From the IMG/VR virus record IMGVR_UViG_3300010340_000989, positions 1 to 64,000 of that record: a DNA stretch of 64,000 bases. One strand, given 5' to 3'. The position numbers were made by a program, and so were the translations under genes. This DNA comes from a virus (taxonomy: Duplodnaviria; Caudoviricetes). Positions 1 to 64,000 of this stretch are shown piece after piece. The notes beneath the pieces are model-generated. The model did not search any database and was not told where the DNA came from. It saw nothing but the letters and a program-made list of their open reading frames with translations. Every line of letters begins with the position of its first letter. Positions within the stretch are counted from its first letter, which is position 1.

Positions 1-275
1 TATTTAAAAATTTGATCTATTTTTTCATCTCTTAGCTTACTAATATCAATAAAGTGCTTATTAAAATCCTTTTCTTTTATTGGTGCCCAATAAGATTCTC
101 TATCACTTTCAATATAGTATTGAACACCTACATCACGTTCATAGTCTTCTGGAATTCTTATCTTATAATATTTTCCCTTTGACCATTTAATCCACTCTTC
201 TCCAAATTTTTTTCCATTTATTGAATAAGTATTTAAATTCTTTTCAAAGAATGTTCTTTTGCAATAAACCTTCAC
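1..275 (-). CDS. small hypothetical protein with C-terminal RDxKI tag (stop runs off window edge)
   Basis: Not in ORF track; hand translation from GTG275: MKVYCKRTFF...KGKYYKI...FIDISKLRDEKIDQIFK. Confidence 0.75.
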   Translation of the reverse strand, partial: MKVYCKRTFFEKNLNTYSINGKKFGEEWIKWSKGKYYKIRIPEDYERDVGVQYYIESDRESYWAPIKEKDFNKHFIDISKLRDEKIDQIFK

Positions 276-291
276 ACATAGTAATCATTTT

Positions 292-585
292 TTATTGACC
301 AATCACTTCGTCAATTCTCTTTTCTCTTATTCTTGGTAAATAAGTAATTGCTAATTTACACGCCATTCCGAATGTATTACCACTGTGACCCTCATCTAAA
401 CCAGGAACTAATTTTTTTTGTTCGTCCCATTCCATTTTGTAGAATTCCATAATTTTTTCTTTTATTCTTAAAGATTCCGCAATTAAAATTCCTTGCTCAC
501 AACAAAAATTATTGTAAGATAATCCCATTCCCTCATTTAAATCACCAACCAATGATTCAAAAAATTCTTTATCTTCTTGTGTCAT
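292..585 (-). CDS. hypothetical protein (GHSGNTFG motif) with C-terminal tag
   Basis: ORF track; ends REKRIDEVIGQ; ATGA overlap with coaE. Confidence 0.75.
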   Translation of the reverse strand: MTQEDKEFFESLVGDLNEGMGLSYNNFCCEQGILIAESLRIKEKIMEFYKMEWDEQKKLVPGLDEGHSGNTFGMACKLAITYLPRIREKRIDEVIGQ

Positions 586-1160
586 ATTAATTCATTTATT
601 TTTTTAACTTGTTCAAATACATTTTCGGTATAATCATTATTGATTACCCATTTAGAATTATCAATTTTAAATTGATCCGGAAGTTGAGTCTTCATTCTTC
701 TGTTATATTCATCAGAAGTTATTTTATCCCGATTCATTGCCATTTGTTTTCTTTTTTTTGGATCTGCATTGACAAAAATAACTTCATCAAATTGATCTTG
801 TAAATTATATTCATAAACAAGAGCACTCTCTATTAAAACATACCTTTTATTCTTAAATTGATCATAAAACTTATCCAACTCTTCTTTAAGATATGGTTTG
901 ATTATCTCTGATATATCTTTTAAATTCTTACCACTATCATCATAGAACAACTTTCTAACCATATATTCCTTATTCATAACATTACCGGTATATGAGTCTG
1001 GAAATCTCTTTTTAATCTTTTTAATAAGACTTTCATTAGTCATTTGAAGTTGTTTAACAACTTGATCCATAATCAAAACAGGAACACCTAAAGTAGCAAA
1101 TTTCATTGAGATAAAGCTTTTACCCGATCCCATTGATCCAGTTATAACTACACGTTTCAT
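582..1160 (-). CDS. coaE: dephospho-CoA kinase
   Basis: ITGSMGSGKS P-loop, following D, ESALVYE, RRMKTQ, VINND: CoaE pattern. Confidence 0.85.
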   Translation of the reverse strand: MKRVVITGSMGSGKSFISMKFATLGVPVLIMDQVVKQLQMTNESLIKKIKKRFPDSYTGNVMNKEYMVRKLFYDDSGKNLKDISEIIKPYLKEELDKFYDQFKNKRYVLIESALVYEYNLQDQFDEVIFVNADPKKRKQMAMNRDKITSDEYNRRMKTQLPDQFKIDNSKWVINNDYTENVFEQVKKINELI

Positions 1161-1192
1161 ACTAATTTATTCTTTATATTGTCTTATTTTAT

Positions 1193-1218
1193 TTATATAG
1201 AATTTTTATTACAAGTTT
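1193..1218 (-). promoter_or_regulatory. putative middle-type promoter AAACTT-N13-TATATAA
   Basis: Same bipartite motif upstream of several minus-strand operons. Confidence 0.45.
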
Positions 1219-1240
1219 TTGTTGGGAAAGTAATTAATAC

Positions 1241-1249
1241 TAATATATA
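1241..1249 (+). promoter_or_regulatory. putative late promoter TAATATATA
   Basis: Recurrent motif just upstream of structural, endonuclease and leader-bearing genes. Confidence 0.55.
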
Positions 1250-1276
1250 AATAAAAAGATTATAGACAGACATACT

Positions 1277-2206
1277 ATGAAGATTTATTTTATATATATT
1301 ATTAAAAACACCTTAAATGGTAAATATTACATAGGTAAGCACGAAACTACTAAAATCGATGATGGATATTTTGGATCTGGTAAGGTATTAAAAATTGCTA
1401 TAAAAAAATATGGTAAAGATAAATTCATAAGAGAAATTATTGAATTTTGTGATAATAGTGAAATTTTATGCGAACGTGAAATTTTTTGGATATCTAAGTT
1501 AAATTCTTTTTGTCCAAATGGATATAATATAAATGTTGGTGGAAGAGGTGGTGATAATTACACAAATAATCCCAATAAAGAAATAATTAGAGAAAAATTT
1601 AAAAATAAATCAACTAGGAAATATACAAATGAGGAAAGAATTAGATGTAGTATTAGAATGAAAGGAAAGAAATTGAAACCACATTTAAAATTGAAATGTG
1701 AATATTGTGAATCTGAAATAAGCAAAGCAAATTATAATAGATGGCACGGTGATAATTGTAAATTATCACCGAATTATGTTATTAAAAAACGTGTTGAAAT
1801 TTGTTGTGATTATTGTGGTAAATTCAACTTACCACAAATAAATGCTCAGTATCATGGAGATTATTGTAAGAAAAATCCAAATAGAATAATTAAAGATTAT
1901 TCATATAAGGCGAATAGCTTAGAATCGATAAAGAAATCATGGGAAAAAAGACGTGAAAAAGGAAGTGATAAACAATCAGAAGAGTCTAATATAAAAAGAA
2001 GTCAAAAACTAAAAGGTAGAACATTTGATGATGATACTCTTTTAAAAATGTCAATATCTAATAAAGTTAGATGGGAAAACATTAAATCAAATCCAATATA
2101 TTTTATATGTGAATTTTGTGGTAAAAAAACAACAATTAAAACAAACTATCTAAGATGGCACGGTGTTAAATGTAAAAAATACTTAGAAAAGGAAGATATT
2201 AGTTAG
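1277..2206 (+). CDS. GIY-YIG homing endonuclease with repeated CxxC...HG..CK modules
   Basis: FIYIIKN..NGKYYIGKH, YFGSG, ERE.FWI, GYN; three C.[YF]C...[WY]HG..CK repeats; antisense insertion between coaE and adk. Confidence 0.85.
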   Translation: MKIYFIYIIKNTLNGKYYIGKHETTKIDDGYFGSGKVLKIAIKKYGKDKFIREIIEFCDNSEILCEREIFWISKLNSFCPNGYNINVGGRGGDNYTNNPNKEIIREKFKNKSTRKYTNEERIRCSIRMKGKKLKPHLKLKCEYCESEISKANYNRWHGDNCKLSPNYVIKKRVEICCDYCGKFNLPQINAQYHGDYCKKNPNRIIKDYSYKANSLESIKKSWEKRREKGSDKQSEESNIKRSQKLKGRTFDDDTLLKMSISNKVRWENIKSNPIYFICEFCGKKTTIKTNYLRWHGVKCKKYLEKEDIS

Positions 2207-2763
2207 TTCCACAATTTTATAATGTTTTCAACTCGGTTAAATACTTCCTTGATAGATTTTTCACCATCAATAGTTGCTAAAATCTTCTTAGCAGAATAAA
2301 AATCTATCAGTGGTTTAGTTTCAATTTTATATTGTAAAATTCTTCGATTTATAGTATCGACATTTTGATCATCTTCACGACCAGATGTTTTACCACGTTC
2401 AAGTATTCTCTCCCTAATAGTATTATCAGATACTTCAAGATATATAACCAGTCCAACATCAGAAATTGTATCAAGAAACTCACCTTGTGGTACAGTTCTT
2501 GGAAATCCATCTAAAATGAATTGACCTTCAAAGTTCTTCAATCTATTCTCTACAATTTGATTGACAATTTCATCTGGTACAAGATTACCTTTGCCTAAGA
2601 TGTCATTAATCTTTTTACCAATCTCACTTCCAGACTTCTTTTCTTCTCGAAGTATATCACCTGTTGATATTAAAGTATATCCATACTTTTCAGCCAATTG
2701 TTTTCCAAGTGTTCCTTTTCCTGAACCAGGTGCTCCAAGTAAGATAATGTTTCCGTTATACAT
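2203..2763 (-). CDS. adk: adenylate kinase (short LID type)
   Basis: GAPGSGKGT, ISTGDILR, G.LVPD, LDGFPRT, R.DD. Confidence 0.93.
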   Translation of the reverse strand: MYNGNIILLGAPGSGKGTLGKQLAEKYGYTLISTGDILREEKKSGSEIGKKINDILGKGNLVPDEIVNQIVENRLKNFEGQFILDGFPRTVPQGEFLDTISDVGLVIYLEVSDNTIRERILERGKTSGREDDQNVDTINRRILQYKIETKPLIDFYSAKKILATIDGEKSIKEVFNRVENIIKLWN

Positions 2764-2772
2764 AGTTTTATT

Positions 2773-3030
2773 TTATTTTGTTTCAAATTCTTCAAATGAT
2801 AATAGATTCAATGTAAGTCCTCTACTATCGGCGAAGAATAGTATCTTATCTTTGTAAATATTTAAAATATTTATTTTTGTAATTGTTGAACTTTTAGGTG
2901 TTAAGAGTTCTTTAATAGAACCAGTCTCATAGAACTGAATGAGATCTGACATACATCTACCACCAGAACCAATTGCAATTCTATCATATTCATCTATGAG
3001 ATATTTACTATATTTTCTCAGTGTGTTCAT
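2773..3030 (-). CDS. hypothetical protein
   Basis: ORF in tightly packed operon. Confidence 0.6.
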   Translation of the reverse strand: MNTLRKYSKYLIDEYDRIAIGSGGRCMSDLIQFYETGSIKELLTPKSSTITKINILNIYKDKILFFADSRGLTLNLLSFEEFETK

Positions 3031-3308
3031 ATTTTAATTTTTTTCAAATCTTCTTTGATCTCCTCAAAAGTTTTAATTTCTGAAATGTTGTAGATTATAA
3101 AAGCATTAACCTTAGAGAGATCAATTTCTCTGATAGCTTCTCTGATAAGTCTTTTAACTCGATTTCGATCTACTGCTCTTTTGAAGATTTTGATTGGAGC
3201 AGAGATTATAACCTCACCAGTTCCAGGCACAGACACAACTTTAAGAATCTTACCATAAGACTTCTTACCAGTTTTAAAGAGTTTGTCTATTTCTGCCTTA
3301 TTCATCAT
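3027..3308 (-). CDS. rnpA: RNase P protein subunit-like
   Basis: EI..LF..GK N-terminus and RNR motif FKRAVDRNRVKRLIREAIR. Confidence 0.8.
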   Translation of the reverse strand: MMNKAEIDKLFKTGKKSYGKILKVVSVPGTGEVIISAPIKIFKRAVDRNRVKRLIREAIREIDLSKVNAFIIYNISEIKTFEEIKEDLKKIKI

Positions 3309-3312
3309 AATA

Positions 3313-3320
3313 CAAATATA
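3313..3320 (-). promoter_or_regulatory. Bacteroidota-type -7 element TATATTTG
   Basis: Matches TAnnTTTG, directly upstream of rnpA. Confidence 0.55.
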
Positions 3321-3539
3321 CTAATTTTTTTTCAATAGTTCACCAATTTTCCTATCTCTGTGAAGTTGATATAATCTATCAAAGAATTCTTGATCGAGTT
3401 CAGTGGTTGTGTATCTTTGACCATCTGTTCCTTCATAATAATAATGCTCAAGACTATATTTATATCCTTTAAAATTAATATCAATTATCTCACTTTTAAG
3501 TGGCAAATTATAATGCGCCATCATTTTAATATCTGTCAT
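3321..3539 (-). CDS. hypothetical protein with C-terminal tag
   Basis: Ends RDRKIGELLKKN. Confidence 0.7.
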   Translation of the reverse strand: MTDIKMMAHYNLPLKSEIIDINFKGYKYSLEHYYYEGTDGQRYTTTELDQEFFDRLYQLHRDRKIGELLKKN

Positions 3540-3826
3540 AAAAGTTTACTTAAATTATATTCTCTAAGTCTGTCTCTGACTTTAGGATCTTTAACAGCCT
3601 CTCTAATTCCATCTCTAATTTCTTTAGACATAGACTTTTTGATATGCTTATAGATTTGGAATTGATGTTGTGGATACTTTGGTTTGTAAGTAGAAATAAA
3701 CATTTCATCAGTTCCTTCAAAGAAGTCTACAAAATTAATTTTCCAACCATCTCGCATACGACCTAATTTCCTTGACATATCACAGGAAAATACCATATTA
3801 CCGTATCTAGCCACTACCATAATCAT
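3536..3826 (-). CDS. hypothetical protein with C-terminal tag
   Basis: Ends REYNLSKLL. Confidence 0.7.
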   Translation of the reverse strand: MIMVVARYGNMVFSCDMSRKLGRMRDGWKINFVDFFEGTDEMFISTYKPKYPQHQFQIYKHIKKSMSKEIRDGIREAVKDPKVRDRLREYNLSKLL

Positions 3827-3874
3827 GATATTACTTCAAATTTTATAAGTTTAAATGCAAATATATAAATAAGA

Positions 3875-4471
3875 ATGAGATATTTAAAACTATTTGAAGA
3901 ATTTGAAGGTGAACATATTTCCTCACATCTAAGAGGTCGTGGTATAGATCCTACTAAAACAAGACTGATAATTGACGAAGAAACAGAAGATACTTACTTC
4001 TTCTTGTATAATCTATCTGGTCAAATGGTTGGATATCAAAAGTACAATCCAAATTATCAAAAAACTGGTCAAAGTAATTTAGATAATCCAAGAATGGCTA
4101 AGTACTTTACGTGGGTATCCGACGAAGACAAAGGTAAGAAGATTGCAGTATGGGGATTAGAATCAACAGAATTTACAGATAAATATCTTTTTGTAACTGA
4201 GGGTATATTTGACGCAGCGAGAATACAAGAAGCTGGTCACCCAGCAATTGCAGTTCTTTGTAATGATCCAAGTGATTCTTTAAAATCTTGGATTTCAACA
4301 CTACCTCAAAAGAAAATTGTTATCTATGATAACGATAAAGCAGGTAGAAAATTAAAAAAAGTTGGTGATTTTTCTTATACGGTACCAAGTGGAAAAGACG
4401 CCAACGATTTATCACCAGAAGAAGCTAAAGTCTTCTTAGAAAATTGTTTAATTAATTCTGGATTAAGGTAA
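3875..4471 (+). CDS. Toprim-domain (primase-like) protein with capsid-targeting-like leader
   Basis: VTEGIFDA, YDNDKAG, KDAND Toprim motifs; N-term MRYLKLFEEFE; AAATATATA at 3859-3867. Confidence 0.75.
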   Translation: MRYLKLFEEFEGEHISSHLRGRGIDPTKTRLIIDEETEDTYFFLYNLSGQMVGYQKYNPNYQKTGQSNLDNPRMAKYFTWVSDEDKGKKIAVWGLESTEFTDKYLFVTEGIFDAARIQEAGHPAIAVLCNDPSDSLKSWISTLPQKKIVIYDNDKAGRKLKKVGDFSYTVPSGKDANDLSPEEAKVFLENCLINSGLR

Positions 4472-4712
4472 TTTTTAAATCTCTAAGATTTTCTTTACTG
4501 AGAATATTAAAGTTAATGACTTTAAATAAAAATTCTATTTGTTCATTTGATAAGTATTCAATATCTTTTATTACTCGGATATAATCTGATGTTATTTCTT
4601 TTAAAACTAATAATTCATTTCTTCTAACATCAACTGCAAATTCGTATAATTGTCTTTCAATTGCCCAACTTTTCAAAGATTGAACTGCATTTATTTTATC
4701 CTGACTAGTCAT
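4452..4712 (-). CDS. UVR/ClpC M-domain-like small protein with C-terminal tag
   Basis: AIERQLYEFAVDVRRNE; ends RDLKITLIQN. Confidence 0.6.
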   Translation of the reverse strand: MTSQDKINAVQSLKSWAIERQLYEFAVDVRRNELLVLKEITSDYIRVIKDIEYLSNEQIEFLFKVINFNILSKENLRDLKITLIQN

Positions 4713-5040
4713 TTTCTCCTAATATTTTAGATATTATCTCTTGTCTTATCACAGATATCATTATAACATCGTGTAATTGTTTTAAATTATTTTTTAACTC
4801 CTCATTAATTTTATCTGTTGAGTATTTATTAATAAGTCTTTCAATACGATCATAATATTGAAGTGAGTCAAGTGAATTAACTCTTATCCAATCAATTTCT
4901 GCTTTGTTAAAAGGATTTATAAATAAATCTTTTTCAATATCTCTAACTAATGCACCAAACTCATAGTATTGATTAGTAACCGCAATTCTTTTAATATTTT
5001 TAAGACAAATTTCAAATGATTTATGTTCTCTCGGTGTCAT
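4705..5040 (-). CDS. UVR/ClpC M-domain-like small protein with C-terminal tag
   Basis: AVTNQYYEFGALVRDIEK; ends RQEIISKIL. Confidence 0.65.
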   Translation of the reverse strand: MTPREHKSFEICLKNIKRIAVTNQYYEFGALVRDIEKDLFINPFNKAEIDWIRVNSLDSLQYYDRIERLINKYSTDKINEELKNNLKQLHDVIMISVIRQEIISKILGEND

Positions 5041-5311
5041 TTTCTAAAATTTTATTTATAATATCTTCTCTAATCTTTTGTCTAAAACTGTTTAATAAGT
5101 TCAATAAATCTGAAGATATTGTGGTAGTATTAATCACATCATTAATCCAATTGTAATATTTATTAATACTTAAAGTCTCCTTTTCACTATTTATTAGAGT
5201 TTTTTCAATATTTCTTAAGATAGCGGCGACTTCATAACTTTGACTTCGCACTACTAAAATTTTAACTTTTACTATAAATTCTTTAATTAATTCATATTCA
5301 TCTTGTGTCAT
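5021..5311 (-). CDS. UVR/ClpC M-domain-like small protein with C-terminal tag
   Basis: VVRSQSYEVAAILRNIEK; ends REDIINKIL. Confidence 0.65.
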   Translation of the reverse strand: MTQDEYELIKEFIVKVKILVVRSQSYEVAAILRNIEKTLINSEKETLSINKYYNWINDVINTTTISSDLLNLLNSFRQKIREDIINKILENDTERT

Positions 5312-5453
5312 TGATATTTTTTAATATTTTTTCGATTTTTGAAATCTTTGTATGTTTTATCGTAAAGTACATAGTAATAGTACTTGGATAAAGAGATGAA
5401 AAATCCATATTAACGATTCTACTTTGTTCTACGTTGAGTTTGATATTATCCAT
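5298..5453 (-). CDS. 51-aa protein carrying an isolated PolB motif A
   Basis: Likely start ATG5453 (track start 5516 lies deep in upstream gene); VNMDFSSLYPSTI. Confidence 0.6.
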   Translation of the reverse strand: MDNIKLNVEQSRIVNMDFSSLYPSTITMYFTIKHTKISKIEKILKNINDTR

Positions 5454-6174
5454 TAAATTCTTTATTAAATATATCAAAATTATTACCAACAGAATTATGA
5501 TCATTAATAATTGCAAAAACTATATTATCAAAATCAACAGAATATCCTTCACCAATTAATACTTCACTAAAATATTGTGCCATTGTTTTGGGATCATTTT
5601 TAAAAACTCCACATCCCCAAGCACCAAGTATTAGATTCTTAACTCCATTTTGAGCTGCTAATGAAACCATTAATCTTATTTTATTTTTAGTTACATTTCT
5701 ATAATCTTTTATATTTTGTACTGGATCATATTTAGCATTCTCATTTAAATTGATAGCAGATATTGTCACCACATCACAAGTAATTGGTTCCATATATTCA
5801 TAGTTATTATCTTTGAAGAAGATAGCATCTTTTGTATATAGTGATTCATTTTCTTCTAATGGATAAAAACTATTAGGAACAACATGAATTAGATTAGAAC
5901 ATCTAAATAAACATTCTTCTTGTGCTCTGGCTCCATTATAAACACCACCACCTGGTCTTTTATATGATGCCATATTTAATACACAGGTCTTACCTAATTT
6001 AGAATATTCAACAACTGCGGAAACACTATCAGTATTTATGATATTGACAATATCTTTAAACATTGTTAATCTTGGCGGATTTCTTTCATCAAAAGTATGT
6101 TTTGATGTTATTGAATCTCTTAGATTCTTACTATTTTCTAATGTATCTTGAAATACATTTACTAAATTTTTCAT
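5446..6174 (-). CDS. bacterial-type PARG macrodomain (TIGR02452/DUF2263-like)
   Basis: LNMAS..PGGG...GARAQEE.LFRCS, LILGAWGCGVF.N. Confidence 0.88.
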   Translation of the reverse strand: MKNLVNVFQDTLENSKNLRDSITSKHTFDERNPPRLTMFKDIVNIINTDSVSAVVEYSKLGKTCVLNMASYKRPGGGVYNGARAQEECLFRCSNLIHVVPNSFYPLEENESLYTKDAIFFKDNNYEYMEPITCDVVTISAINLNENAKYDPVQNIKDYRNVTKNKIRLMVSLAAQNGVKNLILGAWGCGVFKNDPKTMAQYFSEVLIGEGYSVDFDNIVFAIINDHNSVGNNFDIFNKEFNG

Positions 6175-6494
6175 ATTCCTAATTCATTTAATTTACGATT
6201 TCTATCAATTGATAATTTCTTTCTAGTTAAAGTAATATTATCTATGCCTATACATTTATCATTATCATCTATGCCTATACATTTATCATTATCATTTGAA
6301 CATAATGAACACTTACATTTTTTATTTGTTTTTCCGTCTATTTTTTCCGAAGTTTTAAAGATAATTATTCCAGATTGAGTAAAACGATCTATTGTAAATT
6401 CTAAATCTGGAAAATAACACATTTTAATACCTGGGCATTTTTTAATCATTTCTTTCCAATTAATAATAAATTTATCTCCTATCTCTGGTATCAT
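6171..6494 (-). CDS. Cys-containing hypothetical protein with C-terminal tag
   Basis: CKCSLC; ends RNRKLNELGI. Confidence 0.7.
   Translation of the reverse strand: MIPEIGDKFIINWKEMIKKCPGIKMCYFPDLEFTIDRFTQSGIIIFKTSEKIDGKTNKKCKCSLCSNDNDKCIGIDDNDKCIGIDNITLTRKKLSIDRNRKLNELGI
6241..6294. repeat. perfect 27-bp tandem duplication (in frame)
   Basis: tctatgcctatacatttatcattatca x2, encodes DNDKCIGID twice. Confidence 0.9.
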
Positions 6495-6736
6495 ATTCCC
6501 AATTTTTCTAAATTATAATCTCTGACTAATTGAATAAATTCATCTTGACTTATAGCTCTCATGCAATTATCCCAGATATTGATAGTCTCTTTTGTTCTAA
6601 AATTTATCCAAGTGCAATCTGTTCCAAAATTTCGAATATATCTATCGGTGTGAAGAAATTCAAATTCAAAAACATCATCACCATTATACCAATTTTGTAA
6701 AGAATATTCTTGTTTCATCTTATACAATTTTTTCAT
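6491..6736 (-). CDS. hypothetical protein with C-terminal tag
   Basis: Ends RDYNLEKLGI. Confidence 0.72.
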   Translation of the reverse strand: MKKLYKMKQEYSLQNWYNGDDVFEFEFLHTDRYIRNFGTDCTWINFRTKETINIWDNCMRAISQDEFIQLVRDYNLEKLGI

Positions 6737-6987
6737 ATTCCTAATTTATTTAGAATTTTTTCTCTATTCCATTGATTATAGAAATCAATAACATATTCTA
6801 ATCCAAAAATGTGATCAATTTTGCGTTTTTCAATTTCTAATTTTAGTTCTTCCCATATTAAGTCTCTAGTACCAAATTTTATACCAACATCTGACCAATT
6901 TCCAGGTTTATTCCAATCATACCAGTTTTTATGGGTTAGGTAATAATGTTCATTTAAATCTTTAGTTATTTCTAAAAAATATTTCAT
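6733..6987 (-). CDS. hypothetical protein with C-terminal tag
   Basis: Ends REKILNKLGI. Confidence 0.72.
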   Translation of the reverse strand: MKYFLEITKDLNEHYYLTHKNWYDWNKPGNWSDVGIKFGTRDLIWEELKLEIEKRKIDHIFGLEYVIDFYNQWNREKILNKLGI

Positions 6988-7172
6988 ATTCCTAAATCAT
7001 TTATTTTAATGTCTCTTATTGTAGATTTACCTGGTACTACTTCAAATTCTTTCTCACTAATACCACACCCATCATTATTACCTAATCTGCAATTTTCACA
7101 GTCCATATCTGGATCCTCATGAACACACAATACTCTCTCATATAAAGGATCAAACATTACATATACTTTCAT
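6984..7172 (-). CDS. small Cys-rich protein with C-terminal tag
   Basis: CENC; ends RDIKINDLGI. Confidence 0.7.
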   Translation of the reverse strand: MKVYVMFDPLYERVLCVHEDPDMDCENCRLGNNDGCGISEKEFEVVPGKSTIRDIKINDLGI

Positions 7173-7834
7173 ATGCCAAGTTTTTCTATTTTATCATCTC
7201 TAATAAAAGTTTTGATTAGATCAATTGCTCTTTGAGCATCTTTTCTATATCCTTTTACTTCAAAACTTTCCTTTTTAATCACGTATCTTTTTTTTTCTTC
7301 AATATAAATATAAGGAATTTCTTCAATATCATACGGAATATTAAATCCTAATAGATCTAACTCTCCACAATAAAAAATAATATCAGTATCAATATATAAT
7401 ATTTTATTTTTATTTATTTCTAAAAGATCATTATAATAAGCAGTTAAATATTGAGATAACATAGTGGTATAATCAACATCTCCAATTTTAGACATATATG
7501 AGAGAGTTCCATAGAATGAATTTATATATGTTTTATATTCTTTATAAACCTCCGAATCAGACTTTAATATTAATTTATTTTTATTAAAATAATCGAATTT
7601 TTTATTAAATTCAATCATTCCCATTCTCAATTTTTCACTTGCCATTTCATGATATCCAGAATCTATTAATCCACAGATTATATTTGGATATAATGATGTA
7701 AATGTAAGTTGTTTAACTTCTTTCAGCGGAATACCTTTTATAAAAGGATTTACCCAAATAAACCCAAACAACTGTACATTTTGGTAATAATCTGGTTTGC
7801 CTATGGCATTTTTATATTTATCTAAGAGCTTCAT
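7169..7834 (-). CDS. miniature family-B DNA polymerase palm-like protein (motif A Asp absent) with C-terminal tag
   Basis: TFTSLYPNII (A), KTYINSFYG (B), YIDTDIIF (C), KKRY; ends RDDKIEKLGI. Confidence 0.75.
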   Translation of the reverse strand: MKLLDKYKNAIGKPDYYQNVQLFGFIWVNPFIKGIPLKEVKQLTFTSLYPNIICGLIDSGYHEMASEKLRMGMIEFNKKFDYFNKNKLILKSDSEVYKEYKTYINSFYGTLSYMSKIGDVDYTTMLSQYLTAYYNDLLEINKNKILYIDTDIIFYCGELDLLGFNIPYDIEEIPYIYIEEKKRYVIKKESFEVKGYRKDAQRAIDLIKTFIRDDKIEKLGI

Positions 7835-8015
7835 CTATTTTTCTATTTCTAAAATCACTTAATAGTTCAAAATTATTTGAGGTAACATGCATTTTACCAA
7901 ACGTTGGGTGCCATATAACCAACCAATCGGGATTAAATGAATAAACTTCAAATATATCACCCTTCTTATAGGGTTGAGAATCTTCTATAGCTATTACTTT
8001 CAAATCAATTTTCAT
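7818..8015 (-). CDS. small beta-barrel-like protein with C-terminal tag
   Basis: YKKGDIFEV; ends RNRKIDEALR. Confidence 0.65.
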   Translation of the reverse strand: MKIDLKVIAIEDSQPYKKGDIFEVYSFNPDWLVIWHPTFGKMHVTSNNFELLSDFRNRKIDEALR

Positions 8016-8721
8016 CCAAAATTTGATTTATTTTAATATCTCTAAATTCTGATATTGATGGTATCCAGTTATGATTAGAGTATTTATTCTGATAGTCAGG
8101 ATATATTTTTTCTTTAAACATTCTATCAAAATTTCTGAATCTCATAGGAAACTCTTTACATATTTGAATTAATATTTCAAGCATTTCATTATAAGCAATC
8201 CAACATTTCTCACTAATTCCAGTAGAAATCTGAATATCTATTTTATTACTTATTGGATCAATAATTTCAATTATATCATATTCAATAGATGAATTTCCAA
8301 AAGGTCTTTTATCGGCTGTTGATATAATAATTGTATTATCTGGTGATTGATTATCATCAAACCAATTTTTATATTGACCTTGATCAAAATATAATTTATT
8401 AATTAAAGATATATGATGTTTTTTTATTTTATTTCTTTCTATAAATTCCGGACTTAAATCATCGAATAGTATATGACGTGTTAAAAATTGTAAAGCCAAT
8501 CCACATCGATTATAAAAATCACCTGGTGATAAATCCTTACGATACTTTTCAATAACTTCCATGTTATCACTCTCAATGGTTGCTAAAACTTTAGCACAAT
8601 AACAACCTTCTTTAAAAACCCATTTTATTTCTTTAATTGCACTTACAACATTTTCAGTTAAATGCCAATTTGAATATTGACTATATGAGTAATATAAATC
8701 TTCCGGATTAATTCTTGCCAT
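8005..8721 (-). CDS. hypothetical protein with C-terminal tag
   Basis: Ends RDIKINQILDEN. Confidence 0.75.
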   Translation of the reverse strand: MARINPEDLYYSYSQYSNWHLTENVVSAIKEIKWVFKEGCYCAKVLATIESDNMEVIEKYRKDLSPGDFYNRCGLALQFLTRHILFDDLSPEFIERNKIKKHHISLINKLYFDQGQYKNWFDDNQSPDNTIIISTADKRPFGNSSIEYDIIEIIDPISNKIDIQISTGISEKCWIAYNEMLEILIQICKEFPMRFRNFDRMFKEKIYPDYQNKYSNHNWIPSISEFRDIKINQILDEN

Positions 8722-9070
8722 AAAATTGTTTTAATTGTTCTAACTTATTCATATCACTTTCTGGTATTGAGTATCTATACCATTTTACATAAAATGGCGC
8801 TAATGAATTGGTAATCATACCATTTTCAAGTAGATAATCTCTACTACTTGATCTTTGACCACAATCCGTTTTATGACTTCCTTTAAAACCCGATCCGCCT
8901 CTAAAAGTTCCTGTATCATTTTTATCACTATACCTGGATGAACCCTCTTGAGCCTTAGTCATAGCCATCTCAATTAATTGTGTTAATTCGTCATTAATTG
9001 GTTCTTTTAATTTATCTTCTTTAGAAGGCTCTATGTAAAGAAGGTATTTTGATTTATCGTCTCTATTCAT
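8708..9070 (-). CDS. hypothetical protein
   Basis: ORF in operon. Confidence 0.7.
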   Translation of the reverse strand: MNRDDKSKYLLYIEPSKEDKLKEPINDELTQLIEMAMTKAQEGSSRYSDKNDTGTFRGGSGFKGSHKTDCGQRSSSRDYLLENGMITNSLAPFYVKWYRYSIPESDMNKLEQLKQFYGKN

Positions 9071-9075
9071 AATTT

Positions 9076-10134
9076 TTATTTATTTTCTTTTATCCAAACA
9101 TCATCATGTGTAGTATTTGTATCATAGATAGCATACTCAATTTCTACCTTTTCATAAATAAATCCATTCAAAGTAAGTAGCTCTTTAATTAATTCAATTT
9201 CATTTTTAAATGTTTTATATCCACACACATTATTTCTATATGTGATCATGTTTATAAACTTAGAACCATCTTTTGACTTCTTAAAGAAGTTTTGACTTAA
9301 TTTTACTACTCCGCCTAATACATTTTCTTCTATATTTAGATTTGATACAAAACTATTAAGTTCTTTTTTCTCATCTGGTGTAATTACAACACCAATATGA
9401 CTTTCAAAATAGCAATCATTTGGTATTGGACCATCAATTATAGGTGCTGCTGAATGCCATGGCACTGTTTCAATCTTTTTACGAATTACCTTATATCCAA
9501 AATTAAATAATTTATTAGAAATTCTCTCAGATTCTTCATAAGCACTTCGATTATCACCAAAATGTTTAGAAGAAGTCATAACATCTTTAATTATAGATCT
9601 ATCATTAATTTCCAAATCTATAATAATTGGTTTAACTCCAATTTTAAAACAATCATCTTTAAATTTATCTAAAATATTAGACATCCATTTTTTTCTTTCA
9701 GATTTTCTATCTTCAATTGGATATTTGATTACACCTTCAGATTGTATCTTTTCAGACCATATATTTGTAAATAACTCATCAAAATCAACTGAGACATGAA
9801 TTTCAAATGGTAGTGGGAAACTTGAATTATCTTCTTTAAATTGTATTTCTTGCCATTTAATTGATTTTTTTTGAATCATATCTTCAATTTCTTCATCAGT
9901 AAAATCTAATGAATACGCAATTGAAATATTAGTTAAATAAACATCTGCAATTTCTTCTAAAATCTTCTCACGATCAATAAATCGATGATTTGTTCCAGGT
10001 GCTGAATCGAAAGGCAAAATTGCTTTTGCTAATTCTCCCACTTCTTCACAAGTTTTAAGTGCTTTCTGAGAAAGTGTTTTTTTATCTTTTAAAGATAATT
10101 GTCGAATATATTTATTTAGATTAGTCATTATCAC
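9076..10134 (-). CDS. MazG-like NTP pyrophosphohydrolase domain fused to unknown C-terminal domain
   Basis: EEVGELAK...EEIADV; C-terminal FEIH/FESH motifs. Confidence 0.7.
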   Translation of the reverse strand: MIMTNLNKYIRQLSLKDKKTLSQKALKTCEEVGELAKAILPFDSAPGTNHRFIDREKILEEIADVYLTNISIAYSLDFTDEEIEDMIQKKSIKWQEIQFKEDNSSFPLPFEIHVSVDFDELFTNIWSEKIQSEGVIKYPIEDRKSERKKWMSNILDKFKDDCFKIGVKPIIIDLEINDRSIIKDVMTSSKHFGDNRSAYEESERISNKLFNFGYKVIRKKIETVPWHSAAPIIDGPIPNDCYFESHIGVVITPDEKKELNSFVSNLNIEENVLGGVVKLSQNFFKKSKDGSKFINMITYRNNVCGYKTFKNEIELIKELLTLNGFIYEKVEIEYAIYDTNTTHDDVWIKENK

Positions 10135-10813
10135 TAAAAATAGATACTAAGCTTAAAAATAAATTTATAATATCCAAATATAATGATACTGCGATGTGTA
10201 GAGCATTTGTATAAGTCCTACCAACAGTTGATGCTCTATACATATCATATCCAATATAAACAGAGAAGATACCTGCAGCGATATAGTCAATGATAGTCAA
10301 TCCTGCCAAAGCTGGTATAAACATTTGTAAAACTCTAACAATAACTAACCCAAGTAATGAATAGAATAAAACACCTCCAAGATTTTTAAACAGATTAGGA
10401 TAAGTATATCCAGCAAACATCATTAGTCCAGTTATAATTGATGTTATCAAAGCGGCATCTTGTACAATAGTCGGATCTATTCCATTAGCAATAGGACCCA
10501 GACATAAACCAATTGGTAATACAATCATGTTATATCCTATAAAAGAAATAGGTAAATTGTCATTCATTGCAATAAAACATCCAATTAAGGGAATTACTAA
10601 TCCAACACCAATTAAAAATCCCAGACTTGGGATAGCTGGTGCGAAAAAAGCAGCCATAATATATGTTACTATCAATCCATAACCAATAAAAGCTCCTATA
10701 GATCCCATAAAAGATCTTTCGGAAATTATTGATAAACTATTTCGTCCAAAAACTCCAGTTTTAAATTTTTTCATATTTTTTATTAATTTATTTTTTTCTA
10801 ATTGTTGTTCCAT
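10121..10813 (-). CDS. Bax inhibitor-1/YccA family membrane protein
   Basis: About 7 hydrophobic segments, YIGYD, A.SLYLDIINLFL; true start probably ATG10774. Confidence 0.85.
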   Translation of the reverse strand: MEQQLEKNKLIKNMKKFKTGVFGRNSLSIISERSFMGSIGAFIGYGLIVTYIMAAFFAPAIPSLGFLIGVGLVIPLIGCFIAMNDNLPISFIGYNMIVLPIGLCLGPIANGIDPTIVQDAALITSIITGLMMFAGYTYPNLFKNLGGVLFYSLLGLVIVRVLQMFIPALAGLTIIDYIAAGIFSVYIGYDMYRASTVGRTYTNALHIAVSLYLDIINLFLSLVSIFSDND

Positions 10814-11111
10814 CTACATCTCCACTAACATCACCACATGTTATTGTTGTTCCATCTACATCTCCACCAACATCCCCACATCTAATTGTAGTTCCATCTA
10901 CATTTCCTAACACATTACCATTTATAGTTGCGGTTGTGCATTCAAGATTTGCGATATCTCCTTCAAATTTAACTTCAACTATTCCAGATAGACCAGATTC
11001 TACTAGAATACCATCAACATAAATTTTATCATTCATGATTGAAATGTTTTTCCCACTAACCGAGTGAGATTTACCATTAATTACAATTTTATTCTTATTG
11101 AAAATTCCCAT
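10788..11111 (-). CDS. small beta-repeat protein (GDVxGDVDGTTI repeats)
   Basis: C-terminal G[DN]V.G[DN]VDGTTI repeats. Confidence 0.7.
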   Translation of the reverse strand: MGIFNKNKIVINGKSHSVSGKNISIMNDKIYVDGILVESGLSGIVEVKFEGDIANLECTTATINGNVLGNVDGTTIRCGDVGGDVDGTTITCGDVSGDVDGTTIRKK

Positions 11112-11113
11112 TT

Positions 11114-11455
11114 TTAATTTAAAAGTTTATTTAATTTATTATCTCTTTTAAGATCTTTGTGATTTTCGAAAAATTTATCTACTATTTTAGCAGCATATAT
11201 TTTACTACTATTTCTTTGATAATTTCTGGCACTATATTTTATCATCAATTTTAAAAAGAAAAATCTAAAAAGTGATATTCCGATGGAATCTGGACTAATA
11301 GTATCATTGCCGATTTTTATATTACCGCTTTCTAGTAAAGTAAAATAATCATTAGAATATAGAGTACTATATTCTCTCCAAACCCCACTTCTACATTGTT
11401 TTATAAACAACGATTTCATTTCACTAATTTTTTGTTTAGCTTCTTTTAATTCCAT
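11114..11455 (-). CDS. hypothetical protein with C-terminal tag
   Basis: Ends RDNKLNKLLN. Confidence 0.72.
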   Translation of the reverse strand: MELKEAKQKISEMKSLFIKQCRSGVWREYSTLYSNDYFTLLESGNIKIGNDTISPDSIGISLFRFFFLKLMIKYSARNYQRNSSKIYAAKIVDKFFENHKDLKRDNKLNKLLN

Positions 11456-11921
11456 TTCTTATTAAATTTATAAAACTATAATTATATTGATTCTTTTCAT
11501 CAAACTTATATTCTTCTTTACTTTCAATTATCCAATCATTCATATCAACATCTACAAACCATGTATCTGCCTCAATTTCAGCATCTAATATTGTTGCATA
11601 AATCTTATCAGCAAATATAAGTGAATTTTTGTAAATCTCACCACCTCCGATAATAAAAATATCTTCTTTAATATTTTTAATTTCTTCAATTGATTTAATT
11701 ATTTCAACCCCCTCAATTTCAATATCCTGACGACTTATCACAATATTTCTTCTATTTGGTAGTGGTCTTCCTATCGAATCAAAAGTTTTTCGACCCATCA
11801 CAACCGTATTACCAGTCGTTAATTCTTTAAATCTTTTTAAATCAGCAGATTGTCTCCAAACAAGTGTATTATCTTTACCTATTCCTCGATTTTTATCATA
11901 AGCGACTATAATGTTTATCAT
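11436..11921 (-). CDS. folA: dihydrofolate reductase
   Basis: GIG..N.L.W..SADLKRFK, VMGRKTF.SIGRPLPNRRNIVISR, IIGGGEIY. Confidence 0.95.
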   Translation of the reverse strand: MINIIVAYDKNRGIGKDNTLVWRQSADLKRFKELTTGNTVVMGRKTFDSIGRPLPNRRNIVISRQDIEIEGVEIIKSIEEIKNIKEDIFIIGGGEIYKNSLIFADKIYATILDAEIEADTWFVDVDMNDWIIESKEEYKFDEKNQYNYSFINLIRNGIKRS

Positions 11922-12181
11922 TTTAGTATTTCATTTATTTTTCTATCTCTATGTAACGCTTTGAATTCAGATAAAGTTATAAAGTGTAAGTGTAAAGTAT
12001 CAGTATTGAATTCAGCAGGAATATTATCTTTATCTAAAAAAGTTGTAATATGTTTATCAGAAACCGTAAAAGAGAATGTTGTGTATAATTTACCATACTC
12101 AAATCTTGAAGTATGATCTCCTATATAGACTCTCTCTAATCTATAAATACGACCTGGAAGTGGATGATTTTGTATATTCAT
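11918..12181 (-). CDS. hypothetical protein with C-terminal tag
   Basis: FEYGKLY; ends RDRKINEILK. Confidence 0.72.
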   Translation of the reverse strand: MNIQNHPLPGRIYRLERVYIGDHTSRFEYGKLYTTFSFTVSDKHITTFLDKDNIPAEFNTDTLHLHFITLSEFKALHRDRKINEILK

Positions 12182-12618
12182 ATACCTAATTCTTCTAATT
12201 TAACATGACGATTATGTGAATCATCTAAAATAATCTCAGCTGATTCTTTTGGAACCCATCTATCTTGTAAGAATCCTAAAATACCACCCCTCATAGAAGG
12301 ATCTCTAGTAAGAGAATCATATCCTTTAAAATCAATTGCCCTTACTTTAATACTATTTTCAGATATATCCACAATTTCAATTTCATAATCAACATGAAAG
12401 TCTTTTTTATCTCCAGTATTTGATGTATGTGTTAATCCATAATTATTTAAAAGTGCTTTAGCGCCAATATAAAAATCAACACTTTTATTTTCTGAAGTAA
12501 TTTTCTCTTTTAGTTCTTTGATTTGTGATTTAAGATTTTTTCTATCTAAAAATAAAACAAAAATAACAGCTAAAAGCACAAGAGGTGTGATTGATAAAAG
12601 TAGTAAAATATTTTGCAT
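12178..12618 (-). CDS. N-terminally membrane-anchored protein with C-terminal tag
   Basis: Likely start ATG12618 (MQNILLLL, hydrophobic run); ends RHVKLEELGI. Confidence 0.7.
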   Translation of the reverse strand: MQNILLLLSITPLVLLAVIFVLFLDRKNLKSQIKELKEKITSENKSVDFYIGAKALLNNYGLTHTSNTGDKKDFHVDYEIEIVDISENSIKVRAIDFKGYDSLTRDPSMRGGILGFLQDRWVPKESAEIILDDSHNRHVKLEELGI

Positions 12619-12619
12619 A

Positions 12620-13261
12620 TTAATTAATTTTTGCTTTTTTCCAATTACGAGTCCAATGTTCATCCGTCTGAACGTGCCCTTTCCTAACCCACTTCATCAC
12701 GTTTTCCGCAAAATCATCATTATGAAACAGATCCGCATTTCTAACAACAATTCCTTCTCTTACACCACCCAATTCTGATGGTTGGGATGCGAGTTTCTCA
12801 GTAAGTTCTTTAAGTTCTTTTTGGGTATTTACCACACCTTTAAATAAAACAGGAACTGTTGGTATATCAAGAAGATATGAATATTCTTCTACTTTTTCCC
12901 AAGGAACCCAAATGTTATTATCTCTAATTCCGAAAATATAAAAATATGATGTTAAGTTAGTATATTCAATTGAATGAATACCTTCCATATTTTCACCAAA
13001 TAGATAAACACCATCACCCAATTCATCTTCAACTGAAAATTTATGAAGTGATCTAACTTCTCTAGACCAAGGAGATATGGTAAATGCTGCATGACTTCTA
13101 GCATAAACACCATGATCAGTCATTCCACAATTTTCACCATCTAGTTTTTCGGTAATAACAATTTCTTTACCTAAAAGTGAATCAACACTACTAGATATTC
13201 TATCATCATTGGTAGAACCAGGTGACCAAAATAGGTGATATGTTCGGTTATATTTTGACAT
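12620..13261 (-). CDS. RNA ligase (Rnl2-like nucleotidyltransferase domain)
   Basis: TEKLDGEN (motif I), FGEN, EGIVVR, KWVR. Confidence 0.85.
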   Translation of the reverse strand: MSKYNRTYHLFWSPGSTNDDRISSSVDSLLGKEIVITEKLDGENCGMTDHGVYARSHAAFTISPWSREVRSLHKFSVEDELGDGVYLFGENMEGIHSIEYTNLTSYFYIFGIRDNNIWVPWEKVEEYSYLLDIPTVPVLFKGVVNTQKELKELTEKLASQPSELGGVREGIVVRNADLFHNDDFAENVMKWVRKGHVQTDEHWTRNWKKAKIN

Positions 13262-13265
13262 ACTA

Positions 13266-13273
13266 CAAATATA
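13266..13273 (-). promoter_or_regulatory. Bacteroidota-type -7 element TATATTTG
   Basis: TAnnTTTG upstream of RNA ligase. Confidence 0.55.
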
Positions 13274-13289
13274 TGAAAATAAATTCTTT

Positions 13290-14456
13290 TTAAGAAAAGA
13301 ATTGAGCGTTCATCATAATTTTCTGCATATCCTCTGGTGTGAAGTACTGTGGCTGTTCTTTAGAAATTTTAACCATTTCTTGATAGGATTGTTTTGCTTC
13401 ATCCTTTCTTCCTGTATAGAAACAGGATGCGGCATGTACTTCAAGTAATTTCCAAATATAAAGAGATTCATCCACAAACAATAATCTTTGAGGATATGGA
13501 TTTCTTTGGTGGAAATTAATCTTAGCAAATTTAGAAAATAAATATGCGTTATGCCATTCACCAACTGCTAGATAATAATCAATAATTGCCTTAATTGGTT
13601 CAGCTCTTAATGGATCCATTGAATAAGCTTTTAAAAACTCATTTAAAGTTAAAATCCATGGTTCTTCTAAAGCTCTCATTATAGTTCCAACCCGATATTG
13701 TGAGTAAAATGTTTCTTCTGGATATCCGTCATTGCGAGAAATTCTTTCTTTATAATATTTCATACTTCTACGGAGACGTTCTTCATTTTCTTCACGATTA
13801 TCTGGAAGACATGCAGAATCATGGTATGATTGTGCTGTATAGAATATCCAACGAGGATCTTGACGATTATCATCAATATACTTTTCAAGTACAAATGCGT
13901 GTGATTTATATTTCTCAGGAATATTTCCTTTCCAAGAACCACCATCCATCTGAACTCTTACATTAATTCCATCCATCAATCCTGATGTGATATTTTTATC
14001 ATCACATACAATAAACTCATGAACAGGACCATAAAATCTAAATGGTTTATCAAGTTTATAACACTCATTACGAGTGTATTTCATTACATTTATATATGTG
14101 TTGAACATATATAAATCTTTGTTAATTCCTGCTTTATTGAAAGTTGGTAATATTTCAATTGTTTCATCAGCATCTAGCCAAAATCCCCAATAATCATTAC
14201 CTCTATCTTTGGTAACTCCACGAGCTACTTGTATTGAATAGTTACGAGAGTTCTCGAAATTATCAAATGCTCTTTCAAAAACATGTGTTTCAATATTGTT
14301 TTGTATTCCCCAATTTTTTACCACCTCAATAGTATTATCAGTTGAACCAGTATCAACTAGACATACAATATCTACAATAGTTTTTATTGAGTCAAGCATA
14401 CGTGTAATAACGTGTGCTTCATTCTTCATAATTTGTGTTAAAACTAATTTAGCCAT
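13290..14456 (-). CDS. GT2 glycosyltransferase with TPR-like C-terminus
   Basis: IMKNE, VDTGSTDNT, SRN, WLDADE, VHE; helical C-terminal repeats. Confidence 0.88.
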   Translation of the reverse strand: MAKLVLTQIMKNEAHVITRMLDSIKTIVDIVCLVDTGSTDNTIEVVKNWGIQNNIETHVFERAFDNFENSRNYSIQVARGVTKDRGNDYWGFWLDADETIEILPTFNKAGINKDLYMFNTYINVMKYTRNECYKLDKPFRFYGPVHEFIVCDDKNITSGLMDGINVRVQMDGGSWKGNIPEKYKSHAFVLEKYIDDNRQDPRWIFYTAQSYHDSACLPDNREENEERLRRSMKYYKERISRNDGYPEETFYSQYRVGTIMRALEEPWILTLNEFLKAYSMDPLRAEPIKAIIDYYLAVGEWHNAYLFSKFAKINFHQRNPYPQRLLFVDESLYIWKLLEVHAASCFYTGRKDEAKQSYQEMVKISKEQPQYFTPEDMQKIMMNAQFFS

Positions 14457-14477
14457 TAAAATTTTTAATATTTTTAT

Positions 14478-14504
14478 TTATATACTATGATATTATATAA
14501 GTTT
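14478..14504 (-). promoter_or_regulatory. putative middle-type promoter AAACTT-N14-TATATAA
   Basis: Recurrent bipartite motif. Confidence 0.45.
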
Positions 14505-14526
14505 TTTTATTTTTAGATATTAAACC

Positions 14527-14895
14527 TTAGTCACCAAATGTTAAAATATCTTTATTTACTTTTTTAAAATCACCCCAAATAGCATTGTAAGTGACACCAC
14601 GAACCTTTCTATTATCAACCCAAACATATTCATCATCTTTATTAATACATCTTGGCTTATTCATAATTAATCCGTGATATTTAAATCCATTATCATCTAA
14701 CCATTTAATAGTTACTAACCTATCTTTTTCTTCTCTAGCTGTGAAGAAAGTAATATTATTACCTTCTTCATACCATTTATTAATTTGTTCTAATGAACCT
14801 TCTATTACTTTCGCACTTGAGTATAAATGTGAATCTTCATTTTTAATATCATCACAACAGGTACCATCCACGTCTATTAAAAATATTCTTTTCAT
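14527..14895 (-). CDS. small HAD-superfamily phosphatase
   Basis: IDVDGT, FTAR, NKPR, WVDN. Confidence 0.8.
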   Translation of the reverse strand: MKRIFLIDVDGTCCDDIKNEDSHLYSSAKVIEGSLEQINKWYEEGNNITFFTAREEKDRLVTIKWLDDNGFKYHGLIMNKPRCINKDDEYVWVDNRKVRGVTYNAIWGDFKKVNKDILTFGD

Positions 14896-15950
14896 AATCC
14901 TAAATTATTTTTCATTTCTATTGTTTTCTTATTTGGTTTAAAATTATCAAAGTAGTATTTAAACCAATTTTCAAATTTAATTTTTTTTCTATCCATATAG
15001 AAGTTTGAATTCTTATATAGATAGATGTAGAATTTCATTAAATTACCAATTCCTCCTGAATTAATTGTATAAATTTCATTATCTCTTCCTTTATGTCTTT
15101 TAGAGTAACAAAAGTGAATATCAATATATTTATCAATTTCTTTTAAAAAATTTAAAGTTGAAGTTATTGAGATAGAACAATTTTTGTTCAATTTTTTTCC
15201 ATATGTTACACAACCATCACCATCAAAATATCCTCTAATAAAATGTCTTATAAGACTTTTTTTTATTTTCGGAAATTTTAATATGTGTGTTTTAGCTTGT
15301 AACAATCCATTAATTTTTAAATCATTTGCTATTTTTTTATTTTCTATTACTACTTTACTTGAAAATTTGTTATTTTTTCTTATTTCTTTTTCAGTTTTTA
15401 GGAATAATTTGAAATTCTCCAAAATATTAAAATCTTTATTAGAAAGACATAATGTTATTGAATTTTTTTTATAATTTATATAACCATCTGCAAATAAAAA
15501 CCCGAACCAATATGCCTTCTCTTCATTATCTATTCTTTCAAATATTGAATCATCTATTTTATATTTTATTTTTCTTTTACTCTGGTCCCTTATAATAGAA
15601 TGTTCACTCAATATTTTGAATATGTAGCTCCTATCTATATTAAATATTTGAGATATTTCATCACCGGTTTTACCCTCATTATATAACTCAACTATTTCAC
15701 TTATCGGTCTTGATTCTTTTATTTTTTTACTTAATAAATAAATATTATGACCATGAATAAATTTTTTAAATTCATTATTATGAAAAATTGTTTTTTCACC
15801 ACACCCACAAGAACAAAGAGGATGTTTATTATCATATTCAGTTTGTATAATATAAGATAAATAGTCAATTATATTATGTTCTTTCAATAGATGCTTATTA
15901 AATGATCCACCTTGGCGACCAAAGGATTTATTACATAAATTACATATCAT
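14892..15950 (-). CDS. LAGLIDADG homing endonuclease with N-terminal Zn-binding/HTH region
   Basis: YWFGFLFADG, FIRGYFDGDG, CSCGC; TAATATATA at 15955-15963 (-). Confidence 0.85.
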   Translation of the reverse strand: MICNLCNKSFGRQGGSFNKHLLKEHNIIDYLSYIIQTEYDNKHPLCSCGCGEKTIFHNNEFKKFIHGHNIYLLSKKIKESRPISEIVELYNEGKTGDEISQIFNIDRSYIFKILSEHSIIRDQSKRKIKYKIDDSIFERIDNEEKAYWFGFLFADGYINYKKNSITLCLSNKDFNILENFKLFLKTEKEIRKNNKFSSKVVIENKKIANDLKINGLLQAKTHILKFPKIKKSLIRHFIRGYFDGDGCVTYGKKLNKNCSISITSTLNFLKEIDKYIDIHFCYSKRHKGRDNEIYTINSGGIGNLMKFYIYLYKNSNFYMDRKKIKFENWFKYYFDNFKPNKKTIEMKNNLGL

Positions 15951-16003
15951 TAAATATATATTAATTATATCTATACCTTCTGTTACATATTATCATATAT
16001 CCA

Positions 16004-16969
16004 TTAGATTGCGTTTAATTCATGAATACTTACTTTCTGTGTAAGAGCCCAAATTGTTTTACCAATTAGTTTGGCACAAGATGCCACTCTCAATTTAGGA
16101 TGAATTGTTTGTGGAATTGAATCAGACACAATCAACTCCTCAAACATTGAAGTCTCAAGATTTTCAAATGCCTTACCACTTAGAATACCGTGTGTAGCAA
16201 CTGCCCTGACAGATCTAGCACCCATTGACATAACAAGTTCAGCAGCTTTTTTCATTGTTCCTAATGTATCAGCCATATCATCAACAATGATAACATTTTT
16301 ACCCATCACATCACCAACTAGTTCCATTGAATGGATTTCATTTGGTTTAATACGTTTTTTATTAATCATCGCGAATGATGATTCTGGGAAAGCTTTACAG
16401 AAATCTGATGCTCTTTTAACAGCTCCTTGATCAGGAGCAACAATACAAAGGTTTTCTAGTTTAAGTGATTTAATATAGTCAATAAATACTTTATTACCGT
16501 TTAAGTGAATAACTGGAACATTATAAAATCCTTGTATAGAAGAAGCATGTAAATCAATAGTTATAATTCTAGACATTCCTACTGTCTCAAGAATATCTGC
16601 CATCATTTTAGAACCAATTGATGATCTTAAATGGTCTGTTTTATCTTGTCTTGAGTATCCTTGAAATGGAGCAATTAGTGTGAATGATTTACATCCGGCT
16701 CTTTTGGCAGCATCAATTACGAGAAGTGTTTCCATAATTGAATCTGATGAGTTTGTAGTATTTACAAAGAATACATCTTCATCACGAACAGATTCTTTAA
16801 AAAGTGGTAGAATCTCACCATCAGAAAATTTATCAACTTGTAGCTTACCTGTTGTAATTTCTTCTTCTTCATTTATACCGAAAGAAGAGAACTTTTTTAA
16901 TTCATTAGTTAGAACTTTACAAATTTCTTGTGTAAGTCTTACATCATTTAATCCTGAAAATATTTTCAT
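16004..16969 (-). CDS. prs: ribose-phosphate pyrophosphokinase
   Basis: FSDGE, YSRQDK, DLHA, APDQG, VDDMADT.GT, ATHG. Confidence 0.95.
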   Translation of the reverse strand: MKIFSGLNDVRLTQEICKVLTNELKKFSSFGINEEEEITTGKLQVDKFSDGEILPLFKESVRDEDVFFVNTTNSSDSIMETLLVIDAAKRAGCKSFTLIAPFQGYSRQDKTDHLRSSIGSKMMADILETVGMSRIITIDLHASSIQGFYNVPVIHLNGNKVFIDYIKSLKLENLCIVAPDQGAVKRASDFCKAFPESSFAMINKKRIKPNEIHSMELVGDVMGKNVIIVDDMADTLGTMKKAAELVMSMGARSVRAVATHGILSGKAFENLETSMFEELIVSDSIPQTIHPKLRVASCAKLIGKTIWALTQKVSIHELNAI

Positions 16970-16970
16970 A

Positions 16971-17300
16971 TTAGTTAAATAAATTATTTAGTGCGCTTTC
17001 TCTAAGTTTTTGTTTAGGAACAAAAAATTGCCTAGACTTTCTCTTACCATATAAAAACTTTTTTAAAGACACTTGAGTATTTGTTGTTTTTGCAAGATGC
17101 TTTTGTCTTTTCCAAGCGAAAAGAAGATCCCATTGACTCTTACTATCAAGAGCATCGAACCAATATGTGTGTTTTCCCAATCTTCTTTTAAAAGATTCAA
17201 ACTCATTTTTAAATTTTTGAGGATCTTCAATACTTGTTGAAAGATAAGATCCACCATCGAACCAAGTCATATGATTAAAATTAAAATTAGGGAGTACCAT
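16971..17300 (-). CDS. hypothetical protein with C-terminal tag
   Basis: Ends RESALNNLFN; TATATTTG at 17307-17314 (-). Confidence 0.7.
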   Translation of the reverse strand: MVLPNFNFNHMTWFDGGSYLSTSIEDPQKFKNEFESFKRRLGKHTYWFDALDSKSQWDLLFAWKRQKHLAKTTNTQVSLKKFLYGKRKSRQFFVPKQKLRESALNNLFN

Positions 17301-17318
17301 TTCTTACAAATATAATTA

Positions 17319-17873
17319 TTAATTCTTACCTTCCAAAATATTTCTTTCTGTCTCTAAATCTCGATTAATTGCTCTTTCAGAAGAAAACTTATCACCATAT
17401 CTTGCCTTCAATTTATCAATATTAACATCAAAAGATTTCTCAATATCGATATCATATGTATTCATATAATCTGATACATCTAACATTACTAAATTTGTGA
17501 TTGTTTTAAACAAATTCTCATCAATTGGTTTATTATAATAAAGTTTTTTCTTCATCATATCTAATAACTTACAAGTATTTTTAACAATTTTTAAAACCAA
17601 TTTCATTGGATTATCATTCTTTGTTTTAACAATTAATTGTGGATAATCTAGGTTCATTTCTCTACCTATAATTGCCAAGTACCATGTAATATCACCAGCT
17701 TCTTCTAACATATTTGTAAAATCTTGCTCATCACCAATATGATTATCAAGCAGTTCTTCAACTTCAGTTAATACTCCTATAACAGCATGTAGTATTCTTT
17801 GTTCTCTTTCATCACAATGGAATTGTGTGGATAGTGTTTTTTCAGATAATTCTAAATATTCTGACCAATTCAT
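17319..17873 (-). CDS. MazG-like nucleotide pyrophosphohydrolase
   Basis: EVEELLD, EEAGDITWYLA, NIDKLKARY. Confidence 0.8.
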   Translation of the reverse strand: MNWSEYLELSEKTLSTQFHCDEREQRILHAVIGVLTEVEELLDNHIGDEQDFTNMLEEAGDITWYLAIIGREMNLDYPQLIVKTKNDNPMKLVLKIVKNTCKLLDMMKKKLYYNKPIDENLFKTITNLVMLDVSDYMNTYDIDIEKSFDVNIDKLKARYGDKFSSERAINRDLETERNILEGKN

Positions 17874-17922
17874 ATTAATATTTTTATTTCTTATAGGATT
17901 AAAAATTAAGTCTGTTGATTTT

Positions 17923-17931
17923 TAATATATA
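17923..17931 (+). promoter_or_regulatory. putative late promoter TAATATATA
   Basis: Recurrent motif. Confidence 0.55.
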
Positions 17932-17950
17932 ATTAAAATTAATTTTCAAA

Positions 17951-18901
17951 ATGAAATATGTAAAAACCTTTGAATCATTTAAAGATAAAAAAACTAAAGC
18001 AATAAATGAGGAATTTATTGGTGGTCTTTTTAAAAACCTTAAAAATAAAATATCTCTTGCATTTTCTAAAGATTTTGGAAATGCTAAGAAAGCAGATTCG
18101 ACTATCGAAGAATATAAAAAAGAAATATTATCAGTTCAATCTAAAAAGAAAATAGCCTTAAAAGCATATGGACAATATGTTAAAAGTGTAAAAGATGGTG
18201 GTGAAAAAGATGAAAACCAGTTAAAAACATTAATGGGTAATATTGAAACAGCTGATAAAAATTATGATCAACAAATTGAATTAATTAAAAAGAAATTTGA
18301 TATTAAATTCAAGGAAATTGTAGATGAAGAAAAAAATCCAAAAATACAAAATTATATAAATCTTAAAAAAATTGAAATGCAACAAGATTTACTTAATTCA
18401 GAAACTAATTCTTTATTATCAGAAGCTGGTCTTAAAGAAGAAGATGTTAAAGATGATCCAAATTTTCAAAAAATGTTAAAAGAAATTCAAGATAAAGCAA
18501 CAAGTGCTCAAAAATTAGCTGAACAACAAAAGAAAGAATTAGAATCTAAACAAGAAAAAGAAACTGGATTTGACATGGAAGCCGCTAAGAAATCAGCTGA
18601 TAAAGATGAGGTTTATATTTGGAAAGAATCACCTTTGATGCAACACACATTTGAGAAAGGTGAAAAAGTTAAATATTTTTCAAAAACAAATTACTTAGCT
18701 AATAAATCTGGGTATGATGGAACAGATGCTACTGTTGTTGAAATACAAGGGACAAAAGGTGATAAAGAAAGAATAGTTGTTAAAACTGCAACTGGACAAC
18801 CCGAAATTAATAAAGGTTCTATTATAAGTTCAGATTCATATAATAAAAAGAAATCTGAAGAATCTAAAAAAGAACAGAAAACACCGGAATCTGGAGTATA
18901 A
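17951..18901 (+). CDS. coiled-coil K/E-rich protein with capsid-targeting-like leader (putative internal head protein)
   Basis: MKYVKTFESF...AINEE; late promoter motif. Confidence 0.6.
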   Translation: MKYVKTFESFKDKKTKAINEEFIGGLFKNLKNKISLAFSKDFGNAKKADSTIEEYKKEILSVQSKKKIALKAYGQYVKSVKDGGEKDENQLKTLMGNIETADKNYDQQIELIKKKFDIKFKEIVDEEKNPKIQNYINLKKIEMQQDLLNSETNSLLSEAGLKEEDVKDDPNFQKMLKEIQDKATSAQKLAEQQKKELESKQEKETGFDMEAAKKSADKDEVYIWKESPLMQHTFEKGEKVKYFSKTNYLANKSGYDGTDATVVEIQGTKGDKERIVVKTATGQPEINKGSIISSDSYNKKKSEESKKEQKTPESGV

Positions 18902-18908
18902 ATAAATT

Positions 18909-19691
18909 ATGATAAATCTAACTAAATTAGAAATAGACAAAATCTATAAAAAGATTGATAAAATTGCCAAAAAAGGAAATGATAATTTTCTAGAATATTA
19001 TATTCTATTTGATGATTTAATAAAAAAAGGTAAATATTCATATTTAAAAGAATGCCTTGAATATAAATATGAGTATGATATATCCTTTATGGATATTCTC
19101 AGTGCTAAAAAAGAATCTTGGAAAGAAATTCTTTTTAGAACAAATTCATCATTTCAAGATTTTAAAAGGAATCTTTTGAAGTCTAAAGTTATGTATCAAT
19201 CTGGTTTATATTATTATAAAGATATTCCAACAACATCAGCGAGAGTAATTGATTTAACAGGTAAAGGTGCTGAATTAAATCCAATTATTCAAAGTGGGTC
19301 AGTTACTTCTATTTCAGTAATCCGAACTGGTAGTGGATATTCTGCATCTGCCTCAATTGTAATAACAGGGGGTCATGTTACAGCATCAGCGATTCCAATA
19401 ATAAGAGCAGGTAAAGTATATTCAGCACAAATATTAGCAACAGGGTCCGGACACAATATGACTCTAAGACTTGGTAAAATTGAAGAAAGTGATGAATATT
19501 TAGTTGATGTTTCAAATAAATTTACAAAAGATCTATACCAAAGGTTAATAGGAAATAAAACAACATATTTAACAGCAACTAAAGATGGATATACTTTTAG
19601 TGCAACTTTTTCTAGTTGGAATACAAATTATTCATATGATAAGAATATATCATCACTCTATACACAAGCTGTAAATTATCTATTATCTTAA
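18909..19691 (+). CDS. putative virion structural protein
   Basis: V.SISV...GSGY and V.SAQI...GSGH repeats typical of T4-like virion proteins. Confidence 0.55.
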   Translation: MINLTKLEIDKIYKKIDKIAKKGNDNFLEYYILFDDLIKKGKYSYLKECLEYKYEYDISFMDILSAKKESWKEILFRTNSSFQDFKRNLLKSKVMYQSGLYYYKDIPTTSARVIDLTGKGAELNPIIQSGSVTSISVIRTGSGYSASASIVITGGHVTASAIPIIRAGKVYSAQILATGSGHNMTLRLGKIEESDEYLVDVSNKFTKDLYQRLIGNKTTYLTATKDGYTFSATFSSWNTNYSYDKNISSLYTQAVNYLLS

Positions 19692-20188
19692 CATCCAAAA
19701 AAACCGTCAATATTTCTTTGTACAAAAATATCTCTATTTAACATAAGATATTCAACAACTTCTTCCCATCCTTTAAAATGATCAGATCCGAAGTGTATGT
19801 GTTTTCCTTCAAATTCAGTTTGACCATGTTCAATTTGATCATCGACTAAAAAATCTCCTTTTAAAAGTGATTTATCAACACACATAATAGTTTTAGCTTG
19901 CATGTCAAATCCAAGATGTGTTCTAATCCATTGTGCTTTTTCAGTATAACAAGATAAATTATGAACAGATGGTCTAGTTAGAATCCAAACGTCAAAATAA
20001 TTTTGTAAATGATTTATAGAATCTATAGCTAATGGCATAGGTTCTAGATTTAAAAAAAAACCAAATTGTGATTGTGGGTAGATTTGTGAAGGATTTAATT
20101 CTCTTTCACTATTATATAACTTTCTAAAGTCACATAAAACCCCATCCATATCTATATAAAGTCTTTTTTTTAATCTGCGTGTGTCCAT
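19688..20188 (-). CDS. 5'(3')-deoxyribonucleotidase (NT5C, HAD)
   Basis: IDMDGVLCDF, LEPMP, EK..W, DKSLL.GD.LVDD. Confidence 0.88.
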   Translation of the reverse strand: MDTRRLKKRLYIDMDGVLCDFRKLYNSERELNPSQIYPQSQFGFFLNLEPMPLAIDSINHLQNYFDVWILTRPSVHNLSCYTEKAQWIRTHLGFDMQAKTIMCVDKSLLKGDFLVDDQIEHGQTEFEGKHIHFGSDHFKGWEEVVEYLMLNRDIFVQRNIDGFFGC

Positions 20189-20574
20189 TTTAAATCTTTT
20201 AAATCTTCTTGTAAGAACTTTATTTTAGCATCTCTCATATCTGAAATTAATATTTTCCAAAAATCTTTGGAATACATTGCATGTGCTTTCCACCACTCAT
20301 CCACAAATTCATAAGGTTGATACTTGATACAATATTCTATCTCATTTATATTCATCCAATTATATGGATAAATACCATTATCTACTAATGAATCTGGTAG
20401 AATTGGTTTACCACCAGAGGCAGTAAAGTAAACTCTACCATCCTCAGTTAAAACTAAACTACCAAGTATCATTGATTCTTTATAATTCTTCTTAAAAACA
20501 AAAGTATCACTACAAGTCTTGTCACGGTAGTAATACTTTATTGTTGTATATGAAGGATCAGTCTTAAGTTTCAT
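20170..20574 (-). CDS. hypothetical protein with near-terminal tag
   Basis: RDAKIKFL near C-terminus. Confidence 0.65.
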   Translation of the reverse strand: MKLKTDPSYTTIKYYYRDKTCSDTFVFKKNYKESMILGSLVLTEDGRVYFTASGGKPILPDSLVDNGIYPYNWMNINEIEYCIKYQPYEFVDEWWKAHAMYSKDFWKILISDMRDAKIKFLQEDLKDLKWTHAD

Positions 20575-20616
20575 ACTATAAATATACGAAATTAATTATG
20601 ATATAGTCAATTTAAA

Positions 20617-21093
20617 TTAATCAACTGAAACTTCATACATACCATCGATGTATTCCTGATACATTCCTTTTTCTTTTATTAGATTAATGATTGTAGTTGT
20701 TATTTCGAATTCAGGTTTAACAAATACAACTGTATTCTTATTAAGAACTAAATCTATATCATTTTCAGAAGACCAATCATTAACCAATGCAATAATTTGA
20801 TTGAAGTTTTTTTCCAACTCTTCATTTTGTTTCGTCATAATATTAGCACGGAAGTCAGATTCTGCTTGAACAGCATTATTTTGCAAATCTCTAAATCTAT
20901 TTTGATTTTTTTGATGAGTTGCATCATCTAAAATTAGAGATTTAGAACTATTAACAATTCCTTCCATTTCTTTTTTAATAGAATCAACTAAATTTGAGAA
21001 TTCTTGTTTGTCTTTTTGAATAGATTTTAATGATTGATGATAAGGTTCAAAATTTTTTAATACTTCTTCAAAGTCTAAAATATAAGTCTTCAT
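20617..21093 (-). CDS. Skp/OmpH-like chaperone without signal peptide
   Basis: YILDFEEVL, long coiled coil, IDLVLNK..VVF, EIT..II. Confidence 0.7.
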   Translation of the reverse strand: MKTYILDFEEVLKNFEPYHQSLKSIQKDKQEFSNLVDSIKKEMEGIVNSSKSLILDDATHQKNQNRFRDLQNNAVQAESDFRANIMTKQNEELEKNFNQIIALVNDWSSENDIDLVLNKNTVVFVKPEFEITTTIINLIKEKGMYQEYIDGMYEVSVD

Positions 21094-21107
21094 AAATTTT
21101 TTATTTT

Positions 21108-21133
21108 TTATATGTTTATTAATTAATAAGTTT
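21108..21133 (-). promoter_or_regulatory. putative middle-type promoter AAACTT-N13-CATATAA
   Basis: Recurrent bipartite motif. Confidence 0.45.
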
Positions 21134-22025
21134 AGAAAGTTTTTAGATCTAAAATTTTATTTAGAGTGTTATTTCTTTTATATTTCTTTTTATATTCTAT
21201 AAATTCATTATACTTATCATGTTTTCTTTCTAATCTAATATTTTCAGAATCCTTATACATAAACTCACACAAATTGTAAATAGATTCCGAGTCATGAATG
21301 CATAGTTGTGAAGATTTTCCCAACTTATCAACAACTATTCTAATTTTATATCTCACATTTATTTCATCTAAAATATTTGATAAAAAATTCCAATTTTGTC
21401 CGCTAGAAGATGAGAAATAAACTGCAGTTTGTCTATAGTTTTTACCAGAATTTGAAATTGTTATACACCCATCACCATCAAATAATCCCCTAAGAAAATG
21501 ACTTTTAAGATTATTAAATCTATTATAAATTGAGGTTCCATTTTCTTTTTCTCTGTAATTATTAGATATAAGATAACTACCTAAATCATCAGAAGAAATC
21601 CAGTGTGTTGACATTGTATTTTTTCCAATAGACTTTTTATTCTCACTATTAAAATGTCTCCAATTAAGTTCTTTAAATAAATTGGTAAAAATAAAAGAGT
21701 CATATTCTACACAAGAATGTTTAACTACTTTTGTTTTATTTTTATTATTAGAGAAGGCAACATGTCCGTCAGTCCAAATTACCCCGAGTATATAAGCTAT
21801 TTTTGGATTTTTAACATCTATATAATCAGAAACTGTTATAATATTTTTATTTTTAAATCTACTATTTTCAATTATATCTTTATTAACTTTTAATTTATTT
21901 CTAAAAGCGAATGATATTACCGTTGATTTTTTAATAGAAAGCTCATCAGAACAATATTTGGCACCCTTTTGTGTATAATTTTCTAAAATAAAGTCAATTT
22001 CTTTCTCAGTTAATTTCTTTCTCAT
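21132..22025 (-). CDS. LAGLIDADG homing endonuclease
   Basis: AYILGVIWTDG, FLRGLFDGDG; TAATATATA at 22030-22038 (-); ends RNNTLNKIL. Confidence 0.85.
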   Translation of the reverse strand: MRKKLTEKEIDFILENYTQKGAKYCSDELSIKKSTVISFAFRNKLKVNKDIIENSRFKNKNIITVSDYIDVKNPKIAYILGVIWTDGHVAFSNNKNKTKVVKHSCVEYDSFIFTNLFKELNWRHFNSENKKSIGKNTMSTHWISSDDLGSYLISNNYREKENGTSIYNRFNNLKSHFLRGLFDGDGCITISNSGKNYRQTAVYFSSSSGQNWNFLSNILDEINVRYKIRIVVDKLGKSSQLCIHDSESIYNLCEFMYKDSENIRLERKHDKYNEFIEYKKKYKRNNTLNKILDLKTF

Positions 22026-22046
22026 TATGTATATATTAACAAATGG

Positions 22047-22793
22047 TTATTCCCAATTGTAATCTTTAAGATAATTATCTAAAGTATCCACTAGATCAAG
22101 TGATTTATGTATTATAGCTTCTTGAGATGGACCTATATGTACCAAATAGGATCCTCTTATGTTAAATCCCCATTCTCTCAATATCAACGAATAAAGAGAA
22201 ACCTGAATTGAATATTCATTTAAATGGTTTTGATATAAATCTTCAAATGGTGATAAGAGTTTATTATATCGACCACTTTTATGATCATCTGTTTTAAACT
22301 CTGAATTACTTTTCCAATCGACAATGAATAATTTTCCTTTATAAAGGAAAATAGAATCTATTGTACCAGCTAGTGGATATATTTTTGAAAAAATCCGTAA
22401 TTCGAATTTAACTGGAGTTAATTTAAATAAATGTTTAGCATAGATAATATTGAACTTATTAATCCTGTCAACAATATCCAAATCATCTGGAATCCATTGT
22501 GGTATTTGATTATAATAATTCTCAATCCATTCATGTGTTGAATGACCGACAAAATTTGCTCTATCATTTTTATCTTTCCATTCTTTTAAAATCCATTCTT
22601 GTGGCACACCAGCTTCTTCAGCTTTTTTCTTTGACCAAAAATCTTCTTCAAATGGTTTGTGAAAATTTTTAAGAAAAGTTGTTACTGATGTATATTGCTT
22701 ACCACCATAAGTATATCGATGGTATTTTGGATCAAACTTAAAATTAGGATCTTTAAAACATTTAAAGCTATCAATTAATTTAGAAATCATCAC
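22047..22793 (-). CDS. PD-(D/E)xK superfamily exonuclease
   Basis: SVTT, G...H, E, GTIDSIF, IVDWKSN, Y..Q.S.Y. Confidence 0.8.
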   Translation of the reverse strand: MMISKLIDSFKCFKDPNFKFDPKYHRYTYGGKQYTSVTTFLKNFHKPFEEDFWSKKKAEEAGVPQEWILKEWKDKNDRANFVGHSTHEWIENYYNQIPQWIPDDLDIVDRINKFNIIYAKHLFKLTPVKFELRIFSKIYPLAGTIDSIFLYKGKLFIVDWKSNSEFKTDDHKSGRYNKLLSPFEDLYQNHLNEYSIQVSLYSLILREWGFNIRGSYLVHIGPSQEAIIHKSLDLVDTLDNYLKDYNWE

Positions 22794-22832
22794 ATATTAT
22801 ATGTGATGATTATCATTTGGTTTAAAATCTAA

Positions 22833-24146
22833 TTAAAATGTTTCACTATCAACCATCGGATGTTCTGATACACCATCCTCATTATTATATCGAGTTATAA
22901 CATTCTCAAGAGTAGAATAAATATCATAGTAAGGATTTCTCAAACTTCTACCACCACTTCTCCCTATCATGTTTTTAAGTCGAATCTCTTCTTGTCTTTT
23001 TTCATTTTCTAATAGTCTATTTATAAAATCTTTTCTATCATTTAAAAGTTTTATATCAACTTTTTCAATATCGTTATAAATATAATCCCTTAAATCTTCA
23101 TCATACTTAGATTCGGTTTTTAGTAACCATTTATCCAAAGTTTCTGAATAATTAAGATTATCTCTATTTGTATAGAGATTGTGTTCAGGAATAAATTGTA
23201 GACTTCCTTGGTGGTGCCAATCTTTTGATATTGAATCAAATTCAAGACATTCAGCTGTAGCATATCTACCATCTGGACTCATAAGTACTTTATAATCATT
23301 TTGATGGTTTTCAAAATGTGATGGTTTATAATTATACAATTTACCATTTTTAGTATCTAACCATTTAAAAGTATCTAAATATGGATAGTATTCATAATTC
23401 CAACTATTCAATTGTATTTCAAAATTACCATCAAAATTTTCAGAATTATTAACCAATTGGATTGTATTTGCCCAATTTTGTTTCATTTTATATGAATATC
23501 CATTATTTTTTGCCCATTTTTTAAAATAAAATTGGTAATCCTCATCATTTGTCGTATAGATTCTATCCATGATTTTATTATCATTAAAATCCCAGAGTAA
23601 TGCACGACCAATTAAATAATTTTCATTATTTTTCATAATTAACATGGATATCGCATCATTATCTTTATAAAAATCCAAAAATCTTTGGCATCTATCATAT
23701 TTCATACAAGAATTACCAAGTGATCCTCCACCTGATGAATATGTATTTTGGCCATAATATTTTACTATATCTCTACCACGAACTACTTCAAAATTAAATT
23801 CTTTCATACAAGAAAATGATCTAAATAAAGTTGAGAATTTTTCTATTTCTTTTTCAGAAATATCACGAAATATTTTATTAATAACTGTTCCTGGTTTACC
23901 GTGAAATCTTTTAGAAGAAACCCAAAATTCTTCACTTGGAATTTTTGTTGCACGGTCTCTAGTTAGATACGATATCTTACTTAAATCTGAATCAGATATA
24001 GATAAAAAACTAACTGGTTCACCAACAAGAAAATCTTCTCTAATATATTCTGATAGAAGTAGATCGGCAACAATTGACTCATTTTTAAAATGAGAGAGGA
24101 TTTCTCTCAAGCTGTCAGATATCAATATATTTTTTACGTTTTGCAT
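22833..24146 (-). CDS. conserved phage hypothetical protein (NSCM / RALLW / MDRIY motifs)
   Basis: 437-aa ORF; GSLGNSCM, GRALLW, MDRIY, PYLDTF; function not assignable. Confidence 0.7.
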   Translation of the reverse strand: MQNVKNILISDSLREILSHFKNESIVADLLLSEYIREDFLVGEPVSFLSISDSDLSKISYLTRDRATKIPSEEFWVSSKRFHGKPGTVINKIFRDISEKEIEKFSTLFRSFSCMKEFNFEVVRGRDIVKYYGQNTYSSGGGSLGNSCMKYDRCQRFLDFYKDNDAISMLIMKNNENYLIGRALLWDFNDNKIMDRIYTTNDEDYQFYFKKWAKNNGYSYKMKQNWANTIQLVNNSENFDGNFEIQLNSWNYEYYPYLDTFKWLDTKNGKLYNYKPSHFENHQNDYKVLMSPDGRYATAECLEFDSISKDWHHQGSLQFIPEHNLYTNRDNLNYSETLDKWLLKTESKYDEDLRDYIYNDIEKVDIKLLNDRKDFINRLLENEKRQEEIRLKNMIGRSGGRSLRNPYYDIYSTLENVITRYNNEDGVSEHPMVDSETF

Positions 24147-24153
24147 TATAATG

Positions 24154-24612
24154 TTATTTAATGTTATTAAATGTTAATATTCTCAGTTCACAATCATTAT
24201 GAAGCTTTTTTAATGAATAATAAAGCTTCTTACCTTCATTTGTCAATTCTCTAAATCCACAACACCAGGGGTTGATTCTATCATTATATTCATAAGAATA
24301 TAATGACCATCCTAATAATATACTCGTAACAAGTGGAAAATTTTGACCATTAAAATATTCTTTTGTTTCAAAATCTTGTGATAGATCATTTATAACATCC
24401 TCAATATTTTTATTTGAAGTTAGAATATTTTTATTAGGAGTAATATCATCACCACAAAAATTACCAATAATAGGTAGTTGAACATTCGCATCTACTTCCC
24501 CATGAGCAACAAGATACACCATAGTTTTTCCAGAATCGATCATCTTGATTGAACGATTATTTTGATTAGGGAAATTAACAAACCCAGTTATTTCATAATC
24601 TGTTAGTATCAT
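24154..24612 (-). CDS. hypothetical protein
   Basis: ORF in operon. Confidence 0.7.
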   Translation of the reverse strand: MILTDYEITGFVNFPNQNNRSIKMIDSGKTMVYLVAHGEVDANVQLPIIGNFCGDDITPNKNILTSNKNIEDVINDLSQDFETKEYFNGQNFPLVTSILLGWSLYSYEYNDRINPWCCGFRELTNEGKKLYYSLKKLHNDCELRILTFNNIK

Positions 24613-25472
24613 AATCCAAGTTCTTCTAGTATTTGGTTTCTAACTGAGCATTGTGTTATTGACATAATTCTTTCAGTCTCACGTTTAACAACATGAGAAT
24701 CTTGTTTACTAAATATTCTTAAATATGTTTGGAAAACCCAAAAAGCATCTAAATAGAAATCATTAGTGTTATTAATAACAAGTTTATCTGATTGTGTTCT
24801 GAGTGTTAAATATTGAGAGTCCGTTAATTTAAGTCTACCTTCTGATGCGTAGTGAATAATAGAATTTTTAAGTGAATCAAATTTTAGATGATCTGATTTA
24901 ACTTCAATATCTTTAATAATACATTTTTGAAGATTAGATAGTGAAATTTTATGACCAACTAATGATTTAATCGATTCAATTTGTTCGTTGAATGTTTCAC
25001 CATTAAGTCCAGTTGAAGCGATTTCAGCAGCTTGTGTAACACCTCGAAGATGTTTTTTAGTTAAGCCAAGATTTTTAATAGATGATACTAAATAATAATT
25101 TTTAGCATCACAATAAAGACCAGCATTAAAGCTTAATCTACGAGATTTATCAGAGGAATTTAGTATAAAAAATGATTTATGAAAGCTAACTCCTTCAATT
25201 TCAATTGAATCACTCAAAAGAGTTAATTCTTGTATTCCTTTAGTGATTCTAAAATGATATTTAGTAATATTAAAATTACGTTCAATTGTATCAATTTTAT
25301 CTTTTAAGTAAGATATGATATCAAAAATTTCATATCTATTAGAGACATCACTAATTGATGTAACTGTGTCTCGATATTTAGTAACAACTTGGCTACCAAC
25401 TTGTTCAATCGATATAAGATTAATCTTATCAATTAACTCTTGTTTATTGTAGTTTAAAAAGCTTCTTCTCAT
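24609..25472 (-). CDS. DUF932-like protein with C-terminal tag
   Basis: S.RYE, FILNSSD.S..L.F.AGL, KKH; ends RNQILEELGL. Confidence 0.55.
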   Translation of the reverse strand: MRRSFLNYNKQELIDKINLISIEQVGSQVVTKYRDTVTSISDVSNRYEIFDIISYLKDKIDTIERNFNITKYHFRITKGIQELTLLSDSIEIEGVSFHKSFFILNSSDKSRRLSFNAGLYCDAKNYYLVSSIKNLGLTKKHLRGVTQAAEIASTGLNGETFNEQIESIKSLVGHKISLSNLQKCIIKDIEVKSDHLKFDSLKNSIIHYASEGRLKLTDSQYLTLRTQSDKLVINNTNDFYLDAFWVFQTYLRIFSKQDSHVVKRETERIMSITQCSVRNQILEELGL

Positions 25473-25486
25473 ATTTTTTGTTTAGA

Positions 25487-25518
25487 CAAATGTAACTATA
25501 AAATTTTATTTTGACAAA
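25487..25518 (-). promoter_or_regulatory. Bacteroidota primary-sigma promoter TTTG-N20-TACATTTG
   Basis: -33 TTTG (25515-25518) and -7 TAnnTTTG (25487-25494) with canonical spacing. Confidence 0.65.
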
Positions 25519-25552
25519 TTATTCCTAAACTACTTTTCGAAAGCTTCTCATT

Positions 25553-25561
25553 TAATATATA
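25553..25561 (+). promoter_or_regulatory. putative late promoter TAATATATA
   Basis: Upstream of collagen fibre gene. Confidence 0.6.
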
Positions 25562-25584
25562 AAAGAAATTAAAAATTTTTAATT

Positions 25585-28500
25585 ATGCCAATTAGTGGAA
25601 CAGTATCATTACCAACTGGTGGACCATATTTATCAACATATCAACCTAGTACTATATTTGAAAGTGAATTTAAGTGGGATGATGGACAGGTCTATAAAGG
25701 TTGGGCAGATGTAGCTTTAAGACTTCCTGATAATAGTGGCAATCAAATTTTAGCTAAAGATGTCAGAGATCCATTATGGACTCTTTGGAATTTAGTTGGA
25801 ATAGCTTTATCTAATGCAGGTTCTTCCGGACCAACTGGTGTTCAAGGTATTCAAGGTATTACTGGTCCACAAGGTAATAAAGGGGAAATAGGTTATCAAG
25901 GTAAAACTGGACCACAAGGTGTTCAAGGTAAAGAAGGACCACAAGGATGGCAAGGCACTCAAGGCATTACTGGACCACAAGGACAAAAAGGAGATTTAGG
26001 AGATCCTAATGGATTCACAGGACCAACAGGGGTTCAAGGTCCAACTGGACCTCAAGGAACAGGACCTCAAGGTCTTACTGGACCTCAAGGTAATCAGGGT
26101 TATTTTGGTCCAACTGGATATCAAGGTTCTCAAGGAAATACTGGACCGGCTGGACCAACAGGTGCAAAAGGTGATATAGGCGGGGCTGGATTAGAAGGAC
26201 CAACTGGTCCACAAGGATGGCAAGGTACTCAAGGATGGCAAGGTAGTGGAAATACTGGAGTACAAGGCCCAACTGGACCACAAGGATGGCAAGGAATTAC
26301 AGGTCCTCAAGGTGTTCAAGGACCAACTGGTGTTCAAGGATTAACAGGACCGACTGGTCCTCAAGGTATAACAGGACCAACTGGTGTTCAAGGACCACAA
26401 GGAACAACAGGATCAAACGCGTTTACATATACAACACAACCTGATGCGATGCCTTTAGTAGGTTCAGCAATTGTTTCATTTGCTGTACAAGATTCAACAT
26501 GGGCTGGTGTTGGTCAGATTGTTTATGTTGAAAATGCCGGATACTTTTTAGTAAATTCAGTACCAACAACAACAACATTAAATTTAACAAATTTAGGATA
26601 TCCAGGAAATGTTGCTCCAGGAACAGGAATTCCAATAGGATCTCATGTTAGTCCAGCTGGACTAATTGGACCACAAGGTGGGACTTTCTATGGTGGTCCA
26701 AAAGGAGATCAAGGACCAACAGGTCCAGAAGGTCCAGTATTATATGTTGGTAATACTGGTGGAACTGGTAGTATTGGTCCTCAGGGAGCTACTGGATATG
26801 GGCCTACCGGACCACAAGGTATAACAGGGCCCATTGGTGATACAGGTAATACAGGATCACAAGGTAATACTGGGTCATTAGGTAATACTGGTTTCCAAGG
26901 AAATAGTGGACCTCAAGGAAATAGTGGACCTCAAGGATTTACTGGACCACAAGGCTCTGGAAGATTAGGAGCTACTGGTCAAACAGGTGCTCAAGGTATA
27001 GAGGGACCAACAGGTGTTCAAGGAAACACTGGATCACAAGGACCAACAGGTATATCCGTTACCGGTGCTCAAGGTATAACAGGACCTACTGGGGTTCAAG
27101 GAAATACTGGATCACAAGGACCAACAGGTATATCTGTTACTGGTGCTCAAGGTATAACAGGACCTATTGGTACTCAGGGTATGACAGGACCACAAGGTAT
27201 AACAGGACCAGCAGGTACTGGTGCGCAGGGATTAAGTGGGCCAAAAGGAAATACTGGATCACAAGGGCCAACTGGTACTCAGGGTGTTGCTGGTAATGAT
27301 GGTAATGATGGTGACATTGGACCAACAGGATATCAAGGTGTTCAAGGACCAACCGGAATTCAAGGATTAACAGGTCCTCAAGGTATAACAGGACCAACAG
27401 GGTCTCAAGGTGTTCAAGGGCCTACTGGGGTTCAAGGATTAACAGGACCTCAAGGTATAACAGGACCAACAGGGTCTCAAGGTGTTCAAGGACCAACTGG
27501 TGTTCAAGGATTAACAGGTCCTCAAGGTAGAACTGGACCTCAAGGTGTTCAAGGACCAACTGGTGTTCAAGGACCAACTGGTGTTCAAGGATTAACAGGT
27601 CCTCAAGGATTTGGATCAACTGGACCAACAGGTGTTCAAGGACCAACAGGTGTTCAAGGATTAACAGGACCTCAAGGTAGAACTGGACCAACTGGTGTTC
27701 AAGGTGTTCAAGGACCAACAGGTGTTCAAGGATTAACAGGACCTCAAGGTAGAACAGGACCAACAGGGTCTCAAGGTGTTCAGGGAATCACAGGACCTCA
27801 AGGTAGAACTGGTCCAACTGGACCAACCGGTAGTCAAGGTACTCAAGGTGTTCAAGGATTAACAGGACCTCAAGGTAGAACAGGACCAACAGGTGTTCAA
27901 GGATTTACGGGACCTCAGGGGTTTACAGGTGCACAAGGTGCTACTGGTCCGTCAGGTACTCAAATATTTCTTGATTTATTTGCTGGTCTTACAAATTCTG
28001 GTGTTACTTATGGAACAATTTATAATATAAATACATCTTCACAAAGTCATGTAGATTATTATGGTAATTCAGATTATATACCATCTACTATGGTGGTACC
28101 ATCCACAGTACCAGATTCATATGGAAGTTCAACAACTGTTCCGAATCCATTAACTTGGTTGGTTGGATTAACCGCTGGTTATTTTAGTCATTTAAATATT
28201 GTTCAAGTTTTAAATATGATTCTTTTCCCACCAGTTCCTGCATCATACACACCACCTATTTTAGTATTATCAATCAATGATAGTTCATTAAGAGCTGTTG
28301 GTGCAACATTTACACCAGTATTAACTTTAACATATACTAAGAATGATAGTGGAACTGCTAGTGGATATACATTTAATAGAACTTCCCCATCTCCTGCTTT
28401 AACACCTTTATCTTCAACTATATCTATATCAAATACTTCGACAATATCACAAACCTTACACACAACAATACCAACAACATTTACATGGACTGGAACTAAT

Positions 28501-29001
28501 TCTCATATAAGTGGTCCACAAAAATATGATACTTATGGAAATCCAACTCCTATACCAATTTCGGTTGGTGCAGTTAGTAGTATGGTTAGTTCACCAACTA
28601 GTGTATCAGTTCAAACAATTTGGCCATATTTTGTTGGTAAAGTTGATCAGACATTTACAAATATTACATCATCTGATGTAATAACATATGGTACTGCAAT
28701 ATTGGCACAATCTAATGCTAATATTAGTGTTAATTTTGGAACGATTGCAACGGAAAAAGGATTTTTTGCGATACCTCAATCAGAAGGATCACAAACAACA
28801 GCAACTTATTTAAGTTGGATAGATTCGGTAAATACAAATAATAAAGAAAATATACCAGGAACTTTATTTAATGGATCACCATTTATAGTTAGTAATGTTT
28901 CTTATAATGGATTATCTCATACTTATAGTGTTTATTTCTTCACATATTCTACTGCCACTCAAGGTCCATGGACTATTCAAACGACTGCACTACCATCATA
29001 A
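25585..29001 (+). CDS. collagen-like (Gly-X-Y) virion fibre protein with beta-rich C-terminal domain
   Basis: Extensive GPT/GPQ/GVQ triplets interrupted by one globular insert; T/S-rich C-terminus. Confidence 0.85.
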
Positions 29002-29016
29002 CGTGATAAATTATTT

Positions 29017-29025
29017 TAATATATA
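29017..29025 (+). promoter_or_regulatory. putative late promoter TAATATATA
   Basis: Recurrent motif. Confidence 0.6.
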
Positions 29026-29034
29026 GATTTAATA

Positions 29035-32000
29035 ATGGCTAGTATATTTAATGTAAACTTTGATATTAGAGCTCCTTTTGAAATAGAAGGTAGATTGATC
29101 GTTGATGTTACGGATAGTCCGTCATCTGGTCAAACAGCTCTAACTACACTAATACCTTCTTATAATTATAGAAATATGGTTGTATTTGTAAGATCTGTAA
29201 AAAGATTTTACTATTTAATTGATACACCTGCTAATTATTTAACTAGGGGATCTATAATTTCAGATTGGGCGGTATTAGATATATCTGGATCAACTGGGTC
29301 ATCTGTAACAGGTCCTCAAGGACCAACTGGTCGTCAAGGAGTTAGTGGTCCTCAAGGATACCAAGGACCATCAGGTCCTAAAGGTGATCCAGGTGGTCCT
29401 CAAGGTGTTAGTGGTCCTCAAGGACCAACTGGTGATGTAACTTACATATATAATTATACAGGAGCAACAGGTTCTCAAGGATTTACTGGACCTCAAGGTA
29501 AAACTGGAGCTCAAGGAGTTAGTGGACCAACTGGATCTCAAGGTAGAACTGGACCTCAAGGAAATACTGGACCTCAGGGTAATACTGGGGTTCAAGGTAG
29601 AACTGGACCTCAAGGATTTACTGGATTTCAAGGACCAACTGGTAGTCAAGGAAATACTGGATCCCAAGGAAATACTGGGGTTCAAGGTAGAACTGGACCT
29701 CAAGGATTTACTGGATCACAAGGACCAACCGGCAGTCAAGGTAATACTGGGGTTCAAGGTAGTACTGGATCACAAGGTAGTACTGGATCACAAGGACCAA
29801 CCGGTAGTCAAGGTAATACAGGACCACAAGGTAGAACTGGACCAACTGGACCTCAAGGATTTACTGGATTTCAAGGACCAACCGGTAGCCAAGGTAATAC
29901 TGGGGTTCAAGGTAGAACTGGACCTCAAGGATCAGGTAGTACTGGATCACAAGGACCAACCGGTAGTCAAGGTAATACAGGATCACAAGGTAATACGGGA
30001 CCACAAGGTAAAACTGGACCACAAGGACCAACTGGATCACAAGGAAATACAGGATCACAAGGAAATACAGGGGTTCAAGGTAAAACCGGACCAACAGGGT
30101 CTCAAGGCTCCCAAGGACCAACCGGTAGTCAAGGAAATACAGGATCACAAGGTAGAACTGGACCTCAGGGATCAGGTAGTACTGGATCACAAGGACCAAC
30201 TGGTTCTCAAGGCAATACAGGATCACAGGGTAATACTGGGGTTCAAGGTAGAACTGGACCAACTGGGTCACAAGGGCCAACTGGTAATCAAGGGGTTACT
30301 GGTAATCAAGGTAATACAGGACCACAAGGATCAGGTAGTACTGGAGCACAAGGACCAACTGGCTCTCAAGGTAATACAGGTGCTCAAGGTAATACGGGAC
30401 CACAAGGTAGAACAGGACCAACTGGTAATCAAGGACCAACCGGTGTTCAAGGTAATACTGGATCACAAGGACCAACAGGTATCTCTGTCACAGGACCACA
30501 AGGTGTCACAGGACCGACTGGTGTTCAAGGACCAACTGGACAAGTTGGTGGTTGGACTTTAGAATATACAACAGTAGATGGTGCAACCTCACCAGCTAGT
30601 GGATTGATATCTTTTTTAAATTCATCAAGTATTGCTACTACTTTTGGTAATGTCAATCAAATTTATTTAAACCCTAATGATAAATGGGGTAATGTTTTGT
30701 CTGGTATATTTACCGAGATAGTATCATTGATAAATGGTGAAACTTTAAATATTAAAATATTTGATTTAAAATCAAGCTCTAGAAGTTACTTCTATTCTTG
30801 TACTTTCAATTCGACTAATGTTAGTATATTTTCAACAAGACTTAGAATTGAAAATGTTACTTACATTGGTGGATCTAATGGAACAAATCCTAATATAGCT
30901 GATATATCTGAAATTGGTATATCATTTATGTTACCAAGAGGAACAACAGGATCACAAGGACCAACAGGGTCACAAGGAAATACAGGATCACAAGGAAATA
31001 CAGGTCAAGGAACAACAGGACCACAAGGAAATACAGGTAATCAAGGAACAACAGGACCACAAGGTATTACAGGTCCTCAAGGTATAATTGGACCTTATGG
31101 TAATACTGGTAGTCAAGGTCCAAGCGGACCAAAAGGTGATCCAGGTGGAGCTCAAGGAGTTAGTGGTCCTCAGGGACCTACGGGGGATGTGACATATATT
31201 TATAACTATACAGGACCAACTGGTCCTCAAGGAGTTACAGGTCCTCAAGGAACTGGACCTCAAGGTATTACTGGACCAACTGGTGTTCAGGGTGTTACTG
31301 GACCTCAAGGTAATCAAGGTGTTACTGGTCAAGGTGTTACTGGTCCTCAAGGACCAACTGGTCCTCAAGGAACTGGACCACAAGGTATTACTGGACCAAC
31401 TGGTGTTCAGGGTATAACTGGACCTCAAGGAAATACTGGAAATCAAGGAGTCACAGGACCATCTGTTACTGGACCTCAAGGAATTACAGGACCAACTGGT
31501 GTTCAGGGTATAACTGGACCTCAAGGTAATGCTGGTAGTGATGGTAGTGATGGTGGTATCGGACCAACAGGATCAACAGGATCACAAGGTAAAACTGGTC
31601 CTCAGGGAAATACAGGCCCTCAAGGATTTACAGGATCACAAGGTATCACAGGTCCTCAAGGTCTTGCAGGACCAACAGGCATTCAAGGATTTACAGGTCC
31701 TCAAGGTATTACAGGTGCTCAAGGTATCACAGGTCCTTCTGTTACAGGACCACAGGGTAGAACTGGACCAACTGGTGTTCAGGGTATAACTGGACCTCAA
31801 GGATTTACAGGACCAACTGGCTATCAAGGACCAACAGGTATTGTTGATGTAAGTGTTAAAAAGGTTGCTTGGCAAAATGATCAATTATCATCTTGGGGGT
31901 TAACTGCTGGGCAAGACCCAAACACAATATTTTTTTATAATAGTAATAGTTATGATTCACCACAAGGAGATATAGTTGTTTCTTTAAATCCAGCAACTGC

Positions 32001-33639
32001 AATTCCTGGTTTAAATAGAAGTTTTAAACTTATTCTTGGAAATGGTGGTAGAGTTGAAAATGGATATACTTGGTCTGTTGCTTATAATGGGACAAGGCTT
32101 GTTGAGTATGTTGAAGGTAGAGTTGAACCGCATGTTTTAGATTTCTTATGGTCTACAAGTAGCGTTCCTGAAGGTGAATATTCATTAGCTAAGTATATGT
32201 TAGAAGAACCTCGTGATGATTTTCAAACAACTGGATCAGCATTTGGTAAAGATTTTACTAGTGTTAAAAGAATGATGGGATGGTTCGGTACAGTAAATTC
32301 AATATCTTCACCAGGAATAGGTGGTTCTACTGTATTCCCTAGAGGTTCTATAATTTTTGTAAATGAAGTTTTTGTTTATTGTGAAGCTCAAACTACAACA
32401 ACACCAGGTGTGACAATTTCCTTTGGTTTATCACAACCAACACTTGGAGGATCCTACGGAGCATCAATATCAAGTTGGAGTCCATCATTATCATCCTTTG
32501 GTGTTTCTGATAGTAGAAAAATTCTTTTCCCTGAAAGATCATTAGGTGACTTTGTAACAGGAAGTGTTTATTACACAAATTCACCAGTTGGTATAATAAG
32601 ACTTAATGAGCCTGCCATGGTTGTAATATCAATTGATGGTGGATCCTTAGAGGCTAATACATTTATAAAATGTATGGTTCCTTATATAGTTGATGAAGCA
32701 TCATTTAATAGTATTTCAGGAACTAATTATATAGGATCACCAAGTGTATCTAGTGGTTCAGCTAGTTCAACAAACTCATTCTTACCTCTACCAGTTCCTA
32801 AAATAAATTTAATGAAAGATACTCAATCGATTGATGTGTATGACTCATCTATTAACGGAATTTTTGCAACCCAGGCTATTGTACACAATTATCCAGTTTT
32901 AATAAATATGGATTTCACTAGTGAGCATTTTAGTAATCCAGAAAATAGAATTTTTATTGAAATGGTTCATTATAAAAGAAAAACTAAAAAAGTTATTTAT
33001 GATGGGGAAATGTTGCCAATTGGAACAAAATCTAATGGAAAATCTTATGTAGTACCAGCTAAGCAAATAGCTGATATAGGTCAGGACACAAGTCTTCCAT
33101 GGGTAGCTGGTGGGTTTTGGTCAAGAGTTGGAGATTCTAATTGGAATAACTCTTTATTAGTACCTGCAAAAATTGGAATAGATAGACCTAATCATTATGA
33201 AATAACGAGTTATACTATGAGCACATATAATATATGGGAATATTTTACAGGTAGGTTTGAATTTTATAATGTTAAATATAGGGATGTAACAAATGCTGTT
33301 CAAGATCTTTATACATTAATACCCGCTTCAGGAAAAAGTAAAGGAGGTAAAAATTTACCAACCAGTAGATATTCCTATTCTCCTTATTATACACCATATT
33401 ATTGTGCATTTAGATATATACAATGGGTACCAAGTGCAAACGGTGGTAGAGGACAGATAGTATCCGGACCTCTTTCAAAAATTATTAAAGTAACTGGATT
33501 TAATTTCCCATTTCAAACAAATTATGTTAAAAGTGCTGAATTTGGAGTACCAGTCTGTGATATAAGTACTAATTGGACAACTGACTGGCCTGATTCTTAT
33601 AAAGAATTGAAATGTGATTGGGTAAGTAATATCCCATAA
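29035..33639 (+). CDS. collagen-like virion fibre protein with large C-terminal domains
   Basis: Two long Gly-X-Y tracts, duplicated 34-aa block, ~590-aa non-collagen C-terminus. Confidence 0.85.
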
Positions 33640-33655
33640 AATATATATATAATAG

Positions 33656-33727
33656 ATGAAAAAATTAAGGGATTCCGCAGTTCATCAAAATATCTACGGA
33701 TATCGAAACGCTCATATGCCTACCTAA
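33656..33727 (+). CDS. putative 23-aa leader peptide (uORF)
   Basis: MKKLRDSAVHQNIYGYRNAHMPT*, directly after AAATATATA, in frame with 33782. Confidence 0.35.
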   Translation: MKKLRDSAVHQNIYGYRNAHMPT

Positions 33728-33765
33728 GGGTTCGGTATAAGTTCATCGGAATCCCTAATTTTTTC
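33658..33765 (+). ncRNA. putative structured RNA / leader element
   Basis: 19-bp inverted repeat with one bulged A (33658-33677 / 33747-33765) enclosing atatc-TACG-gatat and tatgcc..ggtata hairpins; GC-richer than surroundings. Confidence 0.55.
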
Positions 33766-33781
33766 TGAAAAAATATCAATT

Positions 33782-36700
33782 ATGTCACATTATCCAAAAA
33801 TATTCGATTTCGTAGGTACTGGTGGTTCTGGGGTTGGTCCAGGATTAACTTTTTCTGGACAAAATTATGTCATAGTAAGGTCGGTTAATACAGGAGTTCC
33901 TGCTACGGATGGGGTAACTAATGGAACTGCTTTATTAAATGGATTAGCTCAATTAGATTTACTTGATTGGGGCACGCGATCTTTAGATAATATGGGATCA
34001 TTACTATTAACTCCCGGTATTTATAACTTAGTTGATCAAACAATTACTATGATTGATTTCATCAATATAGTTGGTATATCCACTAATCGTAGAGATACTA
34101 TTATTACCGCAGATTCAATGACATCAAATCAAAACCACATTTATTGGGGAAATGTAATAACTGCTGGATTGCAAAATGTCGAATTAATTGCTGATATTAG
34201 TCATAGCGCAATAATGTTAGGTGGTGATGATACATCATTTCCTATAGTTAGAAATGTTTATTTTGGAAGTGAAAATATATTTTACAATTCAAATTATGGA
34301 TTTAATAATTTAGTTGGGATATATGATAATTGTGAATGGATTAATGGAATTAATTACGCATTTATAGCAAATGAAAATATATCAGCAACAATAACTAATA
34401 TTAAAATGTCAAATGTTAGTAATGCATTTATAGCTGGCATTGATATCTCAGGAACAATAAATAATATCACAATACAAGATGTCGGGTTTGTATTCTATGC
34501 TGATGGTGATATATCCGGATCAATAAGTAATGTTAAAATAAATAATTCAAGTGGTTATATATGTTATGCTGGTTTATCAATCTCGGGAAAAATTGATAAT
34601 ATCATCGCGGGTGGTGTTTATGTTGGATTCTTTGCTATTTATATTTCTGGAAAAATAACTAATATTAGTATAGATACTAGTAGTTTTGCAATATTCTCTG
34701 CTATTAATGATATTTCTGGAATAGTAAATGACGTTGTATTGGGTAATGTTGGATCTCAGGCATTCGACGCTGGTAATATATCAGGAACAATAAATAATAT
34801 TACTATAAGTAATAGTTCTAATGCATTCTATGTAAGTAATAATCTTTCCGGAACTATAAATGATATTATCATTGATAATGCTAGTAGTGATGTATTTTAT
34901 GCTAATAATATATCAGGAATAATAACTAATATTATAATCGGTGAAGTTTCTAGTAATTATATATTTAATAGTGCTACTTTTTCAGGAACAATAATAGATG
35001 TTACGATGGGAGATGTTAATTTCGCCTTTCGTTTTACTAGTACAATTTCAGGGAAAATATCTGATGTCACAATAGGAAATGTTATAAATTACGGGTTTTT
35101 TAGTAATGGAGATATATCAGGGACAATAACTAATATTAAGATGGGTGATGTTAATTCATCATTCCTAACTTCTGGTGGTATATCAGGAACAATAACTGAT
35201 GTTACGATGGGTAACTCTAGTTACGCCTTTTCAGTAAGTGGTGATATATCAGGAACAATAACTGATGTTACGATGGGTAATATTGATAACTATGCATTCA
35301 CTGCTGATAACATAACAGGAACAATAACTGATGTTGTGATTGGTAATGTTAATTACATGGTTTCTACTAGTGGTGATATATCGGGAACAATAACTAATAT
35401 TATTTTAGGTAACACTATTATAGCATTTTATAGTGGTGGTAATATATCAGGAACAATAACTGATGTTACGATGGGTAATGTTTCTAATAAATCATTCGAT
35501 GCTGATAATATATCAGGAACAATAACTAATATTAATATGGGTGATATTCAAACATCATTTGATGGTATTATTTCAGGAACGATAAGTAATATCAACATGA
35601 ATAATGTTAGTTCTAATGCTTTTAATGGTGATGAGATATCAGGAACAATAACTAATATTAGTATAGGCAATGTTTCTGGTAATACTTTTAATACTGGTAC
35701 TTTTTCAGGAACAATAACTGGTATTAGCATGGGAAATATTACTAACGGATTTTACACCAGTGAAATTTTAGGAACAATAAATAATGTTATTATGGGTAAT
35801 GTTACTACCTATGCGTTTTTTAGTAATAATTTGGATGGAATAATAACTAATGTTACGATGGGTGATGTTAGTAATGCATTCTATTCTACTGGTAATATGT
35901 CAGGAATAATAACCGATGTTATTATGGGCACTATTAGTAATAATGCTTTCTATACCGATATTTCTAACTCAGCAACAATAATCAATATTACAATGGGTAA
36001 TGCTCCAAATTATGCATTCCATTCAATTGTTGATATTAGGAAATCTGCAATAATAAGCAATATTACAATGGGTAATGTCAATTATGCATTTCAAACAGGA
36101 GGTAATCTAGCTGGGAAAATAACTGATGTCATTATGGGTAATGTCGCTAACGCATTTTTAGCTAGTGCTGGTGATATTGCCGGATCAATAAGTAACATCA
36201 CAATGGGTGATGTTAGTAACATAGCATTTTATGCTGATTATCTAGGATTTATTGGTGGAATAATAACTAATGTTACGATGGGTGATGTTACAAATTATGC
36301 ATTCCGTTCAAAATTTAATAGTATTTCCGGAACAATAACTAATATTAAAATAGGTAATGTTATTGATACTGCATTTTTGGCTAATGGTGGAATTGACGGA
36401 ACAATAACTAATATTACGATGGGTAATGTTAGTTCTGGTTTTGTAATTAATTTTGATGGTATTTCCGGAACAATAACTGACATTATTATAGGTGATGGAA
36501 ATATTGGATTCTATGTAGAGGGTGGTGACATCTCCGGAAAAATAACGAATATTACGATGGGTAATTTTGCTACAGGAATATTTTCTGAAAATATATCCGG
36601 AGTAGTAAGTGATATAAAAATTAGTAATACAACTAATACATTTCAAATAGCCTACAGTATATCTGGGATAATAAATAATATTATAATTATGGGCACTGTT

Positions 36701-37660
36701 AGTAATGCATTTATATCTGGTGATATATCTGGAACAATAACTGATGTTATAATGGGTAATGTTTCTAAAGGATTTTATATCACTGTTGGTGAATTATCAG
36801 GAATAATAAATAATATTACCATGGGTGAGGTTGGATTAGGATTTTCTACTACTGGTGGTAGTATTTCGGGAACAATTAGTCATGTTAATATGAGAACTGC
36901 TACTAGTGCATTTAGTGTTATTTCTAGTGGTAATATATCTGGAACAATAACTGATGTTACGATGGGTGATGTTGATTATGGATTTCAAACTGAAGATGGT
37001 GATATATCTGGTACAATAACTAATGTTACTATGGGTAATGTTGCAGGATTAGCTGCATTTTATACAGGAAAAGGAGCTCCTTCAGGTAGTGATATATCTG
37101 GAATAATAACTAATGTTACTATGGGTAATTGTAATTCCGAAGCATTCTGGGCTAGTAGCGGTGATATATCTGGAATAATAAATAATGTCAGTATTGGTGA
37201 TGTTTATATAGCATTTCGAGGTGTTGGTTCTATCTCAGGAATAATTAATAATGTTAAAATGGGTGATGTCGATATAGCATTTAATGCTAATAATATTGAT
37301 ATATCTGGATCAATATCTAATGTTACCATGGGTAATTGTGGTAATTCATTCAAAAGTGATAGTGGATCTATCACAGGTAAAATACACTATGTCAAATCAA
37401 ATGGTAGTATTGTTACGGCTGGAAGTTTTACAGGAGAATTATTAAACTGTGAATTTGATTGTCTTGGAAAAGCTACAACCGTAATAAATGAAGTTGGTTC
37501 TACCGCAATAATTGAACGATGTAAATTACTATCTGATGCTGTCCCAACTATTTATTCATCAACATCTGTTAATGTTCAAATACTTTACACAATTATTAAT
37601 AATGGAACTACTAATATCACACCAATACCAGCTACTAATTATAATCTAAGTACTTGGTAA
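33782..37660 (+). CDS. beta-solenoid repeat protein, paralog 1 (putative virion fibre/adhesin)
   Basis: Roughly 45 repeats of ~22-aa ISGTITNxxMGxVxxxF; shared N- and C-caps. Confidence 0.75.
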   Translation: MSHYPKIFDFVGTGGSGVGPGLTFSGQNYVIVRSVNTGVPATDGVTNGTALLNGLAQLDLLDWGTRSLDNMGSLLLTPGIYNLVDQTITMIDFINIVGISTNRRDTIITADSMTSNQNHIYWGNVITAGLQNVELIADISHSAIMLGGDDTSFPIVRNVYFGSENIFYNSNYGFNNLVGIYDNCEWINGINYAFIANENISATITNIKMSNVSNAFIAGIDISGTINNITIQDVGFVFYADGDISGSISNVKINNSSGYICYAGLSISGKIDNIIAGGVYVGFFAIYISGKITNISIDTSSFAIFSAINDISGIVNDVVLGNVGSQAFDAGNISGTINNITISNSSNAFYVSNNLSGTINDIIIDNASSDVFYANNISGIITNIIIGEVSSNYIFNSATFSGTIIDVTMGDVNFAFRFTSTISGKISDVTIGNVINYGFFSNGDISGTITNIKMGDVNSSFLTSGGISGTITDVTMGNSSYAFSVSGDISGTITDVTMGNIDNYAFTADNITGTITDVVIGNVNYMVSTSGDISGTITNIILGNTIIAFYSGGNISGTITDVTMGNVSNKSFDADNISGTITNINMGDIQTSFDGIISGTISNINMNNVSSNAFNGDEISGTITNISIGNVSGNTFNTGTFSGTITGISMGNITNGFYTSEILGTINNVIMGNVTTYAFFSNNLDGIITNVTMGDVSNAFYSTGNMSGIITDVIMGTISNNAFYTDISNSATIINITMGNAPNYAFHSIVDIRKSAIISNITMGNVNYAFQTGGNLAGKITDVIMGNVANAFLASAGDIAGSISNITMGDVSNIAFYADYLGFIGGIITNVTMGDVTNYAFRSKFNSISGTITNIKIGNVIDTAFLANGGIDGTITNITMGNVSSGFVINFDGISGTITDIIIGDGNIGFYVEGGDISGKITNITMGNFATGIFSENISGVVSDIKISNTTNTFQIAYSISGIINNIIIMGTVSNAFISGDISGTITDVIMGNVSKGFYITVGELSGIINNITMGEVGLGFSTTGGSISGTISHVNMRTATSAFSVISSGNISGTITDVTMGDVDYGFQTEDGDISGTITNVTMGNVAGLAAFYTGKGAPSGSDISGIITNVTMGNCNSEAFWASSGDISGIINNVSIGDVYIAFRGVGSISGIINNVKMGDVDIAFNANNIDISGSISNVTMGNCGNSFKSDSGSITGKIHYVKSNGSIVTAGSFTGELLNCEFDCLGKATTVINEVGSTAIIERCKLLSDAVPTIYSSTSVNVQILYTIINNGTTNITPIPATNYNLSTW

Positions 37661-37682
37661 AAATTTGGGAAGTAATCTTACA

Positions 37683-37691
37683 TAATATATA
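37683..37691 (+). promoter_or_regulatory. putative late promoter TAATATATA
   Basis: Recurrent motif. Confidence 0.6.
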
Positions 37692-37696
37692 TTGAA

Positions 37697-40600
37697 ATGT
37701 CTCATTATCCAAAAATATTAGATTTTGTAGGTACTGGAGGAAGTGCTGGTTTAACTTTTTCTGGACAAAATTATGTCATAGTAGAATCAGTTAATACTGG
37801 AGTTCCTGCTACAGATGGAGTAACTAATGGAACTGCTTTATTAAATGGATTAGCTCAATTAGATTTACTTGATTGGGGCACGCGATCTTTAGATAATATG
37901 GGTAGTTTATTATTAATGCCTGGAATCTATAACTTAGTTGATCAGACAATCACTATGATTGATTTCATCAATATAGTTGGTATATCCACTAATCGTAGAG
38001 ATACTATTATTACCGCAGATTCAATGACATCAAGCCAAAACCACATTTATTGGGGAAATGGAATAACTGCTGGATTACAAAATGTCGAATTAATTGCTGA
38101 TGTTGCAAATGATGCAATAATGTTAAGAGGAAGAGAATTATCATTTCCTATTATTGAAAATGTTTATCTTGGAAGTGAAAATATGTGTTTTAATTTGTTC
38201 GGATCCTATGGATTTAGTGATCTAGTTGGTATTTGGAACAATTGTGAGTGGGCAACTGGGATTAATTATGCGTTTGTTGCGGAAAATATATTAGCAACAA
38301 TAACTAATATTATAATGGGTAATACGAATATTGCTTTCTATTGTGTGACTGGTAATATATCCGGAACAGTTAGTAACATTACTATGGGTGATGTCAATAA
38401 CTCGTTTTATACTGGAGGTGATATTTCTGGAACAATAAATAATATTAAAGTAGGTAATGCTTCTTCATCATTATTTTCTATTGGTGGTGAAATGTCAGGG
38501 ATAATAACTGATGTTATTATGAATGATGTTTATTTTGCATTCACAGTAAATGGTAATATATCAGGAATGATTAGTAATATTATTATTGGTAATGTTTCTG
38601 AAGATACATTTAATACAGGTAATATATCAGGAAATATAACTGATATTATAATGGGTAATATTGCGAATAACGCTTTCTATATTGTAGGCACTATGTCAGG
38701 AACAATAGCTAATATTACGATGGGTGATGTTACAAGTTCTGTATATGATGTTCTTGGTGATATGTCAGGAAAAATAACTAATATATTAATAGGGGATGTA
38801 TCAAATGCGTTTCATACATCTGGAAGTATAACAGGAATACTAACCGATATTAAAATGGGTAATGTTTCTGGTAAATCATTTCACGCTCAAGATAATATAT
38901 CAGGTACAATTACTAATGTAGTAATGGGTAATGTTAGTTACGAAGGATTCTATGCTCAATATGGTGATATCTCAGGAAAAATAACTGATATCAAAATAGG
39001 TACTATTTATGGTACATCATCTTTTACAGCCAACGGTAGTATCTCAGGAATAATAACCAATGTTACAATGGGTGATATTACTAATAATGGATTTTATGCT
39101 TATACCGATATTTCTGGATCAATATCTAATATTTTGATGGGTAATGTTCCAACTGGTAGATCATTCCAAGCCAATAACGATATATCTGGGACAATAACTA
39201 ATATTATAATGGGTGATGTTTTAGGAGAATATGCATTCTATGCTGGTAGTAATATTTCTGGATCAATAAGAGATATTATTATAGGTAGTGTTAGTAATAC
39301 ATTCTTTTCTGTTAATGAGATATCTGGTTCAATAAATAGTGTTATTATGGGTAATGTCACAAATAGGGCATTCTGGACTGGTGGAAATATGTCAGGAATA
39401 ATATCTGATGTTAAAATGGGTAATGTTACAGATTATGCTTTTTACATTGATAACTCACTCTCAGGAATAATAAATAATATTATAATTGGTAATGCTCAGT
39501 CAGTATTTCGATCTAATTCTTCAATATCAGGGACAATAACTAATATTATTATTGGTGATATTTCACAATATGTATTTTATGTTTTTGGATCTGGGGATAT
39601 ATCAGGTAAAATATGTAATATAACAATTGGAAATGTTTATAGAGCATTTAAATCTTATAACATTTCAGGAGAAATAACTAATATTATAATAGGAGAAGTC
39701 AATAATGCTGCATTCTATTCTTCTAATTCTATATCAGGAAAAATATCTGATGTTAAAATGAATGGTGTTTATAATGCATTCATTTGTGATAATTTATTAT
39801 CAGGGACTATAACTAATATAACAATGGGTACAGTTAGTAATTATGCATTCTATGTCACTGGTGGTGATTTATTAGGGTCAATATCTGATATTATAATTGG
39901 TAATGTTACTGGTTTTGTATTTCGATCTAACAATATTTTAGGAACGATAAATAATGTTGTTATGGGTGATGTTGATAATAGTGTGTTTTATACTGGAGGT
40001 GATATATCAGGAGTAATAAGAGATATTACTATAGGTAATGCTATTGAGTATGTATTTTACGCACCCAATGGTAGTATGTTAGGAACAATAAGTAGTATTA
40101 CAATGGGTGACGTTGGTAATACTGCATTCTATTCATATAATTCTATTTCAGGGACAATCACCGATGTTATTATGTATGATGTCAATTATGCTTTCCAATC
40201 TATTATTGGAGATATATCTGGAAATATAACTAATATCAAAATGGGTGAGGTTACTAGCTCATTTTTCTCTGTTAATATAACAGGTACAATTACTGATATT
40301 ACTATGGGTAATATCAGTAATATTGCATTCTATTCTAGTAATTCAATCTCAGGAACTATAAATAATATTAGAATGGGTAACATCTATAATGAAGCATTTA
40401 ATGCTGACAACATATCAGGAGTAATAACTAGTGTTGTGATGAAAAATGTTAGTGGTAATTATGCTTATTATGTAGTTGGTGATATATCTGGAACAATAAG
40501 TGATGTTATTATGGGTAATGTTTCATTTTATGCATTCCATTCTAATACTGGTAATATTTCCGGAACTATAACTAATATTACGATGGGTGATGTTGGTTAT

Positions 40601-41611
40601 CTATTTTATGCTGATGGTAATATTTCTGGAAAAATAGATAATATCACAATGAATAATGCCAATTATCCATTTTATGCTAATACTGGTAATATTTCCGGAA
40701 CTATAAATCATGTTACGATGGGTGATGTTTCAACTACATTCTACGCTAATAACATCTCATCTACAATAATGAATGTTAAAATGGGTAATGTGATTAAGTA
40801 TGCATTCTATGCTAATACTGGTAATATCTCAGGAAATATAACTAATATAACGATGGGTAATGTTTATAATGCATTTCATGCTCATGGTGATATATCAGGA
40901 ATAATAAGTGATATTATCATGTCTGATATTATTAATCCTAGTTTAGATCCTGGTAATGTATTTATCAGTATTTCTAGTAACATTTCGGGTGTAATAAATA
41001 ATATAATTATTGGTAATGATGGTAGATATATTTTTCATACTCAAGCTGGTGATATATCCGGAACAATAAGTAATATTATTGTAGGTGATGTCGAATCTAT
41101 ATTTTATTCTATTGGTAATATTTCCGGAACTATAACTAATATTAAAATGGGTGATGGAGAACAACCATTTCGTGCGACCAGTAATATTTCAGGAATAATA
41201 AATGATGTTATAATCGGTAGTGCTACTTTGGCATTTTATGCTATTGGTAATATATCAGGAACAATAAATAATATTAAAATGAGTAATATTACAAGTACTT
41301 ATTCATTTTATGCAAATAACATTTCATCAACAATGAGTTATGTTGAATCTAATGGATCTATTAATACAGGTGGTAGCTTTACTGGAAAATTAATAAATTG
41401 TGAATTCGATTGTAGAGGGAAAGGGATAACAGTAATTAATAATTTAGGATCTAATGCAATAATTGAGAATTCAAAATTATTATCAGATACAGGATTTTAT
41501 TCTATTTCAGCATCAGCATCTATTTCTGCTCAAATACTTTATACGATTACAAATGAAGGAATAGATCCTTTGATTACAGTACCTGTGACTAATTATAATT
41601 CAGACATATAA
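37697..41611 (+). CDS. beta-solenoid repeat protein, paralog 2
   Basis: Same MSHYPKI start, repeats and NCEFDC C-cap. Confidence 0.75.
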   Translation: MSHYPKILDFVGTGGSAGLTFSGQNYVIVESVNTGVPATDGVTNGTALLNGLAQLDLLDWGTRSLDNMGSLLLMPGIYNLVDQTITMIDFINIVGISTNRRDTIITADSMTSSQNHIYWGNGITAGLQNVELIADVANDAIMLRGRELSFPIIENVYLGSENMCFNLFGSYGFSDLVGIWNNCEWATGINYAFVAENILATITNIIMGNTNIAFYCVTGNISGTVSNITMGDVNNSFYTGGDISGTINNIKVGNASSSLFSIGGEMSGIITDVIMNDVYFAFTVNGNISGMISNIIIGNVSEDTFNTGNISGNITDIIMGNIANNAFYIVGTMSGTIANITMGDVTSSVYDVLGDMSGKITNILIGDVSNAFHTSGSITGILTDIKMGNVSGKSFHAQDNISGTITNVVMGNVSYEGFYAQYGDISGKITDIKIGTIYGTSSFTANGSISGIITNVTMGDITNNGFYAYTDISGSISNILMGNVPTGRSFQANNDISGTITNIIMGDVLGEYAFYAGSNISGSIRDIIIGSVSNTFFSVNEISGSINSVIMGNVTNRAFWTGGNMSGIISDVKMGNVTDYAFYIDNSLSGIINNIIIGNAQSVFRSNSSISGTITNIIIGDISQYVFYVFGSGDISGKICNITIGNVYRAFKSYNISGEITNIIIGEVNNAAFYSSNSISGKISDVKMNGVYNAFICDNLLSGTITNITMGTVSNYAFYVTGGDLLGSISDIIIGNVTGFVFRSNNILGTINNVVMGDVDNSVFYTGGDISGVIRDITIGNAIEYVFYAPNGSMLGTISSITMGDVGNTAFYSYNSISGTITDVIMYDVNYAFQSIIGDISGNITNIKMGEVTSSFFSVNITGTITDITMGNISNIAFYSSNSISGTINNIRMGNIYNEAFNADNISGVITSVVMKNVSGNYAYYVVGDISGTISDVIMGNVSFYAFHSNTGNISGTITNITMGDVGYLFYADGNISGKIDNITMNNANYPFYANTGNISGTINHVTMGDVSTTFYANNISSTIMNVKMGNVIKYAFYANTGNISGNITNITMGNVYNAFHAHGDISGIISDIIMSDIINPSLDPGNVFISISSNISGVINNIIIGNDGRYIFHTQAGDISGTISNIIVGDVESIFYSIGNISGTITNIKMGDGEQPFRATSNISGIINDVIIGSATLAFYAIGNISGTINNIKMSNITSTYSFYANNISSTMSYVESNGSINTGGSFTGKLINCEFDCRGKGITVINNLGSNAIIENSKLLSDTGFYSISASASISAQILYTITNEGIDPLITVPVTNYNSDI

Positions 41612-41635
41612 CAAATGTGGGTAGATTATCTTCTA

Positions 41636-41644
41636 TAATATATA
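41636..41644 (+). promoter_or_regulatory. putative late promoter TAATATATA
   Basis: Recurrent motif. Confidence 0.6.
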
Positions 41645-41669
41645 TTTGAATAATAATAAAAATTCATAA

Positions 41670-44600
41670 ATGTCTCATTATCCAAAAATATTTGATTATG
41701 CCGGGAGTGGTGGAGGTGGAGGTTTAACTTTTTCCGGACAAAACTATGTTATAGTAGAATCGGTTAATACTGGAGTTCCTGCTACGGATGGAGTAACTAA
41801 TGGTAATAGATTATTAAATGGGTTAATCCAATTAAATTCTCTCGACTGGGGTACTCGATCTTTAAATAGTATGGGTAGTCTATTATTAATGCCTGGAACT
41901 TATAACTTAGTTGATCAGACAATCACTATGATTGATTTTACCAATATAGTTGGTATATCCACTAATCGTAGAGATACTATTATTACCGCAGATTCGATGG
42001 CAACAAATCAAAACCATATCTATTTTGGATCAGGTATAACTGCTGGATTACAAAATGTTGAATTGATTGCTGATGTTGCAAATGATGCAATAATGTTAGG
42101 AGGTGATGATACATCATTTCCTATTATTGAAAATGTTTATTTTGGAAGTGAGAATATGCTTGTTAATTCATTATTTAATTTTGGATTTAATAATTTGATT
42201 GGTAAATATGACAATTGTGAGTGGATTAGTGGGATTAATTACGCATTTTCATCTAATCAAGATATATCAGCAACAATAACTGATGTTAAAATGGGTGATG
42301 TTAGTTTCGGATTTTATGCTTTAGATAATATATCAGGAACTATTAGTAATATTAGAATGAATACTGTTAATATTGGATTTGTTTCAAATAATGGGGATAT
42401 ATCAGGGACAATAACTAATGTTATTATTGGTAATGTTAGCTCAGGATTTTATTCTTCATCAGATATCTCAGGAAAATTAACCAATATTAAGATTGGTGAT
42501 GTTATTAATTATGCAATAGGTTCAAGTGGTAATATCTCAGGAAAGATAAATAATGTCAGAATTGGTGAGGTTAGTACAGGAGCATTTTATGCTACTGGTA
42601 CTTTTTCTGGGATAATAACAGATGTCATAATGGGAAATGTCAGCGGTACAGCATTTCGTTCTCAAACTGGTAATATATCAGGATTAATAAGTGATGTTAT
42701 AATGGGTAATTTTGTTGGTAACGGATTTCGTGCTAATACTGGTGATATATCGGCGAAGATAACAAATATTACTATGGGTAGTGGTAATAATGCATTTTAT
42801 GCTGTTAATAAAATATCAGGAACTATGAGTAATATAACAATGGGTGATATTACTGGAATTGCATTCCGATCCGGTGCTTCTATAACAGCCGAAATAACAA
42901 ATATTAATATAGGGAATGTTACAGGCAAATCTGTATTTGAATCTAATAGTGATAATATATCTGGAAAAATTAATCATATTACTATGGGTGATGTTGGATA
43001 TGCGTTTAACACACCTTCTGGTGATATATCTGGAACAATAAGTGATGTTATTATGGGTGATGGTGATATTTCATTTTACTCACTTGGTATAATTTCAGGA
43101 GTAATATCTAATATTACAATGGGTAATTTTTCTAGCGCATTTTCTGCACTCTATGGTATTGAAGGTATAATTAGCAATATTACTATGGGTGATATTACTA
43201 ATTATGCCTTCAATACTGATGGTGATATATCTGCAAAAATAACTGATGTTATTATAGGTGATGTTACCACTGCATTTTTAGCTAATGATGCTAATATTTC
43301 TGGAATAATAACTAATATTTCAATGGGTAATGTTCTTAACGGTTTTTCTGGAAATTTCATATCAGGAACTATGAGTTATATTAAAATGGGTAGTTCTACA
43401 AACGCATTTTCTGCTGCTAATGATATATCTGGAACAATAACTAGTGTTATTATGGGAACTGTTAGTAGTTCATTTTACGCAAATGATTTTTCTGGCACAA
43501 TAAATAATGTTACAATTGGAACTGTTAGTACTAGTGCATTCAATATTATTAATGAAATATCAGGGAAAATAAGTAATATTAATATAGGAAATGTTACTGG
43601 CACCTATACATTTAATATTGGTACTTTTTCAGGAACAATAACTGATATTATGATGGGTGATGTTAGTTATGGATTTAGATCTATTGGTAATATGTCAGGT
43701 AAAATATCTAATATTACGATGGGTCATTCTATTTATGCCTTTCGATCTCAAAATGGTGATATATCTGGAATAATAACTGATATCATAATGGGTAGTGTTA
43801 GTGTAGCATTCTTCTCTCCAGGAAGTATTTCCGGAACAATAACTAATATTACTATGGGTGATGTTAGCACTTATACATTCTATACTAGTGAAGGTGATAT
43901 ATCTGGAAAAATAAACAATATCACAATGGGTGATGTTAATAGTAAGGCATTTTGGTCTTATACTGGTGATATATCAGGAACAATTACTAATATTACTATG
44001 GGTAATGTTGATTATGCATTTAGAACAGATAGTGGTACAATATCTGGTATAATAGGTGATGTTATAATGGGTGATGTTAATAATTATGCTTTTCTTAGCA
44101 ATAATGGTGATATATCAGGAACAATAACTGATATCATTATGAATAATGTTTCTATTACAGCATTTAATAGTAACCTTGCAAATATATCAGGTGTAATAAG
44201 TAATATTAGTATGTGTGGCGTTTCAGCGTCGGTATTTAATACATCAGGTGATATGTCAGGATCAATATCTAATATAATAATGGGAGATTGTGATAGTCCA
44301 TTTGATATATCAGGTGATATATCAGGAACAATAACTAATATCATAATGGGTATTAGCACCAATGCCTTTTCTGGATCTGATATCTCAGGTAAAATAAGTG
44401 ATGTAATTATGGGAACAACTAGTACATCATTTCTAACAACCACTGGTGATATATCAGGAGCCATTGATAATATCAAAATGGTAGGATTCGGAAATGGATT
44501 TCACTCAACAGGTAATATATCTGGAACAATAACTAATATTATTATGGGTGATGGTGATATTGCATTTTATGCGGAGACAGGGAATATTTCAGGGAATATA

Positions 44601-45554
44601 ACTAACATAAATATGGGATCTATTAGCGGCAATGCTTTTATTACTTCGGGGGATATATCTGGAAATATAATTGATGTTACAATTGGTACTACTCATTATA
44701 CATTTCAAAGTATCGATGTATCTGGAAATATTAAAAATATCAATACGAATGATGTACAGAATACCACATTTAATATTTCTAATCTAATTTCAGGAACAAT
44801 AACTGATATTATTATGGGTGATGTAAATACATCATTCACATTTAATTCATTAACTGGAATAGTAGCTAATATTATTATGGCGACGGTGAGTAGTGATGGG
44901 TTTCATGGAGGTGATATATCAGGTAAAGTATCTAATATTAAAATAGGTAATGTTTTGGGTACCGCTTTCTTTTTTGATACATTATCAGGAATAATAACTA
45001 ATGTTAATATTGGTAATGTTACTGAACAAATATTTTATGCTACCAAGGATATATCAGGAGAAATAAGCTATATAAATGCAGGAAATTGTAATAGTGGATT
45101 CTATTCTAATCTTGACATATCGAGTCAAATATCCAATGTTAATATGGGTATTATTTATAATTTTCCATTTTTTGCTAATGGTGATATCACCGGAATAATA
45201 AATTATATCAATGTATCTACTAATCCAACTTACTCATTTTATGCAAATAACATTTCATCAACAATGAGTTATATTAATTCTAACGGTGGTATTTATACCG
45301 GTGTAGATTTTAAAGGAAAATTAATAAATTGTGAATTCGATTGTAGAGGGAAAGGGATAACAGTAATTAATAATATTAATTCTAGCGCAGTAATTGAGAG
45401 ATGTAAATTACTTGCAGATTCTGGACAATATTCTATATCTGCTCCATCATCTACTAGTGTTAAAATAGTTTATACAGCTACAAATAGAGGATTTAATAAC
45501 GTCACATCATCGTTATCACCTAATTATAATATCAATAGTACGTCTATTATTTAA
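41670..45554 (+). CDS. beta-solenoid repeat protein, paralog 3
   Basis: Same architecture as paralogs 1 and 2. Confidence 0.75.
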   Translation: MSHYPKIFDYAGSGGGGGLTFSGQNYVIVESVNTGVPATDGVTNGNRLLNGLIQLNSLDWGTRSLNSMGSLLLMPGTYNLVDQTITMIDFTNIVGISTNRRDTIITADSMATNQNHIYFGSGITAGLQNVELIADVANDAIMLGGDDTSFPIIENVYFGSENMLVNSLFNFGFNNLIGKYDNCEWISGINYAFSSNQDISATITDVKMGDVSFGFYALDNISGTISNIRMNTVNIGFVSNNGDISGTITNVIIGNVSSGFYSSSDISGKLTNIKIGDVINYAIGSSGNISGKINNVRIGEVSTGAFYATGTFSGIITDVIMGNVSGTAFRSQTGNISGLISDVIMGNFVGNGFRANTGDISAKITNITMGSGNNAFYAVNKISGTMSNITMGDITGIAFRSGASITAEITNINIGNVTGKSVFESNSDNISGKINHITMGDVGYAFNTPSGDISGTISDVIMGDGDISFYSLGIISGVISNITMGNFSSAFSALYGIEGIISNITMGDITNYAFNTDGDISAKITDVIIGDVTTAFLANDANISGIITNISMGNVLNGFSGNFISGTMSYIKMGSSTNAFSAANDISGTITSVIMGTVSSSFYANDFSGTINNVTIGTVSTSAFNIINEISGKISNINIGNVTGTYTFNIGTFSGTITDIMMGDVSYGFRSIGNMSGKISNITMGHSIYAFRSQNGDISGIITDIIMGSVSVAFFSPGSISGTITNITMGDVSTYTFYTSEGDISGKINNITMGDVNSKAFWSYTGDISGTITNITMGNVDYAFRTDSGTISGIIGDVIMGDVNNYAFLSNNGDISGTITDIIMNNVSITAFNSNLANISGVISNISMCGVSASVFNTSGDMSGSISNIIMGDCDSPFDISGDISGTITNIIMGISTNAFSGSDISGKISDVIMGTTSTSFLTTTGDISGAIDNIKMVGFGNGFHSTGNISGTITNIIMGDGDIAFYAETGNISGNITNINMGSISGNAFITSGDISGNIIDVTIGTTHYTFQSIDVSGNIKNINTNDVQNTTFNISNLISGTITDIIMGDVNTSFTFNSLTGIVANIIMATVSSDGFHGGDISGKVSNIKIGNVLGTAFFFDTLSGIITNVNIGNVTEQIFYATKDISGEISYINAGNCNSGFYSNLDISSQISNVNMGIIYNFPFFANGDITGIINYINVSTNPTYSFYANNISSTMSYINSNGGIYTGVDFKGKLINCEFDCRGKGITVINNINSSAVIERCKLLADSGQYSISAPSSTSVKIVYTATNRGFNNVTSSLSPNYNINSTSII

Positions 45555-45895
45555 CTATACAAATAACTTTCATATTTTTCCTCTTGATTTAAATCAATTT
45601 GAATATTGACTTCCTTTAAGGCAGTTTTAAATTGAGCAACTACTAAATTCATATGATCAAATTCTTCTTGATTTAATAAATTATCAATAACTAATTCTCT
45701 TTGATCTTCAATTGAAAATTTTGGACCGCATTCAATTTTTAAATCAATGGAATATCCAACTTTTCTTCTTAAAAAATTATTAATCATTTGATAATAAACA
45801 TTTTCCTCTTTTCTATACTTTTTAAATAAAAATATAGAAAAGATAACCATACGAGTTATGTGATTATGATTTATTTGTTGAACATCTAATTTCAT
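45551..45895 (-). CDS. hypothetical protein (internal tag-like RELVIDNLL)
   Basis: ORF track; ATGA overlap. Confidence 0.65.
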   Translation of the reverse strand: MKLDVQQINHNHITRMVIFSIFLFKKYRKEENVYYQMINNFLRRKVGYSIDLKIECGPKFSIEDQRELVIDNLLNQEEFDHMNLVVAQFKTALKEVNIQIDLNQEEKYESYLYS

Positions 45896-46128
45896 GATAA
45901 AATATTATCAATTTTTAAATCTCTAACTTCATCTTTACTTAAAAGATCTTTAAAATCAAATTTTGAATGACAGTCACCACAAGTAGGGTCACCATTTAAA
46001 GTAGAATAAACATTACCGGAAAGAGAAAGACATTTCGGACAATATAATTTACCAAAGGATTTCATCTCATTCATCTTTCTTATTCTATAATAAATCTCAG
46101 AGTGATTTCTACTTAAAATACCTTTCAT
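45892..46128 (-). CDS. zinc-ribbon protein with C-terminal tag
   Basis: CPKC...CGDC; ends RDLKIDNILS; likely start ATG46128 (track TTG overlaps promoter TATATTTG 46183-46190). Confidence 0.7.
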   Translation of the reverse strand: MKGILSRNHSEIYYRIRKMNEMKSFGKLYCPKCLSLSGNVYSTLNGDPTCGDCHSKFDFKDLLSKDEVRDLKIDNILS

Positions 46129-46170
46129 ATATTTATCATATGAAAAAAAGCCTACATAGTTTATCAACTT

Positions 46171-46202
46171 TTGTATGTAATACAAATATATACATGTATA
46201 TA
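46171..46202. promoter_or_regulatory. twin palindromes, putative operator
   Basis: TTGTAT-gta-ATACAA and perfect TATATACATGTATATA upstream of RHH gene. Confidence 0.55.
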
Positions 46203-46212
46203 AAATTAATTT

Positions 46213-46395
46213 ATGGCAAAAGATAAAATGATGAGTCTCAGAATGCCTGAGATTTTAATTGAAGAGTATAAAAAATTCTGTGAGGAAAATTCATTTACAA
46301 TGTCTAAAAGACTTAGAAAATTAATGGAATCAGATTTAGAAAGATGGAGAAAATATCAATATGATAAAAAGAAAGAACCTAAATCTACAGATTAA
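46213..46395 (+). CDS. ribbon-helix-helix DNA-binding protein
   Basis: MMSLRMPE.L.EEYKKFC...TMSKRLRKLM pattern. Confidence 0.7.
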   Translation: MAKDKMMSLRMPEILIEEYKKFCEENSFTMSKRLRKLMESDLERWRKYQYDKKKEPKSTD

Positions 46396-46405
46396 TATAT
46401 AGTTA

Positions 46406-47161
46406 ATGATATTAGGGTTCAATAAATTTAGAATAAAAAAATATTGTTTTCTTTTAGGAATAAAAGACTATAAAATTAATAAAGATAATTCAATTGATGT
46501 GAATGAATCTGTTAATTTGACTGATTCTTGGACTAGAAATTCTGCTAATTATTCTTGGGACGATAAAAAAGGAAAAAGATGGTTTAGAGATAAATTACCT
46601 ATTAAATTTGGAAAAGTTAATGGAAACTTTAATATAAGTGGGTGTTTTTTAAAAACATTGGAAGGTTGCCCTACACATGTAGAAGGAAATTTTGATTGTT
46701 TAAGTAATAAAAATTTAGAATCTCTTGAAGGATCGCCTAAATTTGTAGGTGGTAAGTATAATGCAACTTCATGTAATATTAAATCTTTGAAAGGTATATC
46801 AAATAATATATCAGAATTATACTCTAGAAATAATCCTCATCAACATCTACATGATATTTCATTAAATTTAGGGTTTAATGATAATTTAATGGATCTTATT
46901 GATTTTCCAGATTTTCTAAAAGGTAATTTTTCATTCAGGGATTGTCCAGTTGAGGAAATTTTAAATTTATTTAATATAAGATCTGTATATAAGGGATCTG
47001 GAATTTTTGATACTGAGAATGAGAAAATAATTCATTTAATTAATGAATTTGATGTAATACAAGGTAAAAATATTATTGAGGATAGACTAATTGAAATTTA
47101 CCATATATTAGATTTGGAAATACCAAGCTCTTTTAATTTTAAAAACTATAATTTAACATAA
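46406..47161 (+). CDS. LRR-like (xLEGCPxxVxGxFxC) repeat protein
   Basis: Paralog of 60583 and 61220 including EFDVI.G..DRL.E.YH C-terminus; TAATATATA at 46393-46401. Confidence 0.75.
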   Translation: MILGFNKFRIKKYCFLLGIKDYKINKDNSIDVNESVNLTDSWTRNSANYSWDDKKGKRWFRDKLPIKFGKVNGNFNISGCFLKTLEGCPTHVEGNFDCLSNKNLESLEGSPKFVGGKYNATSCNIKSLKGISNNISELYSRNNPHQHLHDISLNLGFNDNLMDLIDFPDFLKGNFSFRDCPVEEILNLFNIRSVYKGSGIFDTENEKIIHLINEFDVIQGKNIIEDRLIEIYHILDLEIPSSFNFKNYNLT

Positions 47162-47931
47162 TGTATTCAAAAATATACGACTTTTGTAAAGTTAAAAATA
47201 CCGGTTTAGCTTATAAAAATGGACTCGAACAAACTCCTCGTGTTCAATGGATAGTTAAATTATTAGAATCTAATAATATTGAATATATTATTGATGAATG
47301 GGGTTCAGTTAGTAATAAATTTTATAATATAATTTTACCAGGTAGTTCTGGTAAATTTGTCACAGCTCATCATGATATAGTTAATCCAGCATCTGATAAT
47401 GCTAATGATAATTCAGCTTCTGTTATTAATGCAATAATGACTAAAATAAATTTACCATCTACAACTGTAATTCTTTTAGATGGTGAAGAGATTGGTGGTA
47501 AAGGGTCACAAAGAGCATCTGAAAAAATAAATGCTGGTGAATATGGTAATTGTGATTGGATTTTAAATTTTGAATTAACTGGAAAAGGTGGTCATCATTT
47601 TTTTATTGGAAATAATAAAAATATTTTAAATGATCATATTAAATCTTTATTTAATTGTCCGGTAGTTCATACACCATTTAATGATTCAGTTATATTCAAT
47701 AATAATGGAATTATATCAACGGTAATAAATCCATTACCACCATTGAGTAAAGAAGAAAGTGAAATTAGGTCTTTTTTAAGAAGATCTCCAGAAGTTTTAT
47801 CATATGATGGAACACCACTTGATTTTTCTATTCTTTATAATTGCCATTCAATGAAAGACAGCTTAGATACAATTGATCCAAAAGACATGCAAGACTTTGT
47901 GGAAAAAGTTGCAATGAAAATATTATCTTAA
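47161..47931 (+). CDS. M28-family zinc peptidase
   Basis: AHHD, ANDNSASV, DGEE, NFE, CHS..D. Confidence 0.8.
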   Translation: MYSKIYDFCKVKNTGLAYKNGLEQTPRVQWIVKLLESNNIEYIIDEWGSVSNKFYNIILPGSSGKFVTAHHDIVNPASDNANDNSASVINAIMTKINLPSTTVILLDGEEIGGKGSQRASEKINAGEYGNCDWILNFELTGKGGHHFFIGNNKNILNDHIKSLFNCPVVHTPFNDSVIFNNNGIISTVINPLPPLSKEESEIRSFLRRSPEVLSYDGTPLDFSILYNCHSMKDSLDTIDPKDMQDFVEKVAMKILS

Positions 47932-47934
47932 CTA

Positions 47935-48042
47935 ATGAAGAATGTAAAGTTATATGAAGAATTTATATCATTTCAATCACTTGTTAATCTTGTAAAAAAG
48001 ATTGGTGGTATTTTCTATATAAAAAATTGGACTAAATATTAA
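47935..48042 (+). CDS. 35-aa peptide with capsid-targeting-like leader
   Basis: Not in track; MKNVKLYEEFISFQSLVNLVKKIGGIFYIKNWTKY*, TAATG overlap with next gene. Confidence 0.55.
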   Translation: MKNVKLYEEFISFQSLVNLVKKIGGIFYIKNWTKY

Positions 48043-48443
48043 TGAGACATTTAAAAAAATTTGAAAACACACAAGAAGAAAATATCTTCAAAAGAGATGA
48101 AATAGGTGATATTATAAATGAATTCGCCGATTCTTTTGATATTGAAGAAGTTGATGATATAATCATATATCCAGATATAGATTCGTATGGTTCGGATCCC
48201 TCTACATTTTTAGGTGAATTATCTGAAATAGATCATGGTATAACCACATCTTTTAAAATTTATATTCCATATGATTATGATTATTCTGATTTTAATGACT
48301 TATGCAATACATATATCAAAACATTTAATACTCTTAAATCATTAAATGGTAAAATGGAAATGTTTAATGTTGAAATTTTAGAAGATTATTTTTTTATAGA
48401 TTTTGATTCAACTTCAATAGTAATAGGTTTACAAAAAATATAA
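48042..48443 (+). CDS. acidic protein with capsid-targeting-like leader
   Basis: MRHLKKFEN. Confidence 0.7.
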   Translation: MRHLKKFENTQEENIFKRDEIGDIINEFADSFDIEEVDDIIIYPDIDSYGSDPSTFLGELSEIDHGITTSFKIYIPYDYDYSDFNDLCNTYIKTFNTLKSLNGKMEMFNVEILEDYFFIDFDSTSIVIGLQKI

Positions 48444-48448
48444 GTATA

Positions 48449-48868
48449 ATGAAACATCTTAGAAGATTTAATGAATCATATATTAATACAGATGAAATAA
48501 AAAATTATATCTATGATATTTTTTCTGATTTAGATGATTATAATATAAAAGTTCAATCTTGTAAAGAAGATATTGGTGTTCTTTATTTCAATGTAGTTAA
48601 AAAACATCTTGAGTTTCTATATAATAATTATGATATTACTGAAATTATAGAAATATCTATTAATAAAAAATATTATGAAGGATCATTAAATTATAAATAT
48701 TTTAAAGAGATGAGTGGATCTTTAATTAGTTATATGTTATCAGAAGACTTTGATTATATAATAGAACCTGTTTATCCACAATCAGTTGGAATTGGATATA
48801 AACTCAATAATATAAGTGAAATTGAAAATATGGAACTTGTGAGTCTAAATTTTAGATTTTTTCAATAA
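48449..48868 (+). CDS. acidic protein with capsid-targeting-like leader
   Basis: MKHLRRFNES. Confidence 0.7.
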   Translation: MKHLRRFNESYINTDEIKNYIYDIFSDLDDYNIKVQSCKEDIGVLYFNVVKKHLEFLYNNYDITEIIEISINKKYYEGSLNYKYFKEMSGSLISYMLSEDFDYIIEPVYPQSVGIGYKLNNISEIENMELVSLNFRFFQ

Positions 48869-48897
48869 TATAGAATATGAATTCAAAAGGTTATTAA

Positions 48898-49065
48898 TTA
48901 TGATAAATTATTTATCAATAAATTTTCTATAAAATCTCTTACCTTTATTTTTTCTCTACCACAATAATCCTTTACTTTTTTATGAATTTCTTTTGAAATT
49001 TGAAATGTAGATAGTTTTGAGTTATATTCTTTTTTCTGTAAAATATAGTTTTGATTTTTTTCCAT
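48898..49065 (-). CDS. 55-aa ribbon-helix-helix-like protein
   Basis: Not in track; ...LSTFQISKEIHKKVKDYCGREKIKVRDFIENLL. Confidence 0.55.
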   Translation of the reverse strand: MEKNQNYILQKKEYNSKLSTFQISKEIHKKVKDYCGREKIKVRDFIENLLINNLS

Positions 49066-49117
49066 AGGGAGAAAATTTATTTTTATATATAATTATATAA
49101 AAATAAATTAAAAAGTT

Positions 49118-49853
49118 ATGAATAAGAGGGGAACTTGGACATACCAAAGATGTAAAGAATTGGCATCTCTATTTAATAGAAGAATGAACTTTTATAAGGA
49201 ATATAAAGTTGCTTATACAACCGCTAGTAAAAATGGATGGTTAGAAGAAATATGTAAACATATGGATTATAATCAAACTCCACCAGGAACCTGGATATGA
49301 TAAATGTAAATTAGAAGCAATTAAATATAACAGTAAATCTGAATTTCAAAAGAAAAATTACAATGTGTATCGAAGAGCTTATGATAATGGATGGATAGAT
49401 GATATATGTGTACACATGAAATCTATTGGTAATTTATATAAAAGAATGGTCTATGTTTATATTTTTGAGGATAAATTTTTTTATGTTGGTTTAACCTGTA
49501 ATAAAGAAAGAAGAAAGGAAGAGCATTTAAAAACAAATACATCAGTTTACAATCATATCAATAAGACCAAATCAAAATTTAAATATATTGATTTAACTGA
49601 TTATATAGACGTTAATGAATCTGTTATTAAAGAGAAATATTTTTTAGATAAATTTAAAAAGGATGGGTTGATTCCTCTAAATAAAAATAAAACAGGTGGA
49701 TTAGGAGGAGGTGTAAAAAAGTGGAATTATGACACATGTAAAGAAAAATCTTTATTATGTAAAGGTAGATATGAGTTTTCAAAAAAATTTGGAAGAGCTT
49801 ATAAGGAATCAAAGCTTAATGGGTGGATTGATGAATTTTTTCCAAAAAATTAA
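49118..49853 (+). pseudogene. frameshifted GIY-YIG homing endonuclease
   Basis: Repeat WxYxxCK...GWxxxIC.HM continues across a frame change at ~49295 (TGG A TAT GAT AAA TGT); VYVY..YVGLT..R..EH in downstream part. Confidence 0.75.
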
Positions 49854-50695
49854 TAATTAAATATTATAATTTCTTTGGTTTCTTTTTTACTACCACTTTT
49901 ATTTATCTTTTCATAGTTGAAATTTAGCTCTTTATAATTAAATCCATCTGAAATAAGTTTATCTAGAATCCAAGTTTTTTTACCACCATGTTCTATTACA
50001 CCAGATATCATAAAAGATGAATTTAATTTGTTAATTTTATGACAAAAATCATATAAATTAATATCATCATTTTTATAATAAAAATTATTATATCCAGCTT
50101 CAGATATTTGTTTATCACCAATATTTCCATCTGTGTTTTTAATATATCCGTAAGGTGGATCCATATAGTAAAATGTATCTCTAGTAATAATCATTTCATT
50201 AAAATTTTTTGATGAAAAAGTTATTTTATCAGAGAATTTTCTGATATGTTGAATAAATTTTGAGACTTTTGTCTCGGTGTTGGAATTCCAAGATCTTTTA
50301 CCCCAAGTTTGATTAAATTTACCCCTTTGATTGAATCTAATCAAGTTAGAATTACAACTTAACATCAAAGCCCATAATTTAGAAGGAGTAGGGTTCAAAT
50401 TGTAACTATCTCTTAACTCAATAAAGTCTTTTTGGCTTATTTTTAAGTTTTGACAAATAGATTTAGTTTCAGTTATTATATCATCAGAATGTAATAATGC
50501 TTGATGAATGCCAATTAAATCTTTAATAACATCATTAGCAATTAATTTATCATATTTATCTACAACATTTGTATAAACAGAACCACCACCACAAAAAAGA
50601 TCAACAAAATAAGGTTTTGTATAATCAAATTCGGGTAATAGTTGTTCAAGTAGTTTAAACTTCGAACCAGTGTAGTTAAATGGTGTCTCTATCAT
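49850..50695 (-). CDS. Dam-like N6-adenine DNA methyltransferase (D12 class)
   Basis: YTGSKFKL, DLFCGGGSV, FNQ.G.FN, YMDPPY. Confidence 0.9.
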   Translation of the reverse strand: MIETPFNYTGSKFKLLEQLLPEFDYTKPYFVDLFCGGGSVYTNVVDKYDKLIANDVIKDLIGIHQALLHSDDIITETKSICQNLKISQKDFIELRDSYNLNPTPSKLWALMLSCNSNLIRFNQRGKFNQTWGKRSWNSNTETKVSKFIQHIRKFSDKITFSSKNFNEMIITRDTFYYMDPPYGYIKNTDGNIGDKQISEAGYNNFYYKNDDINLYDFCHKINKLNSSFMISGVIEHGGKKTWILDKLISDGFNYKELNFNYEKINKSGSKKETKEIIIFNY

Positions 50696-50903
50696 TTATA
50701 TCATTTATTTCTTTTATTAATTGTTTTTCAATTAATGATATTGTATCAATACCTGAAAGCGAACTAATATCATTAGCCATTGCGGCTGTCCATTCGGATC
50801 TAATTGATCTACCTATAGCTTGAATACTTATACTCTTCAAAAAAGGTTTTTTATTATTCTTAGCTTCTTTAACTTTTTTAATTAAATCTTTAATTTCATT
50901 CAT
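50676..50903 (-). CDS. 75-aa protein resembling an isolated segment of T4-like major capsid protein gp23
   Basis: ISIQAIGRSIRSEWTAAMANDISSLSGID....IEKQL..EI vs gp23 consensus V.A.SR.LKA.[WY]T.E.AQDL.A.HG.DAE.EL...L..EI (recalled). Confidence 0.55.
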   Translation of the reverse strand: MNEIKDLIKKVKEAKNNKKPFLKSISIQAIGRSIRSEWTAAMANDISSLSGIDTISLIEKQLIKEINDINDRDTI

Positions 50904-51202
50904 GGTTGATAGATAGTATAATATGCTGTTAATTCATCACCTGGATTAATATCTATAAGTGTTTTTAATCTTAATTGTTTTATTTCATTATCAATAGATT
51001 CAATTATTTCACAGTTTGGAGTAATTGAATGATTAAAAAAACCACCAAGTGGTAATCTTATATAGTTATCTGGAAATCTTTCATCGTAGATGTGTGTCAT
51101 TCCAAGGTCTGTTTCAGATGGAATAAAATCAGTTGAAAATAATCCTAATCCTTCAATTTTTGAATCACTAATTGTTAAATTAGTTGGTAGTGGTCGATAC
51201 AT
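50900..51202 (-). CDS. SET-domain protein (putative lysine methyltransferase)
   Basis: SKIEGLGLF, FFNHS..PNC, DI.PGDELT..Y. Confidence 0.88.
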   Translation of the reverse strand: MYRPLPTNLTISDSKIEGLGLFSTDFIPSETDLGMTHIYDERFPDNYIRLPLGGFFNHSITPNCEIIESIDNEIKQLRLKTLIDINPGDELTAYYTIYQP

Positions 51203-52067
51203 TATAGTTCATTATTAATAGTTCAGTTCCTTTAGTAGTTTCTTGGCCTTTCTTAGCTCCTGATATCTTATTAAATTCCTTTTCCTCCCAATGAAATTGG
51301 TCTCTTGGAAACCATTCCTCTAACTCTGGAAAATAATAGTATGATAATGACCACTTTGCTTCTAATTTTTTAATACAATCAGCTAATCTCTTATGTGTTT
51401 CTAATCCAAATTCATGATTACTATAATACTTTTCACAGTTATAGTATGGAGGATCTAAATAGAAATATGTTTCTGGACTATCATATTTTAACATTAAATT
51501 CTCAAAATCTATACTCTCAACATTTGTAATTTTATCTAGGTGATTTAATATATTCTTACCATGATTAGAACCATTCATTTTTTTTCTAAATGATTCAAAC
51601 TTACAGTTATATTTACCCTTCAAATCTATAAAAGAACTAGTTTCTGGCTTAGATCCAGAAAAAACTTGTGATAATACATATGAATATTTAACTGCATTTT
51701 GATAATCTGGATTATCCATATCTAATTTTGGTTGGTTTTTAAAAATATCTTTTTGATATTCATCAAACCATTTTTTAAATTTCGGATCGGTTGGGGATCC
51801 ATCTTTTCTTCTCTGCTGACATTCTTGACTTTCCAAGAATGTATAAAACTCTTTATATTTTCTAGCACAAGCAAATATATTAGCATTTAGAACATTAAAA
51901 TCATTATAGATTACTTTCTCTAAATCAGGATATTTATCTAAATCCATAGTTAAATAAACATTAAACATACCACTAAATGGTTCAGAAAATACTTTTATAT
52001 CTTTTGGGATAAAATCTACAATCCACTTACCCATTGAGCCACCTTTGGCACCCATGTAACTTATCAT
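51180..52067 (-). CDS. Dam-like N6-adenine DNA methyltransferase (D12 class)
   Basis: YMGAK, EPFSG, YNDFN, YLDPPY, ELLIMNY. Confidence 0.88.
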   Translation of the reverse strand: MISYMGAKGGSMGKWIVDFIPKDIKVFSEPFSGMFNVYLTMDLDKYPDLEKVIYNDFNVLNANIFACARKYKEFYTFLESQECQQRRKDGSPTDPKFKKWFDEYQKDIFKNQPKLDMDNPDYQNAVKYSYVLSQVFSGSKPETSSFIDLKGKYNCKFESFRKKMNGSNHGKNILNHLDKITNVESIDFENLMLKYDSPETYFYLDPPYYNCEKYYSNHEFGLETHKRLADCIKKLEAKWSLSYYYFPELEEWFPRDQFHWEEKEFNKISGAKKGQETTKGTELLIMNYNVSTTTN

Positions 52068-52080
52068 CTATTTAATTATT

Positions 52081-52860
52081 TTATATTTTATTTCCTTTAC
52101 TCAAATTATCAAATGCCCATAACGGTTGTAAATTTTTAAGAGAATTTACAATATCAACTGGAGTTTCCGGATCATAAGATGAAACTGGTTTTATATGATC
52201 AATATGCCATTCTCCATAATTATCCCAACTCATACCTTCCACAAATAAGCTTTCAATATACTCTTTTAATTCTATTGATGAATATCCAAGAAGTTTAATT
52301 GTCTCATCATCTTTCTTCTTACCAAATCTTTTTAGTGTATTTGTTAATATTGTTCTCCATGCTAAAATATGAGGACATCTTTTTTTAATTGATTTATACC
52401 AATTTTTTCTGTGTTTCTTAGAAGATTCTGATTTAGAATATCTTTTTCTATACTCTTTTATTTTATCTGAATTATTTTCTCTCCAAATTTTATTATATTC
52501 CTTATTTTCCTCTTTATATTTTTTATAATATTCTTTTAAAGATTCTATATTATCCTCTCTATATTTTTTATTATATTCAGACATATAATCTTTATTATTA
52601 TCTCTCCATTTTTTATTTTTTTCTAAAATATAATCTTTATTTTTTAAGTAATTTTTTATTCTTCTATCTCTCTTAACATCCTTTGGAATTAATTTATTCC
52701 TTTCTTTATTTTTTTGTTTATATTCATCAGTCGATCTTCTCTCTTTTTCTTTAATAAGAATACAGGATTTACATTGTGATTTTAATCCATCTTTCGAACT
52801 TTTAAATTTGTGAAACTCGTTAAAATCTTTTTTTATCTTACATTTACTACAAGTTTTCAT
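52081..52860 (-). CDS. HNH homing endonuclease
   Basis: CSKC..CKSC, K/E-rich repeats, WHIDHIKP..NLQPLW..DNLSKG; TAATATATA at 52881-52889 (-). Confidence 0.88.
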   Translation of the reverse strand: MKTCSKCKIKKDFNEFHKFKSSKDGLKSQCKSCILIKEKERRSTDEYKQKNKERNKLIPKDVKRDRRIKNYLKNKDYILEKNKKWRDNNKDYMSEYNKKYREDNIESLKEYYKKYKEENKEYNKIWRENNSDKIKEYRKRYSKSESSKKHRKNWYKSIKKRCPHILAWRTILTNTLKRFGKKKDDETIKLLGYSSIELKEYIESLFVEGMSWDNYGEWHIDHIKPVSSYDPETPVDIVNSLKNLQPLWAFDNLSKGNKI

Positions 52861-52894
52861 AAAACTAACATTTTTATATTTATATATTAAATTG

Positions 52895-53098
52895 TTAGTT
52901 TTCCCTCTTGTAAATTCTCTCTAAAAGTTCAAAAACATCAAAAGATTTTTCTCTTCTCATAAATTCGTCTAATCTTCCTTGAGGAATTCCTTTCTTTCTC
53001 CAAACCGAAAGAACTGGTCTAGACACATCAAAATAATTATCTATACTCTGACTATATTTCTTCTTTATAAAAAATTCTATGAACTCTATATCAATCAT
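52895..53098 (-). CDS. small Cro-like HTH protein
   Basis: YFDVSRPVLSVWRKKGIP..R. Confidence 0.55.
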   Translation of the reverse strand: MIDIEFIEFFIKKKYSQSIDNYFDVSRPVLSVWRKKGIPQGRLDEFMRREKSFDVFELLERIYKREN

Positions 53099-53143
53099 TT
53101 TGATATAATATTTTTAACTTTTAGTTGAAATAATGGTAATTGT

Positions 53144-53767
53144 TTAGTCTTCTTTCTTCTTCTTTTTGAATCGACTTCTATATCCTTTGAAATTAGGATT
53201 CTTTTTAGGTTCTTTTAATCTAAATGTGACAACTTTTTTACCATTTATTGTTGGCATTCCTGTTTCATCTTTGTCAATCTTCTTGATAACAGTTTTCTTA
53301 TTTTTAAATCGTCCCATATATACAGTATCTCCAACTTCAACATCGATAGTTATTTTCTCAGATAAAGGTTTTTTCTCATACCAAAGTCCTAGTTCCAATA
53401 CTTGATTTGTAGTCAATGCTTTTTTTACTTCATCTAATAAATTAACACCGTCCCAATTAAAATTATCATAATCATCTCCATATTCACCAGGAACCTCTGA
53501 TAAGAAATATCCCTCATCTTCTAAAAATGAATTTAAATGATCAAGTAAAGGTAATAATAATCTAAGTTCTTTATGTGTGAAGTCTATAAAGGTAATATCA
53601 ACATATGAATTCTTAGTTTTGGATTTTTTAGAATCCCACAAATAGTTTATAATATTTAATTTCCCTGTTCCTAAATCAAAAAAATCTGATAATATTAATT
53701 TACATTCTTGTATAATATATTCTTCATTAGATTCTTTAATAAATTGAACAAATTTAGATATTTTCAT
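53144..53767 (-). CDS. protein with capsid-targeting-like leader and basic C-terminus
   Basis: MKISKFVQFIKES; TAATATATA at 53772-53780 (-). Confidence 0.7.
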   Translation of the reverse strand: MKISKFVQFIKESNEEYIIQECKLILSDFFDLGTGKLNIINYLWDSKKSKTKNSYVDITFIDFTHKELRLLLPLLDHLNSFLEDEGYFLSEVPGEYGDDYDNFNWDGVNLLDEVKKALTTNQVLELGLWYEKKPLSEKITIDVEVGDTVYMGRFKNKKTVIKKIDKDETGMPTINGKKVVTFRLKEPKKNPNFKGYRSRFKKKKKED

Positions 53768-53777
53768 TAAGTATATA

Positions 53778-54041
53778 TTAGATACCTAGAATTGATAAAT
53801 TTAACTCACGAAGATCCATAATATCATCTTTGTGTAGTTCATATCCTCTATAATCACCATCATCTAAATCATCGAATATATAAAATACCCAGTGATCATT
53901 AAGAAATGTTCCAGTCCATATAAATGCTAGATTGTATATTTTATTTTTGGTAAGCAACTTCTTACCAAAGAATATTGATGATTCTTTAGCATAAATATCT
54001 TCACCAATATATTTAATCTTATTTATCTTCAAGTATATCAT
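53778..54041 (-). CDS. small beta-barrel-like protein with C-terminal tag
   Basis: LTKNKIY; ends RELNLSILGI. Confidence 0.68.
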   Translation of the reverse strand: MIYLKINKIKYIGEDIYAKESSIFFGKKLLTKNKIYNLAFIWTGTFLNDHWVFYIFDDLDDGDYRGYELHKDDIMDLRELNLSILGI

Positions 54042-54543
54042 CTATTTTACCGTCTCGAGTTGCTGCCTTGCTAACAGTTTTTTTCAACTGCGTGATATAA
54101 TTATCATATTTATCATTTAATTCTTTTTCTGAGAAATATTTATTTCTTTTTTCTAAAAAGTCGAATATATCTTTTTGAATACTTTTTGATTCATCAACCC
54201 AACTAATAAAATAAAAAGAATCTACTTCTCTTGTGTAATAATTAGTATCATGAGAAATTATCATTTTTGTTAAATATTTATCTGACTCATATCCCCAAAG
54301 TGATGTTTCCGCCTTTTTAAAAATATCGACATGGAACTTAAATTGCATGTCTTTTTTTCTAATATCAAAACTATATTTAACAATTCTACCTTCAAATGTG
54401 GATTCACTATACTGTGGGTGAATATACTTAATAGATGATATATTATCCGGTCTGATCCACATATCATCTTCAAAAGAAATAACGGATTGATAAACTGTTG
54501 TTAATAAGTCTTTTAGTTTTTCATTTTTCATTTTATTCTTCAT
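54019..54543 (-). CDS. hypothetical protein with C-terminal tag
   Basis: Ends RDGKIDDILEDK. Confidence 0.72.
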   Translation of the reverse strand: MKNKMKNEKLKDLLTTVYQSVISFEDDMWIRPDNISSIKYIHPQYSESTFEGRIVKYSFDIRKKDMQFKFHVDIFKKAETSLWGYESDKYLTKMIISHDTNYYTREVDSFYFISWVDESKSIQKDIFDFLEKRNKYFSEKELNDKYDNYITQLKKTVSKAATRDGKIDDILEDK

Positions 54544-54781
54544 TTAATATGTTTTTTAGTTTGGCTTCTCGAAAAATTTGAGTAAATTTTTTATTATCAG
54601 ATAGTCCAATTATCTCATGTCTTTTATAAGAATAAAGTCTATTTTGGTTCATTTCATAAAAAACAACATCTCCATCATAGAATTCAACATAAATAAATCT
54701 ATCATCTAGTAATTTAGAAAATTTTATCTTACTAATACTAGTGCCAGGATATTGTTCGTGTATTATATCCTTAATGTTCAT
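54533..54781 (-). CDS. hypothetical protein with C-terminal tag
   Basis: Likely start ATG54781; ends REAKLKNILNEE. Confidence 0.68.
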   Translation of the reverse strand: MNIKDIIHEQYPGTSISKIKFSKLLDDRFIYVEFYDGDVVFYEMNQNRLYSYKRHEIIGLSDNKKFTQIFREAKLKNILNEE

Positions 54782-55022
54782 GATTACATTTTTTATGGTG
54801 TCTATAATCTCTAATACCAATTACTAAAGATGTGATTCCAATTATAGCCCAGATAAAAGCCAAAATCGGATTATGCATTAATTCATCAATCCAAGATTGA
54901 TGTTCATGAGATTCCATTGAATATGTTATTAAAAACATAGATTGGACAAATTGAATAATATGTGTTATTCCGTGTAGTAAATTTAAAACTCCAACCGAAA
55001 TAAGAAATAGTGATTTATTCAT
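54771..55022 (-). CDS. small two-TM, His-rich membrane protein
   Basis: Two hydrophobic segments. Confidence 0.65.
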   Translation of the reverse strand: MNKSLFLISVGVLNLLHGITHIIQFVQSMFLITYSMESHEHQSWIDELMHNPILAFIWAIIGITSLVIGIRDYRHHKKCNHEH

Positions 55023-55206
55023 TATTTAATATGTTATTAAGTGATATTTCTCTATATTCATCTATATCATAGAAATTATTAAAATCTGTTGTAATGATCT
55101 TATTTCTATCCGAAACTATTTTATATCTACAAGGCTTTACTTCAAGAACTTCATATGATTTACCCTTTGTTAGGTTATCTGTTTGTTTTTTCGATATTAC
55201 TATCAT
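55015..55206 (-). CDS. small beta-barrel-like protein with C-terminal tag
   Basis: NLTKGKSYEV; ends REISLNNILNNE. Confidence 0.7.
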   Translation of the reverse strand: MIVISKKQTDNLTKGKSYEVLEVKPCRYKIVSDRNKIITTDFNNFYDIDEYREISLNNILNNE

Positions 55207-55450
55207 TTAAAATTTTATTAAGTTTATAGTCACGAATTTCTCTTTCAAATTTTATTCTCGAATATGTATATGTTGCTAATGTCCTAGACTTATGATTCAA
55301 AACTAATTTTATTGTAAATGATTCATTATAATTTTGATGAAAATACATAGCCTCAATAATTTCTTTATCTTTTAACTTGGTCTTTGATAGTGTATTTTTG
55401 ATAAACCCTTCATCAAATCCCATATTTTTTAGTTTATCATCTATCCTCAT
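55175..55450 (-). CDS. hypothetical protein with C-terminal tag
   Basis: RDYKLNKIL. Confidence 0.7.
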   Translation of the reverse strand: MRIDDKLKNMGFDEGFIKNTLSKTKLKDKEIIEAMYFHQNYNESFTIKLVLNHKSRTLATYTYSRIKFEREIRDYKLNKILNDSNIEKTNR

Positions 55451-55709
55451 TTAAAATTTTATTAATTTTATAATCTCTTATAACAGGATTAATTTTATCT
55501 AAAATAAGTTTAACATGACTGCCATTTCCACTAGTATATCCAGAATAATACTCTGAAGCATTAATATCCCAATCTTTAATTAAATTAAAAATCACCTCAA
55601 AAAGTTCTGATTCAATTTCGTCTCTTGATGGACTTGGCATACCTGTAATACCTGTATTAGGTTTGGATGGTATGGGTGGTGTCGGAAATTTATTAGCTTT
55701 TATATTCAT
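55437..55709 (-). CDS. hypothetical protein with C-terminal tag
   Basis: RDYKINKIL. Confidence 0.7.
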   Translation of the reverse strand: MNIKANKFPTPPIPSKPNTGITGMPSPSRDEIESELFEVIFNLIKDWDINASEYYSGYTSGNGSHVKLILDKINPVIRDYKINKILNEDR

Positions 55710-55932
55710 TTGAGAGTATTATTTTAAATTTATTATCTCTTATCATTTCTTTTGTTAAAGGTTTTAACCTTTTTTGATCAGAACACCAAAAACATCTATT
55801 ACCTTCATGTTGATAATGAAATGTAAATGTATATGAACAATCTTCACAATAATATTCTTCACATTTATCACAAACATCTTCAAAGATATTAAGTGAATAA
55901 CAAATATGACAATATTTGACTTCTTCTGACAT
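55693..55932 (-). CDS. Cys-rich zinc-finger protein with C-terminal tag
   Basis: Four CxxC pairs; RDNKFKIIL; ATG55932. Confidence 0.7.
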   Translation of the reverse strand: MSEEVKYCHICYSLNIFEDVCDKCEEYYCEDCSYTFTFHYQHEGNRCFWCSDQKRLKPLTKEMIRDNKFKIILSNEYKS

Positions 55933-56087
55933 CAATCAACTTTTGAATCTGATAAAAAAACATCTAAAATTTTAAGTATAATGAGTTTTATTTCAGCTAA
56001 TTGACCTTCCTGATATTTTGTTTTTTCTTTTATAGATTCAAAAAAAGCTTTTCGTTCTAAAAGGTATTTATATATTTCCATTTCCAT
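55932..56087 (-). CDS. 51-aa hypothetical protein
   Basis: Not in track; MEMEIYKYLLERK...SDSKVD*, TGATG overlap with next gene. Confidence 0.55.
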   Translation of the reverse strand: MEMEIYKYLLERKAFFESIKEKTKYQEGQLAEIKLIILKILDVFLSDSKVD

Positions 56088-56108
56088 TTTATATATCTTT
56101 AAGTTATT

Positions 56109-56471
56109 TTATTTACCATAAACAAACCAAATTGGCTTTACTGATGCAAACATTCCCCAATCCTCGCTACCTACCCCACATCTTTCGGTTGATATTTCAA
56201 AAGCTACTTTTGTAGAACCATCAGTATCTGGTTCGATACCATTTGGAACTTTGTTATTTTCCCACCATCCCCAAGCAAAATCAATAGTTTGTTGAATATT
56301 AAATTTATAGGGAAATTTTTCACATTTATCAGAATATTTGGATAAAAATAGTTCGTTATTTTTTATTTTATATCCATCACATTTTTGATCTATTTGATCT
56401 AAAAAAATAAGACGAAACGCTTGTTCAAAAGATTCTTTAGATGTATTCCTAACTATTACTTCTATATTCAT
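56109..56471 (-). CDS. hypothetical protein
   Basis: EPDTDGS motif; TATATTTG at 56485-56492 (-). Confidence 0.7.
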   Translation of the reverse strand: MNIEVIVRNTSKESFEQAFRLIFLDQIDQKCDGYKIKNNELFLSKYSDKCEKFPYKFNIQQTIDFAWGWWENNKVPNGIEPDTDGSTKVAFEISTERCGVGSEDWGMFASVKPIWFVYGK

Positions 56472-56517
56472 ATTTAATTTTTTTCAAATATAGTTAAAAT
56501 TTTAATATATAACAAAT

Positions 56518-56769
56518 ATGAATCTAATGAAATTTGAAAATTTTAAAAGCAGAGGCGAAATAAGAAAAGAAGCTGATCAACTTCTTGGTAATCTACATGC
56601 AGCCTTACTTGGTAATATTGCTTATGATAATAGAGAAAATATTAAAAAATCAGTAGAAAATATTAAAAATTCTAATATAAATTGGGATAAAGATGTTGTA
56701 AAATCTGTTAGAGAAAAGTATAATGAATTAATGAAAGCATTAGAATGGCATATGAATAATTGGAATTAA
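56518..56769 (+). CDS. small protein with capsid-targeting-like leader
   Basis: MNLMKFENF; TAATATATA at 56503-56511. Confidence 0.7.
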   Translation: MNLMKFENFKSRGEIRKEADQLLGNLHAALLGNIAYDNRENIKKSVENIKNSNINWDKDVVKSVREKYNELMKALEWHMNNWN

Positions 56770-56990
56770 ATTAAAATTGACAACTTTTTATCTCTATATT
56801 CAGTCAAACTTAAAAATCTATTTGAACAATAATAGAAAGATTCTCCAACATCATTAGTTATTAAATACTCTTTTAAATCTTTTATAGAATCAATATTTTT
56901 CGAAACAAAATATTTCTCACCGATTGTTAAATTAACTATATCACTTGATGCACCATCACAAACACCATTATTAATACAAACTACCCACAT
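56766..56990 (-). CDS. small beta-barrel-like protein with C-terminal tag
   Basis: VVCINN..NLTIGEKY; ends RDKKLSILI. Confidence 0.72.
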   Translation of the reverse strand: MWVVCINNGVCDGASSDIVNLTIGEKYFVSKNIDSIKDLKEYLITNDVGESFYYCSNRFLSLTEYRDKKLSILI

Positions 56991-57319
56991 AAACTATGTA
57001 TTTTTTGGGATCTGATAATATCTCTATTATAATAGAGATATAGTTTTTCATATTCAGGAATGTCACATTCTATCCAAATTGTTCTATCACTGCCATAAAC
57101 TATCTCTGGTAAATACTTTTCAAGAGGTTTGGCATTATAGTTAGTTCCTAATACATACCATTTGTTATCTATTCTCTTCCAATTCACTGATATACCAAAC
57201 CAAACAACCTCACCATTTTTATATTCGACTCTTTGTGTATTGTATGGTCTAATTGATGTGTTTTCAATTGAGTATTCAAATTCAAAATGTTCCGTTTTAT
57301 TTACTAGATTTATAGTCAT
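56981..57319 (-). CDS. hypothetical protein with C-terminal tag
   Basis: Ends RSQKIHSLCG. Confidence 0.65.
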   Translation of the reverse strand: MTINLVNKTEHFEFEYSIENTSIRPYNTQRVEYKNGEVVWFGISVNWKRIDNKWYVLGTNYNAKPLEKYLPEIVYGSDRTIWIECDIPEYEKLYLYYNRDIIRSQKIHSLCG

Positions 57320-57680
57320 TATATAATTCTTTTATTTTATTGAATTTCTTATAATTTTCAAAAACATCTGATAAATCTGGATGAATTATAGAATCGACAT
57401 TTGATTTTGTAAAAAACGGATTTGTAGAGCATATAATTTTTTCCGAACTTCTAATAAATTGATATTGTTTTAGATACTTTTTCATAATTGTCGTGCAAAG
57501 TAGTTCATAATGTGAATAAAGTTTGTTCTTTTTAGTAAAAGGGAATAGTTTATAAACTTTTATAAGTTCTATAATTCTGGATTCATCATCAATATTTTCA
57601 AAATCAAAATTACTAAGATCTATAAAAGGTATATTATCACTTTTTAGTAAATTAAAAAACACTTCTAAAAAATTATTCAT
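57297..57680 (-). CDS. hypothetical protein
   Basis: ORF in operon; weak tag-like KFNKIKELY. Confidence 0.65.
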   Translation of the reverse strand: MNNFLEVFFNLLKSDNIPFIDLSNFDFENIDDESRIIELIKVYKLFPFTKKNKLYSHYELLCTTIMKKYLKQYQFIRSSEKIICSTNPFFTKSNVDSIIHPDLSDVFENYKKFNKIKELYNDYKSSK

Positions 57681-57982
57681 TCTATCAAAAAATCTATTTT
57701 ATATTCTCTTTCTAATGTGAGAATTTTTAACCAAGTTCCTGTTAAATCACTATTATTATAAATATATCCATCTATTTTACCATAATTGGATTTTTTAAAA
57801 TCTGATACTAATACATCTCTAATTTCATTCTCATTCGGACATTTAAAATTATTTTCTTCACAAGGTCTATCTAGTATATATGCGTTACTTAGATATAAGT
57901 AATCGGAAATAACTTTGAATACAGAATATTCTAAATTTTGATTATCAATATAAGTTAATTTAATTTTTTCAACTTTTATCAT
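57677..57982 (-). CDS. hypothetical protein with C-terminal tag
   Basis: Ends REYKIDFLIE. Confidence 0.68.
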   Translation of the reverse strand: MIKVEKIKLTYIDNQNLEYSVFKVISDYLYLSNAYILDRPCEENNFKCPNENEIRDVLVSDFKKSNYGKIDGYIYNNSDLTGTWLKILTLEREYKIDFLIE

Positions 57983-58247
57983 TTAATAAATCATTAATTT
58001 TAATATCTCTGTTTTTAATAGTTGTTGGTGGTAGTTTTTTAACATCTTCAATTGTTTGAATAACTTGTTCAGGATTTAGATATCCCATAACATCATTTGT
58101 TATTGGAGTTTCATAACATATCTCATAATCTTCTTCTTCTCCAATTAAAATAGCGATTTCATATAAACCATTTAGACCACCATAAGAGAATTCATTTGAT
58201 ATTATACTAATACCATATCCATTTGAGTAAAAATATTTTTGATCCAT
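57969..58247 (-). CDS. conserved phage protein (NGYG.S...SYGG..GLYE.A) with C-terminal tag
   Basis: TPITNDVMGYL; ends RDIKINDLLN. Confidence 0.72.
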   Translation of the reverse strand: MDQKYFYSNGYGISIISNEFSYGGLNGLYEIAILIGEEEDYEICYETPITNDVMGYLNPEQVIQTIEDVKKLPPTTIKNRDIKINDLLNDKS

Positions 58248-58319
58248 TTATGATTATATTTAAGATAAACTAATAGTTGTTATTCGATATATTTTATTAT
58301 TTTAATATATAACAAATAT

Positions 58320-59018
58320 ATGAAATATTTAAAAAGATTCAAACAAATTTGTAAGAAAAATCAATTTATTAAAGAATCTAATCAGAAATTCGATGGTGAT
58401 GATAGATGGGTGGAATATGATCCTGCAGATAGTGGAATATCAGCTAAACGAATATGGAGATACCCTATATCTAGTAGATTCAATTGTTTAGTAAGAATGA
58501 CGGGTCAGAATGGATTTTATGATTTTGTTTTTTATTTCGAAGATATAGAATTAGATCGAAGATATTTTATGGATTATCTATATAAGGAACCTATTTCATA
58601 TAGAGGTTATAGAAAATTAAATTCTAATAATGCGATAGAAATATGTAAAGATCAATTGGATTTTTATAAACAAATAGAGCTTTTCCCAACAGAAAATGAG
58701 ATAAAAGAGTCACTTTATGTTTTTAAAGATGAGGATATTTACTTAAATGAAGATGGTGAAATAAAATATGGATATAGATACGAAAAATCATCTGATCCTG
58801 ATAACTCTGATTTAGTAGAGTGGCATTATAGAAAATTCAATGCAGGATTTATATGTGCTTTCATTATGGAAAAATATGAAAACAAATTTCCAGATAATAT
58901 TTCATCGCTAATAAATGAATTTAAATTTAATATTGAGAATATTACTAACAATGAATATGAGATAGAATATTATATTGATACTAGAGGATTGGTAATAATA
59001 TTAGACCCATCATATTGA
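58320..59018 (+). CDS. protein with capsid-targeting-like leader; paralog of 61833
   Basis: MKYLKRF..QFIKES; W.E.DP...GISA; TAATATATA at 58303-58311. Confidence 0.75.
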   Translation: MKYLKRFKQICKKNQFIKESNQKFDGDDRWVEYDPADSGISAKRIWRYPISSRFNCLVRMTGQNGFYDFVFYFEDIELDRRYFMDYLYKEPISYRGYRKLNSNNAIEICKDQLDFYKQIELFPTENEIKESLYVFKDEDIYLNEDGEIKYGYRYEKSSDPDNSDLVEWHYRKFNAGFICAFIMEKYENKFPDNISSLINEFKFNIENITNNEYEIEYYIDTRGLVIILDPSY

Positions 59019-59028
59019 TGGGTCTAAT
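59000..59028. terminator. perfect 13-bp hairpin between convergent genes
   Basis: attagacccatca-tat-tgatgggtctaat with A/T-rich flanks. Confidence 0.7.
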
Positions 59029-59033
59029 TTAAT

Positions 59034-59213
59034 TTAATTTTCTAATACTTTATCGATATTAGCTTCTCTAATTTTTGCTCGAATCCAAGAAGTATCTTTT
59101 TCTAAGTCACTATCTGTAATAGATAATTGATCCATAATTGTTTTTAACAGAAGATTTCTGTTTTCATAGTAATAGCTTTGTTTTTCTGACATTTCGCCTT
59201 CTTGTGAAATCAT
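59034..59213 (-). CDS. 59-aa protein with C-terminal tag
   Basis: Not in track; MISQEGEM...IRAKIREANIDKVLEN*. Confidence 0.68.
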   Translation of the reverse strand: MISQEGEMSEKQSYYYENRNLLLKTIMDQLSITDSDLEKDTSWIRAKIREANIDKVLEN

Positions 59214-59249
59214 AATATTTATTTATTTTATTAGTTATAATTTTTATTT

Positions 59250-59495
59250 TTAAATAAGTTGATCTAATAATTGATCAATTATTAAATCTCTTTTATTTTT
59301 AATCCACTCTTTATATAACTCAATTTTAACTATTTCAAACCAATAACTGCCAGGAAATCCATGATTTCCTATTTTAATATCGATATACACATAACCAATT
59401 TTAAATGATTCACAAAATGTATCAAGACCATGATGATCGTTATAAGAACGACATTCTTGTAAAAATTTTGTCAATAACTTTTCATTAACTTCCAT
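59250..59495 (-). CDS. hypothetical protein with C-terminal tag
   Basis: Ends RDLIIDQLLDQLI. Confidence 0.68.
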   Translation of the reverse strand: MEVNEKLLTKFLQECRSYNDHHGLDTFCESFKIGYVYIDIKIGNHGFPGSYWFEIVKIELYKEWIKNKRDLIIDQLLDQLI

Positions 59496-59548
59496 TGAGT
59501 CTTTTTATTTAATTAATTGAATTTTTTCTTTTTAACTCACATTCGAAT

Positions 59549-59574
59549 TTATATAATTAAAATATTAAAAGTTT
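59549..59574 (-). promoter_or_regulatory. putative middle-type promoter AAACTT-N13-TATATAA
   Basis: Recurrent bipartite motif. Confidence 0.45.
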
Positions 59575-59619
59575 TATATATACATTATCATTGATAAATG
59601 TTAAAAAATAAATAAATTT

Positions 59620-59904
59620 ATGCATATAAAGAAATTTAACAATTTAGAACCACTAAATGAAGCAACTACTGAAAGTTATAAATACAAAAATGAACCTAAT
59701 CCTATTATTGATAAGTCTAAAAATTGGATAATTAATAACCCAAATCTTGCTAGAACAAAACCAGAAGATGCTGATTTTTTTAAAATTGAAGTTTTCGGAT
59801 ATAATCATAAAAAAGTTGCTGATGATCTTTATGAATCTCTTAAAGAGAGTGGATTTTTAGATAAATATCCTTTATTTTCAATAAAAATATCACCTATGCA
59901 ATGA
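59620..59904 (+). CDS. protein with capsid-targeting-like leader
   Basis: MHIKKFNNLEPLNEA. Confidence 0.68.
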   Translation: MHIKKFNNLEPLNEATTESYKYKNEPNPIIDKSKNWIINNPNLARTKPEDADFFKIEVFGYNHKKVADDLYESLKESGFLDKYPLFSIKISPMQ

Positions 59905-60248
59905 TTTATATTAAAACATTTTTAGAAAGTAAAGGCAAGAGTATTGGAGAAGATAGAGATATTAAAGATATTATTCTTAATTTAAAGAATATATCAAAAG
60001 AAAGAAAAGAAGAAGCTCTAACTTTACTAAAACCATATACAAAGGCAGGAAATTCTAAGATAACAGAATTAAATCTTTCTAAAATTTTGATAGATAAGTT
60101 AGAAAAAGGTGGATATCCATCGGGATTTAGTATGGGTATTGATAAAAATGGATATTTTATTCATACACATAGAGCTCGTAGTAAAAGTTATGAAAGTCCA
60201 GACAAAATACCAGTAAAGGATATAAAATTTATAGACTCAACAGGATGA
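59901..60248 (+). CDS. protein with capsid-targeting-like leader
   Basis: MIYIKTFLES; GYFIHTHRARSKSY. Confidence 0.68.
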   Translation: MIYIKTFLESKGKSIGEDRDIKDIILNLKNISKERKEEALTLLKPYTKAGNSKITELNLSKILIDKLEKGGYPSGFSMGIDKNGYFIHTHRARSKSYESPDKIPVKDIKFIDSTG

Positions 60249-60586
60249 CAAAATTAGAATTTATAAATAATCAACATGATTATATACAAAAAACAATTCA
60301 AAATATTGAAGATGTTATTATTAATCGACAATCATCAACTTTCGAAACTAAAGAATCTTTAAATAATTTATTAGTTTATTTTAAAATTCACTTTTATACA
60401 GAAGAATTATTGATGAGTGGTGATCCAATTAATACTAAACATAAAATAGATCATAATGTTGTAATTTCATTTATCGAAGATGCTCTTAAAAAAGAACATA
60501 TAGAAGTTGAATCTATTCTTTTTTTAAAGAAATGGGGTGAAGAACATTATACAAATTTCGATAAACTTTTATTAGAAAATATATGA
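60245..60586 (+). CDS. hemerythrin-like protein
   Basis: QH..., HFYTEE..M, HK.DH, W...H...FD iron-ligand spacing. Confidence 0.72.
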   Translation: MTKLEFINNQHDYIQKTIQNIEDVIINRQSSTFETKESLNNLLVYFKIHFYTEELLMSGDPINTKHKIDHNVVISFIEDALKKEHIEVESILFLKKWGEEHYTNFDKLLLENI

Positions 60587-61233
60587 AATCATATAAACAA
60601 TTTATTAATGAATCCAAAAACTCTATTGAATCTATTTGTGATAAATATGGTATAAAAAACTATACAATTAATTCTGATGGAAGTATTGATGTTGATGGTG
60701 ATGTTAATTTAAATTATAATAATTTAACTAAAATACCATTAAGGTTTAGAAATGTTGGTGGTGATTTTTATTGTCAATTTAATGAATTAACTACATTAGA
60801 GTATTGTCCTCAAAGTGTTGAAGGTAATTTTTATTGTTCTTATAACAAATTAACTTCATTACAAGGTTGTCCTAGAAAAGTTGTAGGTAATTTTTCTTGT
60901 TCTGATAATCAAATAGTTTCATTAGAAGGAATTTCTGAAAGTAGTATAGGTATTAATTTTTATTGTAATTCTAATAAAATTACTGATTTCAAAGGAGTAT
61001 CTGAATTTTTTGAAGGTGATCTTATATGTCAAGGTAATCCAATATATGAAATACATTGTCTATTTAACCATACACGCCAAAGTTCTATTCATTCAAGTTA
61101 CATTAAATGGATTAATGAATATGATGTTATACAGGGGAATAAAATAATTATGGATCGATTGGAAGAAGTTTATCATCAATTTAATATTGAAATACCAAAA
61201 AATATAACATTTAGGAATTATGAAATCATATAA
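60583..61233 (+). CDS. LRR-like repeat protein with T4-CTS-like leader
   Basis: MKSYKQFINES; L.SL.GCP..V.G.F.C repeats. Confidence 0.78.
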   Translation: MKSYKQFINESKNSIESICDKYGIKNYTINSDGSIDVDGDVNLNYNNLTKIPLRFRNVGGDFYCQFNELTTLEYCPQSVEGNFYCSYNKLTSLQGCPRKVVGNFSCSDNQIVSLEGISESSIGINFYCNSNKITDFKGVSEFFEGDLICQGNPIYEIHCLFNHTRQSSIHSSYIKWINEYDVIQGNKIIMDRLEEVYHQFNIEIPKNITFRNYEII

Positions 61234-61846
61234 ACAATTTATAAAAGAGTCCAAAAACTCTATTGAATCTATTTGTAAAGAATATGGTATAACTAATTAT
61301 ACTATCAATGAAGATGGATCTATTGATGTTGATGGTGATGTAGATTTAAATAATTGTTTCTTAGAAAAGATTCCATTAAAATTTCGAAATGTTACTGGTC
61401 ATTTTAATTGTAGTCATAATAATTTAATATCATTAGAGGGTTGTCCAATAAGTGTTGGTTATAATTTTTTTTGTAAGTATAGTAAATTAACATCATTAGA
61501 AGGTTGTCCTAAAAATGTTGGTGGTAATTTTTATTGTGGTTATAATCAATTAACTTCATTAGAAGGTTGTCCCGAAAGTAGTGATATATTACATTGTGTT
61601 TTTAATAAAATAACAGATTTCAAAGGAATATCCGAATTTTTTGAAGGTGATCTTATGTGTCATGAAAATCCTATATTTGAAATATATGGTTTATTTAGAC
61701 AAAATTTTAATTGCATTAAATGGATTAATGAATTCGATGTCATTCGAGGAAATAAAGTGGTTATGGATTTATTAGAAGAAGTGTTTCACCAATTAAATTT
61801 GGAAATACCAGAAAATATAGAATTCAAGAATTATGAAATCATATAA
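61220..61846 (+). CDS. LRR-like repeat protein with T4-CTS-like leader
   Basis: MKSYKQFIKES; tandem paralog of 60583. Confidence 0.78.
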   Translation: MKSYKQFIKESKNSIESICKEYGITNYTINEDGSIDVDGDVDLNNCFLEKIPLKFRNVTGHFNCSHNNLISLEGCPISVGYNFFCKYSKLTSLEGCPKNVGGNFYCGYNQLTSLEGCPESSDILHCVFNKITDFKGISEFFEGDLMCHENPIFEIYGLFRQNFNCIKWINEFDVIRGNKVVMDLLEEVFHQLNLEIPENIEFKNYEII

Positions 61847-62483
61847 ACAATTTATTAATGAATCGATAATTAATATTTATTTCCCATTATCTTGGAAAGA
61901 ATTAGATCCTAAAAAAGAAGGTATATCTGCTGATCAAATGTATAAAAGACCTTTATCAAAAAAAGGATTTTATTGTATGGTTTTAGTAAGGTCTGATGGT
62001 AAAACTCACACATTCTATATTGAAGATGATATGGGAACATACACATTTATGGATTATGTAGGTGAAAAATCTATAGCATTAGATATAAATAAGATTATAA
62101 CTCTACAAGAAGCTTATGAATTATGTGAAAGGCAATTAGATTATTATAATAAAATGGAAAAATTACCAACCGAAGAGGAAATAAAAGAATTCTTTTATAT
62201 TTTTTCAGATGAAAATATTGACACCACTAATTATGATATTAAATATGGTTATGAAAGTGGTAGAATATCAGATGAAAATAATTATGAAATGGTTTTGTAT
62301 CACAGACCAAGATTTAATAGTAATTTTATATGTGTTTTATCATTTAATGATGATGAATTCGATTTTACAAATATCGAAAGTATGATTCATGAATTTAAAG
62401 TTAATATTGAAGATATTAAAAATACTGATTATAAGATACAATATTTTAAAGATACAAGAGGTCTTTTAATTGTTATTAGTTGA
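61833..62483 (+). CDS. protein with T4-CTS-like leader; paralog of 58320
   Basis: MKSYKQFINES; shared PTE.EIKE and DTRGL motifs. Confidence 0.75.
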   Translation: MKSYKQFINESIINIYFPLSWKELDPKKEGISADQMYKRPLSKKGFYCMVLVRSDGKTHTFYIEDDMGTYTFMDYVGEKSIALDINKIITLQEAYELCERQLDYYNKMEKLPTEEEIKEFFYIFSDENIDTTNYDIKYGYESGRISDENNYEMVLYHRPRFNSNFICVLSFNDDEFDFTNIESMIHEFKVNIEDIKNTDYKIQYFKDTRGLLIVIS

Positions 62484-63224
62484 TTTAGTCAATTCTTTTT
62501 CCACTCTTTTTTTAGCTAATTCAAAATATTTTTCCTCAAATTCAATACCTATAAAGTTTCTGTTTAGATTTATACAAGCAATAGCTGTTGTTCCGCTACC
62601 CATTGTATTATCTAATACTAATTCACCTTCATTTGTATATGTTTTAACCAAATACTCAAAAAGTGGTATCGGTTTAATTGTTGGATGTAATCCACTTGTA
62701 TCTGTATTAAATTTTTGCCAACTTGATGGAACTCTTAAATCAGATAATTTATTTTTAGATCTACCTTCAAACTCTCTATAATTTTCTGATTTACTTTCAA
62801 ATTTAACATTATATTTTACTCTATCAAGACCAGATCCTGTTCTTTCTTGCATTTGTTTATTATAAGTCCATTTTCCTTTACTAAAGACTAATACCTGTTC
62901 GTGCTCTTTCATAGGTTCTCTTATTGTATTTGCAAAGTTACTGCCTCTATTTTTTATCCAAATCCATTCATGTTTAAAGTATTTTGGCTGACTCATAACC
63001 AATGCACTTGAAAATGGTTGTGATGCAGTTAATACAATAACACCCGTAGGTTTTAATAATTTCCAATATAGTTCCCACATTGGTTCAAAAGGAATTATTG
63101 CATCCCATTTATTACTTGTAGTTCCATATGGTAAATCTGCAAGTATCATATCAACTATAATACCCTCATTTACCATTTTTTGCATTTCTACAAGTGTCTC
63201 ACCTTGTCTTAAATCTATATTCAT
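62466..63224 (-). CDS. beta-class N4/N6 DNA methyltransferase
   Basis: DLPYGTT, HPT.KP, VLDNTMGSGTT, FIGIE. Confidence 0.9.
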   Translation of the reverse strand: MNIDLRQGETLVEMQKMVNEGIIVDMILADLPYGTTSNKWDAIIPFEPMWELYWKLLKPTGVIVLTASQPFSSALVMSQPKYFKHEWIWIKNRGSNFANTIREPMKEHEQVLVFSKGKWTYNKQMQERTGSGLDRVKYNVKFESKSENYREFEGRSKNKLSDLRVPSSWQKFNTDTSGLHPTIKPIPLFEYLVKTYTNEGELVLDNTMGSGTTAIACINLNRNFIGIEFEEKYFELAKKRVEKELTKSTNNN

Positions 63225-63733
63225 TATATTTTTTTAAAAACTAATTTACAACTAAGATTATGCGCTAATTTTCTTATAAATTGTGTATTAGCTTTAGTTT
63301 TGTGTATTAAAACTGGTTTTTTTATTATATCGAATGTGAAATCATCATTAATATAAATTAACCCCGCATATTCTGGAACTTCTTCTATACTTATTAATCC
63401 TCTTGGTGTTATGAAATTAAAATAGTTTGGAGATAAATACATCATTTCACCTGTTGAACCAACGATTGTATGATTCTCTTTAACCATTTGTGAATGTTTT
63501 TCTTTTATAAAGTCCTTTTTATAATCACCTCGACTTATCTTAATTTCATATTCATAAATATAATCTGATTTAGAAACTGATATAACATCACATTCGGATA
63601 AACCCATTCCAGTAAATCTTGTGGAGATAGGTGAATGTGATTTTTCATAAAGATACATTACAAAAGCTGCTGATATATCTTTAGATTTAGAGTTATCTCT
63701 TTTAATTTTATTGATAGATGATTTTCTTGACAT
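63224..63733 (-). CDS. PD-(D/E)xK (MmcB-like) nuclease-fold protein
   Basis: ECDV...EYEIKISRGD...D; PNYF.F; YAGLI. Confidence 0.6.
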   Translation of the reverse strand: MSRKSSINKIKRDNSKSKDISAAFVMYLYEKSHSPISTRFTGMGLSECDVISVSKSDYIYEYEIKISRGDYKKDFIKEKHSQMVKENHTIVGSTGEMMYLSPNYFNFITPRGLISIEEVPEYAGLIYINDDFTFDIIKKPVLIHKTKANTQFIRKLAHNLSCKLVFKKI

Positions 63734-63760
63734 TTAATTTATTTTCTAACTTTTTTCAAG

Positions 63761-64000
63761 TTATTCAAATCCACATAAACCATGTAAATCTTCTAAAGAA
63801 TCACAAGGTCCGTTACTAACTTGATATGATGGATCTAATAAATAATATTTTTTATTATCAATTCTATATGCAATATACTCAATATATTTTTCATATCCAT
63901 CGGATAATGAAATATTTTCATCATCAACTAAATCAAATAGATTATCACCAGTATCAATTACATCAATTATGAGCCATTTATCATCTATAATGTCTCCGAT
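63761..64000 (-). CDS. 3' part of hypothetical protein (starts beyond window)
   Basis: Open frame IGDIIDDKWL...LHGLCGFE*. Confidence 0.6.
   Translation of the reverse strand: MGDIIDDKWLIIDVIDTGDNLFDLVDDENISLSDGYEKYIEYIAYRIDNKKYYLLDPSYQVSNGPCDSLEDLHGLCGFE

Follow-up and report, generated by a model that had tools for sequence, protein, structure and literature searches.

What do proteins have in common when their only resemblance is the way they end? The question is raised by a 64,000-nucleotide stretch of DNA (the window) from an uncultured huge phage with a putative Bacteroidota host. An earlier note had claimed that about 35 minus-strand ORFs of this DNA end in one motif, and the 12 examples that it quoted were all found at their ORFs. 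The pattern used in the window was R-[DEN]-x-K-[IL]-x-x-[IL]-[LG], 0-10 residues from the stop of minus-strand ORFs; in relaxed form it gave 33 tagged ORFs among 96 non-overlapping ones, about a third of the genes in the window (Table 1). Thirty of the 33 reached 6 bits or more against a tag HMM, although these scores are partly on training data because the HMM was built on the contig's 43 instances. Over the whole 165-kb contig, the C-terminal preference supposed at first was confirmed: the strict pattern matched 23 of 2,750 terminal positions (the last 11 start positions per protein) against 1 of 48,609 internal ones (odds ratio 410, Fisher p 1.2e-28), and when the last 20 residues were shuffled 1,000 times, 0.06 matches were found on average and 2 at most. 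With the HMM, 39 tags near the C-terminus and 1 internal copy were counted in genome G000, 24 and 4 in G002, and 112 and 18 in LR756502; 49 of 117 pattern matches in IMG/VR, among the matches listed, were in frame at ORF ends. Some copies are internal and even N-terminal, so the tag does not strictly depend on a free C-terminus. Nor is it exclusive to the minus strand, plus-strand genes at 98-105 kb of the contig being tagged as well. The ORF tails of prs, the fibre genes and other enzymes carried no tag, in line with its claimed absence from housekeeping enzymes and fibre genes, and a restriction to small accessory proteins is supported.

Table 1. Tags and promoter-like sites in the window (bits refer to the tag HMM and are partly on training instances).
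Position	Strand	Feature	ORF	Bits	Remark
6..44	-	Tag helix (-4 to +8)	3-275	12.1	ORF runs off window start
301..339	-	Tag helix	292-585	7.2	
3333..3371	-	Tag helix	3321-3539	11.7	
3539..3577	-	Tag helix	3536-3826	9.5	
4458..4496	-	Weak tag	4452-4712	6.0	
4720..4758	-	Tag helix	4705-5040	8.0	
5045..5083	-	Tag helix	5021-5311	10.5	
6177..6215	-	Tag helix	6171-6494	10.0	L-G-I end
6497..6535	-	Tag helix	6491-6736	11.8	L-G-I end
6739..6777	-	Tag helix	6733-6987	11.6	L-G-I end; G002 homologue of N-terminal half without tag
6990..7028	-	Tag helix	6984-7172	14.9	L-G-I end
7175..7213	-	Tag helix	7169-7834	10.3	L-G-I end; tag kept in G002 orthologue (27% identity)
7824..7862	-	Tag helix	7818-8015	10.3	
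8017..8055	-	Tag helix	8005-8721	13.5	
11120..11158	-	Tag helix	11114-11455	11.4	
11924..11962	-	Tag helix	11918-12181	14.4	
12184..12222	-	Weak tag	12178-12663		His at position 1, L-G-I end; relaxed pattern only
16977..17015	-	Tag helix	16971-17300	8.1	109 aa
17307..17337	-	Bacteroidota-type promoter-like site, TTTG-N-TAnnTTTG	16971-17300		7 nt upstream of ORF
21150..21188	-	Weak tag	21132-22025		LAGLIDADG endonuclease; relaxed pattern, nucleotide PWM 16.0
24615..24653	-	Tag-like end R-N-x-x-L-E-x-L-G-[IL]	24609-25472		287-aa DUF932-like protein
25487..25518	-	Bacteroidota-type promoter-like site	24609-25472		15 nt upstream of ORF
45898..45936	-	Tag helix	45892-46185	14.5	
53784..53822	-	Tag helix	53778-54041	6.1	L-G-I end
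54031..54069	-	Tag helix	54019-54543	8.4	
54545..54583	-	Tag helix	54533-54820	12.0	
55027..55065	-	Tag helix	55015-55206	11.0	
55208..55246	-	Tag helix	55175-55450	16.0	10-residue tail
55452..55490	-	Tag helix	55437-55709	17.1	
55714..55752	-	Tag helix	55693-55935	11.3	
56769..56807	-	Tag helix	56766-56990	12.4	
57683..57721	-	Tag helix	57677-57982	9.1	
57984..58022	-	Tag helix	57969-58247	10.8	
58313..58343	-	Bacteroidota-type promoter-like site	57969-58247		66 nt upstream of ORF
59043..59081	-	Tag helix	59034-59213	9.6	
59265..59303	-	Tag helix	59250-59495	7.1	

The motif is longer than first claimed. It extends from about position -5 to +8, with a consensus of roughly [ST]-[KIL]-[QSD]-E-[ILYV]-R-[DEN]-x-K-[IL]-[NDS]-x-[IL]-[LGIF], and corresponds to an amphipathic helix of roughly 13 residues whose hydrophobic face has an invariant Arg at its centre. 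Conserved acidic residues occupy -2 (where Glu is enriched only) and +1. The helix is close to neutral in net charge, and there is no conserved Gly upstream of it. The tail behind the motif consists of 0-12 variable polar residues, usually 0-4 before the stop. A fixed end was found only in the L-G-I subclass, which clusters at 6171-7834 of the window and at the ends of LR756502.

The tag is maintained by selection on the peptide. The variation in codons already pointed out in the earlier note holds when quantified, synonymous use at the motif positions being that of the genome background: the tag Arg is encoded by AGA 36 times, CGA 4 and CGT 3 (genome-wide 72, 8 and 12%), Ile and Leu are swapped through first-base changes, and in 8 orthologue pairs of G000 and G002, 20 of 39 identical tag residues differ in codon. 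Purifying selection shows in orthologues at 27-59% identity, of which 9 of 10 retain the tag. Matches to a nucleotide PWM were found almost only in frame at ORF ends, with no high-scoring copies out of frame or in intergenic DNA. The start of the next gene rarely falls inside the motif (4 of 38 cases; 10 of 127 in LR756502); the spacing between motif and start is anywhere between 2 and more than 60 nt.

Besides, the tag is a separable add-on to unrelated bodies. Comparison of the bodies by blastp detected a single pair with E below 1e-3, and one profile-profile test (hhalign of two tagged families) gave a probability of 0.1%, which bears out the claim that they are unrelated. LR756502 encodes a tagged protein whose homologue in LR756501, 41% identical, lacks the tag. 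In the family of the 109-aa protein (ORF 16971-17300), R-E-S is invariant in 13 homologues and one homologue has a 30-residue insertion before an unchanged tag; the AF2 model of this protein has a single 13-residue terminal helix (96-108), separate, after a loop (89-95). The 287-aa protein (ORF 24609-25472) has a DUF932-like fold over residues 2-261, in support of the label it had been given, and its tag-like end lies beyond, as the end of the last helix (259-284). This end is kept in nearly all among the 120 homologues listed, and it could here belong to the protein's own fold, as the end of a long terminal helix. As to other bodies named before, the protein at 21132-22025 does match Pfam LAGLIDADG_3 but its tag is only weak, and the labels mini-PolB and UVR mimic went unconfirmed, Pfam and PHROGs matching none of the tagged proteins tested.

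This phage is a member of a clade of huge phages of 312-642 kb with Bacteroidota-type promoters. The complete 642-kb genome LR756502 codes for 112 tagged proteins, 11% of its ORFs. Of the 1,061 ORFs of LR756501 (735 kb), a single one has such a tag; the motif D-P-Y-G-E-E-x-W, by contrast, occurs 99 times in this genome. In LR756504 (636 kb) we found a charge-switched form, R-K-x-K-I. When a neutral skeleton was used, D/E/N stood at position 1 in 161 of the 191 tags from G000, G002 and LR756502. Of the 57 tags in LR756504, 25 have K and 6 have D/E/N there (p 6e-25 versus the other three genomes). Positions 4 and 7 have changed alongside in LR756504, as has the tail length, and the acidic residue has moved from position 1 to positions 5-6. 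Within each genome, the tag evolves in concert. Such lineage versions, each spread over a whole genome, point to one co-evolving partner, and to this extent give new support to the earlier idea of one hub, although the concerted change could alternatively stem from recognition of tag by tag, or partly from 3'-end copying between neighbouring genes. A shortlist of candidate partners comprises 21 lineage-restricted genes that the tag-bearing genomes have in common and the tag-less LR756501 lacks; it includes GrpE and a protein of 219 aa that has a J-like HPD segment. Tagged genes are also enriched downstream of Bacteroidota-type promoters (odds ratios 2.3-5.5). Since many of them follow host-type promoters, the label would be in use in the early or middle phase of infection. 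The late-like motif TAATATATA occurred 38 times against 35 expected, which is chance frequency, and the assignment of genes to early or late is noisy.

The tag is a helical short linear motif. It may well serve as a docking handle to one common putative partner, and this is the reading towards which we lean. The two grounds for docking are portability and concerted evolution. In one clade of huge Bacteroidota phages it is appended to unrelated accessory proteins that evolve fast and are mostly soluble, over 100 of them in each complete genome, and it would gather all its carriers at that partner. The partner is probably fast-evolving as well, so that a phage-encoded protein is more likely than a conserved host hub. 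A wider reading, possible but rather doubtful, would be an addressing of proteins at proteome scale in huge Bacteroidota phages, in which every lineage uses a label of its own (here R-[DEN]-x-K-[IL]-x-x-[IL]-L; R-K-x-K-I-x-x-L-L in LR756504; D-P-Y-G-E-E-x-W in LR756501) and a dedicated, co-evolving, phage-encoded reader that gathers some hundred unrelated early effectors at a single site or machine. An analogy would be the signals by which bacterial effector systems secrete or sort their proteins, except that this one would work within the infected cell. If one partner does read the label, a single interaction would organise between a tenth and a third of the genes in some of the largest known phages. 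The label would then give a handle on hundreds of orphan proteins without annotation, identifying the reader would reveal where early accessory proteins act, and the lineage versions amount to a natural specificity-swap experiment. The tag could also serve as a portable recruitment module.

We found no description of this tag in the literature searched, nor anything comparable at proteome scale in a bacterial virus, and it appears to be undescribed. Known systems resemble it in part. The capsid targeting sequence (CTS) of T4 is N-terminal and sits on late packaged proteins, which it addresses to one destination; the prohead protease cuts it after Glu. The tag is likewise a short terminal peptide common to unrelated phage proteins, but it is C-terminal and its carriers are enriched behind host-type promoters, and we reject identity with a T4-type CTS. 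The encapsulation peptides of microcompartments, which are amphipathic helices, and the cargo-loading peptides of encapsulins are short, terminal, placed after a variable linker, portable and read by a shell or scaffold protein. The tag resembles them in being short, terminal and on unrelated cargos; its sequence pattern is different and its scale far larger, and we know of no shell or compartment gene in these phages. Clamp-binding tails are found on replication proteins (T4 gp43, gp33 and gp55 dock on gp45, and PCNA clients have PIP boxes), with consensus Q-x-x-[ILM]-x-x-[FY]-[FY] or of the type Q-L-[SD]-L-F. By reading of this consensus the hydrophobic spacing of the tag (4, 7 and 8 after a polar position 1) matches a PIP box, but the tag lacks the aromatic pair, has D/E/N or K instead of Q at position 1 and contains an invariant Arg, and its carriers are orphan accessory proteins without replication domains. 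PF02916 and PF00712 detected no clamp in G000 or G002, although phage clamps diverge strongly, and no replicative polymerase family was detected in either. The UVR motif is a helical hairpin with consensus A-A-x-[IL]-R-D-x-[IL]-x-x-L. In the tag, R-D-x-K-[IL], the hydrophobic residue that follows R-D stands one position away from its place in this consensus, PF02151 had no match among 28 tails at E up to 10, and we reject this identity. The second helix of SHOCT has a similar flavour, T-x-x-E-aromatic-x-x-x-K-x-x-L-L. SHOCT (PF09851) is a short, mostly C-terminal helical module of about 30 residues on many unrelated bacterial proteins, with two amphipathic helices, strongly conserved Gly and Glu, and unknown function (PMC3581485). 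The tag shares this mainly C-terminal placement on varied architectures, as the counts for G000 and LR756502 given above indicate. However, PF09851 was matched neither in the last 36 residues of 28 tagged proteins (hmmscan, E up to 10) nor in full-length scans (E 0.01), conservation covers -5 to +8 only, the AF2 model has a single helix and a conserved upstream Gly is missing; the tag is not a SHOCT domain.

Apart from docking in general, it is unlikely that the tag is a degron or timer by which early proteins are delivered to a protease (Clp, Lon or FtsH of the host, or a phage adaptor) and cleared once their task is over. Its position near the C-terminus would suit such a role, as would its carriers, which are small early accessory proteins, enzymes and structural proteins going without it. 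ClpP is present in some relatives, with 3 copies each in LR756502 and LR756504, but it is absent from G000, G002 and G003. Degrons of the ssrA type require an exact C-terminus, and the variable tail outside the L-G-I subclass leads us to discard an ssrA-like signal. A degron has no obvious need for an invariant Arg and a 13-residue helix, and lineage versions are unexpected if a conserved host protease reads them.

We also regard as improbable a special case of docking, namely a chaperone-recruitment handle read by the phage's own Hsp70 system (DnaK, DnaJ and GrpE) or by a specialised J-like protein, which would hold, fold or hand over many orphan proteins, like ChAD with its SecB-like chaperone. 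DnaK binds extended peptides, while the tag, a helix in the model, contains conserved acidic residues and lacks a run of 4-5 hydrophobic residues, even if it mixes basic with Ile/Leu residues. Full-length DnaK was found in 5 of 5 huge phages examined, G000 having DnaK at 109818-111683, GrpE at 113832-114329 and a DnaJ-like protein with the HPD motif at 114921-115955; GrpE and the 219-aa protein are both missing from the tag-less LR756501. However, the substrate-binding domains of the phage DnaK look canonical and are present in LR756501 too, and the J-like match reaches 18 bits, below the Pfam cut-off of 27.8. The ChAD of TAC antitoxins is a short C-terminal segment read by a dedicated SecB-like chaperone (PMC9098466). 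It sits on one antitoxin family, whereas the tag is on about a hundred unrelated proteins; the parallel is that the tag-bearing phages encode their own DnaK, DnaJ and GrpE.

Little more can be expected of self-association, in which tags would bind each other into mixed cargo assemblies or condensates. An amphipathic helix with basic beside acidic residues could do so, the acidic shift from position 1 to 5-6 in LR756504 could preserve self-complementarity, and genome-wide concerted change is predicted equally. Still, 13 residues are short for a stable coiled coil, and SHOCT, the nearest described short C-terminal module, was non-oligomeric when tested (PMC3581485). A membrane-targeting helix, as at the C-termini of MinD and FtsA, is very improbable: the helix is C-terminal and amphipathic with basic residues, and TM-like proteins are rarer among tagged ones (13 of 179 versus 143 of 1,100), as expected if the tag replaces an anchor, but its acidic residues, its near-zero net charge and the invariant Arg in its hydrophobic face speak against it, and lineage-specific charge switching is unexpected for lipid binding.

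Equally hard to sustain is a single, much-diverged paralogous family of which the helix would be the last recognisable part, kept for an intramolecular structural reason. Tagged genes do form tandem arrays, two neighbours among them are detectably related to each other (E 5e-5) and tag subclasses cluster locally; yet the tagged proteins span 59 to 287 aa, their bodies include Cys-rich, DUF932-like and LAGLIDADG proteins with no profile similarity, one body is found with and without the tag, and a 30-residue insertion is tolerated before it. Finally, the idea that the tag is the by-product of a nucleotide signal for the downstream gene (a translation initiation region, promoter or recombination junction) in a fixed frame, which might account for ATGA overlaps and for a next ATG 2-3 nt past the motif in about 40% of cases, is largely refuted by the codon and PWM data and the variable distance to the next start given above, and by the presence of the tag also where no gene closely follows.

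The C-terminal tag, a helix of about 13 residues found on many small proteins of huge phages, is a peptide-level feature, portable between proteins and coordinated within each lineage. The earlier note, made from the sequence alone, had listed examples of it on minus-strand ORFs, and every one of them is present. With a relaxed pattern we identified 33 tagged minus-strand ORFs among the 96 non-overlapping ORFs of the window, 30 of which reached 6 bits or more with an HMM built from the contig's own 43 instances. Plus-strand genes elsewhere on the contig are tagged too. Over the whole contig the strict pattern matched 23 of 2,750 C-terminal positions and 1 of 48,609 internal ones (odds ratio 410, p 1.2e-28), and shuffled tails gave a mean of 0.06 matches, so the preference for C-termini that had been proposed is well borne out. 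The core of the motif described before was also confirmed, but the true conserved stretch is longer and starts upstream of the Arg. Counting from this invariant residue, it has Ser/Thr at -5, Glu at -2 and a hydrophobic residue at -1, and after the Arg come D/E/N, any residue, Lys, I/L, N/D/S, any residue, I/L and L/G. Two subclasses are apparent, one with L-G-I exactly before the stop and another in which 1-4 polar residues come after I-L. A small number of copies lie inside the protein. In a 204-aa ORF of the source contig (104048-104662, plus strand), a 65-residue N-terminal extension closes with a full tag and a Met comes directly next. From its sequence this ORF reads as dCMP-deaminase-like, as though loss of the stop had fused a small tagged gene to an enzyme.

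The ATG of the next gene is often found 28-29 nt past the first base of the Arg codon, a spacing that first raised the suspicion of a nucleotide signal. This reading fails on four counts. The synonymous codons at motif positions track genome usage, with Ile and Leu swapped by first-base changes. Between paired orthologues, different codons encode 20 of the 39 tag residues that are identical. The high scorers of a nucleotide matrix are in frame at ORF ends and neither in other frames nor intergenic. Finally, the next start is located from 2 to more than 60 nt beyond the motif and seldom within it. Conservation at the DNA level only is largely excluded, residues being kept while codons differ, and the earlier claim of selection on the peptide, drawn from the variation of its codons, stands on both the background codon usage and the recoding in orthologues. 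The best explanation for the frequent start just past the motif is genome compaction halting where the peptide is constrained.

Tagged proteins have a median length of about 100 aa and TM-like segments are rare among them. Their bodies had been described as unrelated, and our analysis agrees: an all-against-all blastp gave a single pair below E 1e-3, and the profile-profile comparison of two tagged families a probability of 0.1%. No family was found for about 27 tagged proteins in Pfam and PHROGs, nor any relative of ORF 8005-8721 in IMG/VR. A tagged body can occur without the tag in another phage: for one tagged protein of the huge phage LR756502, the homologue in the tag-less LR756501, at 41% identity, ends just before the tag position. 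The R-E-S core does not vary in the 109-aa family (16971-17300). One homologue keeps the tag unchanged behind an insertion of 30 residues, and in the AF2 model a loop is followed by a separate helix (96-108) that the tag forms. For the 287-aa protein (24609-25472) there are 862 homologues, and the R-N-x-x-L-E-x-L-G-I end is kept in nearly all of the 120 listed among them. In the model of this protein, residues 2-261 match a DUF932-containing viral cluster of the ESM Atlas, and an additional helix (259-284) has the tag as its end; a Foldseek search of this fold found no PDB match and its VIA-align Z values were middling (6.4 at most).

The source contig (G000; 164,996 bp, 27% G+C, CheckV completeness 52%), of which the window is the initial 64 kb, has uncultured huge phages as relatives. 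These are two IMG/VR contigs of 312.7 kb (G002) and 483 kb, the near GenBank relatives LR756502 (642 kb) and LR745206 (635 kb), and the farther LR756504, LR756501 (the 735-kb genome described in PMC7162821) and LR756500. The tag HMM found 39 C-terminal versus 1 internal match in G000, 24 versus 4 in G002 and 112 versus 18 in the complete LR756502 (1,008 ORFs). A pattern scan of IMG/VR gave at least 117 matches; among the 117 listed, 49 are in frame at ORF ends, on low-GC contigs with further tags, so that 40 or more IMG/VR contigs bear the tag. The nucleotide pattern also matches a segment, R-D-N-K-I-N-x-I-L-V-E-Q-N-F-G-G-G-M-F, at about 24 IMG/VR loci in phage contigs of 34-38% G+C. This segment is an internal, highly conserved part of an unrelated protein family and is not the tag.

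Different genomes have different versions. When tags were collected with a neutral skeleton, 161 of 191 from G000, G002 and LR756502 had D/E/N at position 1, whereas among the 57 from LR756504 this position was Lys in 25 and D/E/N in only 6 (p 6e-25). This last genome nearly always has Ile at position 4 and mostly Leu at position 7, the stop often comes directly after the motif, and there is almost no L-G-I subclass (Gly at +8 in 2 of 57). LR756501 has one tag of this kind in 1,061 ORFs and 99 copies of another motif, D-P-Y-G-E-E-x-W-[DE], of which 38 lie close to C-termini, 18 close to N-termini and 43 elsewhere. The synonymous codons of this motif vary, and copies are found, among other places, at 465693-506745 (reverse complement); it is absent from G000 and G002. 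When orthologues with swapped motifs were sought between LR756502 and LR756501, a homologue was found for 3 of the 112 tagged proteins and none of the three carried either motif. A single binding constraint shared by all would predict this pattern, in which dozens of unrelated proteins change in concert in each genome. Such rapid change favours a fast-evolving reader (the hypothetical common partner that binds the tag), probably phage-encoded, over a conserved host hub.

The best-supported reading, to which we give moderate confidence, is that the tag would act as a docking label for one partner. Phylogenetic profiling reduced the candidates for this reader from 150 to 21 genes, a single one not being picked out; 21 of the 426 ORFs of G002 have homologues in LR756502 and LR756504 and not in LR756501. 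After Pfam, the non-enzymatic candidates were GrpE, a 219-aa J-like protein, a 130-aa UVR-motif protein and eight proteins with no Pfam match. In the 219-aa protein (G002 54212-54871, minus strand), a segment resembling a J-domain includes a conserved HPD motif, with a Pfam DnaJ score of 18 bits that falls short of the cut-off. The protein occurs in LR756502 and LR756504, which bear the tag, and is absent from LR756501, where GrpE is missing as well. In G000 the genes for DnaK (621 aa), GrpE (165 aa) and a DnaJ-like HPD protein (344 aa) are located within 6 kb (109818-115955), with a tag-like 180-aa gene between GrpE and DnaJ. A chaperone as reader is a lead only, because canonical DnaK is encoded by all five huge phages examined, the tag-less one included, and its substrate-binding domain looks ordinary. 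The most conserved of the uncharacterised lineage-restricted proteins (window 63224-63733, minus strand, 169 aa; 83% identical between G002 and LR756502, absent from LR756501) was set aside as reader, as its ESM Atlas neighbours suggest an MmcB-like PD-(D/E)XK nuclease. ClpP, present in LR756502, LR756504 and LR756500, is excluded as a universal reader by its absence from G000, G002 and G003. A Pfam search of G000 and G002 found no T4-type clamp, beta clamp, PolB or DnaE. Tag-to-tag complex prediction for the 287-aa and 109-aa families, run without controls, scored 0.00, which speaks neither for nor against binding between tags.

Among described systems, the tag comes nearest to the T4 capsid targeting sequence (CTS), the cargo peptides of microcompartments and encapsulins, clamp-binding tails, the ChAD (chaperone-addiction) segment and the SHOCT domain. 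Wherever testable, it lacks the features that define SHOCT, the UVR motif, the PIP box, the CTS and ssrA-type degrons; a scan of the tagged tails for SHOCT and UVR found nothing. No description of the tag was found in the searched literature, including a preprint.

The promoter pattern TTTG-N18-21-TAnnTTTG was observed 24 times versus 7.6 expected, with 14 copies 5-150 nt upstream of gene starts. In a relative, one protein (G002 89851-90822, minus strand) combines a G8 domain with a weak match to the C-terminal sorting domain of type IX secretion (23.2 bits, under the Pfam cut-off of 27). From these two features we infer that the host phylum is Bacteroidota. Compared with the late-like TAATATATA, host-type promoters more often have tagged genes downstream of them in three genomes (odds ratios 2.3-5.5, p 0.003-0.04, with a noisy early/late classification), which suggests that the tagged genes may be expressed early. 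The TAATATATA motif, a candidate late promoter, precedes giant fibre-like genes, homing endonucleases (both LAGLIDADG genes) and further plus-strand genes, 5-28 nt upstream; genome-wide it is not over-represented (38 versus 35 expected).

Copies of the candidate late promoter motif in the window, and untagged genes inside the tagged array
Feature	Position	Strand	Remark
TAATATATA	25553-25561	plus	
TAATATATA	29017-29025	plus	
TAATATATA	37683-37691	plus	
TAATATATA	41636-41644	plus	
TAATATATA	46393-46401	plus	
TAATATATA	56503-56511	plus	
TAATATATA	58303-58311	plus	
TAATATATA	15955-15963	minus	
TAATATATA	22030-22038	minus	
Microbial-type PARG/macro domain	5446-6174	minus	untagged, inside tagged array
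Weak MazG-like	9076-10134	minus	untagged, inside tagged array
Bax1-inhibitor-like membrane protein	10121-10813	minus	untagged, inside tagged array

On the plus strand of the window, the region 33782-45554 has three consecutive ORFs of about 1,300 aa (1292, 1304 and 1294 aa), which come after two ORFs of 1138 and 1534 aa, and its G+C of 30-40% is above that of the rest of the window.

Follow-up and report, generated by a model that had tools for sequence, protein, structure and literature searches.

Family-B DNA polymerases (PolB) are among the best-studied enzymes, and the presence of their signature motifs in two small, separate ORFs raises the question of whether such ORFs are pieces of one enzyme or genes in their own right. 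We have analysed one such case in a 64,000-nucleotide stretch (the window) of a huge freshwater phage, known from a 165-kb record (IMG/VR IMGVR_UViG_3300010340_000989) with a CheckV completeness of 52%. The original prediction, made from the sequence alone, described a fragmented polymerase, that is, a 221-aa palm without the motif A aspartate (here mini-PolB) and a 51-aa ORF carrying little else than motif A (here the microprotein), and took them for either a split enzyme complemented in trans or inactive mimics. Both ORFs were found on the minus strand, exactly where predicted (Table 1). We believe, with a probability of roughly one half, that they are accessory genes, independent of each other and conserved in a lineage of huge phages, and that each was carved from the PolB fold and bears a C-terminal tag. 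A literature search found no description of a family of ca. 215 residues made up only of palm and fingers, nor of a protein of 50-80 residues that is essentially motif A, and Pfam has no model covering either family.

The coding density of the record is 95% with the standard genetic code, which therefore fits; stop-codon recoding was rejected, as reading TAG as glutamine adds no meaningful extension to either ORF. The two genes are found within a string of 12 minus-strand ORFs (8721 to 4452) joined by start-to-stop overlaps with zero gaps, the mini-PolB gene being upstream of the microprotein gene, and from this overlapping arrangement they plausibly belong to one operon. A scan for promoters and terminators gave signals no better than those of shuffled sequences and was uninformative on this point. 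Separating the two PolB-derived genes is a variable cassette array of four small ORFs, all ending in LGI and each having its stop codon fused to the ATG that follows; in one relative (L001) a single 99-aa ORF takes their place. The gene adjoining the microprotein on its upstream side codes for a PARG/macro-domain protein. We also considered whether neighbouring genes could be extra PolB pieces and rejected it, as the 238-aa upstream ORF gave neither a family match nor a fold hint and the neighbours vary among lineages.

Table 1. Features of the two PolB-derived genes and of the region separating them (window coordinates).
Feature	Position	Strand	Basis
Mini-PolB, PolB palm and fingers core plus C-terminal tag helix, 221 aa	7169..7834	-	ORF, AF2, fold, profile
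Motif A-like TFTSLYP, residues 44-50	7685..7705	-	Thr44 at catalytic Asp position
Motif B K..INSFYG, residues 101-109	7508..7534	-	Family alignment
Motif C YIDTD, residues 147-151	7382..7396	-	Family alignment
KxY motif, K182-R-Y184	7283..7291	-	Aligned to Pfu KKRYA
C-terminal tag RDDKIEKLGI of mini-PolB	7172..7201	-	Family alignment, record-wide motif count
Four small tagged ORFs (62, 84, 81, 107 aa)	6171..7172	-	ORF list
PARG/macro-domain protein, microbial type, 242 aa	5446..6174	-	PF10021, E 1.2e-19
Motif A microprotein, 51 aa	5298..5453	-	ORF overlapping both neighbours
DFSSLYP core, residues 17-23	5385..5405	-	Family alignment
Tag-like C-terminal helix K-I-S-K-I-E-K-I-L-K-N-I	5313..5348	-	Family alignment, structure prediction

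The AF2 model of mini-PolB is confident (pLDDT 90.2, pTM 0.85) and corresponds to a PolB palm and fingers (Foldseek probability 1.00), with a VIA Z of 11.2 over Pfu-type residues 385-646. Only this part of the enzyme is spanned by the model (ca. 385-646, Pfu numbering), and there is no N-terminal, exonuclease or thumb domain, so that the predicted lack of an exonuclease held true. Searched against Pfam the protein had no match, not reaching the PF00136 gathering score (23 bits), and no family was found among the PHROGs; the profile of the whole family, however, matched archaeal PolB in the PDB at E 5e-9. The motifs had been read correctly from the sequence. Motifs B and C are present family-wide, and in the profile alignment Thr44 falls on the motif A Asp of Pfu (LDFRALYPS). 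Residues 181-184 read KKRY, the KxY motif that in PolB contacts the primer terminus. In the model mini-PolB has its own full motif A strand and helix, and the microprotein therefore duplicates this element and does not complete mini-PolB.

The family of mini-PolB is uncurated and comprises 82 clusters at 90% identity and at least 214 at 50% identity, with members nearly always 200-240 aa in length (ca. 215 aa). Full-length PolB was absent from the best 150 matches of the family search, and PF03175 was touched by only two of 83 members. Mini-PolB is a stand-alone palm and fingers module of a large, constant-length family. The dN/dS ratio is 0.05-0.28 (at dS 0.17-0.97). Across 83 diverse members Tyr49 is retained in 81, motif B has K/R in 72, N in 73 and Y/F in 77, motif C has D149 in 79 and D151 in 80, and KxY has its K in 70 and its Y in 65. 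By this alignment the family retains the residues by which PolB binds Mg-dNTP and the primer end (motif B K/N/Y, the steric-gate Tyr, DTD and KxY). The near invariance of DTD, motif B and the steric-gate Tyr is compatible with an active enzyme and with a binding module alike. Position 44, on the other hand, is E in 24 members, S in 19, D in 18, N in 7, T in 6 and Q in 4, and in the close relatives it is S, T or Q, never Asp; the position of the motif A Asp thus accepts any small polar residue. As many as 31 of the 83 have no acid at either 44 or 46, with motifs B, C and KxY still present.

The microprotein, in which the motif stretch reads NMDFSSLYPS, matches PF00136 (positions 58-86) weakly (E 0.026, 13.8 bits, with a gathering score of 23 bits), and likewise a PHROG DNA polymerase family (E 0.007). 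Chance does not explain the predicted motif A, since it is conserved throughout a family comprising 419 clusters (proteins of 40-117 aa). Among 64 aligned sequences the S, L and Y of the core are found in all, D and F in 61 and P in 58, and in the tag helix K39 is found in 64, I40 in 60 and I43 in 61, counts that are partly circular because the profile used to find these sequences was dominated by motif and tag. The fixed residues vary synonymously, with Ser encoded by AGC, AGT, TCA or TCT and Leu by five codons, while the overall dN/dS is high (ca. 0.25-1), reflecting fast evolution outside the core. This codon turnover shows selection at the amino-acid level. The protein is a motif A peptide (a strand, then DFxSLYP) joined to a tag helix; of the PolB enzyme it has motif A only, Asp included, without motifs B and C, and when modelled alone it is confident only at the tag helix (residues 33-50). 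An apparent mutation hot spot in comparison with a near-identical strain was rejected, as a recombination mosaic begins at this point and the changes fall on its border.

Both proteins do end, as predicted, in a tag or tag-like helix. The tag peptide has here the consensus R-[DN]-x-K-[IL]-x-x-[IL]-[GL], and 43 of the 245 ORFs in the record end with the motif R..K[IL]..[IL], counting as carriers those that have it inside the final 16 residues, mini-PolB among them. In the mini-PolB family R212 is conserved in 82 of 83 members and K215 in 63. The microprotein of the window has K instead of R (K-I-S-K-I-E-K-I-L), and its relatives have R or K. The carriers of this tag thus include two recognisable polymerase pieces, and having two recognisable cargoes for an undescribed tag could aid the search for its reader.

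Two complete relatives, LR756502.1 and LR745206.1, encode a T4/RB69-type replicase that is itself split, at the fingertip, into two genes located 100-135 kb apart. The gp43A-like one (512-515 aa; RB69 E 7e-24) has the exonuclease domain and motif A, and the gp43B-like one (474-476 aa) has the thumb and motifs B and C. Both genomes also encode mini-PolB and the microprotein, away from the gp43 genes. The full PolB to be looked for elsewhere was found, in split form, in the relatives and not in the 165-kb record, where searches for a whole polymerase (PF00136, PF03104, PF00476, PF07733) were empty and tblastn with the gp43A and gp43B of the relatives found only the microprotein (E 0.61). This absence, which includes gp43B, says little because only about half of the genome is covered by the record (52% complete). 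The motif A stretch of the microprotein shares 8-11 of 20 residues with the gp43A type versus 4-7 of 20 with the mini-PolB type, and past the seven-residue core the microprotein has little in common with gp43A (2-4 of 13 residues). That the motif owes its conservation to gene conversion from gp43A was rejected because the codons differ (only four of 11 same-residue codons are identical).

How could these two genes have come about and what could they do? That they are decaying remnants of a single PolB gene we consider refuted. Neither ORF attains a Pfam gathering score and the microprotein frame is shortened in one relative (L019), but both families are large and constant in length, the mini-PolB dN/dS is that of a constrained protein, the motif residues are fixed in spite of synonymous turnover and the gene boundaries are tight and intact. 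Both proteins are real, selected and PolB-derived, so that neither the decay nor the unconserved motif named by the original prediction as its refutation was found. The description as a fragmented polymerase is nevertheless not supported, as both ORFs carry motif A, their order is non-collinear and relatives have the two genes unlinked. Nor is there support for a split enzyme in which the microprotein gives mini-PolB its missing Asp, a reading that we regard as very improbable. In the window and two related clades the genes are indeed 1-2.2 kb apart in one string (the microprotein being present in the syntenic relatives), and in the close clade mini-PolB never has the Asp and the microprotein nearly always does. 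However, since mini-PolB already holds the motif A strand and helix there is no open slot for the microprotein; in LR756502.1 and LR745206.1 the two genes are unlinked, more than 100 kb apart; four loci (L021, L033, L003, L014) have mini-PolB and no microprotein within 6-10 kb; and the family members without an acid at 44 or 46 keep motifs B and C regardless. The mini-PolB of LR745206.1 does have the motif A Asp, and this genome retains the microprotein all the same, by which a tie between Asp-less mini-PolB and the presence of the microprotein was also rejected. A complex prediction for the pair scored 0.00 in a run without controls, and counts neither way on binding.

Another alternative is that both proteins are mimics or decoys acting outside the replication of the phage itself, titrating a host defence sensor or inhibiting the polymerase of a competitor. 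The neighbourhood would suit such a role, with genes of a counter-defence or nucleotide-pool kind (PARG/macro, MazG-like and, in relatives, PRPP-synthetase-like and RNA ligase), and so would the fast change of the microprotein outside its core and its exchange between lineages, as in L031, where a clade-B mini-PolB is found beside a clade-A microprotein. Yet in a folded polymerase motif A lies buried and would make a poor sensor epitope, we know of no defence system that reads it, and a decoy would not need a dNTP pocket as strongly conserved as that of mini-PolB, all of which makes this explanation unlikely. It is possible, although we doubt it, that mini-PolB has catalytic activity of its own, as a minimal polymerase or nucleotidyl-transferase, with S/T/N/Q/E, water or Mn2+ standing in for the Asp, and that the microprotein is unrelated to it. 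Strong purifying selection keeps the catalytic and primer-end motifs nearly invariant, every residue seen at position 44 is polar and offers an O or N donor (42 of 83 members have E or D) and, to our knowledge, the known inactivated PolB relatives have lost all of these motifs. But in every PolB studied so far the motif A Asp coordinates both catalytic metals, more than a third of the family (31/83) has no acid at either 44 or 46, and the thumb and N-terminal domain that hold the DNA are absent.

Our best guess is that the two accessory proteins are tag-docked modules of replication or nucleotide handling. Mini-PolB would not be a replicase but, more likely, a tag-docked factor binding nucleotides and primer ends, with a transferase activity that may be weak, altered or nil. 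The microprotein is probably unable to fold alone, and most plausibly would add its strand onto a palm without a motif A strand of its own; gp43B, one half of the split replicase, is a candidate for such a palm. Its role there could be that of a placeholder, of a regulator or of an alternative small subunit. A more specific version, which at present seems to us rather unlikely, is that the microprotein is an active-site-strand mimic inserting into gp43B, either competing with gp43A and so timing or throttling replication, or making an exonuclease-free polymerase, with mini-PolB as a second tag-recruited nucleotide-binding module. If true, this would be the first microprotein bearing one polymerase catalytic motif as an exchangeable subunit, and its docking on the split replicase would be a new mode of regulating or re-equipping a polymerase.

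Natural split family-B polymerases have been found in T4-like Aeromonas and Acinetobacter phages (gp43A/gp43B) and in Methanothermobacter, and the two halves of a split gp43 are known to associate again as an active enzyme (PMC2988022, PMC3061061). The genes described here are alike in that PolB sequence is distributed over separate genes, and the replicase of the relatives has just such a split. The distance between its halves (100-135 kb) compares with 2 bp to 3 kb in the T4-like phages and 85 kb in Methanothermobacter. However, a split PolB consists of two collinear, non-overlapping pieces that restore the whole, and the ORFs of the window do not sum to a polymerase: both have motif A, neither has an exonuclease, N-terminal or thumb part, and they are non-collinear and, in relatives, unlinked. 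Set against a catalytically competent PolB, mini-PolB has motifs B and C and lacks the motif A Asp, the N-terminal, exonuclease and thumb domains and a PF00136 match. A different comparison is with PolB derivatives that have become inactive, such as the herpesvirus helicase-primase subunit UL8 and the C-terminal half of Pol epsilon. One of the top structural matches of the mini-PolB model is HSV UL8 (Z 10.1-10.5), and the poxvirus protein F12 is another inactivated derivative (PMC4304020). All of them retain the PolB fold, as would be the case here, for a function other than replication catalysis. Those proteins are nonetheless full-length and have lost all catalytic motifs, whereas mini-PolB is a 200-residue palm and fingers core without any general loss of the catalytic and dNTP-binding motifs. 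This poses the question of a PolB active site with one optional metal ligand, as, unlike in UL8 and F12, selection in mini-PolB has preserved motifs B, C and KxY, and only the motif A Asp varies freely.

The two small ORFs are where the original prediction put them, with the motifs that it described, and they represent two undescribed families of small proteins derived from family-B DNA polymerases (PolB). The derivation of both from PolB is upheld, but not the proposal that they form one enzyme, fragmented or complemented in trans. The full virus record (165 kb, the window covering its first 64 kb) is 52% complete according to CheckV. The window has a G+C content of ca. 26% and a coding density of 95% under the standard code, and contains no rRNA or tRNA genes. 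Among phage records, similarity was found only to the uncultured huge phages LR756502.1 and LR745206.1 (634-642 kb), the closer relatives being metagenome contigs, including one of 633,653 bp.

Features of the two small proteins, the split replicase of the complete relatives and related sequences (L-numbers are loci of relatives)
Feature	Position	Strand	Description
Mini-PolB	7169-7834	-	ORF, 221 aa
Mini-PolB motif A-like	residues 44-50		TFTSLYP
Mini-PolB motif B	residues 101-109		K..INSFYG
Mini-PolB motif C	residues 147-151		YIDTD
Mini-PolB KxY	residues 181-184		KKRY
Mini-PolB C-terminal end			RDDKIEKLGI
Microprotein	5298-5453	-	51 aa; NMDFSSLYPS and basic Ile-rich C-terminal helix
Split replicase genes, LR756502.1	L009:406-1944 and L010:1432-2856		
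Split replicase genes, LR745206.1	L052 and L051/L053		
Tagged ORFs in window, examples	3321-3539, 4452-5311, 6171-8721, 11114-12663, 53778-59495		
A0A219YCA8, Aeromonas phage 65.2			241 aa; BFVD fold match to mini-PolB
E1A1E4, phiAS4			252 aa; BFVD fold match to mini-PolB
A0A1G4GQI8, Klebsiella phage PMBT1			291 aa; BFVD fold match to mini-PolB

The larger protein, mini-PolB, had no match in Pfam or PHROGs, and its single sequence retrieved nothing relevant from the PDB. Its AF2 model (61 homologues; pLDDT 90.2, pTM 0.85) was matched by Foldseek to archaeal PolB, E. coli Pol II and Pol alpha, each with probability 1.00, and in VIA-align (Z 11.2) its residues 21-221 covered the palm, fingers and first thumb helix of the Pfu-type enzyme (residues 385-646). 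A profile built from 83 diverse members matched archaeal PolBs (E 5e-9), with motif A aligned on 'LDFRALYPS' and motifs B, C and KxY on their PolB counterparts; Thr44 therefore occupies the position of the catalytic Asp, the replacement originally predicted. Mini-PolB is a PolB palm and fingers core. Uncharacterised proteins of cultured phages (240-290 aa) were also matched to the model in BFVD (TM by target 0.39-0.48), and small PolB-palm proteins may, judging from these predicted folds, be more widespread.

Mini-PolB is a family and not a fragment. A word-indexed search yielded 82 clusters, with few exceptions of 217-229 aa, and an exhaustive profile search 214 representatives at the 50% identity level, which are almost all 200-240 aa long and include no full-length PolB among the best 150; no Pfam family covers these relatives. 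Conserved among the 83 diverse members are the motif C residues D149 (79) and D151 (80), the steric gate Tyr49 (81), K/R (72) and N (73) of motif B and the Lys of KxY (70), while the motif A position is occupied by E (24), S (19), D (18), N (7), T (6), Q (4), H (2) or I (1). Of the 31 members that are acid-less at positions 44 and 46, 30 retain both motif C aspartates and 24 retain motif B. The microprotein is a family too. A single-sequence search gave eight clusters of 51-73 aa and a profile search, over lengths of 28-135 aa, 419 at E 0.01 or better, the best 120 of which span 40-117 aa and include several labelled family-B polymerase by JGI; short (49-53 aa) and long (70-79 aa) classes can be distinguished. 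All 64 diverse microproteins compared have S, L, Y and the tag Lys; D and F occur in 61 and P in 58. These counts are partly circular, as motif and tag dominate the search profile. Syntenic copies downstream of mini-PolB in two clades, 50% diverged, give independent support.

That the ORFs might be decaying pieces of one gene is contradicted by these constant-length families, by the dN/dS of 0.05-0.28 within mini-PolB clades (at dS 0.17-0.97) and by fixed microprotein residues whose codons vary: in 11 distinct copies Ser is encoded by AGC, AGT, TCA and TCT, Leu by five codons, and Asp and Tyr by both codons each. Outside its core the microprotein evolves fast (dN/dS ca. 0.25-1), and in one relative (L019) the frame is truncated.

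The search for a full PolB elsewhere found neither PolA, PolB nor PolC in the 165-kb record, itself half a genome. Both complete relatives, LR756502.1 and LR745206.1, have a PolB of the T4/RB69 type, divided at the fingertip between two genes. The gp43A-like product (512-515 aa; PF03104 and PF00136 positions 18-147) matches RB69 residues 185-493 (E 7e-24) and has motif A DFASLYPTT, and the gp43B-like product (474-476 aa) has motifs B and C, KKKY and the thumb. Mini-PolB lies at 631 and 597 kb in these genomes and the microprotein at 523.5 and 83.3 kb; the four genes occupy separate sites in each.

A single fragmented or trans-complemented enzyme also fits poorly with the confident model, in which the strand and helix of motif A are already part of mini-PolB; the microprotein therefore repeats a part and fills no gap. 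The gene order of the two is not collinear, and their linkage (1-2.2 kb) is confined to the window's own clades. Complementation is further opposed by LR745206.1, where mini-PolB has the Asp ('IDFNSLYP') and the microprotein is kept all the same, and by several loci with mini-PolB but no microprotein within 6-10 kb. The microprotein motif stretch shares 8-11 of 20 residues with the gp43A type versus 4-7 of 20 with the mini-PolB type, although past the seven-residue core it agrees with gp43A at only 2-4 of 13; recent gene conversion of the motif is ruled out by codon differences.

Both proteins carry the C-terminal tag of their lineage. In the record, 43 of the 245 ORFs have the pattern R..[KRNQI][ILFM]..[ILM] in their last 16 residues, against ca. 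1 expected from its internal rate; the form is R-[DN]-x-K-[IL]-x-x-[IL]-[GL], mostly in small minus-strand ORFs with stop fused to start codon. Strings of small genes with the same tag flank mini-PolB in LR756502.1 (L012), and the tag Arg212 is the most conserved residue of the mini-PolB family (82/83). From 8721 to 4452 there are twelve overlapping minus-strand ORFs, from which we reasonably infer one shared transcript; a promoter/terminator consensus scan added no support. The microprotein ORF overlaps both neighbours, its ATG with the stop of the PARG-like gene upstream and its stop with the start of the gene that follows.

The surroundings are plastic. Between mini-PolB and the PARG-like gene (6171-7172) there are four small tagged ORFs where a relative at 77% identity (L001:10647-10946) has one ORF of 99 aa, a homologue of the 107-aa ORF here. 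This is a variable cassette array. Strain L038 is identical over 5735-11453 and heavily diverged over 3870-4420, across a Toprim-only primase gene (3875-4471, + strand), a sharp boundary of a recombination mosaic. In L003 an IS605-type OrfB (TnpB-like) gene (10765-11631) immediately follows mini-PolB, and the PARG and microprotein genes are missing from the 10 kb past it. Locus L031, compared with L013 and L005, pairs a '50% clade' mini-PolB (pN 0.34 to L013) with the other clade's microprotein type (pN 0.11 to L013), which suggests exchange of the microprotein cassette among lineages. Nucleotide and ADP-ribose genes are numerous in this neighbourhood: the window has a microbial-type PARG/macro domain (5446-6174) and a 352-aa MazG-like fusion (9076-10134), while relatives have PRPP-synthetase-like, NT5C, DHFR and RNA ligase genes (L001:3061-4026, L005:2254-3243). 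They may form a module for counter-defence or for the nucleotide pool.

Mini-PolB retains the residues with which PolB binds Mg-dNTP and the primer end, lacks the DNA-holding domains and has a variable motif A ligand. The most likely reading is a tag-docked accessory module that binds nucleotide and primer end, with catalysis weak or altered at most. That it is instead a genuine minimal transferase is an alternative to be taken seriously. The microprotein, modelled alone, gave confidence of any degree only for the tag helix (residues 33-50), and we infer that it is unable to fold by itself. When gp43 is split, the A half contributes the motif A strand, which pairs with the hairpin carrying motif C in the B half, so that a free motif A strand would be suited to docking on gp43B, where the microprotein might be a placeholder, competitor or alternative subunit.

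Both families are variations on known themes, split and exapted PolBs. Herpesvirus UL8, an inactivated PolB-like protein, gives Z 10.1-10.5 against the mini-PolB model. Splits at the fingertip have a precedent in T4-like phages, whose two gp43 halves come together again as an active enzyme (PMC2988022, PMC3061061); the split genes reported there are 2 bp to 3 kb apart, whereas in the complete relatives they are much farther apart, 100-135 kb.

Follow-up and report, generated by a model that had tools for sequence, protein, structure and literature searches.

A small ORF among DNA-modification genes of a huge phage

We analysed a stretch of 64,000 nt, referred to below as the window, which comprises positions 1 to 64,000 of IMG/VR record IMGVR_UViG_3300010340_000989. 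The record is 164,996 bp long with 27% G+C and is estimated to be about half complete. It carries genes for topoisomerase II subunits of T4 type and for an RnlA-like ligase, and it belongs to a huge T4-like phage, not to a satellite. The closest GenBank relatives are the 'huge phages' LR756502 and LR745206 (642 kb and 635 kb), with a topoisomerase 71% identical to that of the record. The stretch was present in DNA runs of 13 studies, whose sources were freshwater, wastewater, activated sludge, anaerobic digesters and marine-labelled samples.

The original prediction described a 75-aa ORF that overlaps its neighbours between SET and Dam-type genes. We confirmed this ORF on the minus strand and refer to it as mini-gp23, and to small genes of the same kind as minis. 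The features of the locus are as follows:

50676..50903, minus strand: mini-gp23 ORF, 75 aa, stand-alone, subfamily A (homologues and Pfam Gp23)
50691..50840, minus strand: capsid-derived core of mini-gp23, aa 22-71 (Pfam alignment and hhalign)
50841..50903, minus strand: basic amphipathic N-terminal stretch of mini-gp23, aa 1-21 (alignment; D6, I8 and K9 conserved in subfamily A)
49850..50695, minus strand: D12-class N6-adenine DNA methyltransferase, downstream (Pfam PF02086, E 4e-29)
50900..51202, minus strand: SET-domain gene, 100 aa, upstream (Pfam PF00856, E 7e-9)
51180..52067, minus strand: second D12-class methyltransferase-like gene, upstream (Pfam PF02086, E 3e-12)
52081..52860, minus strand: HNH / endonuclease VII-like gene, head of the same-strand cluster (PHROG 1035, E 1e-20)

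The mini-gp23 ATG and the TGA of the SET gene overlap as ATGA, and the final 20 nt of the ORF overlap the start of the downstream methyltransferase gene. As predicted, the setting is one of non-structural genes (two D12 methyltransferases, SET and HNH), with no head-morphogenesis module. The 165-kb record holds no major capsid protein (MCP) gene of the phage's own, and tblastn with the MCPs and minis of relatives found no other Gp23 or capsid pieces in it.

A late promoter motif, TATAAATA, is found at 52884, 24 nt upstream of the HNH / endonuclease VII-like gene. The motif occurs 69 times in the record, against about 100 occurrences estimated by chance, and lies at most 60 nt upstream of 15 of the 241 genes, this cluster-head gene among them. 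It is too weak a basis for the timing of the mini-gp23 cluster. A scan for sigma-70 promoters gave no excess over shuffled sequence. One RNA run, from a relative, matched part of the stretch at 51301-52322, outside the mini-gp23 ORF.

Mini-gp23 is a piece of a gp23-type capsid protein

The likeness to T4 gp23 had been proposed from a consensus motif, with the Pfam profile as the suggested check. Residues 22-71 of the ORF align to positions 138-187 of the 376 in the Pfam Gp23 profile (PF07068). Taken alone, the ORF scored 21.1 bits (E 2.4e-4), slightly short of the curated cut-off of 24.4 bits, and matched PHROG 138 (major head protein) at E 0.01. At the level of the family the match was clear. 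All 10 scanned members matched Pfam Gp23 (best E 2.7e-9), with the L020 mini (25.4 bits), the relative P0131 (26.2 bits) and ORF451 of the cultured phage XacN1 (31.1 bits) above the cut-off. In hhalign comparisons the family aligned to residues 314-363 of the MCP of the huge-phage clade (E 6.8e-7), to a canonical T4-like MCP (E 1.2e-7) and to T4 gp23 residues 253-298 (E 4.4e-5). The family member P0126 gave tblastn matches in 1,472 phage records; the matches listed were annotated capsid or head-vertex genes, one unnamed entry and one small XacN1 ORF. Profile comparison confirmed mini-gp23 as a genuine piece of a gp23-type capsid protein.

Small pieces of this kind were not found by a Gp23 search at E <= 0.01 in five phage genomes (T4, RsoM2USA, RAS14, LR756508 and Flavobacterium phage immuto; 1.48 Mb). 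This control search recovered T4 gp23 and gp24, one full-length MCP each in RsoM2USA, LR756508, immuto and RAS14, and also a 355-aa Gp23 paralogue in RAS14. The small prohead core protein gp67 of T4 was considered as a relative of gp23 and of the ORF, and hhalign showed no relation.

With 75 aa, mini-gp23 does not contain a complete HK97-type fold: the N-arm, I-domain, A-domain and most of the P-domain sheet are absent. A PDB sequence search with the profile of close homologues gave no capsid match. For the isolated mini, AlphaFold2 predicted three helices from 14 sequences (pLDDT 78, pTM 0.37), one of them at residues 2-16, and reached pLDDT 60 from 4 sequences. Foldseek of the predicted fold against the PDB gave no match, and the best ESM Atlas score was 0.79, to unrelated families.

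The copied segment holds head-length sites of T4 gp23

The mini family aligns to T4 gp23 residues 251-298, with the numbering checked on the T4 sequence. A P-domain beta-strand and the beginning of the spine helix, with the gp31-bypass site G292, fall in this segment, which also contains the head-length (petite/giant) mutations A268V, A275T, D285V and D287V/N (PMC9546572). The segment adjoins a short P-domain helix that touches neighbouring capsomers. This helix is negatively charged and lies close to the head-length mutations. Through its charge it contacts adjacent capsomers near the quasi-threefold axes, where cryo-EM places the anchor points of the lattice (PMC9546572).

In a 10-sequence alignment of the family, W38, M42, I52, D53 and L62 were invariant in the core and R32, T39, I46, G51 and E65 nearly so. 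The conserved residues R32, W38, T39, M42, D45, G51-I52-D53, L62 and E65 occupy positions that are conserved across gp23-type proteins. A second cluster of head-length mutations, at gp23 455-461, is copied by other minis of the clade. The overlap of minis with the head-length clusters is in part a detection bias, because the best-conserved parts of gp23 are the easiest to detect.

Minis form a family of stand-alone genes

An exhaustive HMMER search covering 1.8 billion representatives returned only small stand-alone proteins as relatives, of 61-79 aa and 38-47% identity. Three close homologues of mini-gp23 showed 84-99% identity with in-frame indels, and an independent activated-sludge run carried a 9-nt in-frame deletion in the gene. 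Scans of viral and metagenome contigs, based on the alignment of close homologues or on a degenerate DNA pattern, returned no further copies. Judged by these alignments, mini-gp23 is conserved as a stand-alone ORF, which bears out the prediction on this point.

Two subfamilies were distinguished. Subfamily A, the type found in the window, has a basic N-terminal helix and a tail that reads NDRDTI, NDRDIL or is unrelated. At the other subfamily A locus examined, L023, the mini again lies between two methyltransferases, here without the SET gene. The SET gene is missing in the related contig G004, and the DNA alignment of the window with L023 is gapped over about 50900-51200. The downstream D12 methyltransferase and the upstream D12-like gene are 93.6% and 95.5% identical in protein sequence to their L023 counterparts.

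Subfamily B minis are shorter (61-69 aa), begin at the capsid-type strand and have no N-terminal basic stretch. Their place is constant in 9 loci, between a 440-aa and a 405-aa protein and 8-30 kb from the MCP gene; the two flanking proteins matched nothing in Pfam, PHROG or the PDB. Most of these minis, with L020, L021, G005, G007, G008 and G011 among them, end in the C-terminal tag of the clade, here of the type R-x-x-[KST]-I-x-x-[IL]-[FL]. The window ORF does not carry the clade tag R-[DE]-x-K-[IL]-x-x-[IL]-[LF], and its NDRDTI end is at most a stump of it.

It is uncertain whether the stretch of aa 1-21 in mini-gp23 also derives from a capsid protein. In the 159-aa relative P0131 the mini segment is preceded by a longer N-terminal part, and residues 3-63 of P0126 align by tblastn to cyanophage MCPs.

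The clade holds further capsid pieces, in line with the earlier suggestion that keeping fragments of core proteins as small genes is a strategy of these phages. Most of 17 large clade contigs carried one or more additional Gp23 pieces, with scores up to 42 bits. Some clade minis hold the spine-helix start only, others copy a C-terminal stretch of the MCP that includes the second head-length cluster, and truncated MCP paralogues of about 250 aa are also kept.

Minis evolve faster than their flanking genes

Comparison of the window with L023 separated the mini sharply from its flanking genes:

DNA identity: flanks 90-100%; mini 52-72%
dN: flanks 0.03; mini 0.44
dS: flanks 0.16-0.24; mini 0.71

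The raised dS between the two minis suggests replacement by a divergent allele. In subfamily B, mean protein identity was 74% and 60% for the two flanking genes and 35% for the mini; in every one of the 28 pairs the mini was less conserved than either neighbour. Minis evolve far faster than the genes that flank them. Their dN/dS was 0.4-0.75 and below 1 in all six pairs, a pattern of constraint, but of a loose one.

These values bear on whether a mini is a functionless remnant in decay, left by a duplicated capsid gene or by a piece of a capsid gene that was captured. Its dN/dS is high, homing-type nucleases (HNH, GIY-YIG) lie on the flanks of the mini-gp23 cluster, and capsid-gene debris does exist: the contig region G017:21266-21520 is an N-terminal piece of gp23 riddled with stops. 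The minis, however, keep their frame and their size of 61-79 aa down to 38% identity, and their indels are in frame. The residues they conserve are capsid-type residues, the window copy overlaps neighbouring genes with its start and stop, subfamily B holds the same place in 9 loci, and no pair reached a dN/dS of 1. This conservation makes a functionless relic very unlikely.

Minis resemble canonical capsid proteins more than those of the clade

The family HMM scored canonical T4-like MCPs (P0132, L024 and L025) at 32-38 bits, T4 gp23 at 23 bits and the clade's own MCPs at about 20 bits. By these scores the minis are closer to canonical T4-like MCPs than to the clade MCP; for the phage of the window this unlikeness to its own MCP is judged from relatives, because that gene is absent from the 165-kb record. 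A mini and a clade-type MCP do occur together on one contig in two cases (G001 and G002). The segment in the clade MCP was almost invariant among 19 sequences. Because the minis evolve fast whilst the resident MCP hardly changes, their partner is apparently not the capsid protein of their own phage, and a housekeeping role in assembly is thereby less likely.

Such a role would have the mini help the head assembly of its own phage, by capping capsomers transiently or by tuning angles for a very large capsid. The segment does govern inter-capsomer angles and head length in T4, the clade also keeps its truncated MCP paralogues, and the place of subfamily B between two conserved genes, 8-30 kb from the MCP gene, is fixed. 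We nevertheless consider this role unlikely. Minis change several-fold faster than their neighbours next to a nearly invariant clade MCP segment, they resemble canonical MCPs over that of the clade, and the window copy sits among DNA-modification genes. Moreover, the jumbo or huge T4-like phages RsoM2USA, LR756508 and RAS14 have no such gene.

A cultured jumbo phage carries a similar gene

Xanthomonas phage XacN1, a cultured jumbo phage, encodes in ORF451 (BBA65599.1, 'hypothetical protein') a stand-alone protein of 74 aa with the same gp23 segment, and the gene lies in a cluster of small non-structural genes. Unlike the clade minis, ORF451 copies the MCP of its own phage, with 49% identity over 37 aa. 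It has no clear likeness to the clade family beyond the capsid segment, for which reason ORF451 and the clade minis are probably independent excisions of the same piece, a reading that rests on short sequences. Separate origins for one segment suggest that the segment itself is the useful part. The paper on XacN1 does not mention ORF451, and its gel-band virion proteome would miss a protein of 74 aa. The resemblance of the XacN1 mini to its own MCP also speaks for a helper of assembly, and a role in own assembly fits XacN1 better than it fits the huge phages.

Mini-gp23 as a possible mimic acting on the capsids of co-infecting phages

Because a contact segment stands alone in mini-gp23 with its contact residues kept, the protein is probably a molecular mimic that would compete with the real capsid protein for a partner. 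We tentatively favour the reading that it acts on co-infecting phages, whose canonical gp23-type capsomers it would cap at their edges so that growth of the lattice is disturbed, and give this a probability of about 0.3. On this model, mini-gp23 would display a single canonical gp23-type segment on its own: the P-domain strand, the cluster of length mutations and the first turns of the spine helix. In T4 the corresponding segment sits at the capsomer edge, near the quasi-threefold axes. The mini could then bind the capsomer surface that normally receives the same segment from an adjacent capsomer, and a bound mini would cap capsomer edges, so that lattice growth is blocked or skewed. The likeness to canonical MCPs and the fast evolution make the capsid proteins of co-infecting T4-like phages the likeliest targets, in which case the mini would be an inter-phage weapon. 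The resident MCP would be spared through its divergence at the copied segment. The binding to capsid protein is itself an inference, as are its place, its consequences for assembly and the phage that is targeted.

Several points cast doubt on capsomer-edge mimicry. The XacN1 mini resembles the canonical MCP of its own phage, so that a poison would strike its maker. Single contacts between capsomers are weak, and a monomeric mimic might bind poorly. The AlphaFold2 prediction gives three helices, not a strand and a helix. Finally, the methyltransferase, SET and HNH neighbours suggest counter-defence over assembly.

Nearly as likely is that mini-gp23 acts on a host factor, as a decoy or antagonist of an immune sensor, protease or chaperone that recognises the capsid segment and would thereby be blocked or misdirected. 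It is known that capsid proteins can trigger defences: CapRel has been modelled to contact the P-domain of the MCP (PMC9712102), Avs7 and Dsr1 sense MCPs with EF-Tu (PMC13581612), and Lit is activated by a 29-residue peptide of gp23 (PMC3014915). The company of anti-restriction-type genes (two D12 methyltransferases), seen again in L023, fits such a role, as does the XacN1 mini with its copy of that phage's own MCP. Conflict genes, too, typically evolve rapidly and have alleles replaced between near-identical flanks. However, known sensors are activated when they bind their epitope, and a faithful copy should therefore trigger them and not block them. The clade MCP has also already diverged at the segment, which leaves little of its own to shield. 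A decoy for the huge phage's own capsid would be awkward in particular, because the mini fits canonical MCPs (32-38 bits) better than the clade MCP (about 20 bits). The original prediction had offered a decoy and an assembly inhibitor side by side; the mapping to a region of inter-capsomer contact and head-length control, like the fast rate of change, agrees with a role in conflict, without favouring one of the two.

A wider form of the weapon reading would extend it beyond this gene. Huge and jumbo T4-like phages might keep excised segments of core proteins (length-determining stretches of the MCP, motifs of PolB), many of them with a common address tag, as sequence-specific dominant-negative weapons against co-infecting relatives, with their own core proteins diverged at these places for immunity. 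We regard this generalisation as doubtful.

Were minis to bind at the edges of capsomers, nature would have supplied genetically encoded probes of size determination in large capsids, and a new kind of weapon between phages. With a mini carried by the cultured XacN1, and T4-like phages as a ready assay, the idea is testable now. Should minis engage host sensors instead, they would be the first such protein-epitope decoys known to us, as we know of no earlier one for capsid-sensing immunity. A limited literature search, which included a jumbo-phage comparison (PMC7824862), found no description of separate fast-evolving genes cut from a virus's own structural protein.

Comparison with known systems

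Mini-gp23 shares about 45-50 homologous residues with gp23-type MCPs (PF07068; T4 gp23 and gp24), and the residues conserved in them are the ones conserved in the mini. Unlike these proteins, the mini is unable to adopt the HK97 fold or to build a shell. Its gene is found away from any recognisable head module and changes at a much higher rate than the capsid gene does.

The nearest parallels in proposed action come from satellites. CpmB and Rcm are capsid-size redirectors that copy part of the phage scaffold, and for Rcm binding to the capsid protein has been shown (PMC12409344). TcaP of PLE, a small capsid-remodelling protein, is grouped with the satellite size redirectors (PMC10945586). Such redirectors are small proteins for which competition with an assembly protein at the capsid protein, or its remodelling there, has been reported or proposed; the capsid changes in size, to the harm of the phage (PMC12409344, PMC10945586). 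Like CpmB and Rcm of SaPIs, mini-gp23 copies a segment of a head-assembly protein, and the proposed action is alike; CpmB and Rcm, however, are scaffold-like and satellite-encoded, whereas the mini is capsid-like and phage-encoded. Ccm of SaPIbov5 is a full-length homologue of the MCP and differs in this from the short segment of the mini.

The Gol peptide of T4 provides a second parallel. Both Gol and the mini are short, highly conserved, linear stretches of gp23, and Gol is biologically active. The original prediction had named Lit among the defences that a capsid fragment might engage. This link did not hold: the Gol trigger, which activates the Lit protease with EF-Tu, belongs to the first quarter of gp23 (PMC3014915), and the ORF copies residues 251-298. 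The difference in region also counts against the host-factor decoy. Gol is moreover part of a full gp23, whereas the mini is a separate gene. In XacN1, the last 32 residues of a second gene, ORF261, copy the gp23 100-131 stretch of that phage's own MCP at 66% identity, and this stretch may be the Gol-equivalent region.

Gene order around mini-gp23

Among the huge-phage relatives of the window phage (the clade), a strict gene order was found in which a 440-aa protein is followed by a mini-gp23 (a small stand-alone ORF homologous to part of the T4 capsid protein gp23) bearing the C-terminal tag, and then by a 405-aa protein. This order was recorded at loci from clade contigs and LR745206 (L014, L030, L032, L149-L152, L156 and L157). 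Neither flanking protein had a match in Pfam, PHROG or PDB, and both are encoded 8-30 kb from the capsid gene.

In the window itself, the mini lies in a minus-strand cluster of HNH, methyltransferase, SET, mini and methyltransferase genes, with these features:

50900-51202 (-), SET-domain gene, 100 aa
52884 (-), TATAAATA, resembling a T4 late promoter and preceding the HNH gene (52081-52860) by 24 nt
49365-49853 (+), ORF resembling GIY-YIG nucleases, with a Pfam score equal to the cut-off

The TATAAATA element heads the cluster, and is found no more than 60 nt upstream of 15 of the 241 genes in the record, approximately three times the chance estimate. The SET gene is missing from contig G004 (locus L023), where the region is otherwise 90-100% identical to the window. 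This difference is a recent insertion or deletion directly adjoining the mini. The GIY-YIG-like ORF is convergent with the 3' end of the cluster; homing-type nucleases thus occur at both cluster ends, the other being the HNH gene.

Small ORFs carrying other capsid segments

Some minis contain only the start of the spine helix:

L015:1462-1674
L016:1453-1656
L155:1441-1605 (-)
G008:112333-112422

In these ORFs (54-70 aa) the sole capsid content is the 'GID..E..L..EI..ID' motif of the spine-helix start. Those of L015 and L016 scored Z = 5-7 against the capsid protein of their own genome, have a tag-like tail and are each preceded by a glycosyltransferase-like gene.

In other small ORFs the copied part of the capsid protein is its C-terminal P-domain stretch:

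L012:1429-1656 (-), LR745206
L012:1634-1786 (-), LR745206
L158:1513-1749, contig G015
G017:70007-70108

They correspond to T4 gp23 ~439-470, including the head-length cluster at 455-461. In L012 and L158 they are arranged as tandem pairs, and both L012 ORFs end in the C-terminal tag of the clade.

A capsid segment is also present in the cultured Xanthomonas jumbo phage XacN1:

L040:2798-3583 (AP018399.1 151297-152082) (-), ORF261, 261-aa hypothetical protein

The C-terminal end of ORF261 is a 32-residue copy, 66% identical, of a segment of XacN1's own capsid protein corresponding to T4 gp23 100-131, the most conserved stretch of gp23. This stretch may be the Gol/EF-Tu-binding region. ORF261 is surrounded by replication and RNA-repair genes.

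Truncated capsid paralogues and apparent capsid debris

Larger capsid-protein paralogues, truncated to ~250 aa, were also found:

L013:1426-2178 (-)
L033:1378-2154 (-)
L035:1351-2091 (+)

These paralogues span positions ~174-323 of the Pfam Gp23 profile (spine helix, A-domain and late P-domain) and lack the N-arm and linker strands. Further examples occur in G005, G011 and G020, and one paralogue ends in the C-terminal tag.

G017:21266-21520 (L154) (-), Gp23 N-terminal match, profile 6-85, 26 bits

Six stop codons interrupt this match, which is apparent capsid-gene debris. The clade thus also holds non-functional capsid pieces.

Other features of the window

25585-33639 and 33782-45554, both (+), five giant ORFs in succession, 1,138-1,534 aa

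Collagen triple-helix repeats fill the first two (E 1e-79 to 1e-83), and the giant ORFs probably encode fibres. Their G+C content is 38-40%, compared with 25-28% elsewhere. Several neighbouring ORFs at 47935-48868 and 53144-53767 have N-termini of the type M-K/R-x-[LI]-K/R-x-F/Y-x-E, which are reminiscent of the T4 capsid-targeting sequence.
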